From NCBI GenBank assembly GCA_030018855.1, contig JASEHG010000024.1, positions 1 through 16,220 on the forward strand: 16,220 bases of DNA, written 5' to 3'. The DNA comes from Candidatus Brocadiaceae bacterium. GTDB lineage: Bacteria > Planctomycetota > Brocadiia > Brocadiales > Bathyanammoxibiaceae. The position numbers and the translations under genes were made by a program. The notes beneath the pieces were generated by a model. That model did no database searches, was not told where the DNA came from, and saw only the letters and a list, made by a program, of their open reading frames with translations. Of this stretch, positions 1 through 16,220 are shown piece by piece. How positions within the stretch are numbered: the first letter of the stretch is position 1; every line of letters begins with the position of its first letter.

Positions 1-801
1 ATATCCCAGCTCCCCCTTCAGGCAGGCCTGCACCCCCCTGGTGAGCTGACCGGTGGTGGGGTCTACTAGTTTCAATTCCAGAGCCGTCCGCTTCTTTATC
101 AAACCCATCTCCCTGATGGTGGAGGCGAAAAGGGATTCAGTAATCATGTAACCGTCTTCGTCCACCAGATAGGTCTCGCCCGTCTCACCAAGCTTTACCC
201 CGCGCAACATCCTGGAGAGGGACATAACGTCCACCCTCAGGCTCACTACCCCAATGACCCTGTGCCTATCGTCCCTTACGGGACCTGAGACAAGGAGGGT
301 GGGCACACCCTTCTCCATCTCCCCGGACTCGTTCTGGATGGGAAGGGCAGAGGGGTGGACACGGGTTACGAAGACGTTACCCTTTAGTGCCTCCTGGAAG
401 TAATCAGATTCCGCCATACTTAGCTCCAGCAGGTCTTCTCTGGTAGATACCCTAATCCTACCCTGGTAGTCGGCAAGAGAGATTTCTTTGTAACCAAAAT
501 TGTCCTTTATGGATTGGAGTTGAGAAGTAAGCTCCTGGTACTCTTTGTCGCCCGGATTGAACCTTAGGAAGGAATTGATTAGATACTCCCCGGCCATAAC
601 CGTAACATGGGCCTTGCGCTCCTTCATCCACATGGAGACAAGCTCGGCCTGCTTGTGGCCCACGCTCTCCAGGTCTCTTTTCCCAGACTCTTGAAAGGCC
701 TTCTGTATCATGGGGAAACCCACCAGCCTGGTGGTCAGTAAGGGGACGCCGGAAAAGAGGAGGAAGAGGATTATCGTCCTACTACGAATAGAATCAAACA
801 T
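1..801 (-). CDS. Membrane-anchored Cache-type extracytoplasmic sensor protein, N-terminal 267 codons only. The output domain (kinase, MCP or cyclase) lies beyond the window edge.
   Basis: Hand translation of the minus strand from the ATG at 801-799 gives 267 sense codons with no stop, running off position 1. This is why it is absent from the ORF track. N-terminus MFDSIRSRTIILFLLFSGVPLLTT is a short cytoplasmic stub plus one TM helix. The periplasmic part contains Cache-like strings (GETGETYLVDEDGYMITES; HRVIGVVSLRVDV). An SD-like GGGAGAG sits 7 nt upstream of the ATG. An alternative in-frame ATG at 891 has no SD. Confidence 0.7.
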   Translation of the reverse strand, partial: MFDSIRSRTIILFLLFSGVPLLTTRLVGFPMIQKAFQESGKRDLESVGHKQAELVSMWMKERKAHVTVMAGEYLINSFLRFNPGDKEYQELTSQLQSIKDNFGYKEISLADYQGRIRVSTREDLLELSMAESDYFQEALKGNVFVTRVHPSALPIQNESGEMEKGVPTLLVSGPVRDDRHRVIGVVSLRVDVMSLSRMLRGVKLGETGETYLVDEDGYMITESLFASTIREMGLIKKRTALELKLVDPTTGQLTRGVQACLKGELGY

Positions 802-960
802 CTTCAGTCTCTCCCAGTGTAATGTGCCAGATTGCCTGGCCCGTTGGTTAAGTAAAAATTGTGCTACGCAAACCACGTACAAATTAGGCATGGGTAATGT
901 AGCACCAGGCAGAAAATCTTAGCAGACTGCGATGTCTTTGTCAATCGTGGCCGCTGAGCT

Positions 961-1084
961 TAGGGGGTAGGGAAGAATTGCATTGTAAATTGAAAATTGC
1001 AAATTTTAAAATTTAATCCGCCTCAGGCGGACCAATTTACACTTTACAATTTTCTGTTCCCTGGTCCCTACCCCCTACTCCCTA
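961..1084. repeat. Composite palindromic element in the divergent intergenic region. A 13-bp perfect outer stem encloses AT-rich word repeats and a small GC hairpin.
   Basis: TAGGGGGTAGGGA (961-973) is the exact reverse complement of TCCCTACCCCCTA (1066-1078). Inside are reiterated ATTGTAAA/TTTACAAT-type words, a perfect 14-nt palindrome AAATTTTAAAATTT (1001-1014) and the hairpin CCGCC-TCA-GGCGG (1018-1030). A related string CCTGAGGCGGACC recurs at about 1197-1209. Confidence 0.75.
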
Positions 1085-1110
1085 GTCTACACCGTCCATT
1101 TCAAAAGTTA

Positions 1111-1140
1111 TTGACATGATAGGAGGTAAACTGCTAGACT
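1111..1140 (+). promoter_or_regulatory. Candidate sigma70-like promoter for the 1256 ORF
   Basis: TTGACA (1111-1116), 18-nt spacer, TAGACT (1135-1140). Motif match only. Confidence 0.3.
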
Positions 1141-1255
1141 CTTCCCTTTAGGTATTATAGGGGCATCCGCCCGCCCAAAAGATGGCGGATTTTCAACCTG
1201 AGGCGGACCGCATTCCCACACTTCGGGCAGGATAAGAAGGGGAAAGGAGTATGAG

Positions 1256-1708
1256 ATGAGACCCTGGTTGACAGGGGTGGCGAGGCCACTCTTAACGGTA
1301 GTGGTGGTTTGGGGGTTGTCCATTCTTGTCTGGAATGGTCTTGTACTTGGAGAACTCAGACATCAATACTATCTCCTTGCTGAGACGGGTCACGAACCCG
1401 GGTGTGTGGTGGACATACATATTAATGATGAGCATGTTGCGGTGATAGAGCCAGAGGTTAAGAAGGAGATAGTGGACGTAACTTCTTTTGTGGAGGCAGG
1501 AGTTAACGAGGTAGTATTTGAGGCAGAAGCCCTTGCGGATGAGGGGGATGACGATGGCACAATAAGTATCCAGATAGGGTCTGGCACTTATAAGGATGGC
1601 AAGCTGAACTGGGAGGCCTTAAGTGTCCAGTACAGCGTGTCCAGGTCCCAGATAAAGAAGGAAAAGAAAGAGATTATCACCACCTCCCTTAAATTTGATG
1701 CCAGTTAG
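1256..1708 (+). CDS. Hypothetical protein with an N-terminal signal-anchor/TM helix (150 aa)
   Basis: ORF track entry. AGGAG lies about 8 nt upstream. The upstream ATG at 1250 runs into a TGA after two codons. N-terminal hydrophobic stretch LLTVVVVWGLSILVWNGLVL, then an acidic soluble domain with no motif I recognise. Confidence 0.55.
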   Translation: MRPWLTGVARPLLTVVVVWGLSILVWNGLVLGELRHQYYLLAETGHEPGCVVDIHINDEHVAVIEPEVKKEIVDVTSFVEAGVNEVVFEAEALADEGDDDGTISIQIGSGTYKDGKLNWEALSVQYSVSRSQIKKEKKEIITTSLKFDAS

Positions 1709-1738
1709 TCCTTACGGGGCGTAACAAAGGGGAAGGTC

Positions 1739-1766
1739 TTGAATTTTGTGTTTGTCAAGATATAAT
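1739..1766 (+). promoter_or_regulatory. Candidate sigma70-like promoter for the zinc-ribbon gene
   Basis: TTGAAT (1739-1744), 16-nt spacer, perfect TATAAT (1761-1766). GGAGG RBS about 8 nt before the ATG at 1810. Confidence 0.45.
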
Positions 1767-1809
1767 TTGTTAATCAGCAGTTAGCGTTTTGCTTTGGGGA
1801 GGTTAATGT

Positions 1810-2070
1810 ATGCCGACGTATGAGTATAGGTGTGAAGGTTGCGGTCATGAATTTGAGCTCTTTGAATCCATTAATGCCGGCAAGGTGAAGACCTGCCCCT
1901 CTTGCGGGAATAAGGCCAAGAGGCGTATTGGGACGGGGTCAGCCGTAATCTTTAAGGGGAGTGGTTTTTATCAGACGGATTATCGCAGTAAGGACTACCA
2001 CGACAAGGCCAAGGCAGAAAAGGGTGGCGGGGCCGCCCCAGGCGAGGCGTCCAAGGGGGGGAAACAATAG
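1810..2070 (+). CDS. FmdB-family zinc-ribbon protein (putative regulatory protein)
   Basis: N-terminus MPTYEYRCEGCGHEFE...CPSCG is the characteristic FmdB/CxxC-x(n)-CxxC zinc ribbon. It has a Gly/Lys-rich tail and a strong GGAGG RBS. Confidence 0.85.
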   Translation: MPTYEYRCEGCGHEFELFESINAGKVKTCPSCGNKAKRRIGTGSAVIFKGSGFYQTDYRSKDYHDKAKAEKGGGAAPGEASKGGKQ

Positions 2071-2081
2071 GCAGGGTGGTG

Positions 2082-2099
2082 GCGGGTCTCCAGACCCGC
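2082..2099 (+). terminator. Possible stem-loop terminator after the zinc-ribbon gene
   Basis: GCGGGTCT-CC-AGACCCGC, a perfect 8-bp stem, extended by AGGCAG (2069-2074) pairing with CTGCCT (2108-2113) and followed by GATTTT. There is no clean U-tract directly after the inner stem. Confidence 0.35.
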
Positions 2100-2138
2100 A
2101 AAATAGACTGCCTGATTTTGAGAAGACAGAGTTTGTTA

Positions 2139-2168
2139 TTGACAATAGAATGCGTACGATGTTATCAT
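2139..2168 (+). promoter_or_regulatory. Candidate sigma70-like promoter for the ACP-to-radical-SAM operon
   Basis: TTGACA (2139-2144), 18-nt spacer, TATCAT (2163-2168). It shares the TTATTGACA context with the 1111 candidate. Motif match only. Confidence 0.4.
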
Positions 2169-2257
2169 ATTTCAAATTTATTCCACCCGAGCGGGGTCTC
2201 TATAATCTAAAGGGTGGCTTTTTGTCTCAAAGGGTTTTAGAGTGAACAAAAAGGAGG

Positions 2258-2557
2258 GTGTATTTGGAGACACTGAGCACGGAAGAAGTAGAAAAGGATG
2301 TTACTGCCATAGTAGCAGAGGTGACCGAGCTAGATAGGGAGGAGATATGGCAGAAAAGGGAGGCCAACTTTTTCAAAGAACTGGAGATAGACTCCCTCCT
2401 GGCCCTGGAGATATTGGCCCTTATAGAAAAGAAGTTCAAGATTCAGATTCCTGAAGAGAAGCTGGTAGACATTACCTCTCTAACTGGCACCATCAATATG
2501 ACCAAAGCGGTCCTGTCTGAGAATGGAAGGCTCAAGGGAGAGCCTCAGAAGGCCTAG
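2258..2557 (+). CDS. Acyl carrier protein, dedicated and longer than canonical AcpP
   Basis: The phosphopantetheine-attachment motif EIDSLLALEI (DSL serine at about residue 46) sits in a small acidic helical protein. The tracked GTG at 2258 directly abuts the AAGGAGG SD (2251-2257). TTG at 2264, with 6-nt spacing, is the more plausible start. Confidence 0.85.
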   Translation: MYLETLSTEEVEKDVTAIVAEVTELDREEIWQKREANFFKELEIDSLLALEILALIEKKFKIQIPEEKLVDITSLTGTINMTKAVLSENGRLKGEPQKA

Positions 2558-2569
2558 GAAGGACCCTTT

Positions 2570-3019
2570 ATGGGTATCAGTTTTGAGGAGGTAAGGAGAC
2601 TAGTCCCTCAGAGGTATCCTTTTCTCTTCATAGACAAGGTGGTGGAGTTAGAGGAAGGTAAGAGGATCTTATGCCTAAAGAATGTCTCAGGAAATGAATC
2701 TTTTTTTGTAGGACATTTCCCAGAGTATGCCATAATGCCTGGGGTGCTGACCCTGGAAGCCCTGGCCCAAGCCTCCATAATCTTATTCAAAAAAAGCTTC
2801 CTTAAAGAAGAAACTTCCAATTCGGTATTCCTCCTGGCCTCTCTGAGGGCCAGTTTCGTAAAGCCTGTCTTCCCCGGAGACCAGTTACTCCTGGAAGTCA
2901 ACGTGGAAAAGGTGGTGTCCAAAGGGGCAATTGTGCAGGGTACGGCAAGGGTGGGGGAGGAGATAGTAGCCAAGGCCTCCTTGACCTTCGGTCTGGCTGA
3001 TAAGAGTTCTCTGGGTTAG
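2570..3019 (+). CDS. fabZ: 3-hydroxyacyl-ACP dehydratase FabZ
   Basis: Hallmark strings LVPQRYPFLFIDKV and GHFPEYAIMPGVLTLEALAQ, with the catalytic His and Glu present. Length is 149 aa. RBS AGGAAGGA is 7 nt upstream. Confidence 0.93.
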   Translation: MGISFEEVRRLVPQRYPFLFIDKVVELEEGKRILCLKNVSGNESFFVGHFPEYAIMPGVLTLEALAQASIILFKKSFLKEETSNSVFLLASLRASFVKPVFPGDQLLLEVNVEKVVSKGAIVQGTARVGEEIVAKASLTFGLADKSSLG

Positions 3020-3090
3020 ATTTGGAGATTTAGAGATTTGAGATTTAGGGATTTAAAATCTAAAAATCCAAAATCTCAAAATCTAAAATT
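3017..3090. repeat. Mirrored word array: about 5 x (R)GAGATTT followed by about 5 x AAAATCT(C), forming an imperfect hairpin
   Basis: The sequence reads TAGATTT GGAGATTT AGAGATTT GAGATTT AGGGATTT | AAAATCT AAAAATCC AAAATCTC AAAATCT AAAATT. The first TAG is the fabZ stop codon. The element ends 5 nt before the fabF ATG. Confidence 0.8.
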
Positions 3091-3095
3091 ATGAA

Positions 3096-4316
3096 ATGGA
3101 AAGGCGTGTAGTAGTCACTGGGCTGGGCGTAATTACCCCTATCGGTTCTGGCAAGGACAAGTTCTGGAAGGCCCTGCTGGAAGGGAAGTCAGGCGTAGGG
3201 GAGGTAACTTGCTTTGATACCTCAGGACACAAAGTCCATAGGGGTACGGAGGTAAGGGACTTTAATCCCAGGGACTACATTAAGAACGGGACCGTAGACC
3301 AGCTGGGTAAGGGGTCTCAGATGGCCATTGCGGCCACCAAGTTGGCCCTGATGGACGGGGGACTAGGGCTTGCGGAGGTTGACCCAACAAGGATTGGCGT
3401 ATCAGTAGGAACGACCGGGGGAGAGATACAGATACTGGAAAAGATAAACCTTATAAGATATGGGCAGGACGAAGACCATGTGGACATAGGCCTCTTTCTG
3501 AGGCATCCCTGCAACAATATCCCCTCCAACATTGCCAGAGAATTTGGCCTCAAGGGCCCCAACATTATTATTCCCACCGCCTGTGCAGCCGGCAATTACG
3601 CCATTGGTTACGCCTACGACCTTATAAAACTAGGGAGGGCTGATTATATGCTGGCAGGGGGGGCAGACCCCTTCTCCAAGGTGGCCTTTATTGGCTTTGG
3701 CCGCCTGGGGGCAGTGGCACCGGATATCTGTCAGCCCTTTGATAAAAACCGTAAAGGCATGCTTGTGGGAGAGGGGGCAGGCATACTATTACTGGAACCC
3801 CTGGATAATGCCCTGAAAAGGGGTGCCACTATCTATGCCGAGATTATCGGCTACGGCCTTAGTTGCGATGGGTATCACATCACTATCCCACACCCGGAAG
3901 GGGATGGGGTGGCCTCCTCACTGCGGAAGGCCCTGAAGAATGCCGACATAACCCCTGAGGACGTGCAGTATATAAATGCCCACGGGACCGGTACCGTTGC
4001 CAACGACAGGGCAGAAACTATCTCTATAAAGAAGGTCTTTGGGGACCATGCCAGGAAGTTACTGGTGAGTTCTATAAAGTCCATGATGGGTCACACCATG
4101 GGGGCGGCCAGCGCAATAGAGACGGTTACCTGTGCCCTGGTGGTAAAACATGACGTAGTCCCCCCCACTATCAATTATCAGACAAAGGACCCAGAATGTG
4201 ACCTGGATTATGTGCCTAACGTAAAAAGGGAACATCCCGTAAACATAGCCCTTAACACGGCCTATGCCTTTGGGGGTAACAACAGTTGTCTGGTTATAAA
4301 GAAGTTCTTGAATTAA
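3096..4316 (+). CDS. fabF: Beta-ketoacyl-ACP synthase II (FabF-type), catalytically complete
   Basis: N-terminus [15 protein letters not shown]. Active-site Cys is in [11 protein letters not shown], His in [10 protein letters not shown] and His in [21 protein letters not shown] and the C-terminal [11 protein letters not shown] are present. In-frame TAA at 3084-3086 fixes the start at 3096. No SD is visible upstream. Confidence 0.93.
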
Positions 4317-4362
4317 CCGCAACATGCAGCTCCTTTCCCTATATTTTTAGCCATACAGAGAA

Positions 4363-5589
4363 ATGCAGAAACGGGTCGTAGTAACAGGTATTGGGATTAT
4401 CAGCCCCATAGGCACCGGTAAGGAGGCCTTCTGGGGGAACCTGGCTGCGGGTGTCTCAGGGGTAAGGCCCGTTACCCTCTTTGACGTGAGTAGGTACACC
4501 AGCCGGGCGGCTGGAGAAATAACTGACTTCAGTCCCAAGACCTACCTTGGACAGAAAGGTATAAGGCATTTTGATAGGACAAGCCTACTCATAACTGCCA
4601 CCGCTGCTATGGCCCTGGAAGATGCCCGACTGGATAAGGTCTATGGGGAGGAAGATATAGGGATAGTGGTGGGGTCCACCTTTGGGAGCATTAACAGTAT
4701 ATCTACCTTTGACATGGACGCCCTCAGAGAGGGGCCCAATTACGTCAACCCAATGGATTTCCCCAATACCGTCCTTAATGCCCCCGCCAGCCGTGCCTCC
4801 ATTTTTTGCCAGGCTAAAGGGCTAAACTCTACCGTTTCCACAGGGGAGACCAGTGGGACGGACGCTATAATCTATGCCTCTGACTTTCTTAAGATGGAAA
4901 GGATAAAGGTGGTGCTAGCTGGGGGCGTTTATGGCCTTACGAGGGATATCTTCTGGGCGGCTTACAAGGCAGGGGTCCTCTCCGGCAGTAAAGACAGCCA
5001 ATCAGAAATATGCGCACCATTTGATAAGAGGCGGAACGGAATTGTACTGGGAGAAGGGGCCGCATTACTGGTCCTTGAGACCCTGGAAGATGCCCTGGCC
5101 CGTAAGGCCACCATATATGCAGAGGTCAAAGGTTATGGTACTGCCTTCAATCCCACGAGCCTGAGCCAGAGTGACCTCCAGGGTGGGGTAAGGGCAGTCT
5201 CCATGGCCCTCCAGGAGGCAGGCCTCGGCCCGCGGGATATATCCTATGTCTCGGCCAATGCCAACTCCAGCCCTAACGGCGACCGTATGGAGGCCACCGT
5301 TATAAAGGAATCCTTCAAGGAACGGGCAAAAAGCATCCCTGTTAGTGCCATAAAGTCCATGACCGGGGACTGCCTGGACGCCTCCGGAACCATGCAGTGT
5401 ATAGCCTGCGTCGGGGCAATCAATAACGGGATAATCCCCCCGACGATCAACTATCGGGAACCAGACCCATTATGTGACCTTGACGTAGTCCCTAACGTGA
5501 AGAGGGAAGCAGTGGTCAGACATGCCCTGGTACAGAGTTTTTCTTACACAGGCAACTGTTCTGCCATGGTACTGTCTAAATACTCCTGA
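4363..5589 (+). CDS. KS-like protein lacking the Cys-His-His triad (chain-length-factor-like partner of the preceding FabF)
   Basis: It has the same fold signature (KRVVVTGIGIISPIG, LAGG, PPTINY, DVVPN). By hand alignment anchored on LAGG, GYG and Y(I/V)xA, Cys is replaced by Glu (STGETSGTDAI), His1 by Ser (NPTSLSQ) and His2 by Asn (VSANANSS). The GH of IKSMxGH becomes GD. In-frame TAG at 4348-4350 fixes the start. Confidence 0.85.
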   Translation: MQKRVVVTGIGIISPIGTGKEAFWGNLAAGVSGVRPVTLFDVSRYTSRAAGEITDFSPKTYLGQKGIRHFDRTSLLITATAAMALEDARLDKVYGEEDIGIVVGSTFGSINSISTFDMDALREGPNYVNPMDFPNTVLNAPASRASIFCQAKGLNSTVSTGETSGTDAIIYASDFLKMERIKVVLAGGVYGLTRDIFWAAYKAGVLSGSKDSQSEICAPFDKRRNGIVLGEGAALLVLETLEDALARKATIYAEVKGYGTAFNPTSLSQSDLQGGVRAVSMALQEAGLGPRDISYVSANANSSPNGDRMEATVIKESFKERAKSIPVSAIKSMTGDCLDASGTMQCIACVGAINNGIIPPTINYREPDPLCDLDVVPNVKREAVVRHALVQSFSYTGNCSAMVLSKYS

Positions 5590-5595
5590 CAATGA

Positions 5596-7008
5596 ATGGG
5601 CAGACCCTCGGCAAAACGGTACGACGTAGTAGTCATTGGGGCGGGTATTGGGGGGCTGGTCTGTAGTGCCTTCCTGTCCAGGAAGGGGAAGAAGGTACTC
5701 CTGGTAGAACAGCATTCTCAGCCTGGGGGTTACTGCACTACGTTCAAGAGGAAAGGTTTCGTCTTTGATGCAGCCGTGCATCATATAGGAGGTTGCGGAC
5801 GCTACAGTATCGTGGGGAGGTGTCTGAAAGAGTTGGGTCTGGGAATGGAGTTCTTCAGGCTGGACCCTATGGACAGCCTCATCTTCCCCGATTTTTCTAT
5901 TGATATTCCAGCAGAAATAGAGGATTATATAACTCTGCTGGGCAAGAAATACCCATTAGAAAAGGGACACGTTGAGAAGTTCTTTAAGGATTTTGTAAAA
6001 CTCTACTGGGCCATAATCAACGAGGCCTCAGATAGCCCAACCTTGAATAACTACAAGAATACGACGTATAAAGAGATGCTGGATAGCTTTTTTGAGGACG
6101 AGGGGCTGAAGAGGACCCTGGCAGGTCAGTGGGGCTATCTTGGTACGCCCCCTGGAGAGGTATCCAGTATAGGGATGTGCCAGATGTTGATAAATTACCT
6201 GAGGGATGGGGCCTATTACCCCAAGGGTGGCACACAGAACTTTGCCAATGGCCTGGCTAAGAATTTTACCGAATCCGGAGGTGAGACCCTCCTATCCACT
6301 ATGGCAGAAGAGGTCCTCATGGACGGTAGGAAGGTAAGGGGCGTTAAGCTGGAAGGAGGATGTGAGGCCCTGGCAGACGTAGTGGTTTCTAACGTGGATG
6401 CCAGGCAGACCTTTTCACGCCTCGTTAAAGAAGAGTTTGACCATACGTATTCAGAGAGGCTAAGGGGCATGAAAGAAAGCCCCTCCTATTTCCTCCTATA
6501 TCTGGGGCTTGACCCGGAGATTGACCTGAAAGGGTTCAGGAGAGGCTTTTATCACGGTCCGGGTAACCAGTGGAAATACGTATCTGCCCCCACAAAGGTG
6601 GATAGCAGCCTGGCCCCTGGAGGGAGACAGATTCTTAACGTGGTAGCCACCGTAGAGGAAAGTTACGAAGAAGTGAGGGACTGGAAGGCCCTGAAGGACA
6701 GGCTCACCCAGGAGAACATAAATTATCTTGATAGGCTGATACCCGCTCCAGGTGGACTCAGAAAGCACATAGAAGTAGTGGAGGCCGCAACCCCCAGGAC
6801 CCTGGAGCGATACACCCTGAATTCCAGAGGGGCTGCCTACGGGTGGGCAGTTACCCCGGAGCAGACAGGTTCGGGAAGGCTGGACCATCGCACCCCACTA
6901 GATAATCTCTTTCTGGCAGGACACTGGACGAATCCAGGGCCAGGAGTCTGTGCGGTAGTATCTTCGGGCTGGAGGGTGGCAAATCTTATACTAGGGAGTA
7001 GGGGGTAG
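5596..7008 (+). CDS. FAD-dependent oxidoreductase of the phytoene desaturase (CrtI)/COG1233 family
   Basis: N-terminal dinucleotide fold YDVVVIGAGIGGLVCSAFLSRKGKKVLLVEQHSQPGGY. C-terminal family motif LFLAGHWTNPGPGVCAVVSSG. Length is 470 aa. The start is 6 nt after the KS-like stop. Confidence 0.85.
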   Translation: MGRPSAKRYDVVVIGAGIGGLVCSAFLSRKGKKVLLVEQHSQPGGYCTTFKRKGFVFDAAVHHIGGCGRYSIVGRCLKELGLGMEFFRLDPMDSLIFPDFSIDIPAEIEDYITLLGKKYPLEKGHVEKFFKDFVKLYWAIINEASDSPTLNNYKNTTYKEMLDSFFEDEGLKRTLAGQWGYLGTPPGEVSSIGMCQMLINYLRDGAYYPKGGTQNFANGLAKNFTESGGETLLSTMAEEVLMDGRKVRGVKLEGGCEALADVVVSNVDARQTFSRLVKEEFDHTYSERLRGMKESPSYFLLYLGLDPEIDLKGFRRGFYHGPGNQWKYVSAPTKVDSSLAPGGRQILNVVATVEESYEEVRDWKALKDRLTQENINYLDRLIPAPGGLRKHIEVVEAATPRTLERYTLNSRGAAYGWAVTPEQTGSGRLDHRTPLDNLFLAGHWTNPGPGVCAVVSSGWRVANLILGSRG

Positions 7009-7070
7009 GGGATAGGGAGTAGGGAAAAGAGAAAAGATTGCTACCCCCTACACCCTACCCCCTACACCCT
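6992..7070. repeat. TAGGG-word / CCCTA-word long imperfect hairpin, with G-quadruplex-capable arms
   Basis: Left arm TAGGGAGTAGGGGGTAGGGGATAGGGAGTAGGG (6992-7024), 16-nt A-rich loop, right arm CTACCCCCTACACCCTACCCCCTACACCCT (7041-7070). GGGGGTAGGG (7001-7010) is the exact complement of CCCTACCCCC (7053-7062). The left arm encodes the last codons and the TAG stop (7006-8) of the CrtI-like gene. Confidence 0.85.
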
Positions 7071-7092
7071 AATTAAAGAGGAGGTAAGTTAT

Positions 7093-8544
7093 ATGAAAAA
7101 GATGCTCCTGATTAACCCTCATCCGCCAGGACGCCACGGGGAGGAGAGTATCCATGTCATCGTCCAGATGCCCTTGAACCTGGCTTACATCGCCGCCCTC
7201 ACACCAGGGGATTGGGAGTTTGACGTCGTTGACGAGAACATAGAACTCGCCCTGGACGAAAAGGAACAGGAGATAACTTTTGAGCCTCCCGACCTGGTGG
7301 CCATCACGGCACTGACCTATCAGGCCCCAAGGGCCTACAGGATCGCCATGGCCTGCAGGAAGCGCGGCATACCTGTCATCATGGGTGGTATCCATGCCTC
7401 CGTCTGCTCTGAGGAGGCCGTCCAGTACGTGGACGCCGTTATAACAGGCGAGGCGGAGACCGTCTGGCCAGAGGTAATCAGGGACTTTGAGCAGGGACAG
7501 CTGAAAAAGATATACAACGGCGGCCTGCCCCCTCTTTCTACGTTGAAAAAAGTCTACCCCGACAGAGAACTCCTGAAGAAGAAGTACGGCTACAAGTTTT
7601 CCTCCATAATCACCACCAAGGGCTGTCCCAACCGGTGCGACTTCTGCAGTGTACCTACCTTCCAGGGGCAGAAATTCAGGGAAAGACCCTATGAGGACGT
7701 CCTGGACGAGATGGCCGCTACGGACTACAAAGGTCTGATGTTCGCCGAAGATAATTTCTACGGGCACAGCGTAAAGTCTGCTGAACGGGCCAAAAACCTC
7801 TTCAGGGGTATGATAGACAGGAACCTGGGCAAGAACTGGTTGGGCTTCACTGCCCTGAACATCGGCCTTGACCCTGAGGTCCTACAGCTTATGACTAAAT
7901 CGGGCTGTTTTGGATTCCTTGTGGGTATTGAGTCCACCAACGAGCAGGTCCTTCAGAAGATGAACAAGAAGGTCAACCTCAGGCTGGGGACTACGAGTTA
8001 CAAGGACTGCATAAAGAAGGTCCACGACGCAGGCCTGATTGTCTGGGGTTCGGTGGTATTCGGTGCTGACGGAGACGACAAGGACTCCTTTAAGAGGATG
8101 GTGGACTTTATCCTGGACTGCCAGGTAGATATCCTCACCTACGGCCTAGATTGCCCATTTCCCAAGACCCCGTTATTCTACAGGTTAGATGCCGAAAGGA
8201 GACTCTTCAGGAAGAATTTCCCCTGGGACTGGCAGTACTATGAGACCGCACACATAGTCCACCGCCTCGTGGATATGACACTGGATGATTTTGTTAACGG
8301 CATGCAGTACGTTTACGACCATCTCTATGCCGGAGACAATCTCAGGATGCGTTTCAAGAATTCCATTAAGGCCACAGGCAATCCCCGCAACTCCATGTTT
8401 GCCCTGAGGGTAAGCCAGGATTGGGACCGGGTCTTCAAACAGGTGCTGGAGAACCTCCACAAGCTACAGGAATCAGGGGATTATTATAAGGATTGTTATA
8501 AAGAGACCGGTAAGACTGCCGTCTCTCTTTCAGGCACTGCTTAG
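7093..8544 (+). CDS. B12-binding-domain radical SAM enzyme (class B rSAM)
   Basis: N-terminal cobalamin-binding-type Rossmann segment (LVAITALTYQAPRAYRIAMACRKRGIPVIMGGIHAS), followed by the radical SAM cluster motif GCPNRCDFCS (CxxxCxxC). Strong RBS AGAGGAGG 8 nt upstream. Confidence 0.9.
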   Translation: MKKMLLINPHPPGRHGEESIHVIVQMPLNLAYIAALTPGDWEFDVVDENIELALDEKEQEITFEPPDLVAITALTYQAPRAYRIAMACRKRGIPVIMGGIHASVCSEEAVQYVDAVITGEAETVWPEVIRDFEQGQLKKIYNGGLPPLSTLKKVYPDRELLKKKYGYKFSSIITTKGCPNRCDFCSVPTFQGQKFRERPYEDVLDEMAATDYKGLMFAEDNFYGHSVKSAERAKNLFRGMIDRNLGKNWLGFTALNIGLDPEVLQLMTKSGCFGFLVGIESTNEQVLQKMNKKVNLRLGTTSYKDCIKKVHDAGLIVWGSVVFGADGDDKDSFKRMVDFILDCQVDILTYGLDCPFPKTPLFYRLDAERRLFRKNFPWDWQYYETAHIVHRLVDMTLDDFVNGMQYVYDHLYAGDNLRMRFKNSIKATGNPRNSMFALRVSQDWDRVFKQVLENLHKLQESGDYYKDCYKETGKTAVSLSGTA

Positions 8545-8549
8545 AAGTT

Positions 8550-8609
8550 GTAGGGGCGTATTGTTCGCTATTATGCGAATCTGCCTAAGGCATGGCAATA
8601 CGCCCCTAC
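8550..8609. repeat. GTAGGGGC-family element folding as a three-way junction
   Basis: Perfect 14-bp outer stem GTAGGGGCGTATTG (8550-8563) / CAATACGCCCCTAC (8596-8609). It encloses two mini-hairpins, TTCGC-TATTAT-GCGAA (8564-8579) and TGCC-TAA-GGCA (8582-8592). It starts 6 nt after the rSAM stop and has no U-tract. Confidence 0.8.
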
Positions 8610-8684
8610 CGCGGCCCCTCTAATAACCACTCTTAAAGGAGCTTACGTCTGGTGCAAATCTTTGCATGAGGCCCGATTTTGCTA

Positions 8685-8712
8685 TTGACTTTTGGTTTTT
8701 ATTCGCTAAACT
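8685..8712 (+). promoter_or_regulatory. Candidate distal promoter for the Rieske/cyt b operon
   Basis: TTGACT (8685-8690), 16-nt spacer, TAAACT (8707-8712). Palindrome TGCAAA-TC-TTTGCA (8653-8666) lies just upstream. Motif match only. Confidence 0.3.
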
Positions 8713-8837
8713 ATCCGTGCTTCTCAGTGAGGAGGGAGGCCAATAGCCATCTACCTAAAAGGCAGGAGGTTCAGTATCACAGGGGCCGCGCCTACGGTAC
8801 TTGTGATTCGGTGGAGTTGTCTGTACGAAATGCGGGC

Positions 8838-8865
8838 TTGAAATTTCCATTTAGAATGCTATAAA
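8838..8865 (+). promoter_or_regulatory. Candidate proximal promoter for the Rieske/cyt b operon
   Basis: TTGAAA (8838-8843), 16-nt spacer, TATAAA (8860-8865). It would give a leader of about 100 nt containing the 8891-8939 hairpins. GGAGG RBS at 8961-8965. Confidence 0.4.
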
Positions 8866-8890
8866 ATACAACATCCTTCTCCTAATAGAC

Positions 8891-8939
8891 GTAGGGCACG
8901 GTTTTAACCCTGCCCAATATGGACAGACCTTTAGGTCTG
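8891..8939. repeat. Leader hairpins of the GTAGGG / CTGCCCA word family
   Basis: GTAGGGCACGG-TTTTAA-CCCTGCCC (8891-8915) is a stem with one mismatch. It is followed by CAGACCT-TT-AGGTCTG (8924-8939). The word CTGCCCA(A)TA occurs at 8911, 8936 and 11472. Confidence 0.5.
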
Positions 8940-8971
8940 CCCATACTACGTACACCTCTTGGAGGTAGGCG

Positions 8972-10873
8972 ATGGCTCACGAGGATAGGTTTACCATAGA
9001 TTTAGGACAGCCTGAACTCAATATAAACATCCTGCCACGTCTTGCTATCCGCTATAAAGGTTCCTTCCAAAAGCTCCTCTCAGAAAGAAAATACAAAGCA
9101 GACGTTGCCAATGACCTACAATGGTTCCACAAAAACGTACCCTGCCGTGAGGCCTGTCCTGTAGGGACTAATGCCAGGGCCTATGTCACGGCCATTGCTA
9201 AGGGGGATTACCAGGAGGCCTACCTTGTAGCTCGTGAAAACAACCCCTTTGTATCTGTCTGCGGTAAGATTTGTAATGCCCCCTGTGAACCTGTCTGCAC
9301 CAGGAGTAAGCTGGACGAACCGGTGTCCATTAGGGCCCTGAAAGGGTTTGCGGTAGAAAAAAACCGTCTGGGCACCAGAGAGGTCTACCAGTGGCTCAAT
9401 AAAAAGAAGGGGAAGGTGTCGCTTGCTGGAAAGGCAGAAGTTCCTAATATAGCAATAGTTGGAGCAGGGCCTGCGGGCCTGTCTGCCGCACACGACCTCG
9501 CTCTTATGGGTTACAAGGTGAAACTACTGGAGGCCTCCAGCCAGCCTGGTGGTATGTTGAACAACGCCATCCCCGCCTTCAGGCTAGACAGAGAGGCAGT
9601 AAAAAGAGACATAGAAGGCATCCTCTCGCTGGGTATGGAATTAGAGATTAACACCAGGTGTGGAGAGGACTTCGGTATAGATGAGCTCAGGCAGAAGTAC
9701 GATGCCGTACTCTTAGCCGCCGGCTTACAGAAGGGTAGGTCCCTGGACGTGCCTGGCATGGAACTAGCAGGGGTATCTCAGGGGCTGGATTTCCTCAAAG
9801 AAGTGGCCTCCAGGGGGAGGGCCTCATTGGGGACGAAGGTTGTGGTAGTGGGCGGGGGTAGTATGGCTGTAGAGGTGGCCCGTACTGCACGGCGATTAGG
9901 GGTATGGAATACAAAGGTAACTGTGGTCTCTTACGAGGCATCCAGGGGTACGAAGCCCGGAAAGCCGGGGCAAGAGATGACAGCAGAGGATACGGAGATT
10001 GCTGAGGCCCTACAAGAAGGGGTGGTATTCTATCCAGGGCTTGGTCCTAGACGCATATTGGGAGAAGGCGGCAGGGTAACGGGTCTGGAACTGGTCCCGG
10101 TTGTGGCACTAGACCGTGACGGGGGAGGGCGATATAAACCTGTCTTTGGGCAAAACGGTTCCAGCGTTATAGAGGCAGACACGGTACTCCTGGCGATTGG
10201 CCAGGAGCCTGATACTGCCCTTCTCCAGAATACGAATTGTGGGGTGCGGATTGCGGAATCCCGCATCCTGCATTCCGAATTCCGCATTCCTGGGGCGGAT
10301 GGGGTCTTTGTCTGTGGTGACCTGGCTGGTGCTGGGCATGTAGTGGAGGCGGTTGCCTCCGGGCAGAAGGCCGCCCTTGCCATCCATAATTACCTGGAAG
10401 GCAAGGGTTCTCTTGGACTAGGCGAACTGCGCCCTGTAGTACCCGTCCACCACCACGAGAAATCGGACACCTTTACCAAACGGCTTACGATAGGTCGGAT
10501 TCTGCCTCCAATAGCACCCACAGATGCCAGGCTCAGGGGTATGGACCCCGTGGAAGGGAGTTATTCTGAGAAGGTTGCCAGGAGGCAGGCGGAGAGGTGC
10601 CTGGACTGTACGGTAAGCCCAATGATAGGGCCCTACCATCCTTGCACCGCCTGTGGCGACTGTCTGGACGTCTGCCCTACAGAGTGTCTTTCTTTAAGGT
10701 TCATGAATAATAAAGACCTCAGTTTTGGTGACAGTTGCATAGAGGAGGCTGAGGGAGAAGGCCCCTGGGTGGGGTTAATTATAAATGAAGAGGAGTGTGT
10801 CCACTGCGGGGCCTGCGCCGAGGCCTGCTGGTCGGATGCCATATACATGGTAAAGTTCAAAGAGATGGAATAG
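8972..10873 (+). CDS. GltD-like FAD/NAD(P)H-dependent iron-sulfur oxidoreductase with a C-terminal 2x[4Fe-4S] ferredoxin domain (NAD(P)-linked subunit of the Rieske/cyt b complex)
   Basis: N-terminal GltD-type Cys clusters (CREACPVGTNARAYV; VCGKICNAPCEPVCTR). Two dinucleotide folds (IAIVGAGPAGLSAA; VVVVGGGSMAVEVA). GVFVCGD motif. C-terminal CTACGDCLDVCP and CVHCGACAEAC. Confidence 0.88.
   Translation: MAHEDRFTIDLGQPELNINILPRLAIRYKGSFQKLLSERKYKADVANDLQWFHKNVPCREACPVGTNARAYVTAIAKGDYQEAYLVARENNPFVSVCGKICNAPCEPVCTRSKLDEPVSIRALKGFAVEKNRLGTREVYQWLNKKKGKVSLAGKAEVPNIAIVGAGPAGLSAAHDLALMGYKVKLLEASSQPGGMLNNAIPAFRLDREAVKRDIEGILSLGMELEINTRCGEDFGIDELRQKYDAVLLAAGLQKGRSLDVPGMELAGVSQGLDFLKEVASRGRASLGTKVVVVGGGSMAVEVARTARRLGVWNTKVTVVSYEASRGTKPGKPGQEMTAEDTEIAEALQEGVVFYPGLGPRRILGEGGRVTGLELVPVVALDRDGGGRYKPVFGQNGSSVIEADTVLLAIGQEPDTALLQNTNCGVRIAESRILHSEFRIPGADGVFVCGDLAGAGHVVEAVASGQKAALAIHNYLEGKGSLGLGELRPVVPVHHHEKSDTFTKRLTIGRILPPIAPTDARLRGMDPVEGSYSEKVARRQAERCLDCTVSPMIGPYHPCTACGDCLDVCPTECLSLRFMNNKDLSFGDSCIEEAEGEGPWVGLIINEEECVHCGACAEACWSDAIYMVKFKEME
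10244..10286. repeat. In-frame copy of a 43-nt GCGGAAT/ATTCCGC word element inside the GltD-like CDS
   Basis: GTGCGGATTGCGGAATCCCGCATCCTGCATTCCGAATTCCGCA matches the intergenic 11405-11447 at 33 of 43 positions (hand count). The first 7 and last 13 nt are identical, over the same overall length. It encodes VRIAESRILHSEFRI. Confidence 0.45.
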
Positions 10874-10888
10874 GGAGAAAAATGTTTT

Positions 10889-11392
10889 ATGTTTAAACCA
10901 GTGGCGAAGGCTGAGGCTATAGACCCGAAGAAGATTGCCCGTAGGGAGGCTATCCGAAAGGGCCTCTTCTGGGCCTGTTGGGGGGTCTTCATTGGGTTTG
11001 CCGGGATATTAGGGGCAAGCATAGTGAGGTTTGCGTATCCCAGGATAGTCTTTGAGCCCTCCAGTATATTTAAAGCCGGTAAACCGGACGACTACAAGGT
11101 AGGTTCGGTTGCGCTTATCCATGGTAGAGGGGTCTTTGTGATAAGGACGGAAAAGGGATTCTATGCCCTATCAGCCAAGTGTACCCATTTGGGATGCCAG
11201 CCCATCTGGTATGAGGACCAGCAGGTCTTCAAGTGTCCGTGTCATGGCGCCCGTTTTGATAAGGAAGGTATTAACTTTGCCGGTCCAGCCCCCCTGCCAT
11301 TGCCCAGGTTCCACCTGAGCCTCTCCCCGGATGGCCGTTTACTGGTAGATAAGTCAACAAACGTGGGTATGGACTTCTTCCTGGAGGCATGA
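10889..11392 (+). CDS. Rieske [2Fe-2S] protein
   Basis: CTHLGC...CPCHGARFD cluster-binding boxes. N-terminal Arg-rich segment (IARREAIRKGLF) followed by a TM helix, as in Tat-dependent Rieske anchors. The upstream ATG at 10882 hits a TAA after 4 codons. Confidence 0.92.
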   Translation: MFKPVAKAEAIDPKKIARREAIRKGLFWACWGVFIGFAGILGASIVRFAYPRIVFEPSSIFKAGKPDDYKVGSVALIHGRGVFVIRTEKGFYALSAKCTHLGCQPIWYEDQQVFKCPCHGARFDKEGINFAGPAPLPLPRFHLSLSPDGRLLVDKSTNVGMDFFLEA

Positions 11393-11404
11393 AAAGGGCG
11401 TGGA

Positions 11405-11447
11405 GTGCGGAGTACGGGATTCTGGACTCCGCCTTCCGAATTCCGCA
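11405..11447. repeat. Intergenic 43-nt GCGGA/TCCGC word element
   Basis: Contains the hairpin GCGGAGT-N12-ACTCCGC and the 3' string TTCCGAATTCCGCA. It is paralogous to 10244-10286. Confidence 0.55.
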
Positions 11448-11452
11448 CAGTT

Positions 11453-11477
11453 GTAGGGGCAGGGCTTGCCCCTGCCC
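11453..11477. repeat. GTAGGGGC-family hairpin
   Basis: GTAG-GGGCAGGG-CTTGC-CCCTGCCC (8-bp stem, 5-nt loop). It is preceded by GTT as in the 8547 copy and followed by ATA. Confidence 0.7.
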
Positions 11478-11502
11478 ATAAGAAAGGCGAGGTAAGATTG
11501 GA

Positions 11503-12123
11503 ATGAAGTGGGTACCGTTAGGCCTTGTGAGATATACCGTCTGTCTGGGCGGGCTCAGTGTGTTCTTCTTCCTGTTATGCATCCTCACCGGGCCATTCCT
11601 GATGCTTTATTATGTGCCTGACGTGAACCGTGCCCATGCCGACGTGATGGATATTATGCAGGTAGTGCCCTTTGGGGCCTTTGTCAGGAACGTCCACCGC
11701 TGGTCGGCCTGTCTTATGATTGTCTGCGTACCCGCACACATGACCAGGGTATTCCTTCAGGCCGCATATAAGCCCCCGCGCCAGCTCAACTGGCTGGTAG
11801 GGATTACGCTGCTAATCCTTACCTATCTCATGTGTTTCACGGGCTACATGCTCCCCTGGGACCAGGAGGCCTACTGGGGCGCCACCATCGGGGCCACCAT
11901 GGCGGAGAACTCCCCTTTCCTTGGGGCAAAAGGACCCTTTAGCGTACTTCCGCCAGATAAGGACATACATTACATAATGCTGGGTGGTACCGTGTTAGAC
12001 CAACCGACGCTCAGCCGTTTCTTTTTCGCGCACTGTATCGCTATCCCAGGTGCCCTCGCAGGGTTAATGGGATTCCACTTTTTCAATATCCACAGGGCCG
12101 GTGGTATGTCGGGCCCATTATAA
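11503..12123 (+). CDS. Cytochrome b, N-terminal (b6-like) subunit
   Basis: Helix B heme ligands HRWSACLMIVCVPAH (H-x13-H) and helix D HCIAIPGALAGLMGFH (H-x14-H). N-terminal VCLGG matches the YCLGG heme-ci cysteine context of b6. In-frame TAA at 11479-81 fixes the start. Confidence 0.92.
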   Translation: MKWVPLGLVRYTVCLGGLSVFFFLLCILTGPFLMLYYVPDVNRAHADVMDIMQVVPFGAFVRNVHRWSACLMIVCVPAHMTRVFLQAAYKPPRQLNWLVGITLLILTYLMCFTGYMLPWDQEAYWGATIGATMAENSPFLGAKGPFSVLPPDKDIHYIMLGGTVLDQPTLSRFFFAHCIAIPGALAGLMGFHFFNIHRAGGMSGPL

Positions 12124-12137
12124 CCAGGGAACAACCT

Positions 12138-12938
12138 ATGGCAGAAAAGATCGTTGAAGAAGGACCAGTAACCGCAGAGGGCAAAGAAAAGCTGAGACTC
12201 CTCACAGTGGTGAGGGGTGAGACCCTGCGGAATAGGGACATCTACGAGAGACCTCCCAAGTACGAACTCTTCTTCCCCAATTTCGTGATGAAGGAGTTGT
12301 GCGTGGGATTGGCCTTCCTAATAATTATCTTTATGTGGGCCTACTTTAAGGATTCGCCCCTTTACGAGTTGTCTGACCCCGCTGAGACACCTTCACACAT
12401 AAAGGCCGCATGGTACTTTGTGGGATTACAGGAGATGCTGGCCTATTTTGACCCCTATCTGGCAGGGGTGATTATCCCCTCCATGATACTGGCCGGGCTT
12501 TATCTGATACCCTTTATTGACCCAGACCCGGTGAAGGGGATAGGCCGTTTTGCCTTCAAGGAGAGGAAGTTCGCCATCGGCTGTTTCCTGGGGGGGGTTG
12601 CCATGTGGTATGGCCTCCTCCTGGTGGGCTGGTTCTTCAGGGGACCTTACTGGAGCTTCTACTGGCCGTGGGAGGACCACTCGGTAGTGAAGGCCACGGA
12701 AGTAGCCCTCTGGAGCTTCCCCCTCCCAGCAGGGATAGCCTTCCTCGTGTGTTATGGGATGTTGGTGCTTATCCTCCCCGCCGTTATCTTCCAGAACTTC
12801 TTCTTCCGGCTGGGGTTGATAAGATACCTTATCACGTTTAACCTCTTTGCGGTCATGTGTTTCGTACCCATCAAGATACTTCTGAGAAGCGCATTTAGTG
12901 TGAAATATATACTTGTAACACCATGGTTCAACATTTAA
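12138..12938 (+). CDS. Cytochrome b C-terminal subunit (subunit IV-like, extended with extra TM helices)
   Basis: AAWYFVGLQEMLAYF aligns with the PEWYF(Y/L)P Qo-site segment of subunit IV / cyt b C-terminal domains. Multiple hydrophobic helices. It starts 14 nt after the cyt b stop. Confidence 0.85.
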   Translation: MAEKIVEEGPVTAEGKEKLRLLTVVRGETLRNRDIYERPPKYELFFPNFVMKELCVGLAFLIIIFMWAYFKDSPLYELSDPAETPSHIKAAWYFVGLQEMLAYFDPYLAGVIIPSMILAGLYLIPFIDPDPVKGIGRFAFKERKFAIGCFLGGVAMWYGLLLVGWFFRGPYWSFYWPWEDHSVVKATEVALWSFPLPAGIAFLVCYGMLVLILPAVIFQNFFFRLGLIRYLITFNLFAVMCFVPIKILLRSAFSVKYILVTPWFNI

Positions 12939-12966
12939 GAGGAGACCGCTGAAAAACATGCGCAGT

Positions 12967-13039
12967 GTCATTCTGAGGGAGCGAAGCGACCGAAGAATCT
13001 CAGTTGAAACGGGAGATTCTTCGCTTCGCTCAGAATGAC
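12967..13039. repeat. Long three-segment hairpin (CATTCTGAG...CTCAGAATG type)
   Basis: Left arm GTCATTCTGAG-ggag-CGAAGCGA-ccga-AGAATCTC, loop AGTTGAAACGG, right arm GAGATTCT-TCGCTTCG-CTCAGAATGAC. That is 27 bp in three helices with two 4-nt bulges and no U-tract. Confidence 0.85.
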
Positions 13040-13084
13040 AGGACGTATCATTGAGACTTTTGCAGAGGTCTCAAGAGACTAAAA

Positions 13085-14338
13085 ATGTTTCCTATTAACC
13101 TTTCTATAAAGTGGCTGATACCTTTTCTGATATTCTCCTGCGGCCTGGTGGCCGTAAGTCTGCTATGGGTCTTCAGAGAGACCTGGAGGGTGGAGTGGAA
13201 GATGTACCAGAAGCAAGAGTACGCCCAGATGAAGACAGACATGGAGGCCAAGCTAAAGGTACTGGAAGACCCCCAGTGGGGTGACCCCAAAAAGGCCGCC
13301 CTGGCCAGGAACAGCCTGGAGTACCTCAAAAAACCCAGATATCAGGTCAAACAGATAATCCTTAAGGGGGAGGGAAGCTGGAAAAAAGGGACAAGTGGCG
13401 TAAGGGTAGACAGGTGCATGACCTGCCACATAAACGAGGATAAACTCATTAAACAGCACCCCTACACGGCAGAGATATTCGCCTTTGACATTTATGGATG
13501 TACGGTTTGCCATGAGGGTAATGGGCGTGCCATCAAGAAGGCCTCAGCCCATGAGCATATGCTAGAGAAGAAGGCGGACATGTATAACAGGCTTGTCCAT
13601 CCAGAGGACGCCATTAAGTTCTGGAAGACCCTGGCCGGATTGGATATTCGGGACGGATTAGATGCCAGCGACTTCAGGTATTACAACGTCACAGGAGAAC
13701 CCCAGGTTTACGTGGGGAGCACTACCTGCATTAAGTGCCACAAGAAACTCACTGCCTATCACGTAGATTTCTGGGCAGGGAGCAAGTTCAAGACGTTTGA
13801 GAAGGTAAAAAATGCAAAGGATTTTATAGAAGGGGACGATAACTACCGCAAACAGTGTTATAAGTGTCATACCACAGGGTATAACGAGAAGACCGGAGAA
13901 TACAACGAAGAGAACGTAACTTGTGAGGCCTGCCATGGGCCAGGCGAGGTATACTCACAGTTTATGAGTACTGGAAAACTGGCGGAGGCGGCTACCCTAA
14001 CCAGGGACACCTTCAGCTTCAAGGTCTGTGGTAACTGCCACATCCCCAGGAATCATGAGATGCGGTTGCCCAGGCTCCTGGCTACGGAGAAAATAGAACT
14101 ATCCAGCTCATTACGAGAAGATGTAGGGGCGACCCGGCGGGTCGCCCCAGAGGAAGGGGAATTAAATCTAGCAGAAGAAGCGTCTGTCCCGGACATATTT
14201 ACTCTAATTAGTTTCTCCCACGAAGAAAAAGGGGCCCCGAAGGCCACCGGAGAGGGGCTTAGACCCCAGGAGGTGGAGAAAGGGACCCCTATTCCTGAAG
14301 TACATAGGACTCAAGCAGAGATAGGCACTAAAGGTTAG
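13085..14338 (+). CDS. Membrane-anchored hexaheme cytochrome c
   Basis: N-terminal TM helix (WLIPFLIFSCGLVAVSLLWVF). Six CxxCH motifs: CMTCH, CTVCH, CIKCH, CYKCH, CEACH, CGNCH. The last 98 aa are low-complexity and Glu-rich, and the true C-terminus is uncertain. Confidence 0.85.
   Translation: MFPINLSIKWLIPFLIFSCGLVAVSLLWVFRETWRVEWKMYQKQEYAQMKTDMEAKLKVLEDPQWGDPKKAALARNSLEYLKKPRYQVKQIILKGEGSWKKGTSGVRVDRCMTCHINEDKLIKQHPYTAEIFAFDIYGCTVCHEGNGRAIKKASAHEHMLEKKADMYNRLVHPEDAIKFWKTLAGLDIRDGLDASDFRYYNVTGEPQVYVGSTTCIKCHKKLTAYHVDFWAGSKFKTFEKVKNAKDFIEGDDNYRKQCYKCHTTGYNEKTGEYNEENVTCEACHGPGEVYSQFMSTGKLAEAATLTRDTFSFKVCGNCHIPRNHEMRLPRLLATEKIELSSSLREDVGATRRVAPEEGELNLAEEASVPDIFTLISFSHEEKGAPKATGEGLRPQEVEKGTPIPEVHRTQAEIGTKG
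14123..14148. repeat. GTAGGGGC-family perfect hairpin embedded in the hexaheme CDS tail
   Basis: GTA-GGGGCGACCC-GGC-GGGTCGCCCC, a 10-bp perfect GC-rich stem, preceded by GAT. It is read in frame as VGATRRVAP. Confidence 0.75.
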
Positions 14339-14404
14339 AGGGTAATTAGAGGAGGGGAGGTGATAAGACAAAACGTGTTATGTGTGCCCGCCGAACTACG
14401 CCGA

Positions 14405-14473
14405 AGGCAAATTTGCCTGAGGCACGAGCGGATTCTAGTCACCGGTAAGAAATTTCTAGACAGATAACTCTAG
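14405..14473 (+). promoter_or_regulatory. Palindrome plus three TCTAG words upstream of the HAO-like gene (possible operator/internal regulatory region)
   Basis: Perfect 14-nt palindrome AGGCAAATTTGCCT (14405-14418). TCTAG occurs at 14434, 14455 and 14469 (21-nt and 14-nt spacing). The RBS-like AAGGGG is 7 nt before the ATG at 14487. Confidence 0.3.
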
Positions 14474-14486
14474 AAAGGGGAAAAAT

Positions 14487-16220
14487 ATGAGACAATGGAG
14501 TTTACCGGTAGTATTAATCGTGGGAGTAATGATGTTGGGGGTTGCGCCCTGTCTGGCCCAGGCGCCAGCAGCCCCGGTGCCAGTAGCGGCAGCGGTTGCC
14601 GCTGACTTGCCACCGCTTAACGTCATGTGGCCCAGCGAGAAGGAGCAGAAGGCCTGGAGGGAATTTGTGGGTCTGGAGAAGGGTGATGGTCCCTATCGTG
14701 ACCTTTATAAACCCATCCCCATGCACATGTACATAGCCCCCACCAGGCACTACATCAGGCCCGACATGTCTGGCTTCGCCGACCTGATGAAAAAGTTCAA
14801 GCCAGACCAGTGCGAGGAGTGCCACCTGGAGGTGACCCCAGGCTGGACGCACCAGTGGGAGGATTCCGTTCATGCCAATCCCAGGAAGACCCCCTATACT
14901 GCCCAGAAGACGGCAGAGATAGAGAAGGTCCTGGGAAGGTCCATCACCAAGGTAGGCTGTGCAGAGTGCCACGGTTCAAGCCATGACAAGTTGCAGATGC
15001 CACATGTGGAGCAGTCCTGTGGCCACTGCCACAAACAGCAGATGGACGAGTTCGTCACAGAGAAGAAGGACGGCAGGCCAAGCCACTTTGCATCCTGGCA
15101 GTCCGAGGTAGTGCCCCCCTGGTATATTGAGGCCTACAGGAGGGGAGATGGCGTATCCATGGTTGGTTGCGACATCTGCCACCCAGAGATGGAGAGGTGC
15201 GACGGCTGTCACATGAGACACCTCTTTGACGCCAAAGAGGCCAGGCAACCAGAGACCTGTGGAAAGTGCCACATGGGCTATGACCACCCGGACTACGAGA
15301 GCTTTACGGAGTCCGCCATGGGTGTAACCTACCATGCCACTAGTCATGAGTGGAATATGAACATACCCATGGAGCAGGTGAAACCCGGTAAGGATTGGAG
15401 GGGTCCAACCTGTGCCTACTGCCATATGTATCAGGGTGGTGGGAAGTTTGGCCATAACGTCACCAACAAGGGCATCTGGCGTATGGGCGTCTACAAGCCC
15501 AAGCAGAGGAACTACGAGTACAAGTCCAGTCTGAAGGACGCCCCGTACGGGATAAACGTCCCGCCTCTGAACAAGGTGATAGACCTTGATTCTCCAGATA
15601 ACAAGGGCAAGAGGCAGAAGTGGATAGAGCTCTGCTCCAAGTGCCATAGCCCAAGGTTTGCAACGATTTACCTCAACCAGACCCTGGATGAGTACATGCT
15701 CCTGGGCTGGCAGAAGACCGATGCAACTATGGCTGTGGTAGACGGTCTTTTCAAGGATAACTGCATAGTCCCAGGCCCAGATAACCGTGACCCATTCTGG
15801 ATTGGTGACAAGATAGCGGGCATACTTGGTCCAGAGGCATTAGGACCTGTTCTGTATCCCTTATTCAATGAGAAGAAGGGCTACTTCCCGCTGTATGGTC
15901 CCATTATGGGGACAGGACATCATTACGTTACAGGTCCTGGCAGGCCCAACAATGTTGAATTACTGCTAGAAGAGCAGTGGTTCGGGGCCTTCCTGAGGGG
16001 TTACAAGGGTACGGCCCATGCCCAGCAGGATTACTCCTGGTGGTATGGTTGGGCGCCTATGATTCAGAACCAGGCCAAGGTTCAGGACTGGGCCGTTCAG
16101 TTGAGGAGGATAAAGGCCCTAGAGGACAAAGCTGGGATAAAGGCAGACGGAACACTGCCCAGCGACAAGATAATCTACGGCAATACTTCTCTTTACACAG
16201 ACGGTCTGCATAGGAAGTAG
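14487..16220 (+). CDS. hao: Octaheme hydroxylamine-oxidoreductase-like (HAO-family) cytochrome c, secreted
   Basis: Signal peptide MRQWSLPVVLIVGVMMLGVAPCLAQA. Eight CxxCH motifs: CEECH, CAECH, CGHCH, CDICH, CDGCH, CGKCH, CAYCH, CSKCH. The long C-terminal helical region is typical of HAO. The TAG stop is at 16218-16220, the window edge. Confidence 0.92.
   Translation: MRQWSLPVVLIVGVMMLGVAPCLAQAPAAPVPVAAAVAADLPPLNVMWPSEKEQKAWREFVGLEKGDGPYRDLYKPIPMHMYIAPTRHYIRPDMSGFADLMKKFKPDQCEECHLEVTPGWTHQWEDSVHANPRKTPYTAQKTAEIEKVLGRSITKVGCAECHGSSHDKLQMPHVEQSCGHCHKQQMDEFVTEKKDGRPSHFASWQSEVVPPWYIEAYRRGDGVSMVGCDICHPEMERCDGCHMRHLFDAKEARQPETCGKCHMGYDHPDYESFTESAMGVTYHATSHEWNMNIPMEQVKPGKDWRGPTCAYCHMYQGGGKFGHNVTNKGIWRMGVYKPKQRNYEYKSSLKDAPYGINVPPLNKVIDLDSPDNKGKRQKWIELCSKCHSPRFATIYLNQTLDEYMLLGWQKTDATMAVVDGLFKDNCIVPGPDNRDPFWIGDKIAGILGPEALGPVLYPLFNEKKGYFPLYGPIMGTGHHYVTGPGRPNNVELLLEEQWFGAFLRGYKGTAHAQQDYSWWYGWAPMIQNQAKVQDWAVQLRRIKALEDKAGIKADGTLPSDKIIYGNTSLYTDGLHRK

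Follow-up and report, generated by a model that had tools for sequence, protein, structure and literature searches.

Operon-gap hairpins of a groundwater Brocadiales genome are probably recently inserted, dispersed palindromic repeats

REP and REPIN elements, including 'double-foot' GT[AG]G...C[TC]AC REPs, are known together with their RAYT (TnpA-REP) genes, among them RAYT subclass 2.4 (PMC2817692, PMC3116915, PMC3733652, PMC6006769), and GTAG REPs have been described in Planctomycetes (PMC3733652). Inverted heptamer arrays have been described in Xanthomonas, where GGGAATC forms 70-75 convergent inverted pairs per genome, and a G-quadruplex (G4) or i-motif role has been proposed for this repeat and for GGGGAYT of Nostoc (PMC4692102). 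Heptamers also occupy the stem of the S23p-carrying 23S rRNA intervening sequence (IVS) of Coxiella, in which tandem GACAGAT units lie ahead of the S23p ORF and which is excised by RNase III (PMC4990558). The first-pass annotation of the DNA studied here stated that such elements had not been described as a family, which, given these records of inverted heptamer arrays, S23p-IVS heptamer stems and GTAG REPs, holds only in part.

The window, a stretch of 16,220 nt, contains all the hairpins listed by that annotation at the positions given. Folded as isolated RNAs and compared with 200 dinucleotide shuffles, its elements fold much better than the shuffles (z -4 to -6.8): -43.6 kcal/mol (z -5.1) for 961-1092, -21.0 (z -4.0) for 3016-3090, -52.3 (z -6.8) for 6990-7072, -35.4 (z -5.8) for 8547-8612, -27.4 (z -5.2) for 8885-8947 and -57.9 (z -6.7) for 12942-13073. 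Weaker folds were obtained for 11397-11448 (-23.2 kcal/mol, z -2.7), 11449-11482 (z -2.2) and 14378-14436 (z -2.3). A terminator scan returned 20 sites, compared with 16.4 +/- 4.3 in shuffles, and found no terminator-like hairpin at the gap elements, which also have no U-tract, as had been claimed. The gaps of 6, 12, 14, 15 and 46 nt are unstructured (z -0.1 for the last), in agreement with the annotation; this is expected and near-tautological, because the elements themselves are 30-130 nt long. The accompanying claim that every gap above about 70 nt carries a hairpin goes too far: it fails, within the coordinates given, at the 101-nt gap 1709-1809, which contains none (z -0.2). The sole palindrome of the 187-nt gap 2071-2257 is a unique 8-bp one, inside a conserved promoter and leader. 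Genome-wide, hairpins of at least 10 pairs are found in 46-59% of the gaps of 70-1000 nt and in 1-8% of those below 46 nt, so that only about half of the long gaps hold one. The initial observation is, overall, partly confirmed.

Elements of all gaps but one also occur elsewhere in the genome (2.2 Mb; a fragmented, 93%-complete assembly in which genes were called crudely, as longest ORFs filtered by codon score). Uniqueness to the window, which the annotation had named as refuting its proposal, is thus seen at one gap alone. The genome has 1863 hairpins of 10 pairs or more, compared with 380 for a Markov-1 random genome; they are denser between genes (2.0 per kb) than within them (0.35 per kb). 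GTAGGGGC is present 942 times, where its length alone would predict approximately 67. GTAG REPs flank three Y1_Tnp genes, each gene having its own; one RAYT resembling subclass 2.4 (NHIH, WQ, YIITNP) has in-frame GTAGGGGC REPs inside the gene, which fits the description in PMC6006769. Arrays with a period of 7 nt number 460 (348 intergenic), as opposed to 35 with period 6 and 25 with period 8. More than 90 consensus words form a handful of major families, and 42% of the words contain GTAG; in nearly all arrays, GTAG lies to the left and CTAC to the right. The sequences suggest at most a weak link of the heptamer class to GTAG feet and RAYTs, because the constrained core of the arrays differs by family (TAGGG, ACAG, AGTA); of 933 canonical GTAGGGGC REP heads, just 9 have a TAGGG unit ahead of them.

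Relatives with 66-90% protein identity were compared at the junctions. Their fabZ-KS gap measures 3-26 nt (6-13 nt in all but two), their CrtI-rSAM gap 0-12 nt (4-7 nt in all but two) and their cyt b-hexaheme gap 10-14 nt. Because sister genera have gaps of 4-14 nt at these junctions, the hairpins are insertions. At the same points, the congeners G001 (93% nucleotide identity to this genome) and G002 contain other families, or nothing. The hairpins in most long gaps are thus, as judged from these alignments, probably recent insertions that differ between sister species. The proposal of REP/BIME-like elements that expand gaps is borne out by their dispersed, multi-copy nature, the RAYT genes and the short gaps of sister genera; the original interpretation as a whole is partly supported.

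The individual elements, to which no strand is assigned, illustrate this turnover. A MITE occupies the cyt b-hexaheme gap (12942-13072). Its terminal inverted repeats, GAGACCKCTGMAAAAS, are 16 nt long, it encloses a GTCATTCTGAG...CTCAGAATGAC hairpin, and AAGAG is duplicated at its target site (12937-12941 and 13073-13077). In G001 and G002 the site is unoccupied, and their gap there measures 10 nt, like that of sister genera. Pairing of sites by the terminal repeat pattern yielded 13 full elements, the majority of them flanked by duplications of 4-5 bp; BLAST with the 131-nt window copy as reference returned 14 other full and 11 partial copies, and G003 has more than 30. A GTAGGGGCGTATTG...CAATACGCCCCTAC REPIN-like double-foot REP (8550-8609) with a perfect 14-bp outer stem begins 5 nt past the rSAM stop codon; it has 28 copies of 88-90% identity, and a different GTAGGGGCACGGCATGCCGTGCCCCTAC REP takes its position in G001. 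The Rieske/cyt b operon leader holds two neighbouring palindromes (8885-8947), an imperfect GTAGGGCACGG...CCCTGCCC and TATGGACAGACCTTTAGGTCTGCCCATA; the second has 7 copies (87-93% identity), and its loop is inverted in G001 (TTT to AAA). After the Rieske stop codon, a (G/A)TGCGGA-type heptamer hairpin (11397-11448) recurs in G001 and G002 but not in L004 or L009. It is followed by a GTAGGGGCAGGGCTTGCCCCTGCCC REP (11453-11477) with 13 full and 32 partial copies of up to 100% identity, which is missing in G001 and substituted at the same point in G002 by a CCGCCTGAGGCGG element. Further upstream, a TCCGCCTGAGGCGGA-type palindrome (1165-1208) is interrupted by a nested 27-nt insertion (1170-1196) that has 11 other copies of 89-100% identity; the palindrome is uninterrupted in G001. 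CCTGAGGCGG and CCTCAGGCGG are present 341 and approximately 340 times in the genome.

The only exception is the hexaheme-HAO spacer (14339-14486, + strand), a unique leader that contains the 14-nt palindrome AGGCAAATTTGCCT (14405-14418) and three TCTAG words. No further copy was found in the genome, its flanks, TCTAG words included, are conserved in L004, L009, G001 and G002, and L009 has a symmetrically altered palindrome, GGTAAATTTACC. Being unique and conserved across genera, this spacer is not a dispersed repeat.

The remaining elements are hairpins with heptamer arrays. At fabZ-KS, a GAGATTT/AAATCTC hairpin (3016-3090; 6 related copies, 76-78% identity) contains the fabZ stop codon within its first arm, and G001 and G002 have a GTAGGGGTYGCCCCTAC REP in its place. 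The TAGGGNG/CNCCCTA hairpin of the CrtI-like/rSAM gap (6990-7072; 57 copies spanning at least 80% of the element) begins inside the CrtI-like ORF, where its left arm replaces the last codons and provides the stop codon (7006-7008), and leaves the downstream rSAM RBS intact; G001 has an ACAGGNN-array hairpin at this insertion point, and the insertion in G002 lies 9 nt further on. It is highly improbable that such G-rich TAGGG arrays are G4 or i-motif elements instead of hairpins: the TAGGGNG arm has at least four G-runs, and Rehm et al. showed in vitro G4 formation by analogous heptamers (PMC4692102), but the complement of this arm nearly always lies within a few nt and pairs with it, in a -52 kcal/mol duplex, and G-rich words are in the minority here (the other families include GAGATTT, AAATTGN, GTAGACA, GTAGCTA and CAGTTGT). 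Between divergent promoters lies a composite nested hairpin (961-1092), with TAGGGNN outer arms (961-973 and 1057-1084), AAATTGN heptamer arrays as inner arms (approximately 978-1012 and 1033-1056) and the core palindrome TCCGCCTCAGGCGGA (1017-1031). Its 27-nt core has 17 near-identical genome copies, and the orthologous site in G001 contains a different composite.

Copies of 961-1079 with 93-98% identity were found at other, non-orthologous loci of G001, G002 and G003, whose genes are approximately 93% identical. This is hard to reconcile with local growth of the arrays by slippage on both arms and template switching, as opposed to dispersal of mobile copies, which is the growth model of the first-pass annotation. 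Two unrelated words at an identical insertion point in the window and G001, and the use of the same words as arms of PF05635 cassettes, likewise oppose it, as does the fact that a few word families make up most arrays, with conserved inner units and loops (e.g. GTAGCAA..TTGCTAC). We consider local growth quite improbable, although 7 nt is the specific period of the arrays, copies and congeners differ in unit number and in their variable positions, heptamer excess has been ascribed to polymerase slippage (PMC4692102), and shifting the register leaves the arms just as complementary, as would be the case for homogenised arrays. Word-level complementarity is 85% in register and 81-82% when shifted by 7; as every 7-nt register is complementary, position-specific compensation is not evidenced and the idea that pairing was preserved while both arms slipped is not supported; the word families are dispersed copies instead of products of local growth.

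What is new for this window is that PF05635 genes, which encode S23p, an Avd-like four-helix-bundle protein, sit inside inverted tandem arrays. With an inverted-array score cut-off of 13, this applies to 43 of 51 such genes and to 7 of 250 control genes (Fisher p = 2e-36). Five relatives contribute 16 of their 19 genes to the 43, and a set from across the phylum 25 of 29. Inspected by eye, the three PF05635 genes of this genome are all enclosed by inverted arrays; two reach the cut-off and the third scores 12. An array-enclosed PF05635 gene has the architecture of 23S rRNA intervening sequences, and the genome contains an RNase III gene (rnc). The cassette arm words include TAGGGG, AAATTGN, GGAATGCGGA and ACAGGNN, and the words of the window are among them; that of 11397-11448 forms the arms of a cassette in G003 (L100). 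Cassettes with TAGGG arms turned up solely in other genera of the family; in the present assembly, which is fragmented and 93% complete, no cassette has TAGGGNG or GTAGACA, the commonest words of gene-less hairpins. Three sites with a cassette in a congener have here a REP cluster, a gene-less GTAGACA hairpin and a MITE fragment. The shared architecture and words suggest that gene-less heptamer hairpins may derive from PF05635 cassettes; no internal gene remnant was seen in their loops.

The location of the elements allows for another reading, namely that they are selected cis-acting RNA structures, which would set subunit stoichiometry by stabilising upstream cistrons, by directing endonucleolytic processing or by uncoupling translation, the repeat families being mere raw material. 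Across 215 co-directional gaps the elements adjoin the upstream stop codon and spare the RBS (median 11 nt from the stop and 31 nt to the next start; 152 nearer the stop, 60 nearer the start, p = 7e-9). Some hairpin is present at the fabZ-KS and CrtI-rSAM junctions of all three congeners, with differing families and a different insertion point in G002, and this constant occupancy could also reflect selection. REP stems of E. coli are known RNA-processing and stability elements. The stems here are long enough for RNase III, whose gene is present, and IVS stems, too, are known to affect RNA processing and stability (PMC4990558). On the other hand, the gaps of these operons measure 4-14 nt in sister genera, congeners lack both the MITE and the REP at 11453, and element identity is conserved at no junction. 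Asymmetric cores have no orientation bias relative to transcription, in small numbers, and the same families lie between divergent and convergent genes and within genes. The swapped elements and empty sites argue against a conserved regulatory role, and we regard selected RNA structures as unlikely.

We therefore favour, with good confidence, several small non-coding families of selfish palindromic repeats inserted into tight operon junctions. Multi-copy status, insertion relative to relatives, target-site duplication, presence/absence polymorphism, swapping between congeners, RAYT genes and the PF05635-array association were observed directly. Ancestral gaps of 4-14 nt would have received, in the lineage of this groundwater Brocadiales genus, four kinds of element: double-foot GTAG...CTAC REPs/REPINs, for which Y1/HUH RAYT transposase genes are present; a MITE, bounded by terminal inverted repeats and a 5-bp target duplication; TCCGCCTSAGGCGGA palindromes, which are also targets of nested insertions; and hairpins with tandem-heptamer arms, built like the cassettes with a PF05635 gene in the loop and using their words. 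Array length may change by slippage after insertion, and surviving copies would be those that landed beside the upstream stop codon and spared the downstream RBS. The 20-35-bp stems in operon transcripts may be incidental RNase III substrates or barriers to 3'-exonucleases, an effect that would be a by-product and not a conserved design.

Compared with known systems, the element at 12942-13072 resembles bacterial MITEs in its 16-nt terminal inverted repeats, 5-bp target-site duplication, size class (approximately 116-286 nt), multiple copies and empty sites in congeners; unlike them, its interior belongs to a separate dispersed hairpin family (GTCATTCTGAG...), and no autonomous partner transposase was identified. 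Heptamers are reportedly also known from cyanobacteria, as the STRR of Mazel et al. 1990. Likenesses to the Xanthomonas GGGAATC and Nostoc GGGGAYT repeats comprise a period of 7, a place near the end of the upstream gene, approximately 90% intergenic location, stem-loop-capable inverted pairs and strong length and sequence variation between close species; by contrast, more than 90 consensus words are found here, not one, with a GTAG-left/CTAC-right arrangement, and a PF05635 cassette link is not mentioned in PMC4692102. The 23S IVS with S23p ORF (Coxiella, Leptospira; PMC4990558) shares the long inverted-repeat stem with tandem heptamers, heptamer numbers that vary between strains, stems suited to RNase III, and a PF05635 (S23p) gene in the loop of full-length but not short forms. 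The elements here differ in lying between protein-coding genes, not in 23S rRNA helix 25 or 45, and in their hundreds of copies and many different words; RNase III excision is putative. Like REP/REPIN-RAYT systems, the genome has palindromes that are 25-60 nt long, present tens to hundreds of times and mainly extragenic, with a GTAG head and CTAC foot, RAYT genes flanked by their own REPs, and one RAYT with the NH[IFV]H / WQ / YIxNNP motifs of subclass 2.4 and REPs in frame; these RAYTs are putative mobilisers of the REPs. As differences, the regular alternation of BIMEs is not seen in this window, a genome of 2.2 Mb contains several families of REP sequence side by side, and one REP subfamily replaces another at the same site between congeners.

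The window is taken from the start of contig C166, which extends a few tens of bases beyond it. Its operon genes all lie on the + strand and constitute two operons separated by a 427-nt spacer. The first is a fatty-acid/ladderane-type cluster encoding an ACP-like protein, FabZ, two ketosynthases (KS), a CrtI-like flavoprotein and a B12-radical-SAM (rSAM) enzyme, and the second encodes an NAD(P)/FeS oxidoreductase, a Rieske protein, a split cytochrome b, a multihaem (hexaheme) protein and an HAO-like protein. The hairpins listed for their gaps in the first-pass annotation are all present, and the isolated elements fold far below 200 dinucleotide shuffles. The values are -43.6 kcal/mol (z -5.1) for the composite at 961-1092, -21.0 (z -4.0) for the GAGATTT hairpin between fabZ and KS (3016-3090), -52.3 (z -6.8) for the TAGGG hairpin between the CrtI-like and rSAM genes (6990-7072), -35.4 (z -5.8) for the REPIN at 8550-8609 (folded as 8547-8612), -27.4 (z -5.2) for the palindromes at 8885-8947, -23.2 (z -2.7) for the heptamer hairpin at 11397-11448, -17.2 (z -2.2) for the REP, a short GTAG palindrome, at 11453-11477 (folded as 11449-11482), -57.9 (z -6.7) for the MITE between cyt b and the hexaheme gene (12942-13072, folded as 12942-13073), and -19.9 (z -2.3) for 14378-14436 in the hexaheme-HAO spacer.

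The proposal that every gap over about 70 nt carries a hairpin fails at two positions. The gap at 1709-1809 (101 nt) contains a good promoter match without a hairpin (z -0.2), and that at 2071-2257 (187 nt) contains a conserved promoter and leader, its sole palindrome being a unique 8-bp one. The leader (2105-2257, 150 nt), 5' of the ACP-like gene, is nearly identical in a close relative, the aquifer MAG RIFCSPHIGHO2_12_FULL_52_36 (G001; 93% nucleotide identity), and includes the best promoter match of the window (TTGACA-18-TATCAT, 11/12, at 2139-2168); the fatty-acid/ladderane operon probably has its real start here. Genome-wide, with crude gene calls, hairpins of at least 10 pairs occur in 46-59% of gaps of 70-1000 nt and in 1-8% of gaps shorter than 46 nt. 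Such hairpins number 1863 in the genome, where a random genome has 380, and are denser in intergenic DNA (2.0 per kb) than in genes (0.35 per kb). The association of long gaps with hairpins is a real trend, not a rule. Folding confirms that the short gaps are unstructured, largely because of their size. Also as proposed, the hairpins are not terminators, since none of the terminator-like sites falls on a gap hairpin, and the number of intrinsic terminator sites in the window equals the shuffle level. An Rfam scan of the window returned nothing at gathering score, and the sub-threshold matches of the long hairpins to miRNA precursors are spurious.

A copy search of the window's own genome (2.18 Mb, 370 contigs, 93% complete) revealed that the elements are multi-copy and not unique to the window, apart from the hexaheme-HAO spacer. 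The TAGGG hairpin has 57 other copies, the REPIN 28, the REP at 11453 13 full and 32 partial, the MITE 14 full and 11 partial by BLAST (its inner hairpin, 16), the 27-nt core of the 961-1092 composite 17, a 27-nt nested insert at 1170-1196 11, the palindrome at 8918 seven, and the GAGATTT hairpin six weak ones. For the hexaheme-HAO spacer, the core of the 427-nt spacer and the two promoter gaps, no second copy was found in the genome. The intergenic k-mer spectrum is dominated by palindromic 12-mers, the top ones being REP cores; the word GTAGGGGC is found 942 times where about 67 occurrences would be expected, and for CCTGAGGCGG and CCTCAGGCGG the count is about 340 each. In single-linkage BLAST clustering the hairpins merged into one mega-cluster, the families being chained together by composite loci; words and cores served to define the families instead. 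Contigs stop exactly at the repeats, with 25-55 copies per family at contig edges, and contig C237 of a second congener (G002) terminates inside its CrtI-rSAM element. The copy numbers are thus lower bounds, as many copies sit at contig ends, and the repeats fragment the assemblies of this genus.

A comparison of the junctions with those of relatives whose proteins are 66-90% identical reveals the state of these gaps without the elements. The fabZ-KS gap measures 3-26 nt in relatives (6-13 nt in all but two), the CrtI-rSAM gap 0-12 nt (4-7 nt in all but two, with the ribosome-binding site, RBS, within the CrtI 3' end), and the cyt b-hexaheme gap 10-14 nt. The corresponding window gaps of 76, 84 and 146 nt equal the junction lengths of the relatives once the elements are subtracted, and the gap hairpins are evidently insertions. 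One of them modifies a protein: the TAGGG insertion replaced the last codons of the CrtI-like gene (6990-7008), changing the ancestral C-terminus ...ANLILRNGR* to ...ANLILGSRG*, and the stop codon of this enzyme now comes from the TAGGG array of a selfish element. The CrtI-like protein of G001 ends two residues earlier, with a TAA provided by its own element.

Among three congeneric genomes, differences were found at almost every element. The fabZ-KS gap holds the GAGATTT array in the window and an identical GTAGGGGTYGCCCCTAC REP in G001 and G002. At the CrtI-rSAM junction, the TAGGGNG array of the window is replaced at the identical point by an ACAGGNN array in G001, and the insertion of G002 lies 9 nt further on. 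The region 3' of the rSAM stop carries one GTAGGGGC REP subfamily in the window and a different one in G001, and the shared hairpin at 11397-11448 is followed by a REP in the window, by nothing in G001 and by a CCGCCTGAGGCGG element in G002. The MITE site is empty in both relatives. G001 has in addition palindromes in the gaps corresponding to 1709 and 2071 and a MITE with the same terminal inverted repeats (TIRs) in its hexaheme-HAO gap. The 27-nt repeat at 1170-1196 interrupts the loop of a TCCGCCTGAGGCGGA palindrome that is intact in G001. This turnover at fixed slots fits selfish elements that insert into or beside palindromes and at a few permissive positions, and argues against a conserved regulatory design; a designed stoichiometry role for the hairpins, as had been suggested, is unsupported. 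The hairpins lie at a median of 11 nt from the upstream stop and 31 nt from the next start, which fits either selection against disturbance of the RBS or a role at the 3' end. Asymmetric cores display no clear orientation bias relative to transcription, in small numbers.

Two further observations concern the congeners. The central loop of the palindrome TATGGACAGACCTTTAGGTCTGCCCATA (8918-8945) is inverted in G001, from CCTTTAGG to CCTAAAGG, a hairpin-loop flip such as intrastrand template switching, or re-insertion of the element the other way round, would be expected to produce. In the third congener (G003, 94% complete), the rSAM, cytochrome b and HAO parts of the window find paralogue-level DNA matches only (65-74%), and the orthologue-level match is restricted to the first 813 nt; the two operons may be absent from this assembly or from the genome itself.

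Three genera share conserved flanks of the hexaheme-HAO spacer (14339-14486), which is itself unique in the genome; AGAGGAGGGGAGGTGAT and three TCTAG words 5' of the HAO RBS are among the conserved parts. The central palindrome reads GGCAAATTTGCC in the window and GGTAAATTTACC, a symmetric change, at a locus from another genus (L009). This resembles an operator, or a leader hairpin that would serve an internal promoter or control translation of the HAO-like gene.

The short palindromes belong to a REP population with its own putative mobilisers. The element at 8550-8609 starts with GTAG and ends with CTAC, and that at 11453-11477 starts with GTAG and ends with ...CCCTGCCC, without the 3' CTAC foot; the family consensus sequences are GTAGGGGC...GCCCCTAC and GTAGCCGCAGGC...GCCTGCGGCTAC. 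Genes for Y1_Tnp proteins on three contigs (C82, C155 and C337) are each flanked by their own GTAG REPs. A further RAYT, as the Y1 transposase of REPs is called, is of the subclass-2.4 type (C251:397-921), displays NHIH, WQ and YIITNP motifs, and contains two or three GTAGGGGC-type REPs in frame in its coding sequence. A similar gene in G003 has the motifs and in-frame REPs as well. Fragments of such RAYT genes were found at the contig ends of C247, C4 and C314. The REPs are polymorphic in presence and absence between congeners, with the RAYT as putative mobiliser. The 146-nt cyt b-hexaheme gap consists of a 131-nt MITE with the TIR GAGACCKCTGMAAAAS, terminal ends GAGACCTCTGAAAAAG and the target-site duplication (TSD) AAGAG. 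A pattern search for the TIR joined its matches into 13 full elements, most of which have flanking duplications of 4-5 bp.

A further class of hairpins is built from heptamers. The genome contains 460 period-7 arrays (348 intergenic) compared with 35 of period 6 and 25 of period 8, and they fall into 93 consensus words, mainly GTAGGGR, GTAGACA, GTAGGCA, GTAAGCA, GTAGCTA and AAATTGN. They pair in the form [GTAGNNN]n-loop-[NNNCTAC]n, with 55 strict inverted pairs versus 8 direct-only pairs, and inner units and loops are common within each major word family. A four-unit GTAGNNN run occurs 73 times in this genome and 35-97 times in congeners; two other genera of the family have 16-27 such runs, and elsewhere they are few or missing. 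The reversed control pattern gave no match in nearly all genomes and 63 in one distant genome of the same order. GTAG is found within 42% of the consensus words against 5% expected. Amplification of REP feet was considered as the origin of the arrays and is at most a weak lead: a TAGGG unit precedes only 9 of 933 GTAGGGGC heads, and GTAG is not a uniformly constrained part of the unit. The connection of the heptamer class to GTAG and the RAYTs is weak. Growth by slippage on both arms with pairing preserved, as proposed from the word arrays, found no support in the arms: compensatory register-specific pairing was not seen. The arms are complementary at the word level in all registers (85% in register, 81-82% when shifted by 7 nt).

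Arrays of this build also enclose genes of the family PF05635 (S23p/Avd-like four-helix-bundle proteins; PMC10053308) in cassettes, in which the gene occupies the loop between inverted tandem arrays. The three PF05635 genes of this genome all lie inside such arrays by eye; at an array score cut-off of 13 two of them qualify, and the third scores 12. Inverted-array flanks were found for 16 of 19 PF05635 genes in five relatives and for 25 of 29 across 29 diverse Planctomycetota genomes, mostly at lag 7. This results in 43 of 51 overall, against 7 of 250 size-matched controls drawn from the window's own genome (Fisher p = 2e-36). The cassette words CAGTTGT and GGACTNT also form gene-less hairpin families in this genome, and cassette arms elsewhere include the window's TAGGGG, AAATTGN and GGAATGCGGA as well as ACAGGNN, the word of the G001 CrtI-rSAM gap. 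Three sites that hold a cassette in a congener are occupied in the window's genome by a REP cluster, a gene-less GTAGACA hairpin or a MITE fragment. One PF05635 protein matches the Xanthomonas S23p pentamer (PDB 2GSC; E 5e-20). To our knowledge, no function has been assigned to the PF05635 protein outside DGRs, and we found no paper that links dispersed intergenic heptamer hairpins to this family. Other genes enclosed by array pairs were considered as cargo, namely rnpA on C12 and a gene for a small conserved protein on C66, and were dismissed as ordinary genes between two separate hairpins.

The gene-less hairpins may derive from cassettes rather than from homing of the gene into loops. A joint reading, which we offer tentatively and at somewhat less than even odds, is that there is a widespread 'IVS-like' mobile element, with PF05635 in its loop at full length, and that the heptamer-array hairpins are its MITE-like form without the gene. 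The classical 23S rRNA intervening sequence (IVS) would then be the special case in rRNA, and the heptamer repeats (SSRs) seen in Xanthomonas, Nostoc and other bacteria would be part of one system with it. Propagation or maintenance of the hairpins would involve the PF05635 protein, and transcribed stems would serve as RNase III substrates that cut the operon mRNAs between cistrons. The RNase III gene rnc is present in this genome. A candidate IVS in the partial 23S gene of G003 was discarded: the insertion of about 620 nt in domain IV (~108-745 of L140, G003:C14:1-1800) is no IVS and has an ORF with a LAGLIDADG-type motif by eye (...WITGFVDGEGCF...), a putative homing endonuclease, which points to a group I intron and away from an S23p-type IVS.

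Because the long gaps hold recent selfish insertions, they are not evidence of internal regulation in these anammox-clade operons, which here comprise the ladderane-type fatty-acid cluster and the Rieske/cyt b-HAO complex. Operons with and without 50-kcal/mol stems between cistrons provide a natural system for comparison. The PF05635 association is the part worth following, and makes two old puzzles testable, where the 23S rRNA IVS comes from and what the very common S23p/Avd-like proteins do, because the genes are tightly associated with array arms, the words are shared with gene-less hairpins, and element classes swap at fixed slots between congeners.

The first-pass observation is thus largely right and its REP-like reading right in kind, with the BIME part set aside. 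The window elements share with REP/REPIN-RAYT systems high-copy short imperfect palindromes and a 5' GT[AG]G, and the genome shares RAYT (Y1 HUH) genes flanked by or containing cognate REPs; the gene on C251 and its REPs fit the double-foot pattern that Quentin et al. (PMC6006769) describe for subclass 2.4. In Planctomycetes, REPs with GTAG had been reported before (PMC3733652), and a literature search for REPs of anammox bacteria gave nothing relevant. The regular alternation with defined linkers of BIMEs does not occur in the window, which holds, unlike BIMEs, single REPs, one doublet and mixed stacks of a REP beside a heptamer hairpin; REP clusters are present elsewhere in the genome, as on C323. 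The element at 12942-13072 shares TIR and TSD, a multi-copy state and the lack of coding capacity with MITEs. The heptamer hairpins, taken at first for an undescribed family, are a variant of known heptamer and IVS repeats. They are like the SSRs of Xanthomonas, for which inverted heptamer pairs are described (PMC4692102), and of Nostoc in being period-7, intergenic and often arranged as convergent inverted pairs, with 93 words here as opposed to one G-rich word (GGGAATC or GGGGAYT) there. The 23S rRNA IVS resides in helix 25 or 45, whereas the copies examined here are all between or beside protein-coding genes (the 23S gene is unassembled in the window's genome), and those of the window are gene-less. 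In Coxiella, the IVS is excised by RNase III and has tandem GACAGAT heptamers in variable number 5' of the S23p ORF (PMC4990558). The elements described here share with the IVS/S23p cassette a stem of inverted repeats with tandem heptamers and, in the full-length form, the PF05635 ORF in the loop.

Follow-up and report, generated by a model that had tools for sequence, protein, structure and literature searches.

A gene cluster of anammox bacteria, 'Cluster I', was earlier proposed as a candidate for ladderane synthesis, with Kuenenia kuste3603-3608 as the described example (Rattray 2009, PMC2649909). Heterologous expression of candidate genes gave no ladderanes, and the 'efforts ... were not successful' (Javidpour 2016, PMC4790861); both sources are as cited in the original prediction for the DNA studied here. 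The structure of amxACP has been solved. The dehydratase amxFabZ has been solved and assayed, and it favours C6-C8 substrates and hardly converts those longer than C8 (PMC10139942). The amxFabF2/amxFabFmut heterodimer has also been solved and assayed, with C6-C8 chains preferred (bioRxiv 10.64898/2026.05.19.726425); its triad-less ketosynthase (KS) is a chain-length-factor (CLF)-like subunit that is required for activity, and by the account of the authors of the structural papers, none of the Cluster I proteins has been tied to ladderane formation by experiment (PMC10139942; bioRxiv 10.64898/2026.05.19.726425). Cluster I has been stated in print to be exclusive to ladderane producers.

Organization of the operon

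The window (the whole stretch of 16,220 nt that was analysed) is ~99% identical to its nearest genome, the Rifle groundwater MAG FULL_52_36, which belongs to Ca. Bathyanammoxibiaceae (PMC9723696). The host is a deep-branching groundwater lineage of anammox bacteria, and the anammox assignment of the original prediction holds. Ladderanes are absent from the text of the family description (PMC9723696).

Six co-directional open reading frames on the + strand encode, 5' to 3', an ACP, a FabZ, an active KS (KS1), a triad-less KS (KS2), a CrtI-family flavoprotein (PDH) and a B12-radical SAM enzyme (rSAM), with intergenic spacers of 12, 76, 46, 6 and 84 nt (Table 1). Coordinates and gaps agree exactly with those predicted, and the six predicted protein types are borne out by Pfam domains and catalytic residues.

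Table 1. Features of the six-gene operon, in window coordinates
Feature	Position	Strand	Details
Sigma-70-type promoter	2139..2168	+	-35 TTGACA 2139-2144, 18-nt spacer, extended -10 TG-n-TATCAT 2160-2168
Ribosome-binding site AGGAGG	2252..2257	+	sequence reading; AAGGAG conserved in upstream alignment
Dedicated ACP, amxACP orthologue	2258..2557	+	99 aa, GTG listed; PF00550 PP-binding 3e-12 (Pfam)
3-Hydroxyacyl-ACP dehydratase, amxFabZ type	2570..3019	+	149 aa; PF07977 FabA-like 2.4e-24 (Pfam)
Hairpin, 18-nt arms	3037..3080	+	inverted repeat I4; fills 76-nt FabZ-FabF2 spacer
Active ketosynthase, amxFabF2 orthologue	3096..4316	+	406 aa; ketoacyl-synt N/C 2e-43/8e-41 (Pfam)
Triad-less KS homologue, amxFabFmut orthologue	4363..5589	+	408 aa; ketoacyl-synt N/C 1e-36/8e-26 (Pfam)
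FAD-dependent CrtI/CrtISO-family flavoprotein, kuste3607 orthologue (PDH)	5596..7008	+	470 aa; Amino_oxidase 3e-21, NAD_binding_8 2e-16 (Pfam)
Large palindrome, tandem TAGGGNG heptamers	6984..7079	+	inverted repeat I1, 39-nt arms
Cobalamin-type (class B) radical SAM enzyme, kuste3608 orthologue	7093..8544	+	483 aa; B12-binding 7e-13, Radical_SAM 5e-16 (Pfam)
Stem-loop, perfect 14-bp stem, without T-run	8550..8609	+	inverted repeat I5; just 3' of rSAM stop, operon 3' end

The promoter is the top consensus match within positions 1000-9200 (11/12, with the TG element). In the upstream alignment, 11 Bathyanammoxibiaceae-type loci keep TTATTGACAAT and TG(T/G)TAT 5' of the ACP gene, with diverging flanks; the conservation of both hexamers in these loci upholds the single candidate promoter originally predicted. 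GGAGG at 2253-2257 directly abuts the GTG at 2258, and an in-frame TTG lies 6 nt downstream at 2264; because of this spacing from the ribosome-binding site, TTG 2264 is the more likely ACP start.

Two spacers are longer than in relatives: the FabZ-FabF2 spacer is 12-17 nt in the related loci L002 and L003, and the PDH-rSAM spacer is ~20 nt in relatives. The palindrome covers the PDH stop codon and most of the latter spacer, with a predicted fold of -55.7 kcal/mol (z = -6.3), and its TAGGGNG motif occurs in the window more often than expected (12 matches vs 4.5). The stem-loop behind the rSAM gene has a predicted fold of -37.4 kcal/mol (z = -4.7) and is followed by a spacer of 427 nt, and a separate promoter-like site at 8838-8867 precedes the next operon. 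Although large hairpins occupy two of the spacers, the gene spacing, the conserved promoter footprint and the 3' stem-loop suggest that the six genes are a single transcription unit.

Identity and conservation of the cluster

The region is almost certainly the Ca. Bathyanammoxibiaceae orthologue of Cluster I (KustE3603-3608), as the original prediction supposed: four of its proteins match the solved amxACP, amxFabZ, amxFabF2 and amxFabFmut far better than canonical FAS proteins. We found the same six-gene order in all complete Brocadiales-type loci (80/80), a constancy that is a new observation; in every incomplete locus, a contig end or an N-run breaks the sequence. These loci span Brocadia, Kuenenia, Jettenia, Scalindua, Anammoxibacter, Loosdrechtia and Subterrananammoxibius.

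The top PDB matches of the ACP are amxACPs (7auf_A at 5.6e-39, 9s5i_E and 7qv0_D), with canonical ACPs at ~1e-6. The serine of its DSL motif is present, and the motif, EIDSLLALE, is invariant across 66 loci. FabZ matches the amxFabZ structures 7qv0_A/8ayi_A at 1e-62 and canonical FabZ at 1e-29. It retains the catalytic pair His49/Glu63 and the amxFabZ-specific Ile69 (in 'ASIILF'), and positions 96 and 115 have no basic residue.

KS1 matches amxFabF2 (9s5h_B) at 4.7e-201, the best canonical FabF reaching 2e-103. Its triad is Cys163-His296-His333, and the CHH triad was seen in 83/83 orthologues or paralogues of KS1 type examined. KS2 matches amxFabFmut (9s5h_C) at 1.7e-166 and has Glu/Asn/Asp at the three triad positions. 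Published CLF-like proteins carry Val or Thr where this one has Glu, and the Glu of this E/N/D triad is a new observation. The CLF tunnel residues F-P-N-T-V, which correspond to B. fulgida Phe135/Thr138/Val139, are invariant. The description of KS2 as a dead KS is outdated, because the triad-less protein is the CLF-like partner in a functional heterodimer. The chemistry had likewise been called unknown; this still applies to the flavoprotein and the rSAM, which are uncharacterised, and no longer to the ACP, FabZ and KS heterodimer, which have been solved or assayed.

The flavoprotein carries GAGIGG, and its nearest structure is CrtI (4dgk, 4.6e-30); it scores 177 bits against NCBIfam crtI_fam, under the cutoff of 238. 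The rSAM has CPNRCDFC (CxxxCxxC) at residues 178-185 and reaches no curated NCBIfam equivalog (TIGR04072, 82 bits vs a cutoff of 360). Its family forms one cluster at 50% identity, with the next relatives at 41-45%.

Cassettes outside the anammox bacteria

Complete colinear cassettes were also found outside Brocadiales, in Blastocatellia (L075/L081, whose flanking SerRS shares 70-72% identity with Blastocatellia proteins), in soil bacteria of 68-70% GC (L068, L073, L161) and in a third lineage (L162). This is a new observation and contradicts the published exclusivity of Cluster I to ladderane producers. By the original prediction, the idea would fail if the six-gene arrangement were common in non-anammox bacteria that make no ladderanes; the arrangement does occur in non-anammox bacteria but is rare there, a result that goes partly against the prediction. 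The non-anammox cassettes branch outside a Brocadiales clade that itself has 200/200 support, and the high-GC type forms ~30 clusters at 90% identity in metagenomes. The soil and third-lineage cassettes have three tandem rSAM paralogues, unlike the single rSAM gene here.

Occurrence only in ladderane producers has been the main reason for the ladderane assignment. This argument is weakened, because complete cassettes in the same gene order exist beyond Brocadiales too.

Proposed pathway and alternatives

We regard it as reasonably probable, as an overall explanation, that the operon is a Cluster I orthologue that combines a private assembly line with putative ladderane chemistry, and participation of Cluster I in ladderane synthesis is itself rather probable. 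The first four genes would constitute a type II FAS/PKS-like assembly line, which its own carrier protein would keep apart from housekeeping fatty-acid synthesis. KS1 and KS2 would pair as a KS/CLF-like heterodimer that primes synthesis via malonyl-ACP decarboxylation and works on ~C6-C8 chains, and the amx-type FabZ would dehydrate short 3-hydroxyacyl chains solely when they are carried by the dedicated ACP. Experiments on Brocadia, Scalindua and Kuenenia orthologues have demonstrated the KS-heterodimer and FabZ steps (PMC10139942; bioRxiv 10.64898/2026.05.19.726425), and sequence identities of 61-81% and conserved functional residues suggest the same steps here. Genes for a ketoreductase, an enoyl reductase and a malonyl transferase are absent from the window, so those steps must be supplied from elsewhere. 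The flavoprotein may desaturate or isomerise the ACP-bound chain, and the rSAM may use radical chemistry to make a C-C bond, whether to couple this chain with the cyclobutane part or to construct the latter itself. As to mechanism, we lean tentatively to a short linear handle made here and followed by radical coupling or cyclisation ('type b').

It is unlikely that the cassette instead makes another specialised ACP-derived lipid or polyketide, such as a short chain that is methylated, desaturated or cyclised in another way and is common to anammox and a few soil bacteria, with ladderanes coming from other genes. The colinear orthologous cassettes in several non-anammox lineages fit such a product, as does the statement of the structural authors on the missing experimental link. 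The top NCBIfam match of the rSAM is the PhpK P-methyltransferase family. Class B rSAMs are mostly methyltransferases. There is also a precedent, since the other Kuenenia cluster is syntenic with Desulfotalea, a maker of polyunsaturated hydrocarbons and not of ladderanes. However, all anammox families sampled have the cassette with its gene order intact, its high expression in anammox bacteria has been reported, it holds the sole conserved 'exotic' enzymes adjoining a dedicated ACP, and ladderane fatty acids have a linear part whose length matches the C6-C8 preference.

A polyene/PUFA route ('type a') seems improbable. Here the KS/CLF pair would act with the dehydratase and a ketoreductase from elsewhere, omitting enoyl reduction and/or using the CrtI-like desaturase, to build an ACP-bound polyunsaturated chain, which a B12-rSAM radical cascade would convert to fused cyclobutanes. 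KS1 resembles the ishigamide polyene KS Iga11 (6kxd, 1.3e-102) as much as it does any FabF, and Iga11 is the best structural neighbour of amxFabF2 (bioRxiv 10.64898/2026.05.19.726425). Highly reducing type II PKSs share the layout of KS/CLF, DH and ACP without ER, the FabZ homologues in the non-anammox cassettes match the aryl-polyene ApeI/ApeP families as well, and the operon does encode a CrtI-family enzyme. Against this, amxFabZ hardly converts chains beyond C8 and the heterodimer favours C6-C8, polyunsaturated fatty acids were detected neither in anammox bacteria nor in E. coli when the genes were expressed there, the isotope-labelling data do not agree with the route, and kuste3607 gave no phytoene desaturation and does not replace CrtI. 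The long ACP-tethered polyunsaturated chain of the original prediction, cyclised afterwards, is not upheld on these grounds. The route is disfavoured rather than refuted, because the test substrates were all saturated and linear.

Least probable, and quite doubtful, is stepwise growth of the ladder on the dedicated ACP with the linear part added last ('type c'), each cycle comprising elongation, dehydration, H-abstraction by the rSAM from a 2-enoyl-ACP and closure of one cyclobutane: every operon gene would take part in the repeated cycle, type II PKS-like enzymes are already known to form rings on ACP, with FabZ and the KS matching the cispentacin enzymes AmcE and AmcF, and the tandem rSAM triplication in the extended non-anammox cassettes would suit several distinct ring-forming steps. 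Against it, the ladder part shows a labelling pattern at odds with this scheme, later cycles need substrates bulkier than C8, which amxFabZ and the KS disfavour with linear probes, and the cispentacin matches stay under the curated NCBIfam cutoffs (AmcE, 97.5 bits vs 140; AmcF, 241 bits vs 325).

We retain the private assembly line with putative ladderane chemistry, whose end product in anammox bacteria would be ladderane lipid tails. The operon is known in kind, as the counterpart of the already described, unproven 'ladderane lipid' gene cluster.

Orthology of the operon to Cluster I

The six open reading frames of the original prediction were reproduced exactly in our ORF list, with spacers of 12, 76, 46, 6 and 84 nt, and the functional residues expected in the six proteins were all confirmed. 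The acyl carrier protein (ACP) carries a DSL serine, FabZ a His/Glu pair, the flavoprotein GAGIGG and the radical SAM enzyme (rSAM) CPNRCDFC. The first ketosynthase (KS1) has an intact triad, Cys163-His296-His333, and the second (KS2), which resembles a chain-length factor (CLF), lacks it and has Glu-Asn-Asp at the same positions.

Cluster I of Kuenenia stuttgartiensis (KustE3603-3608) has a phytoene-dehydrogenase homologue as its fifth gene and a cobalamin-dependent rSAM as its sixth (Rattray 2009; Dietl 2023; Granatino 2026 preprint), and the six window genes match it in kind, order and orientation. Identities to the Kuenenia, Brocadia and Scalindua loci are 72-81% for the ACP, 66-70% for FabZ, 71-74% for KS1, 61-63% for the CLF-like protein, 53-58% for the flavoprotein and 72-75% for the rSAM. 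The best PDB match of the ACP is amxACP (7auf_A, 5.6e-39), followed by 9s5i_E and 7qv0_D, with canonical ACPs at 1e-6 or weaker, and its score against the NCBIfam acyl_carrier model (44 bits) lies below the cutoff of 70. FabZ matches amxFabZ (7qv0/8ayi) at 1e-62 versus 1e-29 for canonical FabZ, KS1 matches amxFabF2 (9s5h_B) at 4.7e-201 versus 2e-103 for the best canonical counterpart, and KS2 matches amxFabFmut (9s5h_C) at 1.7e-166. The diagnostic residues are also held in common, namely the amxFabZ Ile, the Cys-His-His of the KS, the triad-less partner and the CLF tunnel residues. In the published amxFabZ signature, Ile69 stands where canonical FabZ has Gly, and there is no Lys or Arg at 96 and 115; the window FabZ has Ile at 69, Val at both 96 and 115, and an intact catalytic His/Glu. 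The tunnel residues (Phe135/Thr138/Val139 in the preprint) are invariant, and the window motif reads F-P-N-T-V. Gene order, structure matches and diagnostic residues all agree with the proposed orthology to kuste3603-3608, which we regard as near certain.

The top 120 matches in a search with KS2 were all from Brocadiales; the best were proteins of unclassified "Brocadiales/Planctomycetota" MAGs (70-98%), followed by Scalindua and Brocadia (60-64%). When one genome per GTDB species was scanned, the window proved ~99% identical to MHYW01000013, from "Planctomycetes bacterium RIFCSPHIGHO2_12_FULL_52_36". This MAG has been assigned to Ca. Bathyanammoxibiaceae, a family that branches deeply within Brocadiales and to which anammox potential is ascribed, and ladderanes are absent from the text of the paper describing the family (PMC9723696). 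We found no paper discussing Cluster I in Ca. Bathyanammoxibiaceae; the operon is a member of the cluster from a family in which it had gone undiscussed. No hzs or hdh genes lie within the window itself, and an exact-sequence look-up returned no match for its CLF-like protein or for the rSAM cluster representative P0241.

Features of the window and loci carrying related cassettes outside the anammox bacteria (positions of loci refer to their own contigs)
Sequence	Feature	Position	Strand	Remarks
Window	dCache_1 sensor gene	1-918	-	divergently oriented; truncated by window start
Window	TAGGGNG heptamer palindrome, second copy	961-1084		upstream of operon
Window	150-aa ORF	1256-1708		no family match
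Window	FmdB-type zinc-ribbon protein	1810-2070
Window	sigma-70-like promoter	2139-2168		TTGACA-18-TATCAT with upstream TG; best such site in 1000-9200
Window	ACP	2258-2557	+	99 aa; Pfam PP-binding
Window	FabZ	2570-3019	+	149 aa; Pfam FabA-like dehydratase
Window	hairpin	3037-3080		18-nt arms; fills FabZ-KS spacer
Window	KS1	3096-4316	+	406 aa; Pfam complete ketoacyl synthase
Window	KS2 (CLF-like)	4363-5589	+	408 aa; Pfam complete ketoacyl synthase
Window	flavoprotein	5596-7008	+	470 aa; Pfam Amino_oxidase/NAD_binding_8
Window	palindrome, tandem TAGGGNG heptamers and complement	6984-7079		flavoprotein gene end including stop codon, and pre-rSAM spacer; -55.7 kcal/mol, z = -6.3
Window	rSAM	7093-8544	+	483 aa; Pfam B12-binding and Radical_SAM
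Window	stem-loop	8550-8609		after rSAM stop; perfect 14-bp stem; -37.4 kcal/mol, z = -4.7; without T-run
Window	downstream genes	8972-16220		GltD-like FAD/FeS oxidoreductase, Rieske, split cytochrome b, multihaem cytochrome, HAO-like octahaem gene (truncated by window end)
L075 (= L081)	cassette	5774-12104		59.8-kb contig, Blastocatellia MAG
L068	cassette	8021-17153		1.8-Mb contig, "delta proteobacterium" MAG
L073	cassette			382-kb contig, "delta proteobacterium" MAG
L161	cassette	8030-17186		239-kb metagenome contig
L162	cassette	6497-15836		GC 0.55; flanked by TonB-receptor-like gene
L082	ACP-FabZ-KS-CLF-UPF0047-flavoprotein	6124-11051		metagenome contig, GC 0.54

Promoter, terminal stem-loop and spacer hairpins

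The single promoter predicted for the operon is independently supported, because, when the sequences 5' of the ACP gene in 11 related loci are aligned, both of its elements, and an AAGGAG ribosome-binding site further downstream, stand out as conserved blocks while the remainder diverges. In the window, a GGAGG ribosome-binding site (2253-2257) abuts the GTG at 2258 but lies 6 nt, a normal spacing, from an in-frame TTG at 2264. Translation of the ACP therefore probably begins at 2264 and gives 97 rather than 99 aa. The gene that follows the operon begins at 8972 with its own promoter-like site. An intrinsic-terminator scan gave 10 sites versus 9.2 in shuffled sequence, none of them convincing 3' of the rSAM gene, and scanning the entire window against Rfam revealed neither riboswitches nor other RNA families; the B12 enzyme gene, notably, is not preceded by a cobalamin riboswitch. 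The window encodes no ketoreductase (KR), ER or malonyl transferase, so these functions must come from elsewhere.

Two of the spacers are longer than in relatives because they contain hairpins, insertions specific to this lineage. The FabZ-KS spacer, where weak promoter-like matches at 3031-3067 overlap the hairpin, measures 12-17 nt in the relatives L002 and L003, and the flavoprotein-rSAM spacer is ~20 nt in relatives; both are just 12-30 nt in L002, L003 and L005. The TAGGGNG motif of the palindrome occurs 12 times in the window versus 4.5 expected, and the palindrome resembles a small repeat element, specific to this lineage, that inserted into the operon.

The KS/CLF-like pair, FabZ and ACP

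Assays of orthologues have been published for several of these proteins. The enzymes amxFabF2 and amxFabFmut are each inactive alone and pair as a KS/chain-length-factor-like heterodimer, which decarboxylates malonyl-amxACP and favours C6-C8 probes, with residues of the "dead" subunit shaping its chain-length preference; the heterodimer was demonstrated for the B. fulgida orthologues only, and its authors consider a separate catalytic role of the mutant KS refuted (bioRxiv 10.64898/2026.05.19.726425). What had been called a dead KS is, judging from this work on its orthologue, probably a chain-length-factor-like subunit of an active heterodimer. Similarly, amxFabZ dehydrates (3R)-3-hydroxyacyl chains on amxACP, not on canonical ACP, with a strong C6-C8 preference (PMC10139942). 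The original prediction had described the chemistry as still unknown, which holds for the flavoprotein and the rSAM but no longer for FabZ and the KS/CLF pair, and experiments on orthologues support the half of the operon that consists of a private ACP, a short-chain KS/CLF pair and FabZ.

The residues that replace the KS triad in the CLF differ among families. The preprint gives just Val or Thr at the first position (bioRxiv 10.64898/2026.05.19.726425). Bathyanammoxibiaceae-type loci and their nearest relatives (L001-L010, including the window and, as L006, Subterrananammoxibius) have Glu-Asn-Asp, as in the window, or Glu-Asn-Glu, whereas Val and Thr are confined to Brocadiaceae (Val-Asn-Glu) and Scalinduaceae (Thr or Val-Cys-Glu); in the other anammox families the former Cys position is Val, Thr or Ile. 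The nearest non-anammox relatives (L075, L067 and L068) have Glu-Gly-Glu, and this common Glu suggests that the ancestral residue at the former Cys position was probably Glu. The window CLF represents a natural variant in which Glu takes the place of the active-site Cys. In CLFs of aromatic type II polyketide synthases (PKS), Gln is typical at this position, which sets the window protein apart from them.

An active KS beside a triad-less homologue, together with a dedicated ACP and a dehydratase, is also the arrangement of type II PKS systems (ActI; Iga11/Iga12; aryl-polyene), and the Cluster I orthologues likewise heterodimerise with the inactive subunit shaping the acyl tunnel. Iga11 of ishigamide is among the best PDB matches of the window KS. 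Unlike these systems, the window has no KR, cyclase or aromatase genes and adds a CrtI-like flavoprotein and a B12-rSAM, and its CLF-like protein, which matches actinorhodin ActI-ORF2 (1tqy_B) at 3e-42, is nearer FabF by sequence. Sub-threshold NCBIfam matches were seen to cispentacin enzymes, with FabZ scoring 97.5 bits against AmcE (cutoff 140) and the active KS 241 bits against AmcF (cutoff 325). The cispentacin system, which is type II PKS-like and forms a carbocycle on the ACP, is a possible mechanistic analogy rather than a family to which the operon belongs.

The flavoprotein and the B12-radical SAM enzyme

The flavoprotein matches Amino_oxidase over its full length, has the FAD Rossmann motif GxGxxG, and is nearest in structure to CrtI (4dgk, 4.6e-30), so that it shares fold family and FAD motif with CrtI/CrtISO; among NCBIfam models it also resembles carotenoid isomerases. 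It differs from that family in scoring 177 bits against crtI_fam (TIGR02734; cutoff 238) and far below every equivalog, and kuste3607 is without CrtI activity: it produced no lycopene in a crtI replacement test (PMC4790861). No ladderanes resulted when the candidate genes were expressed in E. coli (PMC4790861).

From its domain matches (PF02310, 49 bits with a cutoff of 32; PF04055, 59.7 bits with a cutoff of 29.5) and its CxxxCxxC motif, the last protein is predicted to be a class B (cobalamin-binding) radical SAM enzyme. It reached no curated NCBIfam equivalog, including TIGR04072 (rSAM_ladder_B12, 81.9 bits versus a cutoff of 360), and its nearest solved structures (9ccb, TsrM, AprD4) are remote, at E ~1e-10. 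The family forms one full-length cluster among 1.84 billion 50%-identity representatives, with its next relatives at 41-45%. The kuste3335-3352 cluster and the D. psychrophila DP1853-1860 cluster have also been proposed for ladderane or polyunsaturated hydrocarbon synthesis, and the reported synteny with Desulfotalea chiefly concerns this other Kuenenia cluster (Rattray 2009, PMC2649909). These clusters likewise combine FAS-like genes with B12-rSAM and CrtI-like genes, but their rSAMs belong to another family: TIGR04072, which was built for them, is failed by the rSAMs of the window and of the non-anammox loci L068, L075 and L079.

Conservation among anammox bacteria

Among loci from genomes and metagenomes, 80 of Brocadiales type (GC 0.35-0.53) are complete, with the six genes in the same order, and every incomplete one is cut short by the end of its contig, apart from L036, where an N-run interrupts it. 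Brocadia, Kuenenia, Jettenia, Scalindua, Anammoxibacter, Loosdrechtia and Subterrananammoxibius are represented; for Wunengus (L055) there is a 2.6-kb fragment with just the KS and CLF-like genes. An 8-kb contig labelled "Thermodesulfobacteriota" (L031) is Scalindua-like in sequence and GC (0.39), and its label, probably a binning error, was distrusted. The window shows Cluster I intact in the deep-branching Bathyanammoxibiaceae, and the presence of the cassette in all sampled anammox families suggests that it was already in their common ancestor.

The window differs from Cluster I elsewhere in having an anammox-type Rieske/cytochrome b-HAO operon directly 3'. This neighbour, invoked in the original prediction in support of an anammox host, is indeed present. 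The adjacency is confined to the closest relatives of the window (L001-L003, L083 and L114) and is found neither in the Bathyanammoxibiaceae-type loci L005 and L008 nor in other anammox families. Upstream, the zinc-ribbon protein is kept in L001-L003, L008 and L114, and the 150-aa ORF in L001-L003 and L114.

Colinear cassettes outside the anammox bacteria

Of more interest than the window operon itself are its relatives in non-anammox hosts. The cluster has been described as "encountered exclusively" in, or "unique to", ladderane producers (PMC10139942; bioRxiv 10.64898/2026.05.19.726425). This exclusivity is contradicted by complete colinear cassettes in Blastocatellia, in bacteria of 68-70% GC and in L162: ACP-FabZ-KS-CLF-flavoprotein-rSAM cores occur in three kinds of non-Brocadiales host, with 45-72% identity per protein to the window.

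In the Blastocatellia cassette (L075), identities to the window from ACP to rSAM are 72, 59, 68, 52, 45 and 62%. The possibility that this contig is chimeric or mis-binned was rejected in view of four observations: the best matches of the flanking seryl-tRNA synthetase are all labelled Blastocatellia (70-72%), GC is flat at 0.48-0.51 from the flank through the cassette, the same locus was assembled independently as a 95-kb JGI contig (L081), and the proteins lie outside the Brocadiales identity range.

The high-GC type (L068, L073 and L161; soil MAGs and contigs, all 68-70% GC) has identities of 45, 54-56, 57-58, 50-51, 49-50 and 59-61%, again from ACP to rSAM, and is represented in metagenomes by ~30 more clusters at 90% identity. 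L067 carries the label "Actinomycetota", which we distrusted as a probable binning error, the sequence type being that of the "delta proteobacterium" loci L068 and L073. These cassettes and L162 differ from the window operon in being extended by two extra tandem rSAM paralogues of kuste3608 type (three in total), a second KS/CLF pair and an enoyl-CoA hydratase (ECH); L161 also has a short-chain dehydrogenase (KR-like). The high-GC type adds a TetR gene and an upstream module of AMP-ligase, KS, ACP, 3-hydroxyacyl-CoA dehydrogenase and ECH. We considered whether the extended cassettes are Cluster I fused to a cluster of the Kuenenia/Desulfotalea type and rejected this, since the extra rSAMs fail TIGR04072 (63-73 bits with a cutoff of 360) and rSAM_3 has no TIGR04072 match at E <= 1e-15. 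The extra rSAMs are instead kuste3608-type paralogues.

In the non-anammox cassettes FabZ is of the amx type, with Ile or Leu at 69 and nothing basic at 96/115, and the CLF has the tunnel residues seen in the window; L075 and L067/68 also have Glu in place of the CLF "Cys". Less complete versions were also seen. L082 had no rSAM within 4.4 kb downstream, and its CLF is 58% identical to that of the window, at the edge of the Brocadiales range; L079 (labelled Oscillospiraceae, GC 0.36) is rearranged and more distant; and on many contigs from soil there is just KS-CLF(-flavoprotein), at 35-40% identity.

In neighbour-joining trees of five of the six proteins, Brocadiales form one clade with L075 and L068/L073 just outside; in the tree of the ACP, which is short and uninformative here, L075 falls inside it. 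A concatenated tree (five proteins, 1838 columns, 200 bootstraps, rooted on L079) recovered Brocadiales as monophyletic in 200/200 replicates, with the non-anammox cassettes as their sister group in 139/200. This branching outside the Brocadiales clade argues that the non-anammox cassettes are not recent transfers out of known anammox lineages.

The original prediction had been staked on the arrangement not being common in non-anammox bacteria. It is found there in a handful of species among 185,579, and is thus neither common outside the anammox bacteria nor restricted to them. We found no paper reporting the six-gene cassette outside anammox bacteria. With 1.2-1.35 kb and 2-3 genes, the antiSMASH "ladderane" calls that a cenote study made in non-anammox genomes leave no room for the cassette, and those of a Cariaco study come without gene content; neither was counted as a prior report.

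Implications for ladderane biosynthesis

Formation of the fused cyclobutane "ladder" is among the oldest open problems of lipid biochemistry, for which the consensus candidate is Cluster I. The authors of the Cluster I work state that no experiment ties the cluster to ladderanes (PMC10139942; bioRxiv 10.64898/2026.05.19.726425), and we infer this link as well as the roles of the flavoprotein and the rSAM. In the scheme that those authors find the easiest fit, the Cluster I enzymes supply the short, linear portion of the ladderane fatty acid (bioRxiv 10.64898/2026.05.19.726425). An ACP-tethered polyunsaturated intermediate, as originally proposed, is disfavoured. Because cassettes exist outside Brocadiales, the argument that the genes occur only in ladderane producers, which largely underlay the assignment, is removed. 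The link now rests on universal conservation among anammox bacteria, reported high expression and the match of the C6-C8 preference to the linear part, not on exclusivity.

The window operon and its relatives point to a wider, previously unrecognised family of ACP-FabZ-KS/CLF-flavoprotein-B12-rSAM clusters in soil Acidobacteriota (Blastocatellia) and other non-anammox bacteria. To our knowledge, anammox bacteria are not genetically manipulable, and for this reason the non-anammox cassettes matter as new test systems, the extended ones being self-contained with their own KR, ECH and three rSAMs. It is conceivable, though in our judgement unlikely, that the cassette is not an anammox invention and that its non-anammox carriers make ladderane-like or otherwise radical-cyclised fatty acids. 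If so, the more complete high-GC cassettes would offer an expressible route to the ring-forming chemistry.

Follow-up and report, generated by a model that had tools for sequence, protein, structure and literature searches.

A candidate heterodimeric ketosynthase in Candidatus Bathyanammoxibiaceae, combining an intact subunit with a glutamate-bearing dead partner

Background

The biosynthesis of ladderane lipids is unsolved, and one ketosynthase (KS) pair is among the few biochemically characterized parts of the candidate pathway. This pair, amxFabF2/amxFabFmut ('amxFabFhet'), was described in Brocadia fulgida and Kuenenia stuttgartiensis (KustE3605/3606; PDB 9S5H/9S5I) by Granatino et al. (bioRxiv 10.64898/2026.05.19.726425, May 2026; hereafter the preprint). 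According to the preprint, the two proteins co-purify and were crystallized as a KS/chain-length factor (CLF)-like heterodimer, with structures at 2.6 A and 2.1 A, and both subunits, co-expressed, are required for malonyl-ACP decarboxylation and acetoacetyl-ACP formation. These were the only activities seen; longer elongation was not observed. Chain-length preference, as measured in a non-physiological crosslinking reaction, is affected by dead-subunit residues, electrostatic asymmetry at the interface is said to enforce heterodimerization, and expression of both orthologs is stated. Only with the proteins of K. stuttgartiensis and B. fulgida were heterodimer formation and joint-only activity demonstrated. 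The degenerate site of the dead subunit had already been tabulated in 2009 (Rattray et al. 2009, PMC2649909).

We describe here an orthologous pair, KS1 and KS2, in a stretch of DNA of 16,220 nucleotides (the window) whose host belongs to a separate, deep-branching family, Candidatus Bathyanammoxibiaceae. Because the heterodimer was already shown experimentally in related anammox bacteria in 2026, the pair would represent a lineage variant of a known system, and it does not overturn current understanding. Judging from sequence, it extends the system to the deepest-branching of the anammox families so far named, with the chain-length-determining loop unchanged and a different dead site.

Results and discussion

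Two neighboring genes orthologous to the crystallized subunits

The KS1 (3096..4316, 406 aa) and KS2 (4363..5589, 408 aa) reading frames are neighbors on the + strand, 46 nt apart, and each protein contains two beta-ketoacyl synthase Pfam domains. They can be aligned over their full length (37% identity, E = 7e-86), as a preliminary description of this DNA had reported, and in them a KS-fold paralog without the nucleophilic Cys adjoins an active KS. KS1 matches chain B of PDB 9s5h with E = 5e-201 and chain C only with 3e-70; conversely, KS2 matches chain C with E = 2e-166 and chain B only with 3e-80, each protein being the reciprocal best match of one crystallized subunit. Identity to tblastn-detected loci of other anammox genera reaches 70-75% for KS1 and 58-65% for KS2. 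Together with the residue states, scores and selection data given below, these matches identify KS1 as the ortholog of amxFabF2, the active ketosynthase subunit, and KS2 as the ortholog of amxFabFmut, its catalytically dead, CLF-like partner. The reading of this locus as a type II polyketide synthase (PKS)-style KS/CLF-like heterodimer, already advanced in the preliminary description, is thus supported by analogy with orthologs for which it was shown experimentally.

The same description had set the pair apart from housekeeping elongation, which agrees with the family models: neither KS1 (441.8 bits) nor KS2 (352.2 bits) reaches the curated equivalog cutoff for NCBIfam TIGR03150 (493.75 bits), and KS1 clears just the broader, subfamily-level model NF005589, with 422.6 where 387 is needed. 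A housekeeping FabF identity for KS1 was rejected on this ground.

Structure prediction was of limited use. An AlphaFold2 model of KS2, built from a 12-sequence alignment, is of low confidence (mean pLDDT 61.6, pTM 0.71), with pLDDT below 50 in the interface segments 106-162 and 192-230, and thus too poor for an analysis of the pocket. A Foldseek search with this low-confidence model returned FabFs, the Bacillus subtilis structures 4ls8/4ls5 first (TM 0.66), and 9S5H was not in the top 50 matches (PDB library to 2026-04-08). A net-charge count over the helix-loop-helix and the partner helix did not reproduce the electrostatic asymmetry of the interface, even in Brocadia pituitae (L012), which was counted because the loci did not include B. 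fulgida, the species of the crystal structures.

One intact and one absent catalytic triad

Catalytic residues were mapped by aligning both proteins to Escherichia coli FabF, in a reference sequence differing from PDB 6okg_A at one residue. The E. coli triad consists of C163, H303 (in NAHGT) and H340 (in SMTGH); the same three motifs are numbered C165/H298/H335 in B. fulgida (preprint). KS1 retains all three residues on the + strand: the nucleophile Cys163 (PTACAAG; codon TGT, 3582..3584), the first catalytic histidine His296 (AHGTG; 3981..3983) and the second, His333 (KSMMGH; 4092..4094). Its gate residue, Phe392 (4269..4271), aligns with Phe394 of B. fulgida, known from the crystal structure paper, and Phe400 of E. 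coli FabF. In KS2, no Cys or His stands at any catalytic position; the dead site, also on the + strand, reads Glu162 (codon GAG, 4846..4848), Asn299 (5257..5259) and Asp336 (5368..5370), while Lys331, equivalent to K335 in E. coli FabF, is kept. At every locus compared, the triad is intact in KS1-type and absent in KS2-type proteins.

This mapping amends the residue assignments of the preliminary description. For KS1, the Cys and the AHGTG histidine had been correctly named, but the YHIT histidine (H261, equivalent to H268 in E. coli FabF) lies outside the triad, whose true third member is His333. For KS2, the loss of all three catalytic residues holds, though not the reading 'Glu-Ser-Asn'; the GH to GD change, listed there as an additional feature, is real and corresponds to the third triad position itself, Asp336.

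Loss of all three catalytic residues might suggest that KS2 is a functionless, decaying duplicate of KS1. We give this reading practically no credence: the KS2 frame is unbroken here and, in about 45 loci, wherever the contig extends across it; dN/dS against three relatives is 0.03-0.08, in the same range as for KS1 and for the FabZ, phytoene-desaturase-like and radical SAM genes described below; 104 of its 408 residues do not vary among 120 homologs; and the preprint states expression of both orthologs. Decay or disruption in relatives, which the preliminary description had named as evidence against its own proposal, is therefore not what we find, and the selection and conservation data refute a pseudogene. 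In a bootstrapped neighbor-joining (NJ) tree, all KS2-type sequences are monophyletic (100%), which indicates that the KS1/KS2 split is older than the anammox families and again argues against decay. Strong purifying selection on KS2 is, apparently, a new observation.

Variation at the dead site

Glu at the Cys position had been thought unusual. The residue is not peculiar to this gene: Glu stands there in each of the 25 closest database homologs (67-98% identity), making it a fixed state of the lineage. Elsewhere the position varies. The other anammox families have Val or Thr, the only replacements listed in the preprint, and related dead-KS paralogs of non-anammox loci have Leu, Ile, Phe, Lys or Ala. 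The complete dead site is Val/Asn/Glu with Arg at the gate position in Brocadiaceae, Thr or Val/Cys/Glu with Asp at the gate in Scalinduaceae, and Glu/Asn/Asp with Tyr at the gate in KS2. Since accepted members of the amxFabF2/amxFabFmut pair themselves vary at the Cys position, Glu162 does not exclude KS2 from it and is best seen as a lineage variant.

The same Glu is found again in L039/L040, a candidate outgroup from outside anammox. That it is both fixed in the lineage and present in this outgroup is apparently new and means that Glu may be the ancestral state. In the same NJ tree, Bathyanammoxibiaceae are sister to Scalinduaceae plus Brocadiaceae (92%), but the nearest outgroup is placed with only 48% bootstrap, so that an ancestral Glu is plausible but unproven. 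A further idea is that the charged pocket Glu162/Asp336/Lys331, kept in Ca. Bathyanammoxibiaceae and L039/L040 and maybe ancestral, might still act, by binding a cation or polar ligand in the second tunnel or by helping malonyl-ACP decarboxylation, a role that Brocadiaceae and Scalinduaceae would later have lost through the change from Glu to Val or Thr. We hold this to be decidedly improbable.

Another proposal would make KS2 an enzyme in its own right, using Glu162, perhaps with Asp336 and Lys331, for a different reaction, for example to couple a preformed ladderane moiety with a short acyl chain, as suggested in 2009, or to decarboxylate malonyl-ACP as Gln does in KSQ and CLF proteins. Besides the fixation of Glu162, Lys331 is invariant and position 336 always acidic across the 120 KS2 homologs, a distinct substrate and function were proposed for Kuste3606 (Rattray et al. 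2009, PMC2649909), and the crystal structure shows a separate tunnel still present in the dead subunit (preprint). Yet no family-wide chemistry can be assigned to a Cys position whose residue differs among families, and KS2 has lost both histidines that decarboxylation requires. Moreover, the orthologous dead subunit is inactive alone, its tunnel is cut off from the catalytic triad, and ACP docking is not predicted there (preprint). We consider an independent activity of KS2 very unlikely.

A conserved loop on the tunnel wall

The most conserved 15-residue stretch of KS2 spans residues 133-147 (FPNTVLNAPASRASI; 4759..4803, + strand), with a mean entropy of 0.08 compared with 0.73 for the whole protein. 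It contains the invariant F133, T136 and V137; their counterparts in B. fulgida amxFabFmut, F135, T138 and V139, line the active subunit's acyl tunnel (preprint). The Cys position, in contrast, has an entropy of 1.53 across the 120 homologs and lies within the most variable sixth of positions. This contrast between a variable lost-Cys position and a tunnel-lining loop that is the best conserved part of KS2 is apparently new, and it indicates that the selected part of the dead subunit is the tunnel wall, not the former catalytic site.

The same data bear on the view that KS2 is an obligate structural partner that only folds, stabilizes or activates KS1, in which case 'chain-length factor' would be a misnomer. 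The preprint offers some ground for it: the amxFabF2 ortholog alone is inactive and yielded no crystals, and the chain-length evidence is indirect, coming from crosslinking kinetics with incomplete reactions and poor reproducibility of the C6 probe. However, the dead-subunit mutants V139G and F135G/V139G shifted probe-length preference (preprint), and conservation centered on the tunnel residues and their surroundings is expected of a tunnel wall rather than of a generic scaffold. A purely structural role thus appears unlikely. The preliminary description had assigned to the pair control of chain length or shielding of a reactive polyene; the former gains support from the influence of dead-subunit residues in the orthologs, and the latter is unsupported.

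Gene cluster and host

The window contains the six-gene, ladderane-associated 'Cluster I'. About 45 anammox loci from three families share its order, ACP-FabZ-KS1-KS2-phytoene desaturase-radical SAM. All six genes lie on the + strand. The first (2258..2557) encodes an amxACP ortholog of 99 aa, with a Pfam PP-binding domain and its phosphopantetheine site in EIDSLLALE; its best PDB matches are the amxACPs 7auf (6e-39), 9s5i_E (3e-35) and 7qv0_D, ordinary ACPs scoring about 1e-6. The second (2570..3019) encodes an amxFabZ ortholog, a 3-hydroxyacyl-ACP dehydratase of 149 aa with a FabA-like Pfam domain, which matches 7qv0_A (9e-63) and 8ayi (1e-62) ahead of ordinary FabZ (1e-29). Pfam, NCBIfam and synteny identify the two genes after KS2: a phytoene-desaturase-like flavin amine oxidoreductase of the kuste3607 type (5596..7008, 470 aa), starting 6 nt after KS2, and a B12-binding radical SAM enzyme of the kuste3608 type (7093..8544, 483 aa), the last of the six. 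A sigma-70-like match on the + strand (2139..2168; TTGACA-18-TATCAT, 11/12, with TG extension), some 90 nt ahead of the ACP gene, is a possible operon promoter, as a consensus match only. Rfam and tRNA scans of the window gave no match.

The host is identified as an anammox bacterium by the nucleotide identity of about 95% between the window and the groundwater metagenome-assembled genome RIFCSPHIGHO2_12_FULL_52_36, placed in Ca. Bathyanammoxibiaceae, a family for which we found no report of ladderanes in the literature. Rieske/cytochrome b and HAO-like multihaem genes lie downstream of the cluster.

A model for the KS1/KS2 pair

By analogy with the crystallized orthologs, KS1 and KS2 very probably form an obligate heterodimeric ketosynthase, the Ca. 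Bathyanammoxibiaceae version of amxFabF2/amxFabFmut. The sole working active site would be that of KS1 (Cys163/His296/His333, gate Phe392). KS2 would share the thiolase-type fold but, because its site is Glu162/Asn299/Asp336, would be unable to catalyze condensation; instead, it would complete the dimer and contribute its helix-loop-helix loop (Phe133, Thr136, Val137) to the wall of the KS1 acyl tunnel. Pairing with KS2 is expected to render KS1 active and to bias it toward short or medium chains. Malonyl units would be delivered by the dedicated ACP, whose gene stands two positions upstream. The complex may convert malonyl-ACP to acetyl-ACP by decarboxylation, and then form acetoacetyl-ACP by condensation; able to do both, it could prime its own pathway. 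It would cooperate with the adjacent specialized FabZ in a cluster thought to build ladderane lipids, which we infer to be the final product.

Comparison with known systems

With the amxFabF2/amxFabFmut pair, KS1 and KS2 have in common the gene order and six-gene cluster, one intact and one absent triad, the F/T/V tunnel residues on the dead side and the gate Phe on the active side. KS1 also conserves A162, F201 and M335 (A164, F203 and M337 in B. fulgida), but has Gly108 where the B. fulgida tunnel has Ala110; the dead site differs as well, with Glu in place of Val or Thr.

Housekeeping FabF of E. coli and B. subtilis shares the fold and the Cys-His-His chemistry of KS1, but is a homodimer with two active sites. 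Outside anammox, the best sequence match of KS2 among the PDB entries listed is B. subtilis FabF, which is its best fold match too; KS2 scores 2.5e-79 against this protein, 1.1e-56 against the actinorhodin KS and 3.3e-42 against the actinorhodin CLF (1tqy_B). KS2, being closer to FabFs than to the actinorhodin CLF, would therefore be CLF-like in action while lying outside the CLF clade.

The likeness to KS-alpha/KS-beta of classical type II PKSs lies in an active KS beside a Cys-less KS-fold paralog, in a heterodimer whose dead subunit shapes the tunnel, and in priming by malonyl-ACP decarboxylation. Classical CLFs, exemplified by the actinorhodin KS/CLF (PDB 1TQY), reportedly carry Gln at the Cys position (Bisang et al. 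1999; Keatinge-Clay et al. 2004), where KS2 has Glu162; the context here is fatty acid synthase-like (ACP, FabZ) and, unlike that of classical type II PKSs, devoid of cyclase/aromatase genes. Iga11/Iga12, the KS/CLF of the highly reducing type II PKS for ishigamide (PDB 6KXD-6KXF), belongs to an actinomycete secondary-metabolite pathway, and Iga12 is absent among the best 60 of 147 PDB sequence matches of KS2.

Rattray et al. (2009, PMC2649909) reported other dead-KS pairs, in anammox (Kuste2804/2805) and in syntenic clusters of Desulfotalea psychrophila, as well as Rhodopirellula baltica paralogs in which Asp/Glu replaces Cys163. We observed the same active/dead pairing at loci L039, L040, L044, L046, L047, L049, L055, L057, L059, L060, L073, L077 and L078. 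In such pairs, an active KS stands beside a degenerate paralog, often near B12 radical SAM and phytoene-desaturase-like genes; the dead members are 33-51% identical to KS2, have other dead-site residues, and none is known as a ladderane maker. The occurrence of this pairing beside such genes outside anammox bacteria is relevant to the origin of the ladderane machinery.

A ketosynthase pair in a putatively ladderane-associated cluster

A tight six-gene cluster on the + strand holds two adjoining ketosynthase-like genes. It runs from an ACP gene (2258-2557) across 12 nt to FabZ (2570-3019) and, after a further 76 nt, to KS1 (3096-4316, 406 aa), which is followed at 46 nt by its paralog KS2 (4363-5589, 408 aa). 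A phytoene-desaturase-like flavoenzyme (5596-7008) begins 6 nt downstream, and 84 nt separate it from a B12-binding radical SAM enzyme (7093-8544), itself 427 nt from the next operon. The preliminary description had placed both reading frames at exactly these positions, and the end-to-end alignment that it reported between their products is reproduced here (37% identity, E = 7e-86); in each, Pfam recognizes the N-terminal and the C-terminal domain of beta-ketoacyl synthases. Both ACP and FabZ belong to the anammox-specific type, with best PDB matches (amxACP 7auf, 6e-39; amxFabZ 7qv0_A, 9e-63) far above those to ordinary ACP and FabZ. Upstream of the ACP gene, a strong sigma-70-like sequence, matched by consensus alone, is a candidate promoter.

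The window is about 91-98% identical at the DNA level, and roughly 95% over the cluster, to contig MHYW01000013 from Planctomycetes bacterium RIFCSPHIGHO2_12_FULL_52_36, a groundwater MAG assigned by Zhao et al. (2022) to the family Ca. Bathyanammoxibiaceae, which branches deeply within the anammox order Brocadiales. Directly after the lipid cluster, an operon (8972-16220) encodes an NAD(P) oxidoreductase containing Fe-S domains, a Rieske protein and a split cytochrome b (11503-12123 and 12138-12938). It also encodes two multihaem proteins, a cytochrome and an HAO-like one whose gene is cut by the right end of the window. Only Bathyanammoxibiaceae-type loci (L001-L003) show this adjacency of lipid cluster and Rieske/cytochrome b operon. 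On the other side, a partial minus-strand gene (1-918) runs past the left end, its visible 306 aa including a dCache_1 sensor domain (E = 8e-21) and, at the N-terminus, a membrane segment. Two further genes upstream of the cluster are conserved, again in L001-L003 alone: the product of one (1256-1708) is 150 aa long, begins with a hydrophobic segment and matches no Pfam family, and the other (1810-2070) encodes an 86-aa zinc-ribbon (Zn_ribbon_8) protein.

Catalytic residues

We mapped residues by aligning KS1 and KS2 with E. coli FabF (EcFabF; the sequence used is that of PDB 6okg_A save one residue) and 120 database homologs. The EcFabF triad consists of C163, H303 (NAHGT) and H340 (SMTGH), and the same three motifs are named as the triad of the Brocadia fulgida ortholog (C165/H298/H335; bioRxiv 10.64898/2026.05.19.726425). 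KS1 has Cys163, His296 and His333 at these positions, and KS2 has Glu162, Asn299 and Asp336. The lysine equivalent to EcFabF K335 is present in both (Lys328 and Lys331), and the gate residue F400 corresponds to Phe392 in KS1 and Tyr395 in KS2. An intact triad in KS1 and the loss of every catalytic residue in KS2 had been recognized in the preliminary description; however, the dead site is Glu-Asn-Asp, not Glu-Ser-Asn as proposed there, because the 'YHIT' histidine that it counted as catalytic (KS1 H261, equivalent to EcFabF H268) lies outside the triad. The GH-to-GD change in KS2 is real, but represents the third triad position rather than an additional substitution.

Correspondence with a published heterodimer

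KS1 corresponds to chain B of PDB 9s5h (E = 5e-201) and KS2 to chain C (E = 2e-166), whereas the cross matches are much weaker (3e-70 and 3e-80, respectively). Granatino et al. (bioRxiv 10.64898/2026.05.19.726425, May 2026) describe these chains as amxFabF2 and amxFabFmut of B. fulgida. Each is inactive alone; co-expressed, they co-purify, and the pair decarboxylates malonyl-amxACP and yields acetoacetyl-ACP. Their crystal structure is a heterodimer with one functional tunnel, to whose lining the dead subunit, amxFabFmut, contributes Phe135, Thr138 and Val139. In crosslinking assays, mutation of Val139, alone or with Phe135, alters the preference for chain length. The authors speak of a KS/chain-length-factor-like heterodimer, which bears out, for the orthologs, the reading first proposed for this pair. 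The system is therefore already published, in structural and functional terms in 2026 and in terms of sequence in 2009, when Rattray et al. (PMC2649909) tabulated the degenerate site (Val/Asn/Glu) and gate Arg of Kuste3606.

The results text of the preprint puts amxFabFmut 'just upstream' of amxFabF2. Contrary to this wording, FabF2 is transcribed ahead of FabFmut in the window as in all the anammox loci examined, which fits the KustE3605/3606 numbering.

Conservation and selection

The six-gene order is kept in about 45 loci of Bathyanammoxibiaceae, Scalinduaceae and Brocadiaceae, and in every one KS1 has the Cys-His-His triad and KS2 does not. Against three relatives, dN/dS of KS2 is 0.03-0.08, a range shared by KS1, FabZ, the radical SAM gene and the desaturase homolog; KS2 is therefore not a pseudogene.

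Residues 133-147 of KS2 (FPNTVLNAPASRASI; mean entropy 0.08, versus 0.73 for the whole protein) are its best-conserved 15-residue stretch in a set of 121 KS2-type sequences. All three tunnel residues fall within it, each invariant. The former Cys position, with an entropy of 1.53, is within the most variable sixth of positions. These values indicate that selection keeps the part of KS2 that builds the tunnel of KS1, not the old nucleophile position. The second most conserved stretch, 328-342 (window 5344-5388; SAIKSMTGDCLDASG; entropy 0.125), lies around the position of the missing second His: although the site is non-catalytic, Lys331 is invariant and position 336 always acidic. Taken with synteny and triad states, selection and conservation suggest that this copy works as the published orthologs do.

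Dead-site variants and their origin

Dead-site states sort by lineage. Brocadiaceae have Val at the Cys position, Asn and Glu at the two His positions and a gate Arg; Scalinduaceae have Thr or Val, Cys and Glu, with a gate Asp; the window and its 25 closest homologs have Glu, Asn and Asp or Glu, with a gate Tyr. Since the preprint lists no residue other than Val and Thr at the Cys position of the dead subunit (10.64898/2026.05.19.726425), Glu is an undescribed variant, and the window pair is a new lineage member of the published system with a variant dead site.

In a neighbor-joining tree, anammox KS2 proteins are monophyletic (100% bootstrap), with Scalinduaceae plus Brocadiaceae as the sister group of the Glu clade (92%). 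Outside the anammox bacteria, the most similar sequences, from loci L039 and L040 (51% identity), also have Glu at the Cys position; another near outgroup, L047, has Lys, and outgroup order is weakly supported (48%). Glu may be the ancestral state. One 8 kb contig labelled Thermodesulfobacteriota (L014) bears a complete Scalindua-type cluster (dead site Thr/Cys/Glu) and nests within Scalinduaceae; it is probably mis-binned.

Comparison with related systems

The non-anammox locus L040 (1-21200 of a 1.8 Mb contig labelled 'uncultured delta proteobacterium', MFD00822.bin.1.250; L039 is alike) encodes ACP, FabZ, KS, a dead KS (Glu/Gly/Glu) and a phytoene-desaturase-like protein, with three B12 radical SAM genes after them. 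The locus further contains two more KS/dead-KS pairs, an AMP-ligase, a 3-hydroxyacyl-CoA dehydrogenase, two enoyl-CoA hydratases and a TetR gene. Its core is 45-61% identical to the window genes, so that the putative 'ladderane' core also occurs outside anammox bacteria. The pairing of an active with a dead KS also occurs in ten loci from Acidobacteriota, Omnitrophota and Thermodesulfobacteriota MAGs (L044, L046, L047, L049, L055, L057, L059, L060, L073 and L078), with Leu, Ile, Phe or Lys at the Cys position, Glu at the second His in all, and Lys335 in all except L047. All dead-KS proteins form one clade separate from active KS (100% bootstrap), making the duplication an old one. The best match in the anammox bacterium Ca. 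Subterrananammoxibius californiae (L077, 7133-11320) is a radical SAM-KS-dead KS (Phe/Asn/Glu) arrangement, like the kuste2803-2805 cluster and unlike the six-gene Cluster I; its dead KS is only 33% identical to KS2.

As to known ketosynthases, we rejected KS1 as a housekeeping FabF, its score of 441.8 bits falling below the TIGR03150 cutoff of 493.75. KS2 probably acts like a chain-length factor, yet falls outside the classical actinomycete clade of these proteins: it is without the Gln of the classical factors and stands nearer to FabFs (2.5e-79) than to the act chain-length factor (3.3e-42).

What the first reader, a model, noticed from the sequence alone, without database searches (positions are those of the whole stretch)
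5596..8544. CrtI-like flavoprotein paired with a class B (B12-domain) radical SAM enzyme as the unexplained tailoring module
**Seen in the sequence.**
- A 470-aa FAD-fold protein with CrtI/COG1233 N- and C-terminal signatures starts 6 nt after the KS-like gene.
- A 483-aa protein follows, with an N-terminal cobalamin-binding-type domain and a CPNRCDFC radical SAM cluster motif.
- The two are separated by an 84-nt gap filled with a G/C hairpin.

**Established knowledge.** CrtI-family enzymes introduce, isomerise or saturate conjugated double bonds in long hydrocarbon chains. Class B rSAM enzymes do methylations and other C-C bond chemistry on unactivated carbons.

**Inference.** Neither belongs in a standard type II FAS operon. 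Together they are the most plausible candidates for making a conjugated polyene and driving radical C-C bond formation (cyclobutane rings). This is a hypothesis only.
Basis: partly seen in the sequence, partly recalled or inferred. Interest (0 to 1): 0.7.

Follow-up and report, generated by a model that had tools for sequence, protein, structure and literature searches.

The report
Anammox "Cluster I" flavoprotein–radical SAM pair
These two genes are the long-suspected but still unproven enzymes for making the ladder-shaped lipids of anammox bacteria, and the same gene set also turns up in soil bacteria not known to make such lipids.

Summary
Window 5596-7008 encodes a 470-aa CrtI-fold FAD protein. 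Window 7093-8544 encodes a 483-aa class-B-type radical SAM protein with a B12-binding domain and the motif C178-PNR-C182-DF-C185. An 84-nt gap with a stable hairpin separates them.

Together with the four genes upstream (ACP, FabZ, KS, Cys-less KS), they form "Cluster I" (KustE3603-3608) of anammox bacteria, here in a Ca. Tripitaka-like Brocadiales genome. A review from August 2026 still lists it as untested. Neither protein reaches the curated cut-off of any functionally defined family tested.

New here: the colinear six-gene cassette, including this pair, is not exclusive to anammox bacteria, contrary to published statements. It occurs in Acidobacteriota and other Planctomycetota.

In several uncultured bacteria the cassette continues directly into more B12-rSAM paralogues, a second KS pair, and ECH and/or KR genes. 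One of those paralogues groups with the anammox kuste2803-type rSAM at 100% bootstrap. Cluster I and kuste2802-2805 therefore look like two parts of one ancestral supercluster.

The pair is best read as a tailoring module acting on ACP-bound unsaturated chains. Cyclobutane formation remains unproven.

The parts
2139..2168 (+). Promoter-like site upstream of the ACP gene; candidate operon promoter
   Evidence: TTGACA-18-TATCAT, 11 of 12 matches with TG extension. This is a consensus match only.
2258..2557 (+). Acyl carrier protein, amxACP-like (KustE3603 equivalent)
   Evidence: Pfam PP-binding E 3e-12. It scores below the canonical ACP cut-off (TIGR00517 44 vs 70 bits). It is 45-55% identical to the ACPs of non-anammox cassettes.
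2570..3019 (+). FabZ-type 3-hydroxyacyl-ACP dehydratase (amxFabZ, KustE3604 equivalent)
   Evidence: Pfam FabA E 2.4e-24; NF000582 FabZ 142 bits.
3096..4316 (+). Active ketosynthase (amxFabF2, KustE3605 equivalent)
   Evidence: ketoacyl-synt N and C domains; the Cys of PTACAAG is present.
4363..5589 (+). Catalytically dead, chain-length-factor-like KS (amxFabFmut, KustE3606 equivalent)
   Evidence: 37% identical to the active KS. The triad is replaced: Cys->Glu, His->Ser/Thr, His->Asn. A heterodimer was shown for orthologues in bioRxiv 10.64898/2026.05.19.726425.
5596..7008 (+). CrtI-fold FAD flavoprotein ('PDH-like', KustE3607 equivalent)
   Evidence: The family motif PGGxCTxFxRKGxxFDAAVHHIGxCG is shared with acidobacterial and planctomycete cassette proteins.
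7005..7065 (+). Intergenic hairpin of TAGGG / CCCTA repeats between the two genes
   Evidence: -33.5 kcal/mol, z -4.2. The near-identical relative L005 has a different-sequence hairpin at the same place (-50.3 kcal/mol, z -8.7).
7079..7084 (+). Ribosome-binding site AGGAGG of the rSAM gene
   Evidence: Read from the sequence, 8 nt before ATG 7093. Identical in L005.
7093..8544 (+). Class-B-type (B12-binding domain) radical SAM enzyme (KustE3608 equivalent)
   Evidence: It is 74% identical to the Kuenenia orthologue P0017.
8549..8611 (+). Strong hairpin directly after the rSAM stop codon; probable end of the operon transcript
   Evidence: -36.8 kcal/mol, z -5.9, 0 of 200 shuffles. It has no T-run. 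A 427-nt non-coding stretch follows.

Best explanation
The two genes are the tailoring pair of anammox 'Cluster I' (KustE3603-3608), here in a Ca. Tripitaka-like Brocadiales bacterium. The cluster is a type II PKS/FAS-like assembly line.

**Proposed mechanism.**
1. The dedicated ACP is loaded.
2. The KS/CLF-like heterodimer primes by decarboxylating malonyl-ACP. This step is published for orthologues; chain extension by the heterodimer is inferred.
3. A FabG-type reductase and the FabZ produce enoyl intermediates. The reductase is encoded elsewhere in anammox bacteria but lies adjacent in other phyla.
4. No version of the cassette encodes an enoyl reductase, so the ACP-bound chain stays unsaturated. 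This is inferred from gene content.
5. The CrtI-fold flavoprotein then changes the number, position or geometry of C=C bonds in that tethered chain. This is inferred.
6. The class-B-type rSAM uses a 5'-deoxyadenosyl radical, probably with cobalamin, to make a new C-C bond in the chain. That bond could be a ring closure or a methyl/methylene insertion, possibly repeated as the chain grows. This is inferred.

**Wider pathway (shown by synteny and phylogeny).** The pair belongs to a larger pathway that anammox bacteria keep in separate loci. In other bacteria the cassette runs straight on into one or two further B12-rSAM paralogues, a second KS/KS-like pair, and ECH and/or KR genes.

The product is most likely a modified (cyclised or branched) acyl chain for membrane lipid. 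A role in ladderane synthesis is plausible but unproven, and the module is not ladderane-specific by distribution.
For: **Identity with Cluster I.** The gene order ACP-FabZ-KS-deadKS-flavoprotein-rSAM matches. The rSAM is 74% identical to the Kuenenia orthologue and 98% to Ca. Tripitaka californicus. The flavoprotein is 56-59% identical to the Scalindua orthologues among the listed hits. The literature description agrees.

**The pair is a unit.**
- The two genes are adjacent or abutting in every full cassette: L001/L002, L084, L086, L089, L091, L093, L123, L124 and L125, plus the partial loci L090 and L092.
- 22 rSAM/flavoprotein pairs share the same contig-length value.
- The signature motifs of the flavoprotein are conserved across phyla.

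**No ER.** No called gene in any of those loci hits an enoyl-reductase family. A KR (adh_short/KR) is adjacent in L001, L084, L123 and L125 and lies in the same locus in L086.

**Supercluster.**
- L124 reads SCP2-ACP-FabZ-KS-KS-flavoprotein-rSAM-rSAM-rSAM-KS-KS-ECH.
- L124_r3 groups with the anammox type-B rSAM at 100% NJ bootstrap. All first-position rSAMs group with the window type at 98%.
- The L124 KS pair is 58% and 43% identical to the Brocadia type-B pair.
- Brocadia L006 reads ACPS-rSAM-KS-KS, the kuste2802-2805 order.

**Class-B architecture.** The model has pLDDT 84. Fold neighbours are AprD4, TsrM, MgmA, CysS, TokK and OxsB. There are only three invariant cysteines, so no auxiliary cluster is indicated. 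CysS and TokK act on pantetheine-linked substrates, as their entry titles state.

**Published biochemistry.** The KS/CLF heterodimer decarboxylates malonyl-amxACP and prefers C6-C8. amxFabZ prefers C6-C8.
Against: - No biochemical activity is known for either protein.
- Expression of Cluster I in E. coli gave no ladderanes (PMC4790861) and no polyunsaturated fatty acids (PMC10139942).
- The best structural neighbour, AprD4, has the same N-terminal domain. From my own recollection it binds no cobalamin, so cobalamin use is not established.
- The window itself has no KR gene, so the reductive steps must be supplied in trans.
- The trees are simple NJ trees. The link between the anammox stand-alone rSAM clade and the second-position rSAMs has only 38% bootstrap.
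- Homologous cassettes at 40-60% identity need not make the same product.
Confidence: 0.65

Rival explanations
1. The flavoprotein desaturates an acyl chain into a conjugated polyene. The B12-rSAM then starts a radical cascade that folds the polyene into fused cyclobutanes. The pair would thus be the ladderane synthase proper.
For: - The pair is conserved in all anammox lineages found.
- It has a CrtI fold and class-B rSAM architecture.
- Among the curated families the rSAM matches far below cut-off are BchE (annotated as an anaerobic oxidative cyclase) and HpnJ; from my own recollection OxsB, a fold neighbour, performs a ring contraction. Non-methylating B12-rSAM chemistry therefore has precedent.
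- It is the consensus guess in the literature.
- Anammox bacteria are strict anaerobes, which favours rSAM chemistry.
Against: [quoted passage not shown]
- The KS/CLF and FabZ prefer C6-C8.
- The kuste3607 protein did not replace CrtI.
- The cassette lacks an ER, so a desaturase is not needed to obtain a polyene.
- The same cassette occurs in Acidobacteriota and other Planctomycetota, which are not known to make ladderanes.
- Anammox bacteria carry two more paralogous rSAMs, any of which could be the cyclase.
Confidence: 0.15
2. The rSAM is a cobalamin-dependent C-methyltransferase, possibly iterative, acting on the ACP-bound enoyl chain. The flavoprotein reduces or isomerises the resulting double bond. 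The products are methyl-branched or cyclopropanated acyl chains, which may or may not be rearranged later into rings.
For: - Solved class-B neighbours include the methyltransferases TsrM, TokK and MgmA and the class-B enzyme CysS. By my own recollection, most characterised class-B rSAMs are methylases.
- The top-scoring curated family is the PhpK methyltransferase family, and the Kuenenia orthologue is auto-annotated as a BchR-like methyltransferase.
- CysS and TokK work on pantetheinylated substrates.
- Cyclopropane-then-rearrangement routes to ladderanes, and the Jaw5 precedent, are discussed.
- From my own knowledge, anammox bacteria also make 10-methylhexadecanoic acid.
Against: - Scores against all methylase families are far below the cut-offs (100 vs 600 bits and similar).
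- The best fold match is the non-methylating AprD4.
- No cyclopropyl fatty acids have been detected in anammox bacteria.
Confidence: 0.25
3. The cassette makes a specialised polyene-type metabolite, such as an aryl-polyene-like pigment or an exported lipid, that is unrelated to ladderanes. Ladderanes would be made by other loci.
For: - The FabZ of the non-anammox cassettes hits ApeI/ApeP-like domains.
- The KS/CLF-without-ER logic matches polyene type II PKSs, for example the ishigamide Iga11/12 pair cited.
- The distribution is patchy across soil MAGs.
- An RND/MMPL-like exporter follows the cassette in L125.
Against: - The cluster is reported to be conserved in all known ladderane producers and highly expressed there.
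- SCP2 lipid-carrier genes flank some clusters.
Confidence: 0.15

Closest known systems
Anammox 'Cluster I', KustE3603-3608 of Kuenenia stuttgartiensis (Rattray 2009; Javidpour 2016; Dietl 2023; Granatino 2026)
   Same: Same six genes in the same order. The rSAM is 74% identical, and the flavoprotein is 56-59% identical to the Scalindua orthologues. The second KS has a degenerate triad. The host is of anammox type, with Rieske/cyt b and HAO-like genes next door.
   Different: The lineage is different (Ca. Tripitaka-like, about 52% GC). The KS2 active-site Cys is replaced by Glu, rather than the Val or Thr reported for other genera. An 84-nt hairpin separates the two genes, whereas the gap is about 15 nt in L004. 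The cluster sits next to an R/b-complex operon.
CrtI / CrtD / CrtISO / RetSat family of carotenoid desaturases, isomerases and saturases
   Same: FAD Rossmann N-terminus, full-length amine-oxidase fold and the C-terminal GHWTxPGPG motif. TM is 0.79 to 4REP, and the E-value to CrtI 4DGK is 4.6e-30.
   Different: It scores below the crtI_fam cut-off (177 vs 238 bits). It carries its own motif, AAVHHIGxCG. The orthologue does not desaturate phytoene. The gene context is acyl-ACP, not isoprenoid.
Class B (cobalamin) radical SAM enzymes: TsrM, TokK, CysS, MgmA, OxsB, BchE
   Same: N-terminal B12-binding-type Rossmann domain plus a CxxxCxxC TIM-barrel core, with no auxiliary cluster cysteines.
   Different: Only 14-19% identity to any solved member. 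All curated families score far below their cut-offs. The nearest fold is AprD4, which from my recollection lacks cobalamin. The substrate is presumably an acyl-ACP.
Jaw5 with the iterative PKS Jaw4 (jawsamycin polycyclopropanation)
   Same: The concept is shared: an rSAM working with a chain-building synthase on enoyl thioesters to install contiguous small rings (reviewed in PMC13459092).
   Different: From my own recollection Jaw5 is a HemN-like (class C) rSAM and the synthase is type I. No sequence relationship was shown here.
KS/CLF polyene-forming type II PKSs (ishigamide Iga11/Iga12; aryl polyene systems)
   Same: A KS plus dead-KS heterodimer, a discrete ACP, a FabZ-like DH (with ApeI/ApeP-like hits in relatives), a KR, and no ER.
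   Different: Those systems have no CrtI-fold flavoprotein and no B12-rSAM.
TIGR04072 'rSAM_ladder_B12' lipid-biosynthesis B12/rSAM family
   Same: A B12-rSAM found in FAS-like clusters of anammox bacteria and Deltaproteobacteria.
   Different: The window protein scores 82 bits against a cut-off of 360. The type-B paralogues also fail. It is a different family.

Membership tests
Anammox Cluster I (KustE3603-3608) | Colinear order ACP - FabZ - KS - dead KS - CrtI-like flavoprotein - B12 rSAM | tested here: met
   ORFs 2258-8544 with Pfam and NCBIfam assignments.
Anammox Cluster I (KustE3603-3608) | Orthology of the two proteins to the Kuenenia and Scalindua cluster proteins | tested here: met
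   The rSAM is 74% identical to P0017 (Kuenenia stuttgartiensis) and falls in the anammox clade with 98% bootstrap. The flavoprotein is 56-59% identical to the Scalindua proteins.
Anammox Cluster I (KustE3603-3608) | Second KS lacks the Cys-His-His triad | tested here: met
   Cys->Glu, His->Ser/Thr, His->Asn in the pairwise alignment.
Anammox Cluster I (KustE3603-3608) | Cluster found exclusively in ladderane producers (as claimed in the literature) | tested here: not met
   Full colinear cassettes occur in Acidobacteriota (L001, L089, L091, L093; NCBI labels Acidobacteria, Terriglobales, Vicinamibacteria), in Planctomycetota MAGs (L084) and in unassigned high-GC contigs. This is a property claimed for the cluster, not a criterion that excludes the window.
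Phytoene desaturase family (TIGR02734 crtI_fam) | Score above the curated family cut-off | tested here: not met
   177.3 bits against a cut-off of 238.1.
Phytoene desaturase family (TIGR02734 crtI_fam) | FAD-binding GxGxxG N-terminus and full-length CrtI fold | tested here: met
   GAGIGG at residues 15-20; NAD_binding_8 60 bits; Amino_oxidase over 18-466; Foldseek hits 4REP (TM 0.79) and 4DGK.
Phytoene desaturase family (TIGR02734 crtI_fam) | Converts phytoene to lycopene | not testable with these tools
   Published for the orthologue kuste3607: no lycopene in the E. coli complementation assay (PMC4790861).
Class B (cobalamin-dependent) radical SAM | CxxxCxxC cluster motif in a radical SAM core | tested here: met
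   C178, C182 and C185 are invariant in 18 homologues; PF04055 59.7 bits.
Class B (cobalamin-dependent) radical SAM | N-terminal B12-binding-type domain | tested here: met
   PF02310 49 bits (cut-off 32.1) over residues 27-128. The fold matches TsrM, TokK, CysS and OxsB.
Class B (cobalamin-dependent) radical SAM | Actually binds and uses cobalamin | not testable with these tools
   The best fold match, AprD4, has the same domain; from my own recollection it binds no cobalamin. No cobalamin riboswitch is present in the window.
TIGR04072 rSAM_ladder_B12 | Score above the curated cut-off | tested here: not met
   81.9 bits against a cut-off of 360. The paralogues score 82-87 bits.
BchE / HpnJ / HpnR / PhpK / TsrM-type families | Score above the curated cut-off of any of these equivalogs | tested here: not met
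   75 vs 481, 81 vs 578, 63 vs 650, 100 vs 600 and 53 vs 500 bits.

The most novel reading that the evidence does not exclude
The flavoprotein-rSAM pair is the core of an old, widely distributed supercluster. That supercluster comprises an ACP, a FabZ, two KS/KS-like pairs, a CrtI-fold flavoprotein, up to three paralogous B12-rSAMs, an ECH and a KR. It survives intact in uncultured soil and sediment bacteria, including Acidobacteriota and non-anammox Planctomycetota. Anammox bacteria split it into separate loci (Cluster I, kuste2802-2805 and a stand-alone rSAM).

If so, non-anammox bacteria make ladderane-like or closely related ring-bearing fatty acids. Ladderane biosynthesis could then be studied in simpler, possibly oxygen-tolerant hosts. 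Ladderanes would also not be a strictly anammox-specific trait.
Probability: 0.2. Interest if true: 0.85.

Novelty: already known. Interest (0 to 1): 0.5.

Why it matters
How ladderanes are made has been open since 2002. They are the only known natural fused-cyclobutane lipids and a biomarker for anammox. This gene pair is the field's prime suspect, so the finding as written adds nothing new.

The comparative result does matter. One of the arguments for the cluster's role is that it is found only in ladderane producers, and that claim is contradicted here. The pair is also tied by synteny and phylogeny to the kuste2802-2805 cluster. This gives a defined larger gene set to reconstitute: two KS pairs, up to three rSAMs, the flavoprotein, an ECH and a KR. 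It also offers many non-anammox homologues that may express better than the recalcitrant anammox proteins.

Tried and rejected
- **Genome-collection scan.** It returned mostly relatives at 27-39% identity and only four close loci. I could not survey cultured species.
- **Metagenome scan.** The scan with P0075 found only its own acidobacterial clade plus distant relatives.
- **TIGR04072.** This family looked like the obvious home for the rSAM but fails it (82 vs 360 bits). It also fails the type-B paralogues.
- **RNA elements.** Rfam and tRNA scans of the window found nothing, including no cobalamin riboswitch.
- **Hairpin as terminator.** I rejected this reading. No T-run follows, an RBS follows directly, and the scan lists no terminator there.
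- **Fold searches.** They confirmed the superfamilies only. They cannot tell desaturase from isomerase or saturase, or methylase from cyclase.
- **Cluster-member look-up.** It gave taxon names for only a few clusters. L086, L088, L123, L124 and L125 remain taxonomically unassigned.
- **Tandem rSAMs in L084.** They group with each other in the tree. That locus is therefore a local duplication, not evidence for A/B orthology.
- **Clade C.** The link between the anammox stand-alone rSAM clade and the second-position rSAMs is weak (38% bootstrap), and I do not rely on it.

Full report
**1.

The window carries an uninterrupted + strand gene series:

| Coordinates | Product |
|---|---|
| 2258-2557 | ACP |
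| 2570-3019 | FabZ |
| 3096-4316 | KS |
| 4363-5589 | second KS |
| 5596-7008 | 470-aa flavoprotein |
| 7093-8544 | 483-aa radical SAM protein |

The flavoprotein starts 6 nt after the second KS. It matches Pfam Amino_oxidase over residues 18-466 (E 2.9e-21) and NAD_binding_8. Its best curated family is TIGR02734 crtI_fam at 177 bits, which is below the cut-off of 238. The closest solved sequence is CrtI 4DGK (E 4.6e-30). An AlphaFold model (pLDDT 80) superposes best on the CrtD-like desaturase 4REP (TM 0.79), then on 3KA7 and CrtI.

The rSAM has a B12-binding domain at residues 27-128 (49 bits, cut-off 32) and a Radical_SAM core at 172-340. Its motif is C178-PNR-C182-DF-C185. These are the only cysteines invariant in 18 homologues, so no auxiliary cluster is indicated. 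Its model (pLDDT 84) matches AprD4 (TM 0.67), TsrM, MgmA, CysS, TokK and OxsB at 14-19% identity.

The 84-nt gap holds a hairpin at 7005-7065 (-33.5 kcal/mol, z -4.2). An AGGAGG site follows it 8 nt before the ATG.

**2. What the locus is.**

The best hits are Ca. Tripitaka californicus (rSAM 98% identical) and a Candidatus Brocadiaceae MAG (flavoprotein 100% identical). Contig MHYW01000013.1 (L005) is colinear with the window at 82-99% protein identity across all genes. Downstream lie a GltD-like Fe-S flavoprotein, a Rieske protein, a split cytochrome b, a multihaem protein and an HAO-like octahaem protein. This is the type of Rieske/cyt b complex known from anammox bacteria.

The second KS has lost its catalytic triad: Cys->Glu, His->Ser/Thr, His->Asn.

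The six genes are therefore 'Cluster I', KustE3603-3608: amxACP, amxFabZ, amxFabF2, amxFabFmut, a 'phytoene-dehydrogenase-like' protein and a cobalamin rSAM.

**3.

- Rattray et al. 2009 proposed that the phytoene-desaturase-like proteins, including Kuste3607, make polyunsaturated chains that SAM radical enzymes then cyclise (PMC2649909).
- Javidpour et al. 2016 showed that kuste3607 does not replace CrtI. They also found that Cluster I in E. coli gives no ladderanes (PMC4790861).
- Dietl et al. 2023 found that amxFabZ prefers C6-C8 substrates. They noted that neither polyunsaturated nor cyclopropyl fatty acids have been detected in anammox bacteria (PMC10139942).
- Granatino et al. 2026 showed that the two KS proteins form a KS/CLF-like heterodimer that primes by malonyl-ACP decarboxylation and favours C6-C8.
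- A review dated August 2026 states that the cyclobutane-forming enzyme is unknown (PMC13459092).

The rSAM reaches no functionally defined family:

| Family | Score (bits) | Cut-off (bits) |
|---|---|---|
| PhpK | 100 | 600 |
| TIGR04072 rSAM_ladder_B12 | 82 | 360 |
| HpnJ | 81 | 578 |
| BchE | 75 | 481 |
| HpnR | 63 | 650 |

The flavoprotein orthologue is not a carotenoid enzyme.

**4. New comparative evidence: the cassette is not exclusive to anammox bacteria.**

The literature calls the cluster 'encountered exclusively' in ladderane producers and 'unique to ladderane-producing bacteria'. I found the complete colinear cassette, ACP-FabZ-KS-deadKS-flavoprotein-rSAM, usually followed by a KR, in several other places:

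- An Acidobacteria MAG: L001 (GCA_036790625.1), L002 and L089. The NCBI label is 'Acidobacteria bacterium 13_1_40CM_2_60_7', and glycoside hydrolase genes flank the cassette.
- Further soil contigs 80-83% identical to it: L091 and L093, plus the partial loci L090 and L092.
- A Planctomycetota MAG: L084 (GCA_008501825.1).
- Unassigned contigs with 55-72% GC: L086, L123, L124 and L125.

Identities to the window in these loci are:

| Protein | Identity to window |
|---|---|
| rSAM | 56-60% |
| KS | 54-65% |
| dead KS | 30-58% |
| flavoprotein | 38-52% |
| FabZ | 41-55% |
| ACP | 45-55% |

Other members of the same protein clusters carry the NCBI labels Terriglobales and Vicinamibacteria.

The flavoproteins share a motif found in both anammox and non-anammox cassettes: PGGxCTxFxRKGxxFDAAVHHIGxCG. 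They also share QWGYLG, GMCQML and GHWTxPGPG. Searching with the acidobacterial flavoprotein returns its own clade first and then the anammox Cluster I proteins (43-47%). Scores then fall steadily through relatives at 33-44% identity (Desulfobacterales 38%), with a sharper drop below about 30% to generic CrtD- and RetSat-like proteins. The match is therefore reciprocal and the subfamily is distinct from the generic CrtI-like proteins.

Matching the unusual 'longest contig' values between the rSAM list, one member from the cluster look-up, and the two flavoprotein lists gives 22 lineages in which both genes lie on one contig. This match is heuristic. Eleven non-anammox loci were verified by sequence.

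**5. New comparative evidence: a supercluster.**

In several non-anammox loci the cassette runs straight on:

| Locus | Gene order |
|---|---|
| L124 | SCP2-ACP-FabZ-KS-KS-flavoprotein-rSAM1-rSAM2-rSAM3-KS-KS-ECH |
| L123 | AccD/AccA-ACP-FabZ-FGE-KS-KS-flavoprotein-rSAM-rSAM-MIase-KS-KSlike-Fer4-ECH-KR |
| L086 | Similar, with an rSAM::KS fusion and, further on, KS-ACP-ACPS-FabH |

Anammox genomes hold a second paralogue (type B, 49-53% identical) in the order ACPS-rSAM-KS-KSlike. This is the kuste2802-2805 arrangement (L006 and L007, and the table). They also hold a third, stand-alone clade (L087).

The NJ tree with 200 bootstraps gives:

| Grouping | Bootstrap |
|---|---|
| Anammox type B + L124_r3 | 100% |
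| All first-position rSAMs + the window type | 98% |
| Anammox type A + its nearest non-anammox sister group | 93.5% |
| Stand-alone clade + second-position rSAMs | 38% (unresolved) |

The downstream KS pair of L124 is 58% and 43% identical to the Brocadia type-B pair, and closer to it than to the Cluster I pair.

I conclude that Cluster I and the kuste2802-2805 cluster are parts of one ancestral pathway. This is a synteny and phylogeny inference, not a biochemical result.

**6. Mechanism.**

- *Shown in the literature for orthologues:* KS/CLF priming, and a short-chain preference of the KS/CLF and the FabZ.
- *Shown here:* constant pairing of the flavoprotein and the rSAM behind the KS/CLF; no called gene hitting an enoyl-reductase family in any version examined; a KR adjacent or nearby outside the anammox bacteria; the link to further rSAMs and a second KS pair.
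- *Inferred:* the ACP-bound chain stays unsaturated. The flavoprotein adjusts its double bonds, acting as a desaturase, isomerase or saturase. These cannot be told apart by sequence or fold. The rSAM makes a C-C bond by radical chemistry, either as a ring closure or as a methyl or methylene transfer.

I put about 0.65 on this general reading. I put about 0.4-0.5 on any role in ladderane synthesis. The classic desaturase-then-polycyclisation version gets about 0.15. The methyltransferase variant gets 0.25. That is what most characterised class-B enzymes are, from my own recollection, and CysS and TokK act on pantetheine-linked substrates. A ladderane-unrelated polyene or exported lipid gets 0.15.

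**7. The hairpin.**

It is lineage-specific. The gap is about 15 nt in L004, and the genes abut in the acidobacterial loci.

In the near-identical relative L005 the flanks are the same. Both arms, however, are replaced by a different repeat (ACAGG/CCTGT instead of TAGGG/CCCTA), and the stem is even stronger (-50.3 kcal/mol, z -8.7). The structure is kept while the sequence is swapped. This suggests a selected RNA structure, such as a processing or stability element setting the ratio of the two proteins, or a turnover-prone palindromic element. I did not resolve which.

A second strong hairpin (8549-8611, z -5.9) closes the operon.

**8. Verdict.**

The added value lies in the non-exclusive distribution and the supercluster link. 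Together these weaken one published argument for the hypothesis and define a better gene set and better source organisms for testing it.

Noticed in passing
window 7005-7065 vs L005:6909-6982: The hairpin between the flavoprotein and rSAM genes is structurally conserved in a 96-99% identical relative. Both arms, however, are made of a different short repeat (TAGGG/CCCTA vs ACAGG/CCTGT), while the flanks and the RBS are identical.
   Followed up: partly
window 1058-1089; 10239-10286 and 11400-11447: Further copies of short-period G-rich or C-rich repeat elements. One is a CCCTA-type repeat upstream of the operon. Another is a TGCGGA/TCCGCA-type element in the Rieske/cyt b intergenic region. This suggests a family of repeat-built intergenic elements in this genome.
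   Followed up: partly
window 8545-8971: A 427-nt non-coding stretch after the rSAM gene starts with a very stable hairpin (8549-8611, z -5.9). It has no Rfam match and contains promoter-like sites before the next operon.
   Followed up: partly
window 8972-16220: Directly downstream lies a Rieske/cytochrome b operon: a GltD-like Fe-S flavoprotein, a Rieske protein, a split cytochrome b, a multihaem protein and an HAO-like octahaem protein. By the published locus numbering, the lipid cluster and the R/b-3-type complex are not neighbours in Kuenenia.
   Followed up: partly
window 4363-5589: The dead KS has Glu in place of the active-site Cys. The literature reports Val or Thr for other anammox genera and Glu for a Rhodopirellula paralogue.
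   Followed up: partly
window 1-918 (- strand), 1256-1708, 1810-2070: A dCache_1 sensor protein runs off the left end on the minus strand. A 150-aa protein with no family match and an FmdB zinc-ribbon protein precede the ACP gene; both are conserved in L005.
   Followed up: partly
L087:10001-14327; L125:12470-17394; L124:4732-5067; L086:3775-3984: Lipid-handling genes sit next to members of the rSAM family. Mla-type transport genes lie beside the stand-alone Brocadiales-type paralogue. An RND/MMPL-like exporter follows the cassette in L125. SCP2 lipid-carrier genes lie upstream of the ACP gene in L124 (directly) and L086 (one gene further).
   Followed up: no
L086:11465-14053: One called gene fuses a B12-rSAM to a ketosynthase N-terminal domain (862 aa). 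This hints at physical coupling between the rSAM and a KS. The contig shows frameshift-like fragmentation, so the fusion may be an assembly artefact.
   Followed up: no
L003:1-3437: A Myxococcota contig carries two tandem rSAM paralogues followed by a KS. The contig is too short to show whether a flavoprotein is present.
   Followed up: no

Follow-up and report, generated by a model that had tools for sequence, protein, structure and literature searches.

The window, as we call the whole analysed stretch of 16,220 nucleotides, carries on its plus strand (8972-16220) a complete membrane-bound operon of the Rieske/cytochrome b6 type, which probably, on a judgement somewhat better than even, encodes a divergent paralogue (T1) of the anammox R/b-3 kind of complex that works by the mechanism outlined below. 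Most likely, this complex oxidises quinol and reduces nitrite or an N-oxide, has a branch linked to NAD(H), and works with altered energetics. All six co-directional open reading frames, A to F, are present where the first-pass annotation had placed them, with the protein types, domains and six and eight CxxCH motifs that it had named (Table 1).

Table 1. Genes of the T1 operon and the upstream promoter candidate, in window coordinates
Feature	Coordinates	Strand	Characteristics
A, GltD/NfnB-like flavo-iron-sulfur subunit	8972..10873	+	633 aa; Pfam Fer4_20 + Pyr_redox_2 + C-terminal Fer4_7; NCBIfam NAD(P)-binding / GltD-like
B, Rieske [2Fe-2S] subunit	10889..11392	+	167 aa; box I CTHLGC at 98, box II CPCHGARF at 116
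C, cytochrome b6-like subunit	11503..12123	+	206 aa; Cytochrome_B N-terminal half
D, subunit-IV-like cytochrome b C-terminal subunit	12138..12938	+	266 aa; Cytochrom_B_C
E, hexahaem c-type cytochrome	13085..14338	+	417 aa; exactly 6 CxxCH
F, secreted octahaem HAO-like protein	14487..16220	+	577 aa; exactly 8 CxxCH; Pfam Multi-haem_cyto 1.6e-44
Sigma-70-like promoter candidate, 5' of gene A	8838..8867	+	TTGAAA, 18 nt spacer, TAAAAT; 10/12 matches; consensus match only

The promoter candidate lies within a 427-nt gap downstream of a radical SAM gene. From A to F the genes are separated by 15, 110, 14, 146 and 148 nt, no convincing plus-strand terminator was found inside the cluster, and the stop codon of gene F is the final codon of the window. 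As at least 10 independent contigs assembled from metagenomes show the same arrangement of six genes, it is not a product of chance.

Among described systems, a Rieske protein, a split cytochrome b, a hexaheme c, an HAO-like octaheme protein and a GltD-like protein are combined only in the anammox R/b-3 complex. The first-pass annotation had given this gene content for kuste4569-4574 of Kuenenia, and the canonical loci L021 and L024 indeed encode the same six protein types; its account of the published but unproven proposal, in which quinol oxidation is coupled to the reduction of both NAD(P)+ and nitrite, likewise agrees with the papers. Its claim that the operon is that very complex, to be checked by best matches and synteny, stands in part. 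The content is that of R/b-3 and not of R/b-2, the nearest relatives are metagenome-assembled genomes (MAGs) of the anammox lineage, and cytochrome b and subunit IV are nearer to R/b-3, but a plain identity with kuste4569-4574 has to be given up: the order of the first genes is reversed, the operon is one of two paralogues (T1 and T2), the GltD-like protein groups with non-anammox clusters (bootstrap 100), and the HAO-like protein falls outside the kuste4574 clade. In addition, three features that the Kuenenia work has tied to the model of NAD(P)H generation are changed, namely the Rieske Ser/Tyr pair, the cytochrome b residue His43 and the NADPH motif YRR.

The operon probably belongs to a groundwater anammox bacterium akin to Ca. 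Hypogeohydataceae. Its closest contigs are from anammox MAGs of groundwater (Ca. Hypogeohydataceae, RIFCSPHIGHO2_12_FULL_52_36), and near-identical ones are those of RIFCSPHIGHO2_12_FULL_52_36 (92-99% amino-acid identity), nzgw511 and Brocadiia JP1. The relatives bear the source names Ca. Hypogeohydataceae and Ca. Bathyanammoxibius, and their MAGs have been reported to encode HZS, HDH and HOX. Two paralogous six-gene operons, T1 and T2, exist in the Hypogeohydataceae-like lineage and in Ca. Bathyanammoxibius; both are found in nzgw511, and in K_2_bin.28 they stand in tandem on one contig (L013; the T2 loci are L010, L011, L012 and L013 14064-20960). The operon of the window is T1, the more divergent or derived one of the pair. 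In neighbour-joining trees from simple distances, which all had R/b-2 as the outgroup and in which deep nodes are weak (45-62%), T1 and T2 each form a single group (bootstrap 94-100), and together they form one clade (98-100) in the trees of cytochrome b plus subunit IV, Rieske protein and GltD; where sampled, this clade includes the unassigned L025 cluster. T2 is nearer to the canonical proteins than T1 (54% vs 46% for HAO, 60% vs 55% for cytochrome b).

The changes that set T1 apart lie in the Rieske protein and in the two cytochrome b subunits. Subunit B has one N-terminal transmembrane helix and scores almost equally against the R/b-3-type PDB entry 9rk4 (98 bits; presumably Kuste4569) and the R/b-2-type entry 9rk3 (91 bits; presumably Kustd1480). 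Its box II belongs to the form G(A/G)xF that is found in T1 only, whereas every other group has GSx(Y/F), and T1 is thus without the Ser/Tyr hydrogen-bond donors. Yeast mutants have shown that Ser adds about 130 mV and Tyr about 65 mV to the Rieske potential, and a potential of +303 mV has been determined for Kuste4569 (S/Y), but the rule is imperfect, as Kustd1480 has no Tyr and still measures +335 mV. A lowered Rieske potential is what the box II motif predicts for T1. Subunit C has the haem ligands His65/His79 and His177/His192, and Cys14 at the position for haem c(i/N). Only in T1 does cytochrome b lack the N-terminal segment of all other groups and the HxHP motif: an in-frame stop is found 8 codons 5' of the ATG, nearly all top relatives have at least 30 residues ahead of the aligned start, and the shortened start MKWVPLGL is itself conserved. 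His43 of this motif (HLHP) has been proposed, on the basis of an AlphaFold3 prediction, as ligand of an extra b haem in Kuenenia, and for T1 a remodelled negative-side exit without that haem may be predicted. However, HxHP occurs also in L026, a cluster without an adjacent GltD gene, so that losing it may have no bearing on the NAD branch. Subunit D has about five hydrophobic helices and at residue 90 the Qo motif AAWY, again found in T1 only, with APWY elsewhere.

Since T1 branches are longer than those of T2 in every subunit tree and the N-terminal segment of cytochrome b is lost, T1 might be regarded as a decaying T2 duplicate without a function of its own. This is hardly credible, as at least 8 genomes, belonging to two families, have all six reading frames intact, the new cytochrome b start is conserved, and from some related contigs only T1 was recovered; moreover, none of the haem, Fe-S and flavin motifs has been lost across the two families at 66-84% HAO identity, which argues that T1 is functional. 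It might also be supposed that T1 is a plain orthologue of kuste4569-4574 that does the same job, and that the differences reflect neutral drift in a deep-branching lineage. The six protein types shared with L021 and L024, the complete retention of cofactor-binding motifs, and the HAO without cross-link tyrosine, as it is reported for kuste4574-type proteins, would all fit with that, but such an orthology is rather unlikely: T2 resides in the same genomes, keeps the Rieske Ser, HxHP and APWY, and is nearer to the canonical proteins, the T1 changes are not scattered but fixed in both families, the GltD lies outside the clade of kuste4570, with its other grouping supported at bootstrap 100, and the gene order is different.

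Subunit A comprises an N-terminal Cys-rich Fer4_20 domain, an FAD fold (GAGPAG at 164), an NAD fold (GGGSMA at 294) and a 2x[4Fe-4S] ferredoxin as its C-terminal tail. Its cysteine columns are conserved, and an N-terminal extension of about 45 residues is common to T1 and T2 only. No transmembrane helix or hydrophobic segment was found in subunit A, which therefore probably lies on the cytoplasmic side. The best solved relatives are of the NfnB/GltD type (E 1e-70 to 1e-45). At 318, subunit A has 'VVSYEAS', thus Y-E-A in place of the Y-R-R of solved NADPH-binding relatives, and by this one motif NAD(H) rather than NADP(H) is the predicted nucleotide. Its identity to proteins of the kuste4570 type is 33%, and to a non-anammox protein 42%.

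Subunit E is anchored in the membrane by an N-terminal transmembrane segment (11-29), has cytochrome c554/c3/MtrC-like domain matches and ends in a low-complexity tail of about 90 residues; six CxxCH motifs are present in all complete hexahaem homologues of T1, T2 and the canonical loci. Subunit F begins with a signal-like segment, its best solved match is 6h5l (E 3e-139; 43% identity by BLASTP), and its distal pair Asp266/His267 is invariant. In a full-length profile alignment (E 1e-147), Trp518 falls on Tyr467 of N. europaea HAO, the cross-link tyrosine. The same Tyr-to-Trp replacement has been described in another reductive anammox HAO, and the tyrosine-less HAOr reduces nitrite to NO. As the cross-link tyrosine is absent, subunit F is assigned to the reductive type. 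It is very improbable that the subunit is instead oxidative, using hydroxylamine or hydrazine and passing the electrons to the quinone pool or NAD+. A single-sequence phmmer alignment to Kuenenia HOX seemed to put Tyr520 at the cross-link position, and there is a weak match to the NCBIfam hydrazine dehydrogenase model (142 bits, with a cut-off of 900), but the profile alignment places Trp518 and not Tyr520 there, the replacement has its reductive precedent, and among solved structures the nearest is that of Kustc0458, which is reductive and has no cross-link. A common group of the T1, T2 and kuste4574 HAOs has a bootstrap value of 0%.

While the subunit set, the cofactor motifs, the paralogy and the T1-specific substitutions are established here, the substrate, the direction in which electrons flow and what the substitutions do are inferred. 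Menaquinol would be oxidised at the Qo site of cytochrome b, subunit IV and the Rieske protein, and one electron would pass via the Rieske cluster to the anchored hexahaem cytochrome, with nitrite reduction to NO as the most likely reaction. The two b haems and the haem of c(i) type would carry the second electron across the membrane to the GltD-like subunit with its iron-sulfur chain and FAD, and this subunit would trade electrons with a pyridine nucleotide, for which NAD(H) is predicted. With a Rieske potential that is truly low, however, bifurcating symmetrically about menaquinone would make the low-potential branch too weak for NAD+ reduction, which would conflict with the electron direction assumed here. 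T1 could instead be an ordinary menaquinol:cytochrome c-type complex of low potential, supplying the HAO-like reductase, and the flavoprotein would serve as electron input from NADH via the iron-sulfur chain to the negative-side haems or a quinone site, so that an NADH-assisted nitrite (or NO/hydroxylamine) reductase would result and not a generator of NAD(P)H. The two hydrogen-bond donors that are absent from the T1 Rieske protein are likewise missing in low-potential Rieske proteins of menaquinol oxidisers, organisms for which the Kuenenia paper itself gives Rieske potentials normally below 200 mV, whereas its bifurcation scheme needs more than 300 mV; also the NAD-type motif, with Glu after strand beta-2, is common to non-anammox GltD-Rieske-cytochrome b clusters, one of which adjoins NosZ and NosD in a purely reductive context. 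We nevertheless consider this input role unlikely, though deserving some weight, as much energy would be wasted, by the argument of the Kuenenia authors, if NAD(P)H replenished the quinol pool through such a complex, the rule for the Rieske potential has its known exception in Kustd1480, and electron-flow direction is not readable from sequence.

R/b-3 (kuste4569-4574, with the Brocadiaceae orthologues L021 and L024) and T1 both belong to the anammox lineage, have a five-helix subunit-IV-like protein and a tyrosine-less HAO-like protein, and conserve the ligands of the b haems and the cysteine for haem c(i). They differ in the first genes, which are Rieske-GltD in Kuenenia and Brocadia and GltD-Rieske in T1, and identities are limited for GltD (33%), Rieske (40%), cytochrome b (53-55%), subunit IV (45%), the six-haem protein (46%) and HAO (44-48%). 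The T1 cytochrome b is about 50 residues shorter, A/F replaces S/Y in the Rieske protein, and the GltD has a 10-residue insert in its NAD fold in addition to its longer N-terminus. R/b-2 (kustd1480-1485; L029) shares with T1 the Rieske protein, split cytochrome b (45% identity, and 40% for subunit IV) and GltD-like subunit, but has the order Rieske-cytochrome b-GltD-subunit IV and no hexahaem/HAO pair. The first-gene order of T1 is found also in the non-anammox cluster L027 and the Chloracidobacterium-type L108, which is the one next to NosZ/NosD. Such clusters have GltD-like proteins up to 42% identical to that of T1, which group with those of T1 and T2 at bootstrap 100, but no HAO-like gene, different multihaem subunits, and a Rieske protein that keeps its Ser. 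The T1 cytochrome b matches the model ExtP of the Geobacter Ext cluster with 216 bits, but as scores for ExtP and ExtQ are below the NCBIfam cut-offs (290 and 150), no such membership is claimed.

Like flavoproteins of the NfnB, GltD and dihydropyrimidine dehydrogenase type, subunit A combines the Fer4_20 double-cluster domain with FAD and NAD(P) folds, but it has the ferredoxin domain and the N-terminal extension in addition, and Y-R-R is present in all the solved NfnB/GltD-type relatives shown. HAOr (Kustc0458/Kustc0457, PDB 6H5L) shares with subunit F the eight haem motifs, the distal Asp-His pair and the Trp in place of the cross-linking Tyr, but the T1 protein is the most distant from Kustc0458 among the reductive HAO clades, and HAOr is soluble with a dihaem partner, whereas F is encoded with a Rieske/cytochrome b complex. 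The closest relative of T1 for all six subunits is T2 (43-64% identity), which has the same GltD-first order, GltD extension and NAD-type motif, but unlike T1 has Ser in Rieske box II (GSRF), a long cytochrome b N-terminus with HLHP, and APWY. The T2 HAO groups weakly with an HAO-multicopper-oxidase fusion clade (bootstrap 75), and that of T1 with the orphan HAO P0020 (bootstrap 82).

The six co-directional ORFs described in the first-pass annotation were all recovered on the + strand at exactly the same positions, and domain and motif searches also bore out the gene types assigned to them, i.e. a GltD-like protein, a Rieske protein, a split cytochrome b, a 6xCxxCH protein and an 8xCxxCH HAO-like protein (genes A-F in the table). 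The intergenic gaps between A and F are 15-148 nt long, a promoter-like site lies upstream of A, no convincing terminator was found inside the A-F cluster, and the six-gene block was seen again in many independent contigs. Operons of the window's type are termed T1 here, with T1b as a sub-branch, and the paralogous six-gene operons of the same lineage are termed T2. The two Kuenenia complexes used as references are R/b-3 (canonical; kuste4569-4574) and R/b-2 (kustd1480-1485).

Features of the window, with coordinates and strand
Feature	Coordinates	Strand	Remarks
ORF of 150 aa	1256-1708		within 1256-2245; N-terminal hydrophobic segment, no Pfam match
Zinc-ribbon protein	1810-2070		
Acyl carrier protein	2258-2557	+	
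FabA/FabZ-like dehydratase	2570-3019	+	
Beta-ketoacyl synthase	3096-4316	+	
Beta-ketoacyl synthase	4363-5589	+	
Phytoene-desaturase-like flavoprotein	5596-7008	+	
B12-binding radical SAM enzyme	7093-8544	+	
A, GltD/NfnB-like flavoprotein	8972-10873	+	633 aa; Fer4_20, FAD/NAD(P) folds, C-terminal two-cluster ferredoxin domain
B, Rieske protein	10889-11392	+	
Gap between B and C	11393-11502		110 nt; two G+C-rich hairpins
C, split cytochrome b, N-terminal half	11503-12123	+	
D, subunit-IV-like C-terminal half of cytochrome b	12138-12938	+	
E, hexahaem protein	13085-14338	+	six CxxCH, single N-terminal hydrophobic helix
F, HAO-like protein	14487-16220	+	eight CxxCH, signal-like N-terminus, strong HAO-family match

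Directly upstream of the T1 operon there is a fatty-acid-type cluster on the + strand (2258-8544), the gene types of which resemble kuste3603-3608, the ladderane-lipid candidates of Rattray et al. 2009. Its final three or four genes also adjoin the T1 operon in three other T1 contigs (L003, L009, L014). Within the operon, the hairpins in the B-C gap have a folding energy of -44.6 kcal/mol (z = -1.9; 8 of 200 shuffled sequences were equally stable), and in T1b loci the same gap comprises just 14-20 nt; the hairpins are possibly a processing or attenuation element, or nothing at all. The hexahaem protein E ends in an acidic, proline-rich low-complexity tail of ~90 residues (about 330-417) that is absent from the canonical hexahaem protein of 363 aa, and the length of this protein varies from 390 to 462 aa across T1 and T2.

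The closest contigs come from Planctomycetes bacterium RIFCSPHIGHO2_12_FULL_52_36 (92-99% amino-acid identity), followed by those of the groundwater MAGs nzgw511 and Brocadiia JP1. By database names, the best protein matches belong to Ca. Hypogeohydataceae and those of lower identity to Ca. Bathyanammoxibius, and a preprint assigned JP1 to Ca. Hypogeohydataceae and reported HZS, HDH and HOX in these MAGs. The G+C content of the window is ~52%, in keeping with the label of the RIFCSPHIGHO2_12_FULL_52_36 genome. No hydrazine-synthase (hzs) gene lies within the window, and the assignment to anammox bacteria holds because the nearest MAGs are of the lineage for which HZS, HDH and HOX have been reported. 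T1 was not found in Brocadiaceae or Scalinduaceae in searches that were biased toward close relatives.

T1 is represented by the window and L003, L009 and L014, together with the T1b loci L005, L006, L008 and the first cluster of L013, and T2 by L010, L011, L012 and the second cluster of L013. In the latter contig (Brocadiales MAG K_2_bin.28), T1b (4461-11728) and T2 (13914-20963) are arranged head to tail with a distance of ~2.2 kb. Also the MAG nzgw511 contains both T1 and T2, in this case on separate contigs. For every subunit, the closest relative of T1 is T2, with 43-64% identity, and T2 is in every subunit slightly nearer than T1 to the canonical proteins. In neighbour-joining trees (Kimura-type distances, 200 bootstraps, rooted on R/b-2), T1 and T2 each form one group with bootstrap values of 94-100, and the joint T1+T2 clade reaches 98-100 for cytochrome b plus subunit IV, Rieske and GltD proteins, the unassigned cytochrome b/subunit IV cluster L025 falling inside this clade in both trees in which it was sampled. 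In the tree of cytochrome b plus subunit IV, the canonical complex is placed outside a clade that includes non-anammox clusters, with a support of only 58%. For GltD, the tree joins T1 and T2 with the non-anammox clusters L027 and L073a to the exclusion of the kuste4570 type, with a bootstrap value of 100. Subunit-by-subunit orthology to the kuste45xx proteins is not what these sequences suggest, and the GltD tree, by neighbour-joining only, is the firm result in this respect. By trees and identities, the window operon thus represents the more derived of two in-paralogues and not a one-to-one orthologue of kuste4569-74. A reading of T1 as a decaying duplicate was rejected because of its conservation.

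Some related loci deviate in their arrangement. Planctomycetes bacterium RIFCSPLOWO2_12_FULL_50_35 (L007) carries two tandem HAO-like genes of the T1b type (1036-2850 and 4268-6085), each ~66% identical to F of the window. The cytochrome b/subunit IV of L025 (307-5805) groups weakly with T1 (bootstrap 59), and this cluster, like the T1-pairing orphan HAO P0020 of L109 (42-3819), is followed by a gene for a porin of the alginate-export family, a hint that a third lineage or arrangement of this kind may exist.

The HAO-like subunit F has its best match among solved structures in Kustc0458 (PDB 6H5L; E 3e-139, BLASTP identity 43%). It has eight CxxCH motifs, the invariant distal Asp-His pair (D266/H267) and no tyrosine for a P460 cross-link, which is the feature set of the reductive cross-link-free HAO subgroup. 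In a full-length alignment with a 37-sequence profile (E 1e-147), the cross-linking Tyr467 of the N. europaea HAO falls on Trp518 of F. Tyr520 had been a candidate for the cross-link residue, which would make F and kuste4574 oxidative, but its placement came from a single-sequence phmmer alignment, and it was rejected because the profile gives Trp518, in agreement with the Tyr-to-Trp replacement that has been described at the cross-link site of another reductive anammox HAO. The cross-link-free Kustc0458/7 converts nitrite to NO, whereas neither hydroxylamine nor hydrazine is oxidized by it. In the HAO tree, the HAOr group (Kustc0458/Kustc0457), the kuste4574 type, T1, T2 and fusions of HAO with a multicopper oxidase are clades with 100% support each; T1 pairs with the orphan HAO P0020 (82%) and T2 with the fusions (75%), support at the deep nodes is weak, and a single group of T1, T2 and kuste4574 has 0% support. 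For Bathyanammoxibiaceae, an earlier paper noted 1-3 "HAO7" variants with an identity of 47-53% to Kustc0458. This range fits T2, the T1 proteins being 40-44% identical to Kustc0458, and the literature search found no paper in which the HAO7 variants are connected with a pair of separate Rieske/cytochrome b operons.

When the motifs of all clusters were tabulated, three changes emerged, one each in the Rieske protein, cytochrome b and subunit IV, that are shared by the eight T1 loci compared and absent from all other groups. The first concerns box II of the Rieske protein, which reads CPCHG-A-R-F in the window and G-R/K-F in T1b, whereas Kuste4569 has S-K-Y (Ser127/Tyr129), Kustd1480 S-G-F and T2 S-R-F, and the non-anammox relatives retain the serine as well. 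Ser127 and Tyr129 of Kuste4569 have been linked to potentials higher than +300 mV; the two Ser-containing Rieske proteins of the Kuenenia study, Kuste4569 and Kustd1480, were measured at +303 and +335 mV, and in the yeast mutants cited there, loss of the serine lowers the potential by ~130 mV and loss of the tyrosine by ~65 mV.

The second change is the start of cytochrome b. The T1 protein has 206 aa and begins with MKWVPLGL immediately ahead of helix A, as in all eight T1 orthologues, whereas the cytochromes b of T2 (244 aa), R/b-3 (256 aa) and R/b-2 have an additional N-terminal segment with an HxHP motif. Residue counting in the Kuenenia sp. sequence places His43 in this motif (HLHP), and His43 is the modelled ligand of an extra inter-monomer b haem that would bridge to the flavoprotein. 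The ORF in the window cannot be extended, as there is an in-frame stop 8 codons upstream, and no longer cytochrome b ORF or HLHP remnant was found in any frame of the gap 11393-11502. Among the best 150 of 1.84 billion representative proteins, nearly all have at least 30 residues before the aligned start, so that a short N-terminus is unusual, and the short N-termini in this set may be true forms or gene calls cut at contig ends. The third change is the Qo motif in subunit IV, which is AAWY in T1 and APWY in T2, R/b-3, R/b-2 and the non-anammox relatives. The T1 motif does not correspond to the PEWY (or PDWY) motif of b6f/b6c-type complexes, but the window does have the split cytochrome b, the four His haem ligands and the haem c(i/N) cysteine of that type: C keeps His65/His79 and His177/His192 for the b haems and Cys14 for haem c(i), all in conserved columns. 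For haem c(N), a glutamate ligand is discussed in the Kuenenia paper.

The flavoprotein A has the Fer4_20 double-cluster domain and the FAD and NAD(P) Rossmann folds of GltD/NfnB-type NADPH flavoproteins. Its hydropathy profile shows no transmembrane segment, and A is on this basis predicted to sit on the cytoplasmic side. An N-terminal extension of ~45 residues is common to T1 and T2 and absent in others. Outside of T1 and T2, hundreds of non-anammox proteins are closer to A (34-42% identity, E 1e-107 to 1e-116) than the kuste4570 type (33%), and two of them were examined in their genomic context, P0129 (see below) and P0095, downstream of which lie genes for Rieske, cytochrome b, subunit IV and multihaem proteins. 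T1, T2 and the non-anammox relatives share a glutamate that follows strand beta-2 in the nucleotide fold (in the window, VVSYEAS), to which the T1/T2 copies of anammox bacteria add a 10-residue insert. In contrast, R/b-3, R/b-2 and five of five solved relatives aligned have Y-R-R at this position, which is not present in the window. The arginines of Y-R-R contact the 2'-phosphate of NADPH. By the general rules for Rossmann folds, this one motif predicts the use of NADH rather than NADPH for A of T1.

The GltD-Rieske-cytochrome b module also occurs outside the anammox bacteria, namely beside NosZ in an Acidobacteriota-type contig. In that contig (L108, 7001-15932), a GltD-like gene (P0129, named Chloracidobacterium sp. 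by one source), Rieske, fused cytochrome b and multihaem c genes are directly followed by NosZ (nos_propeller plus cupredoxin) and NosD. Such a NosZ-adjacent module recasts the NAD-linked branch as a trait spread more widely among Rieske/cytochrome b complexes that reduce nitrogen oxides. Two different Rieske/cytochrome b clusters lie side by side in four metagenome contigs, two of which are titled or labelled marine (L073, L074, L076, L077; about 2289-6682 and 9842-17753): one is GltD-first, and the other has a Kustd1480-like Rieske protein (72% identity) with a GltD-like gene ~4 kb downstream.

For R/b-3 it has been proposed that quinol drives the formation of NAD(P)H in a process coupled with the reduction of nitrite, a proposal that has most recently been supported by the unusually high Rieske potentials, the modelled extra b haem and the NAD(P) oxidoreductase subunit. 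This published scheme is also the best-supported one for T1. Menaquinol would be oxidized at Qo, one electron would pass via the Rieske protein and the hexahaem protein to the HAO-like subunit and nitrite, and the other would cross over the b haems and haem c(i) and then travel along the Fe-S chain and the FAD to the pyridine nucleotide. Applied to T1, the scheme is strained. If the Rieske potential is lowered as the mutants suggest, the low-potential branch would by the symmetry argument of the Kuenenia paper be near -250 mV and therefore too weak for NAD+ at -320 mV, and as T1 has no His43 segment, the modelled bridging haem would have no ligand. T1 may therefore be an ordinary quinol-to-HAO reductase or may take electrons from NADH. 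In a fully re-wired T1, which would lack the extra b haem and combine a low-potential Rieske protein with a flavoprotein of the NADH type, the complex would not generate NAD(P)H but would either feed an HAO-like nitrogen-oxide reductase in an ordinary Q-cycle or act as an NADH-assisted reductase, while T2 in the same cell would stay bifurcating and NAD(P)H-forming. This is rather unlikely, and the potentials and specificities for T1 are predictions; the extra b haem exists as a model only, and the HxHP motif also occurs in L026, a cluster without an adjacent GltD gene. The canonical electron direction stays the leading hypothesis for T1. It is the contrast of T1 and T2 that gives the operon its value, as it makes the disputed bifurcation mechanism directly testable: a deep-branching anammox lineage keeps two versions side by side, T2 with serine and HxHP kept and the window's T1 with all three of the features behind the R/b-3 proposal altered, and if T1 were indeed re-wired, the pair would be a natural control experiment for the debated quinol bifurcation to NAD(P)+.

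Among the known complexes, the nearest counterpart is R/b-3, the loci of which were reached via two HAO homologues in a Kuenenia sp. MAG and in Brocadiaceae bacterium B188 (L021, L024). They encode the six protein types of the window, in the order Rieske (172 aa), GltD-like (581), cytochrome b (256), subunit IV-like (240), hexahaem (363) and HAO-like (581-584), whereas in the window and all T1/T2 loci the GltD-like gene precedes the Rieske gene. The identities between window and R/b-3 are 33% for GltD, ~40% for Rieske, 53-55% for cytochrome b, 45% for subunit IV, 46% for the hexahaem protein and 44-48% for HAO. R/b-2 was not among the 20 matches of a protein search with the window's cytochrome b, and its loci were obtained by a metagenome scan with the Kustd1480 fragment from a PDB alignment, to which locus L029 is 100% identical. 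Loci of this type have the order Rieske, cytochrome b, GltD and subunit IV, an octahaem c instead of the hexahaem/HAO pair, and a cytochrome b that is only 45% identical to that of the window, so that an assignment of the window to R/b-2 is ruled out by gene order, gene content and identity. The window sorts with R/b-3 because of gene content and the similarity of cytochrome b and subunit IV. The first-pass annotation had equated the operon with the kuste4569-74 complex and had called for a synteny comparison with anammox genomes. Of this, the six protein types and the anammox lineage stand, and the synteny agrees in the R/b-3 gene content but not in the order of the first two genes, which are swapped; the subunit orthology, the Ser and Tyr of the Rieske protein and His43 of cytochrome b do not agree either. 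The operon is of the same kind as R/b-3, the six products of which have been reported to co-migrate in Kuenenia, and its identity with kuste4569-74 is only partly supported.
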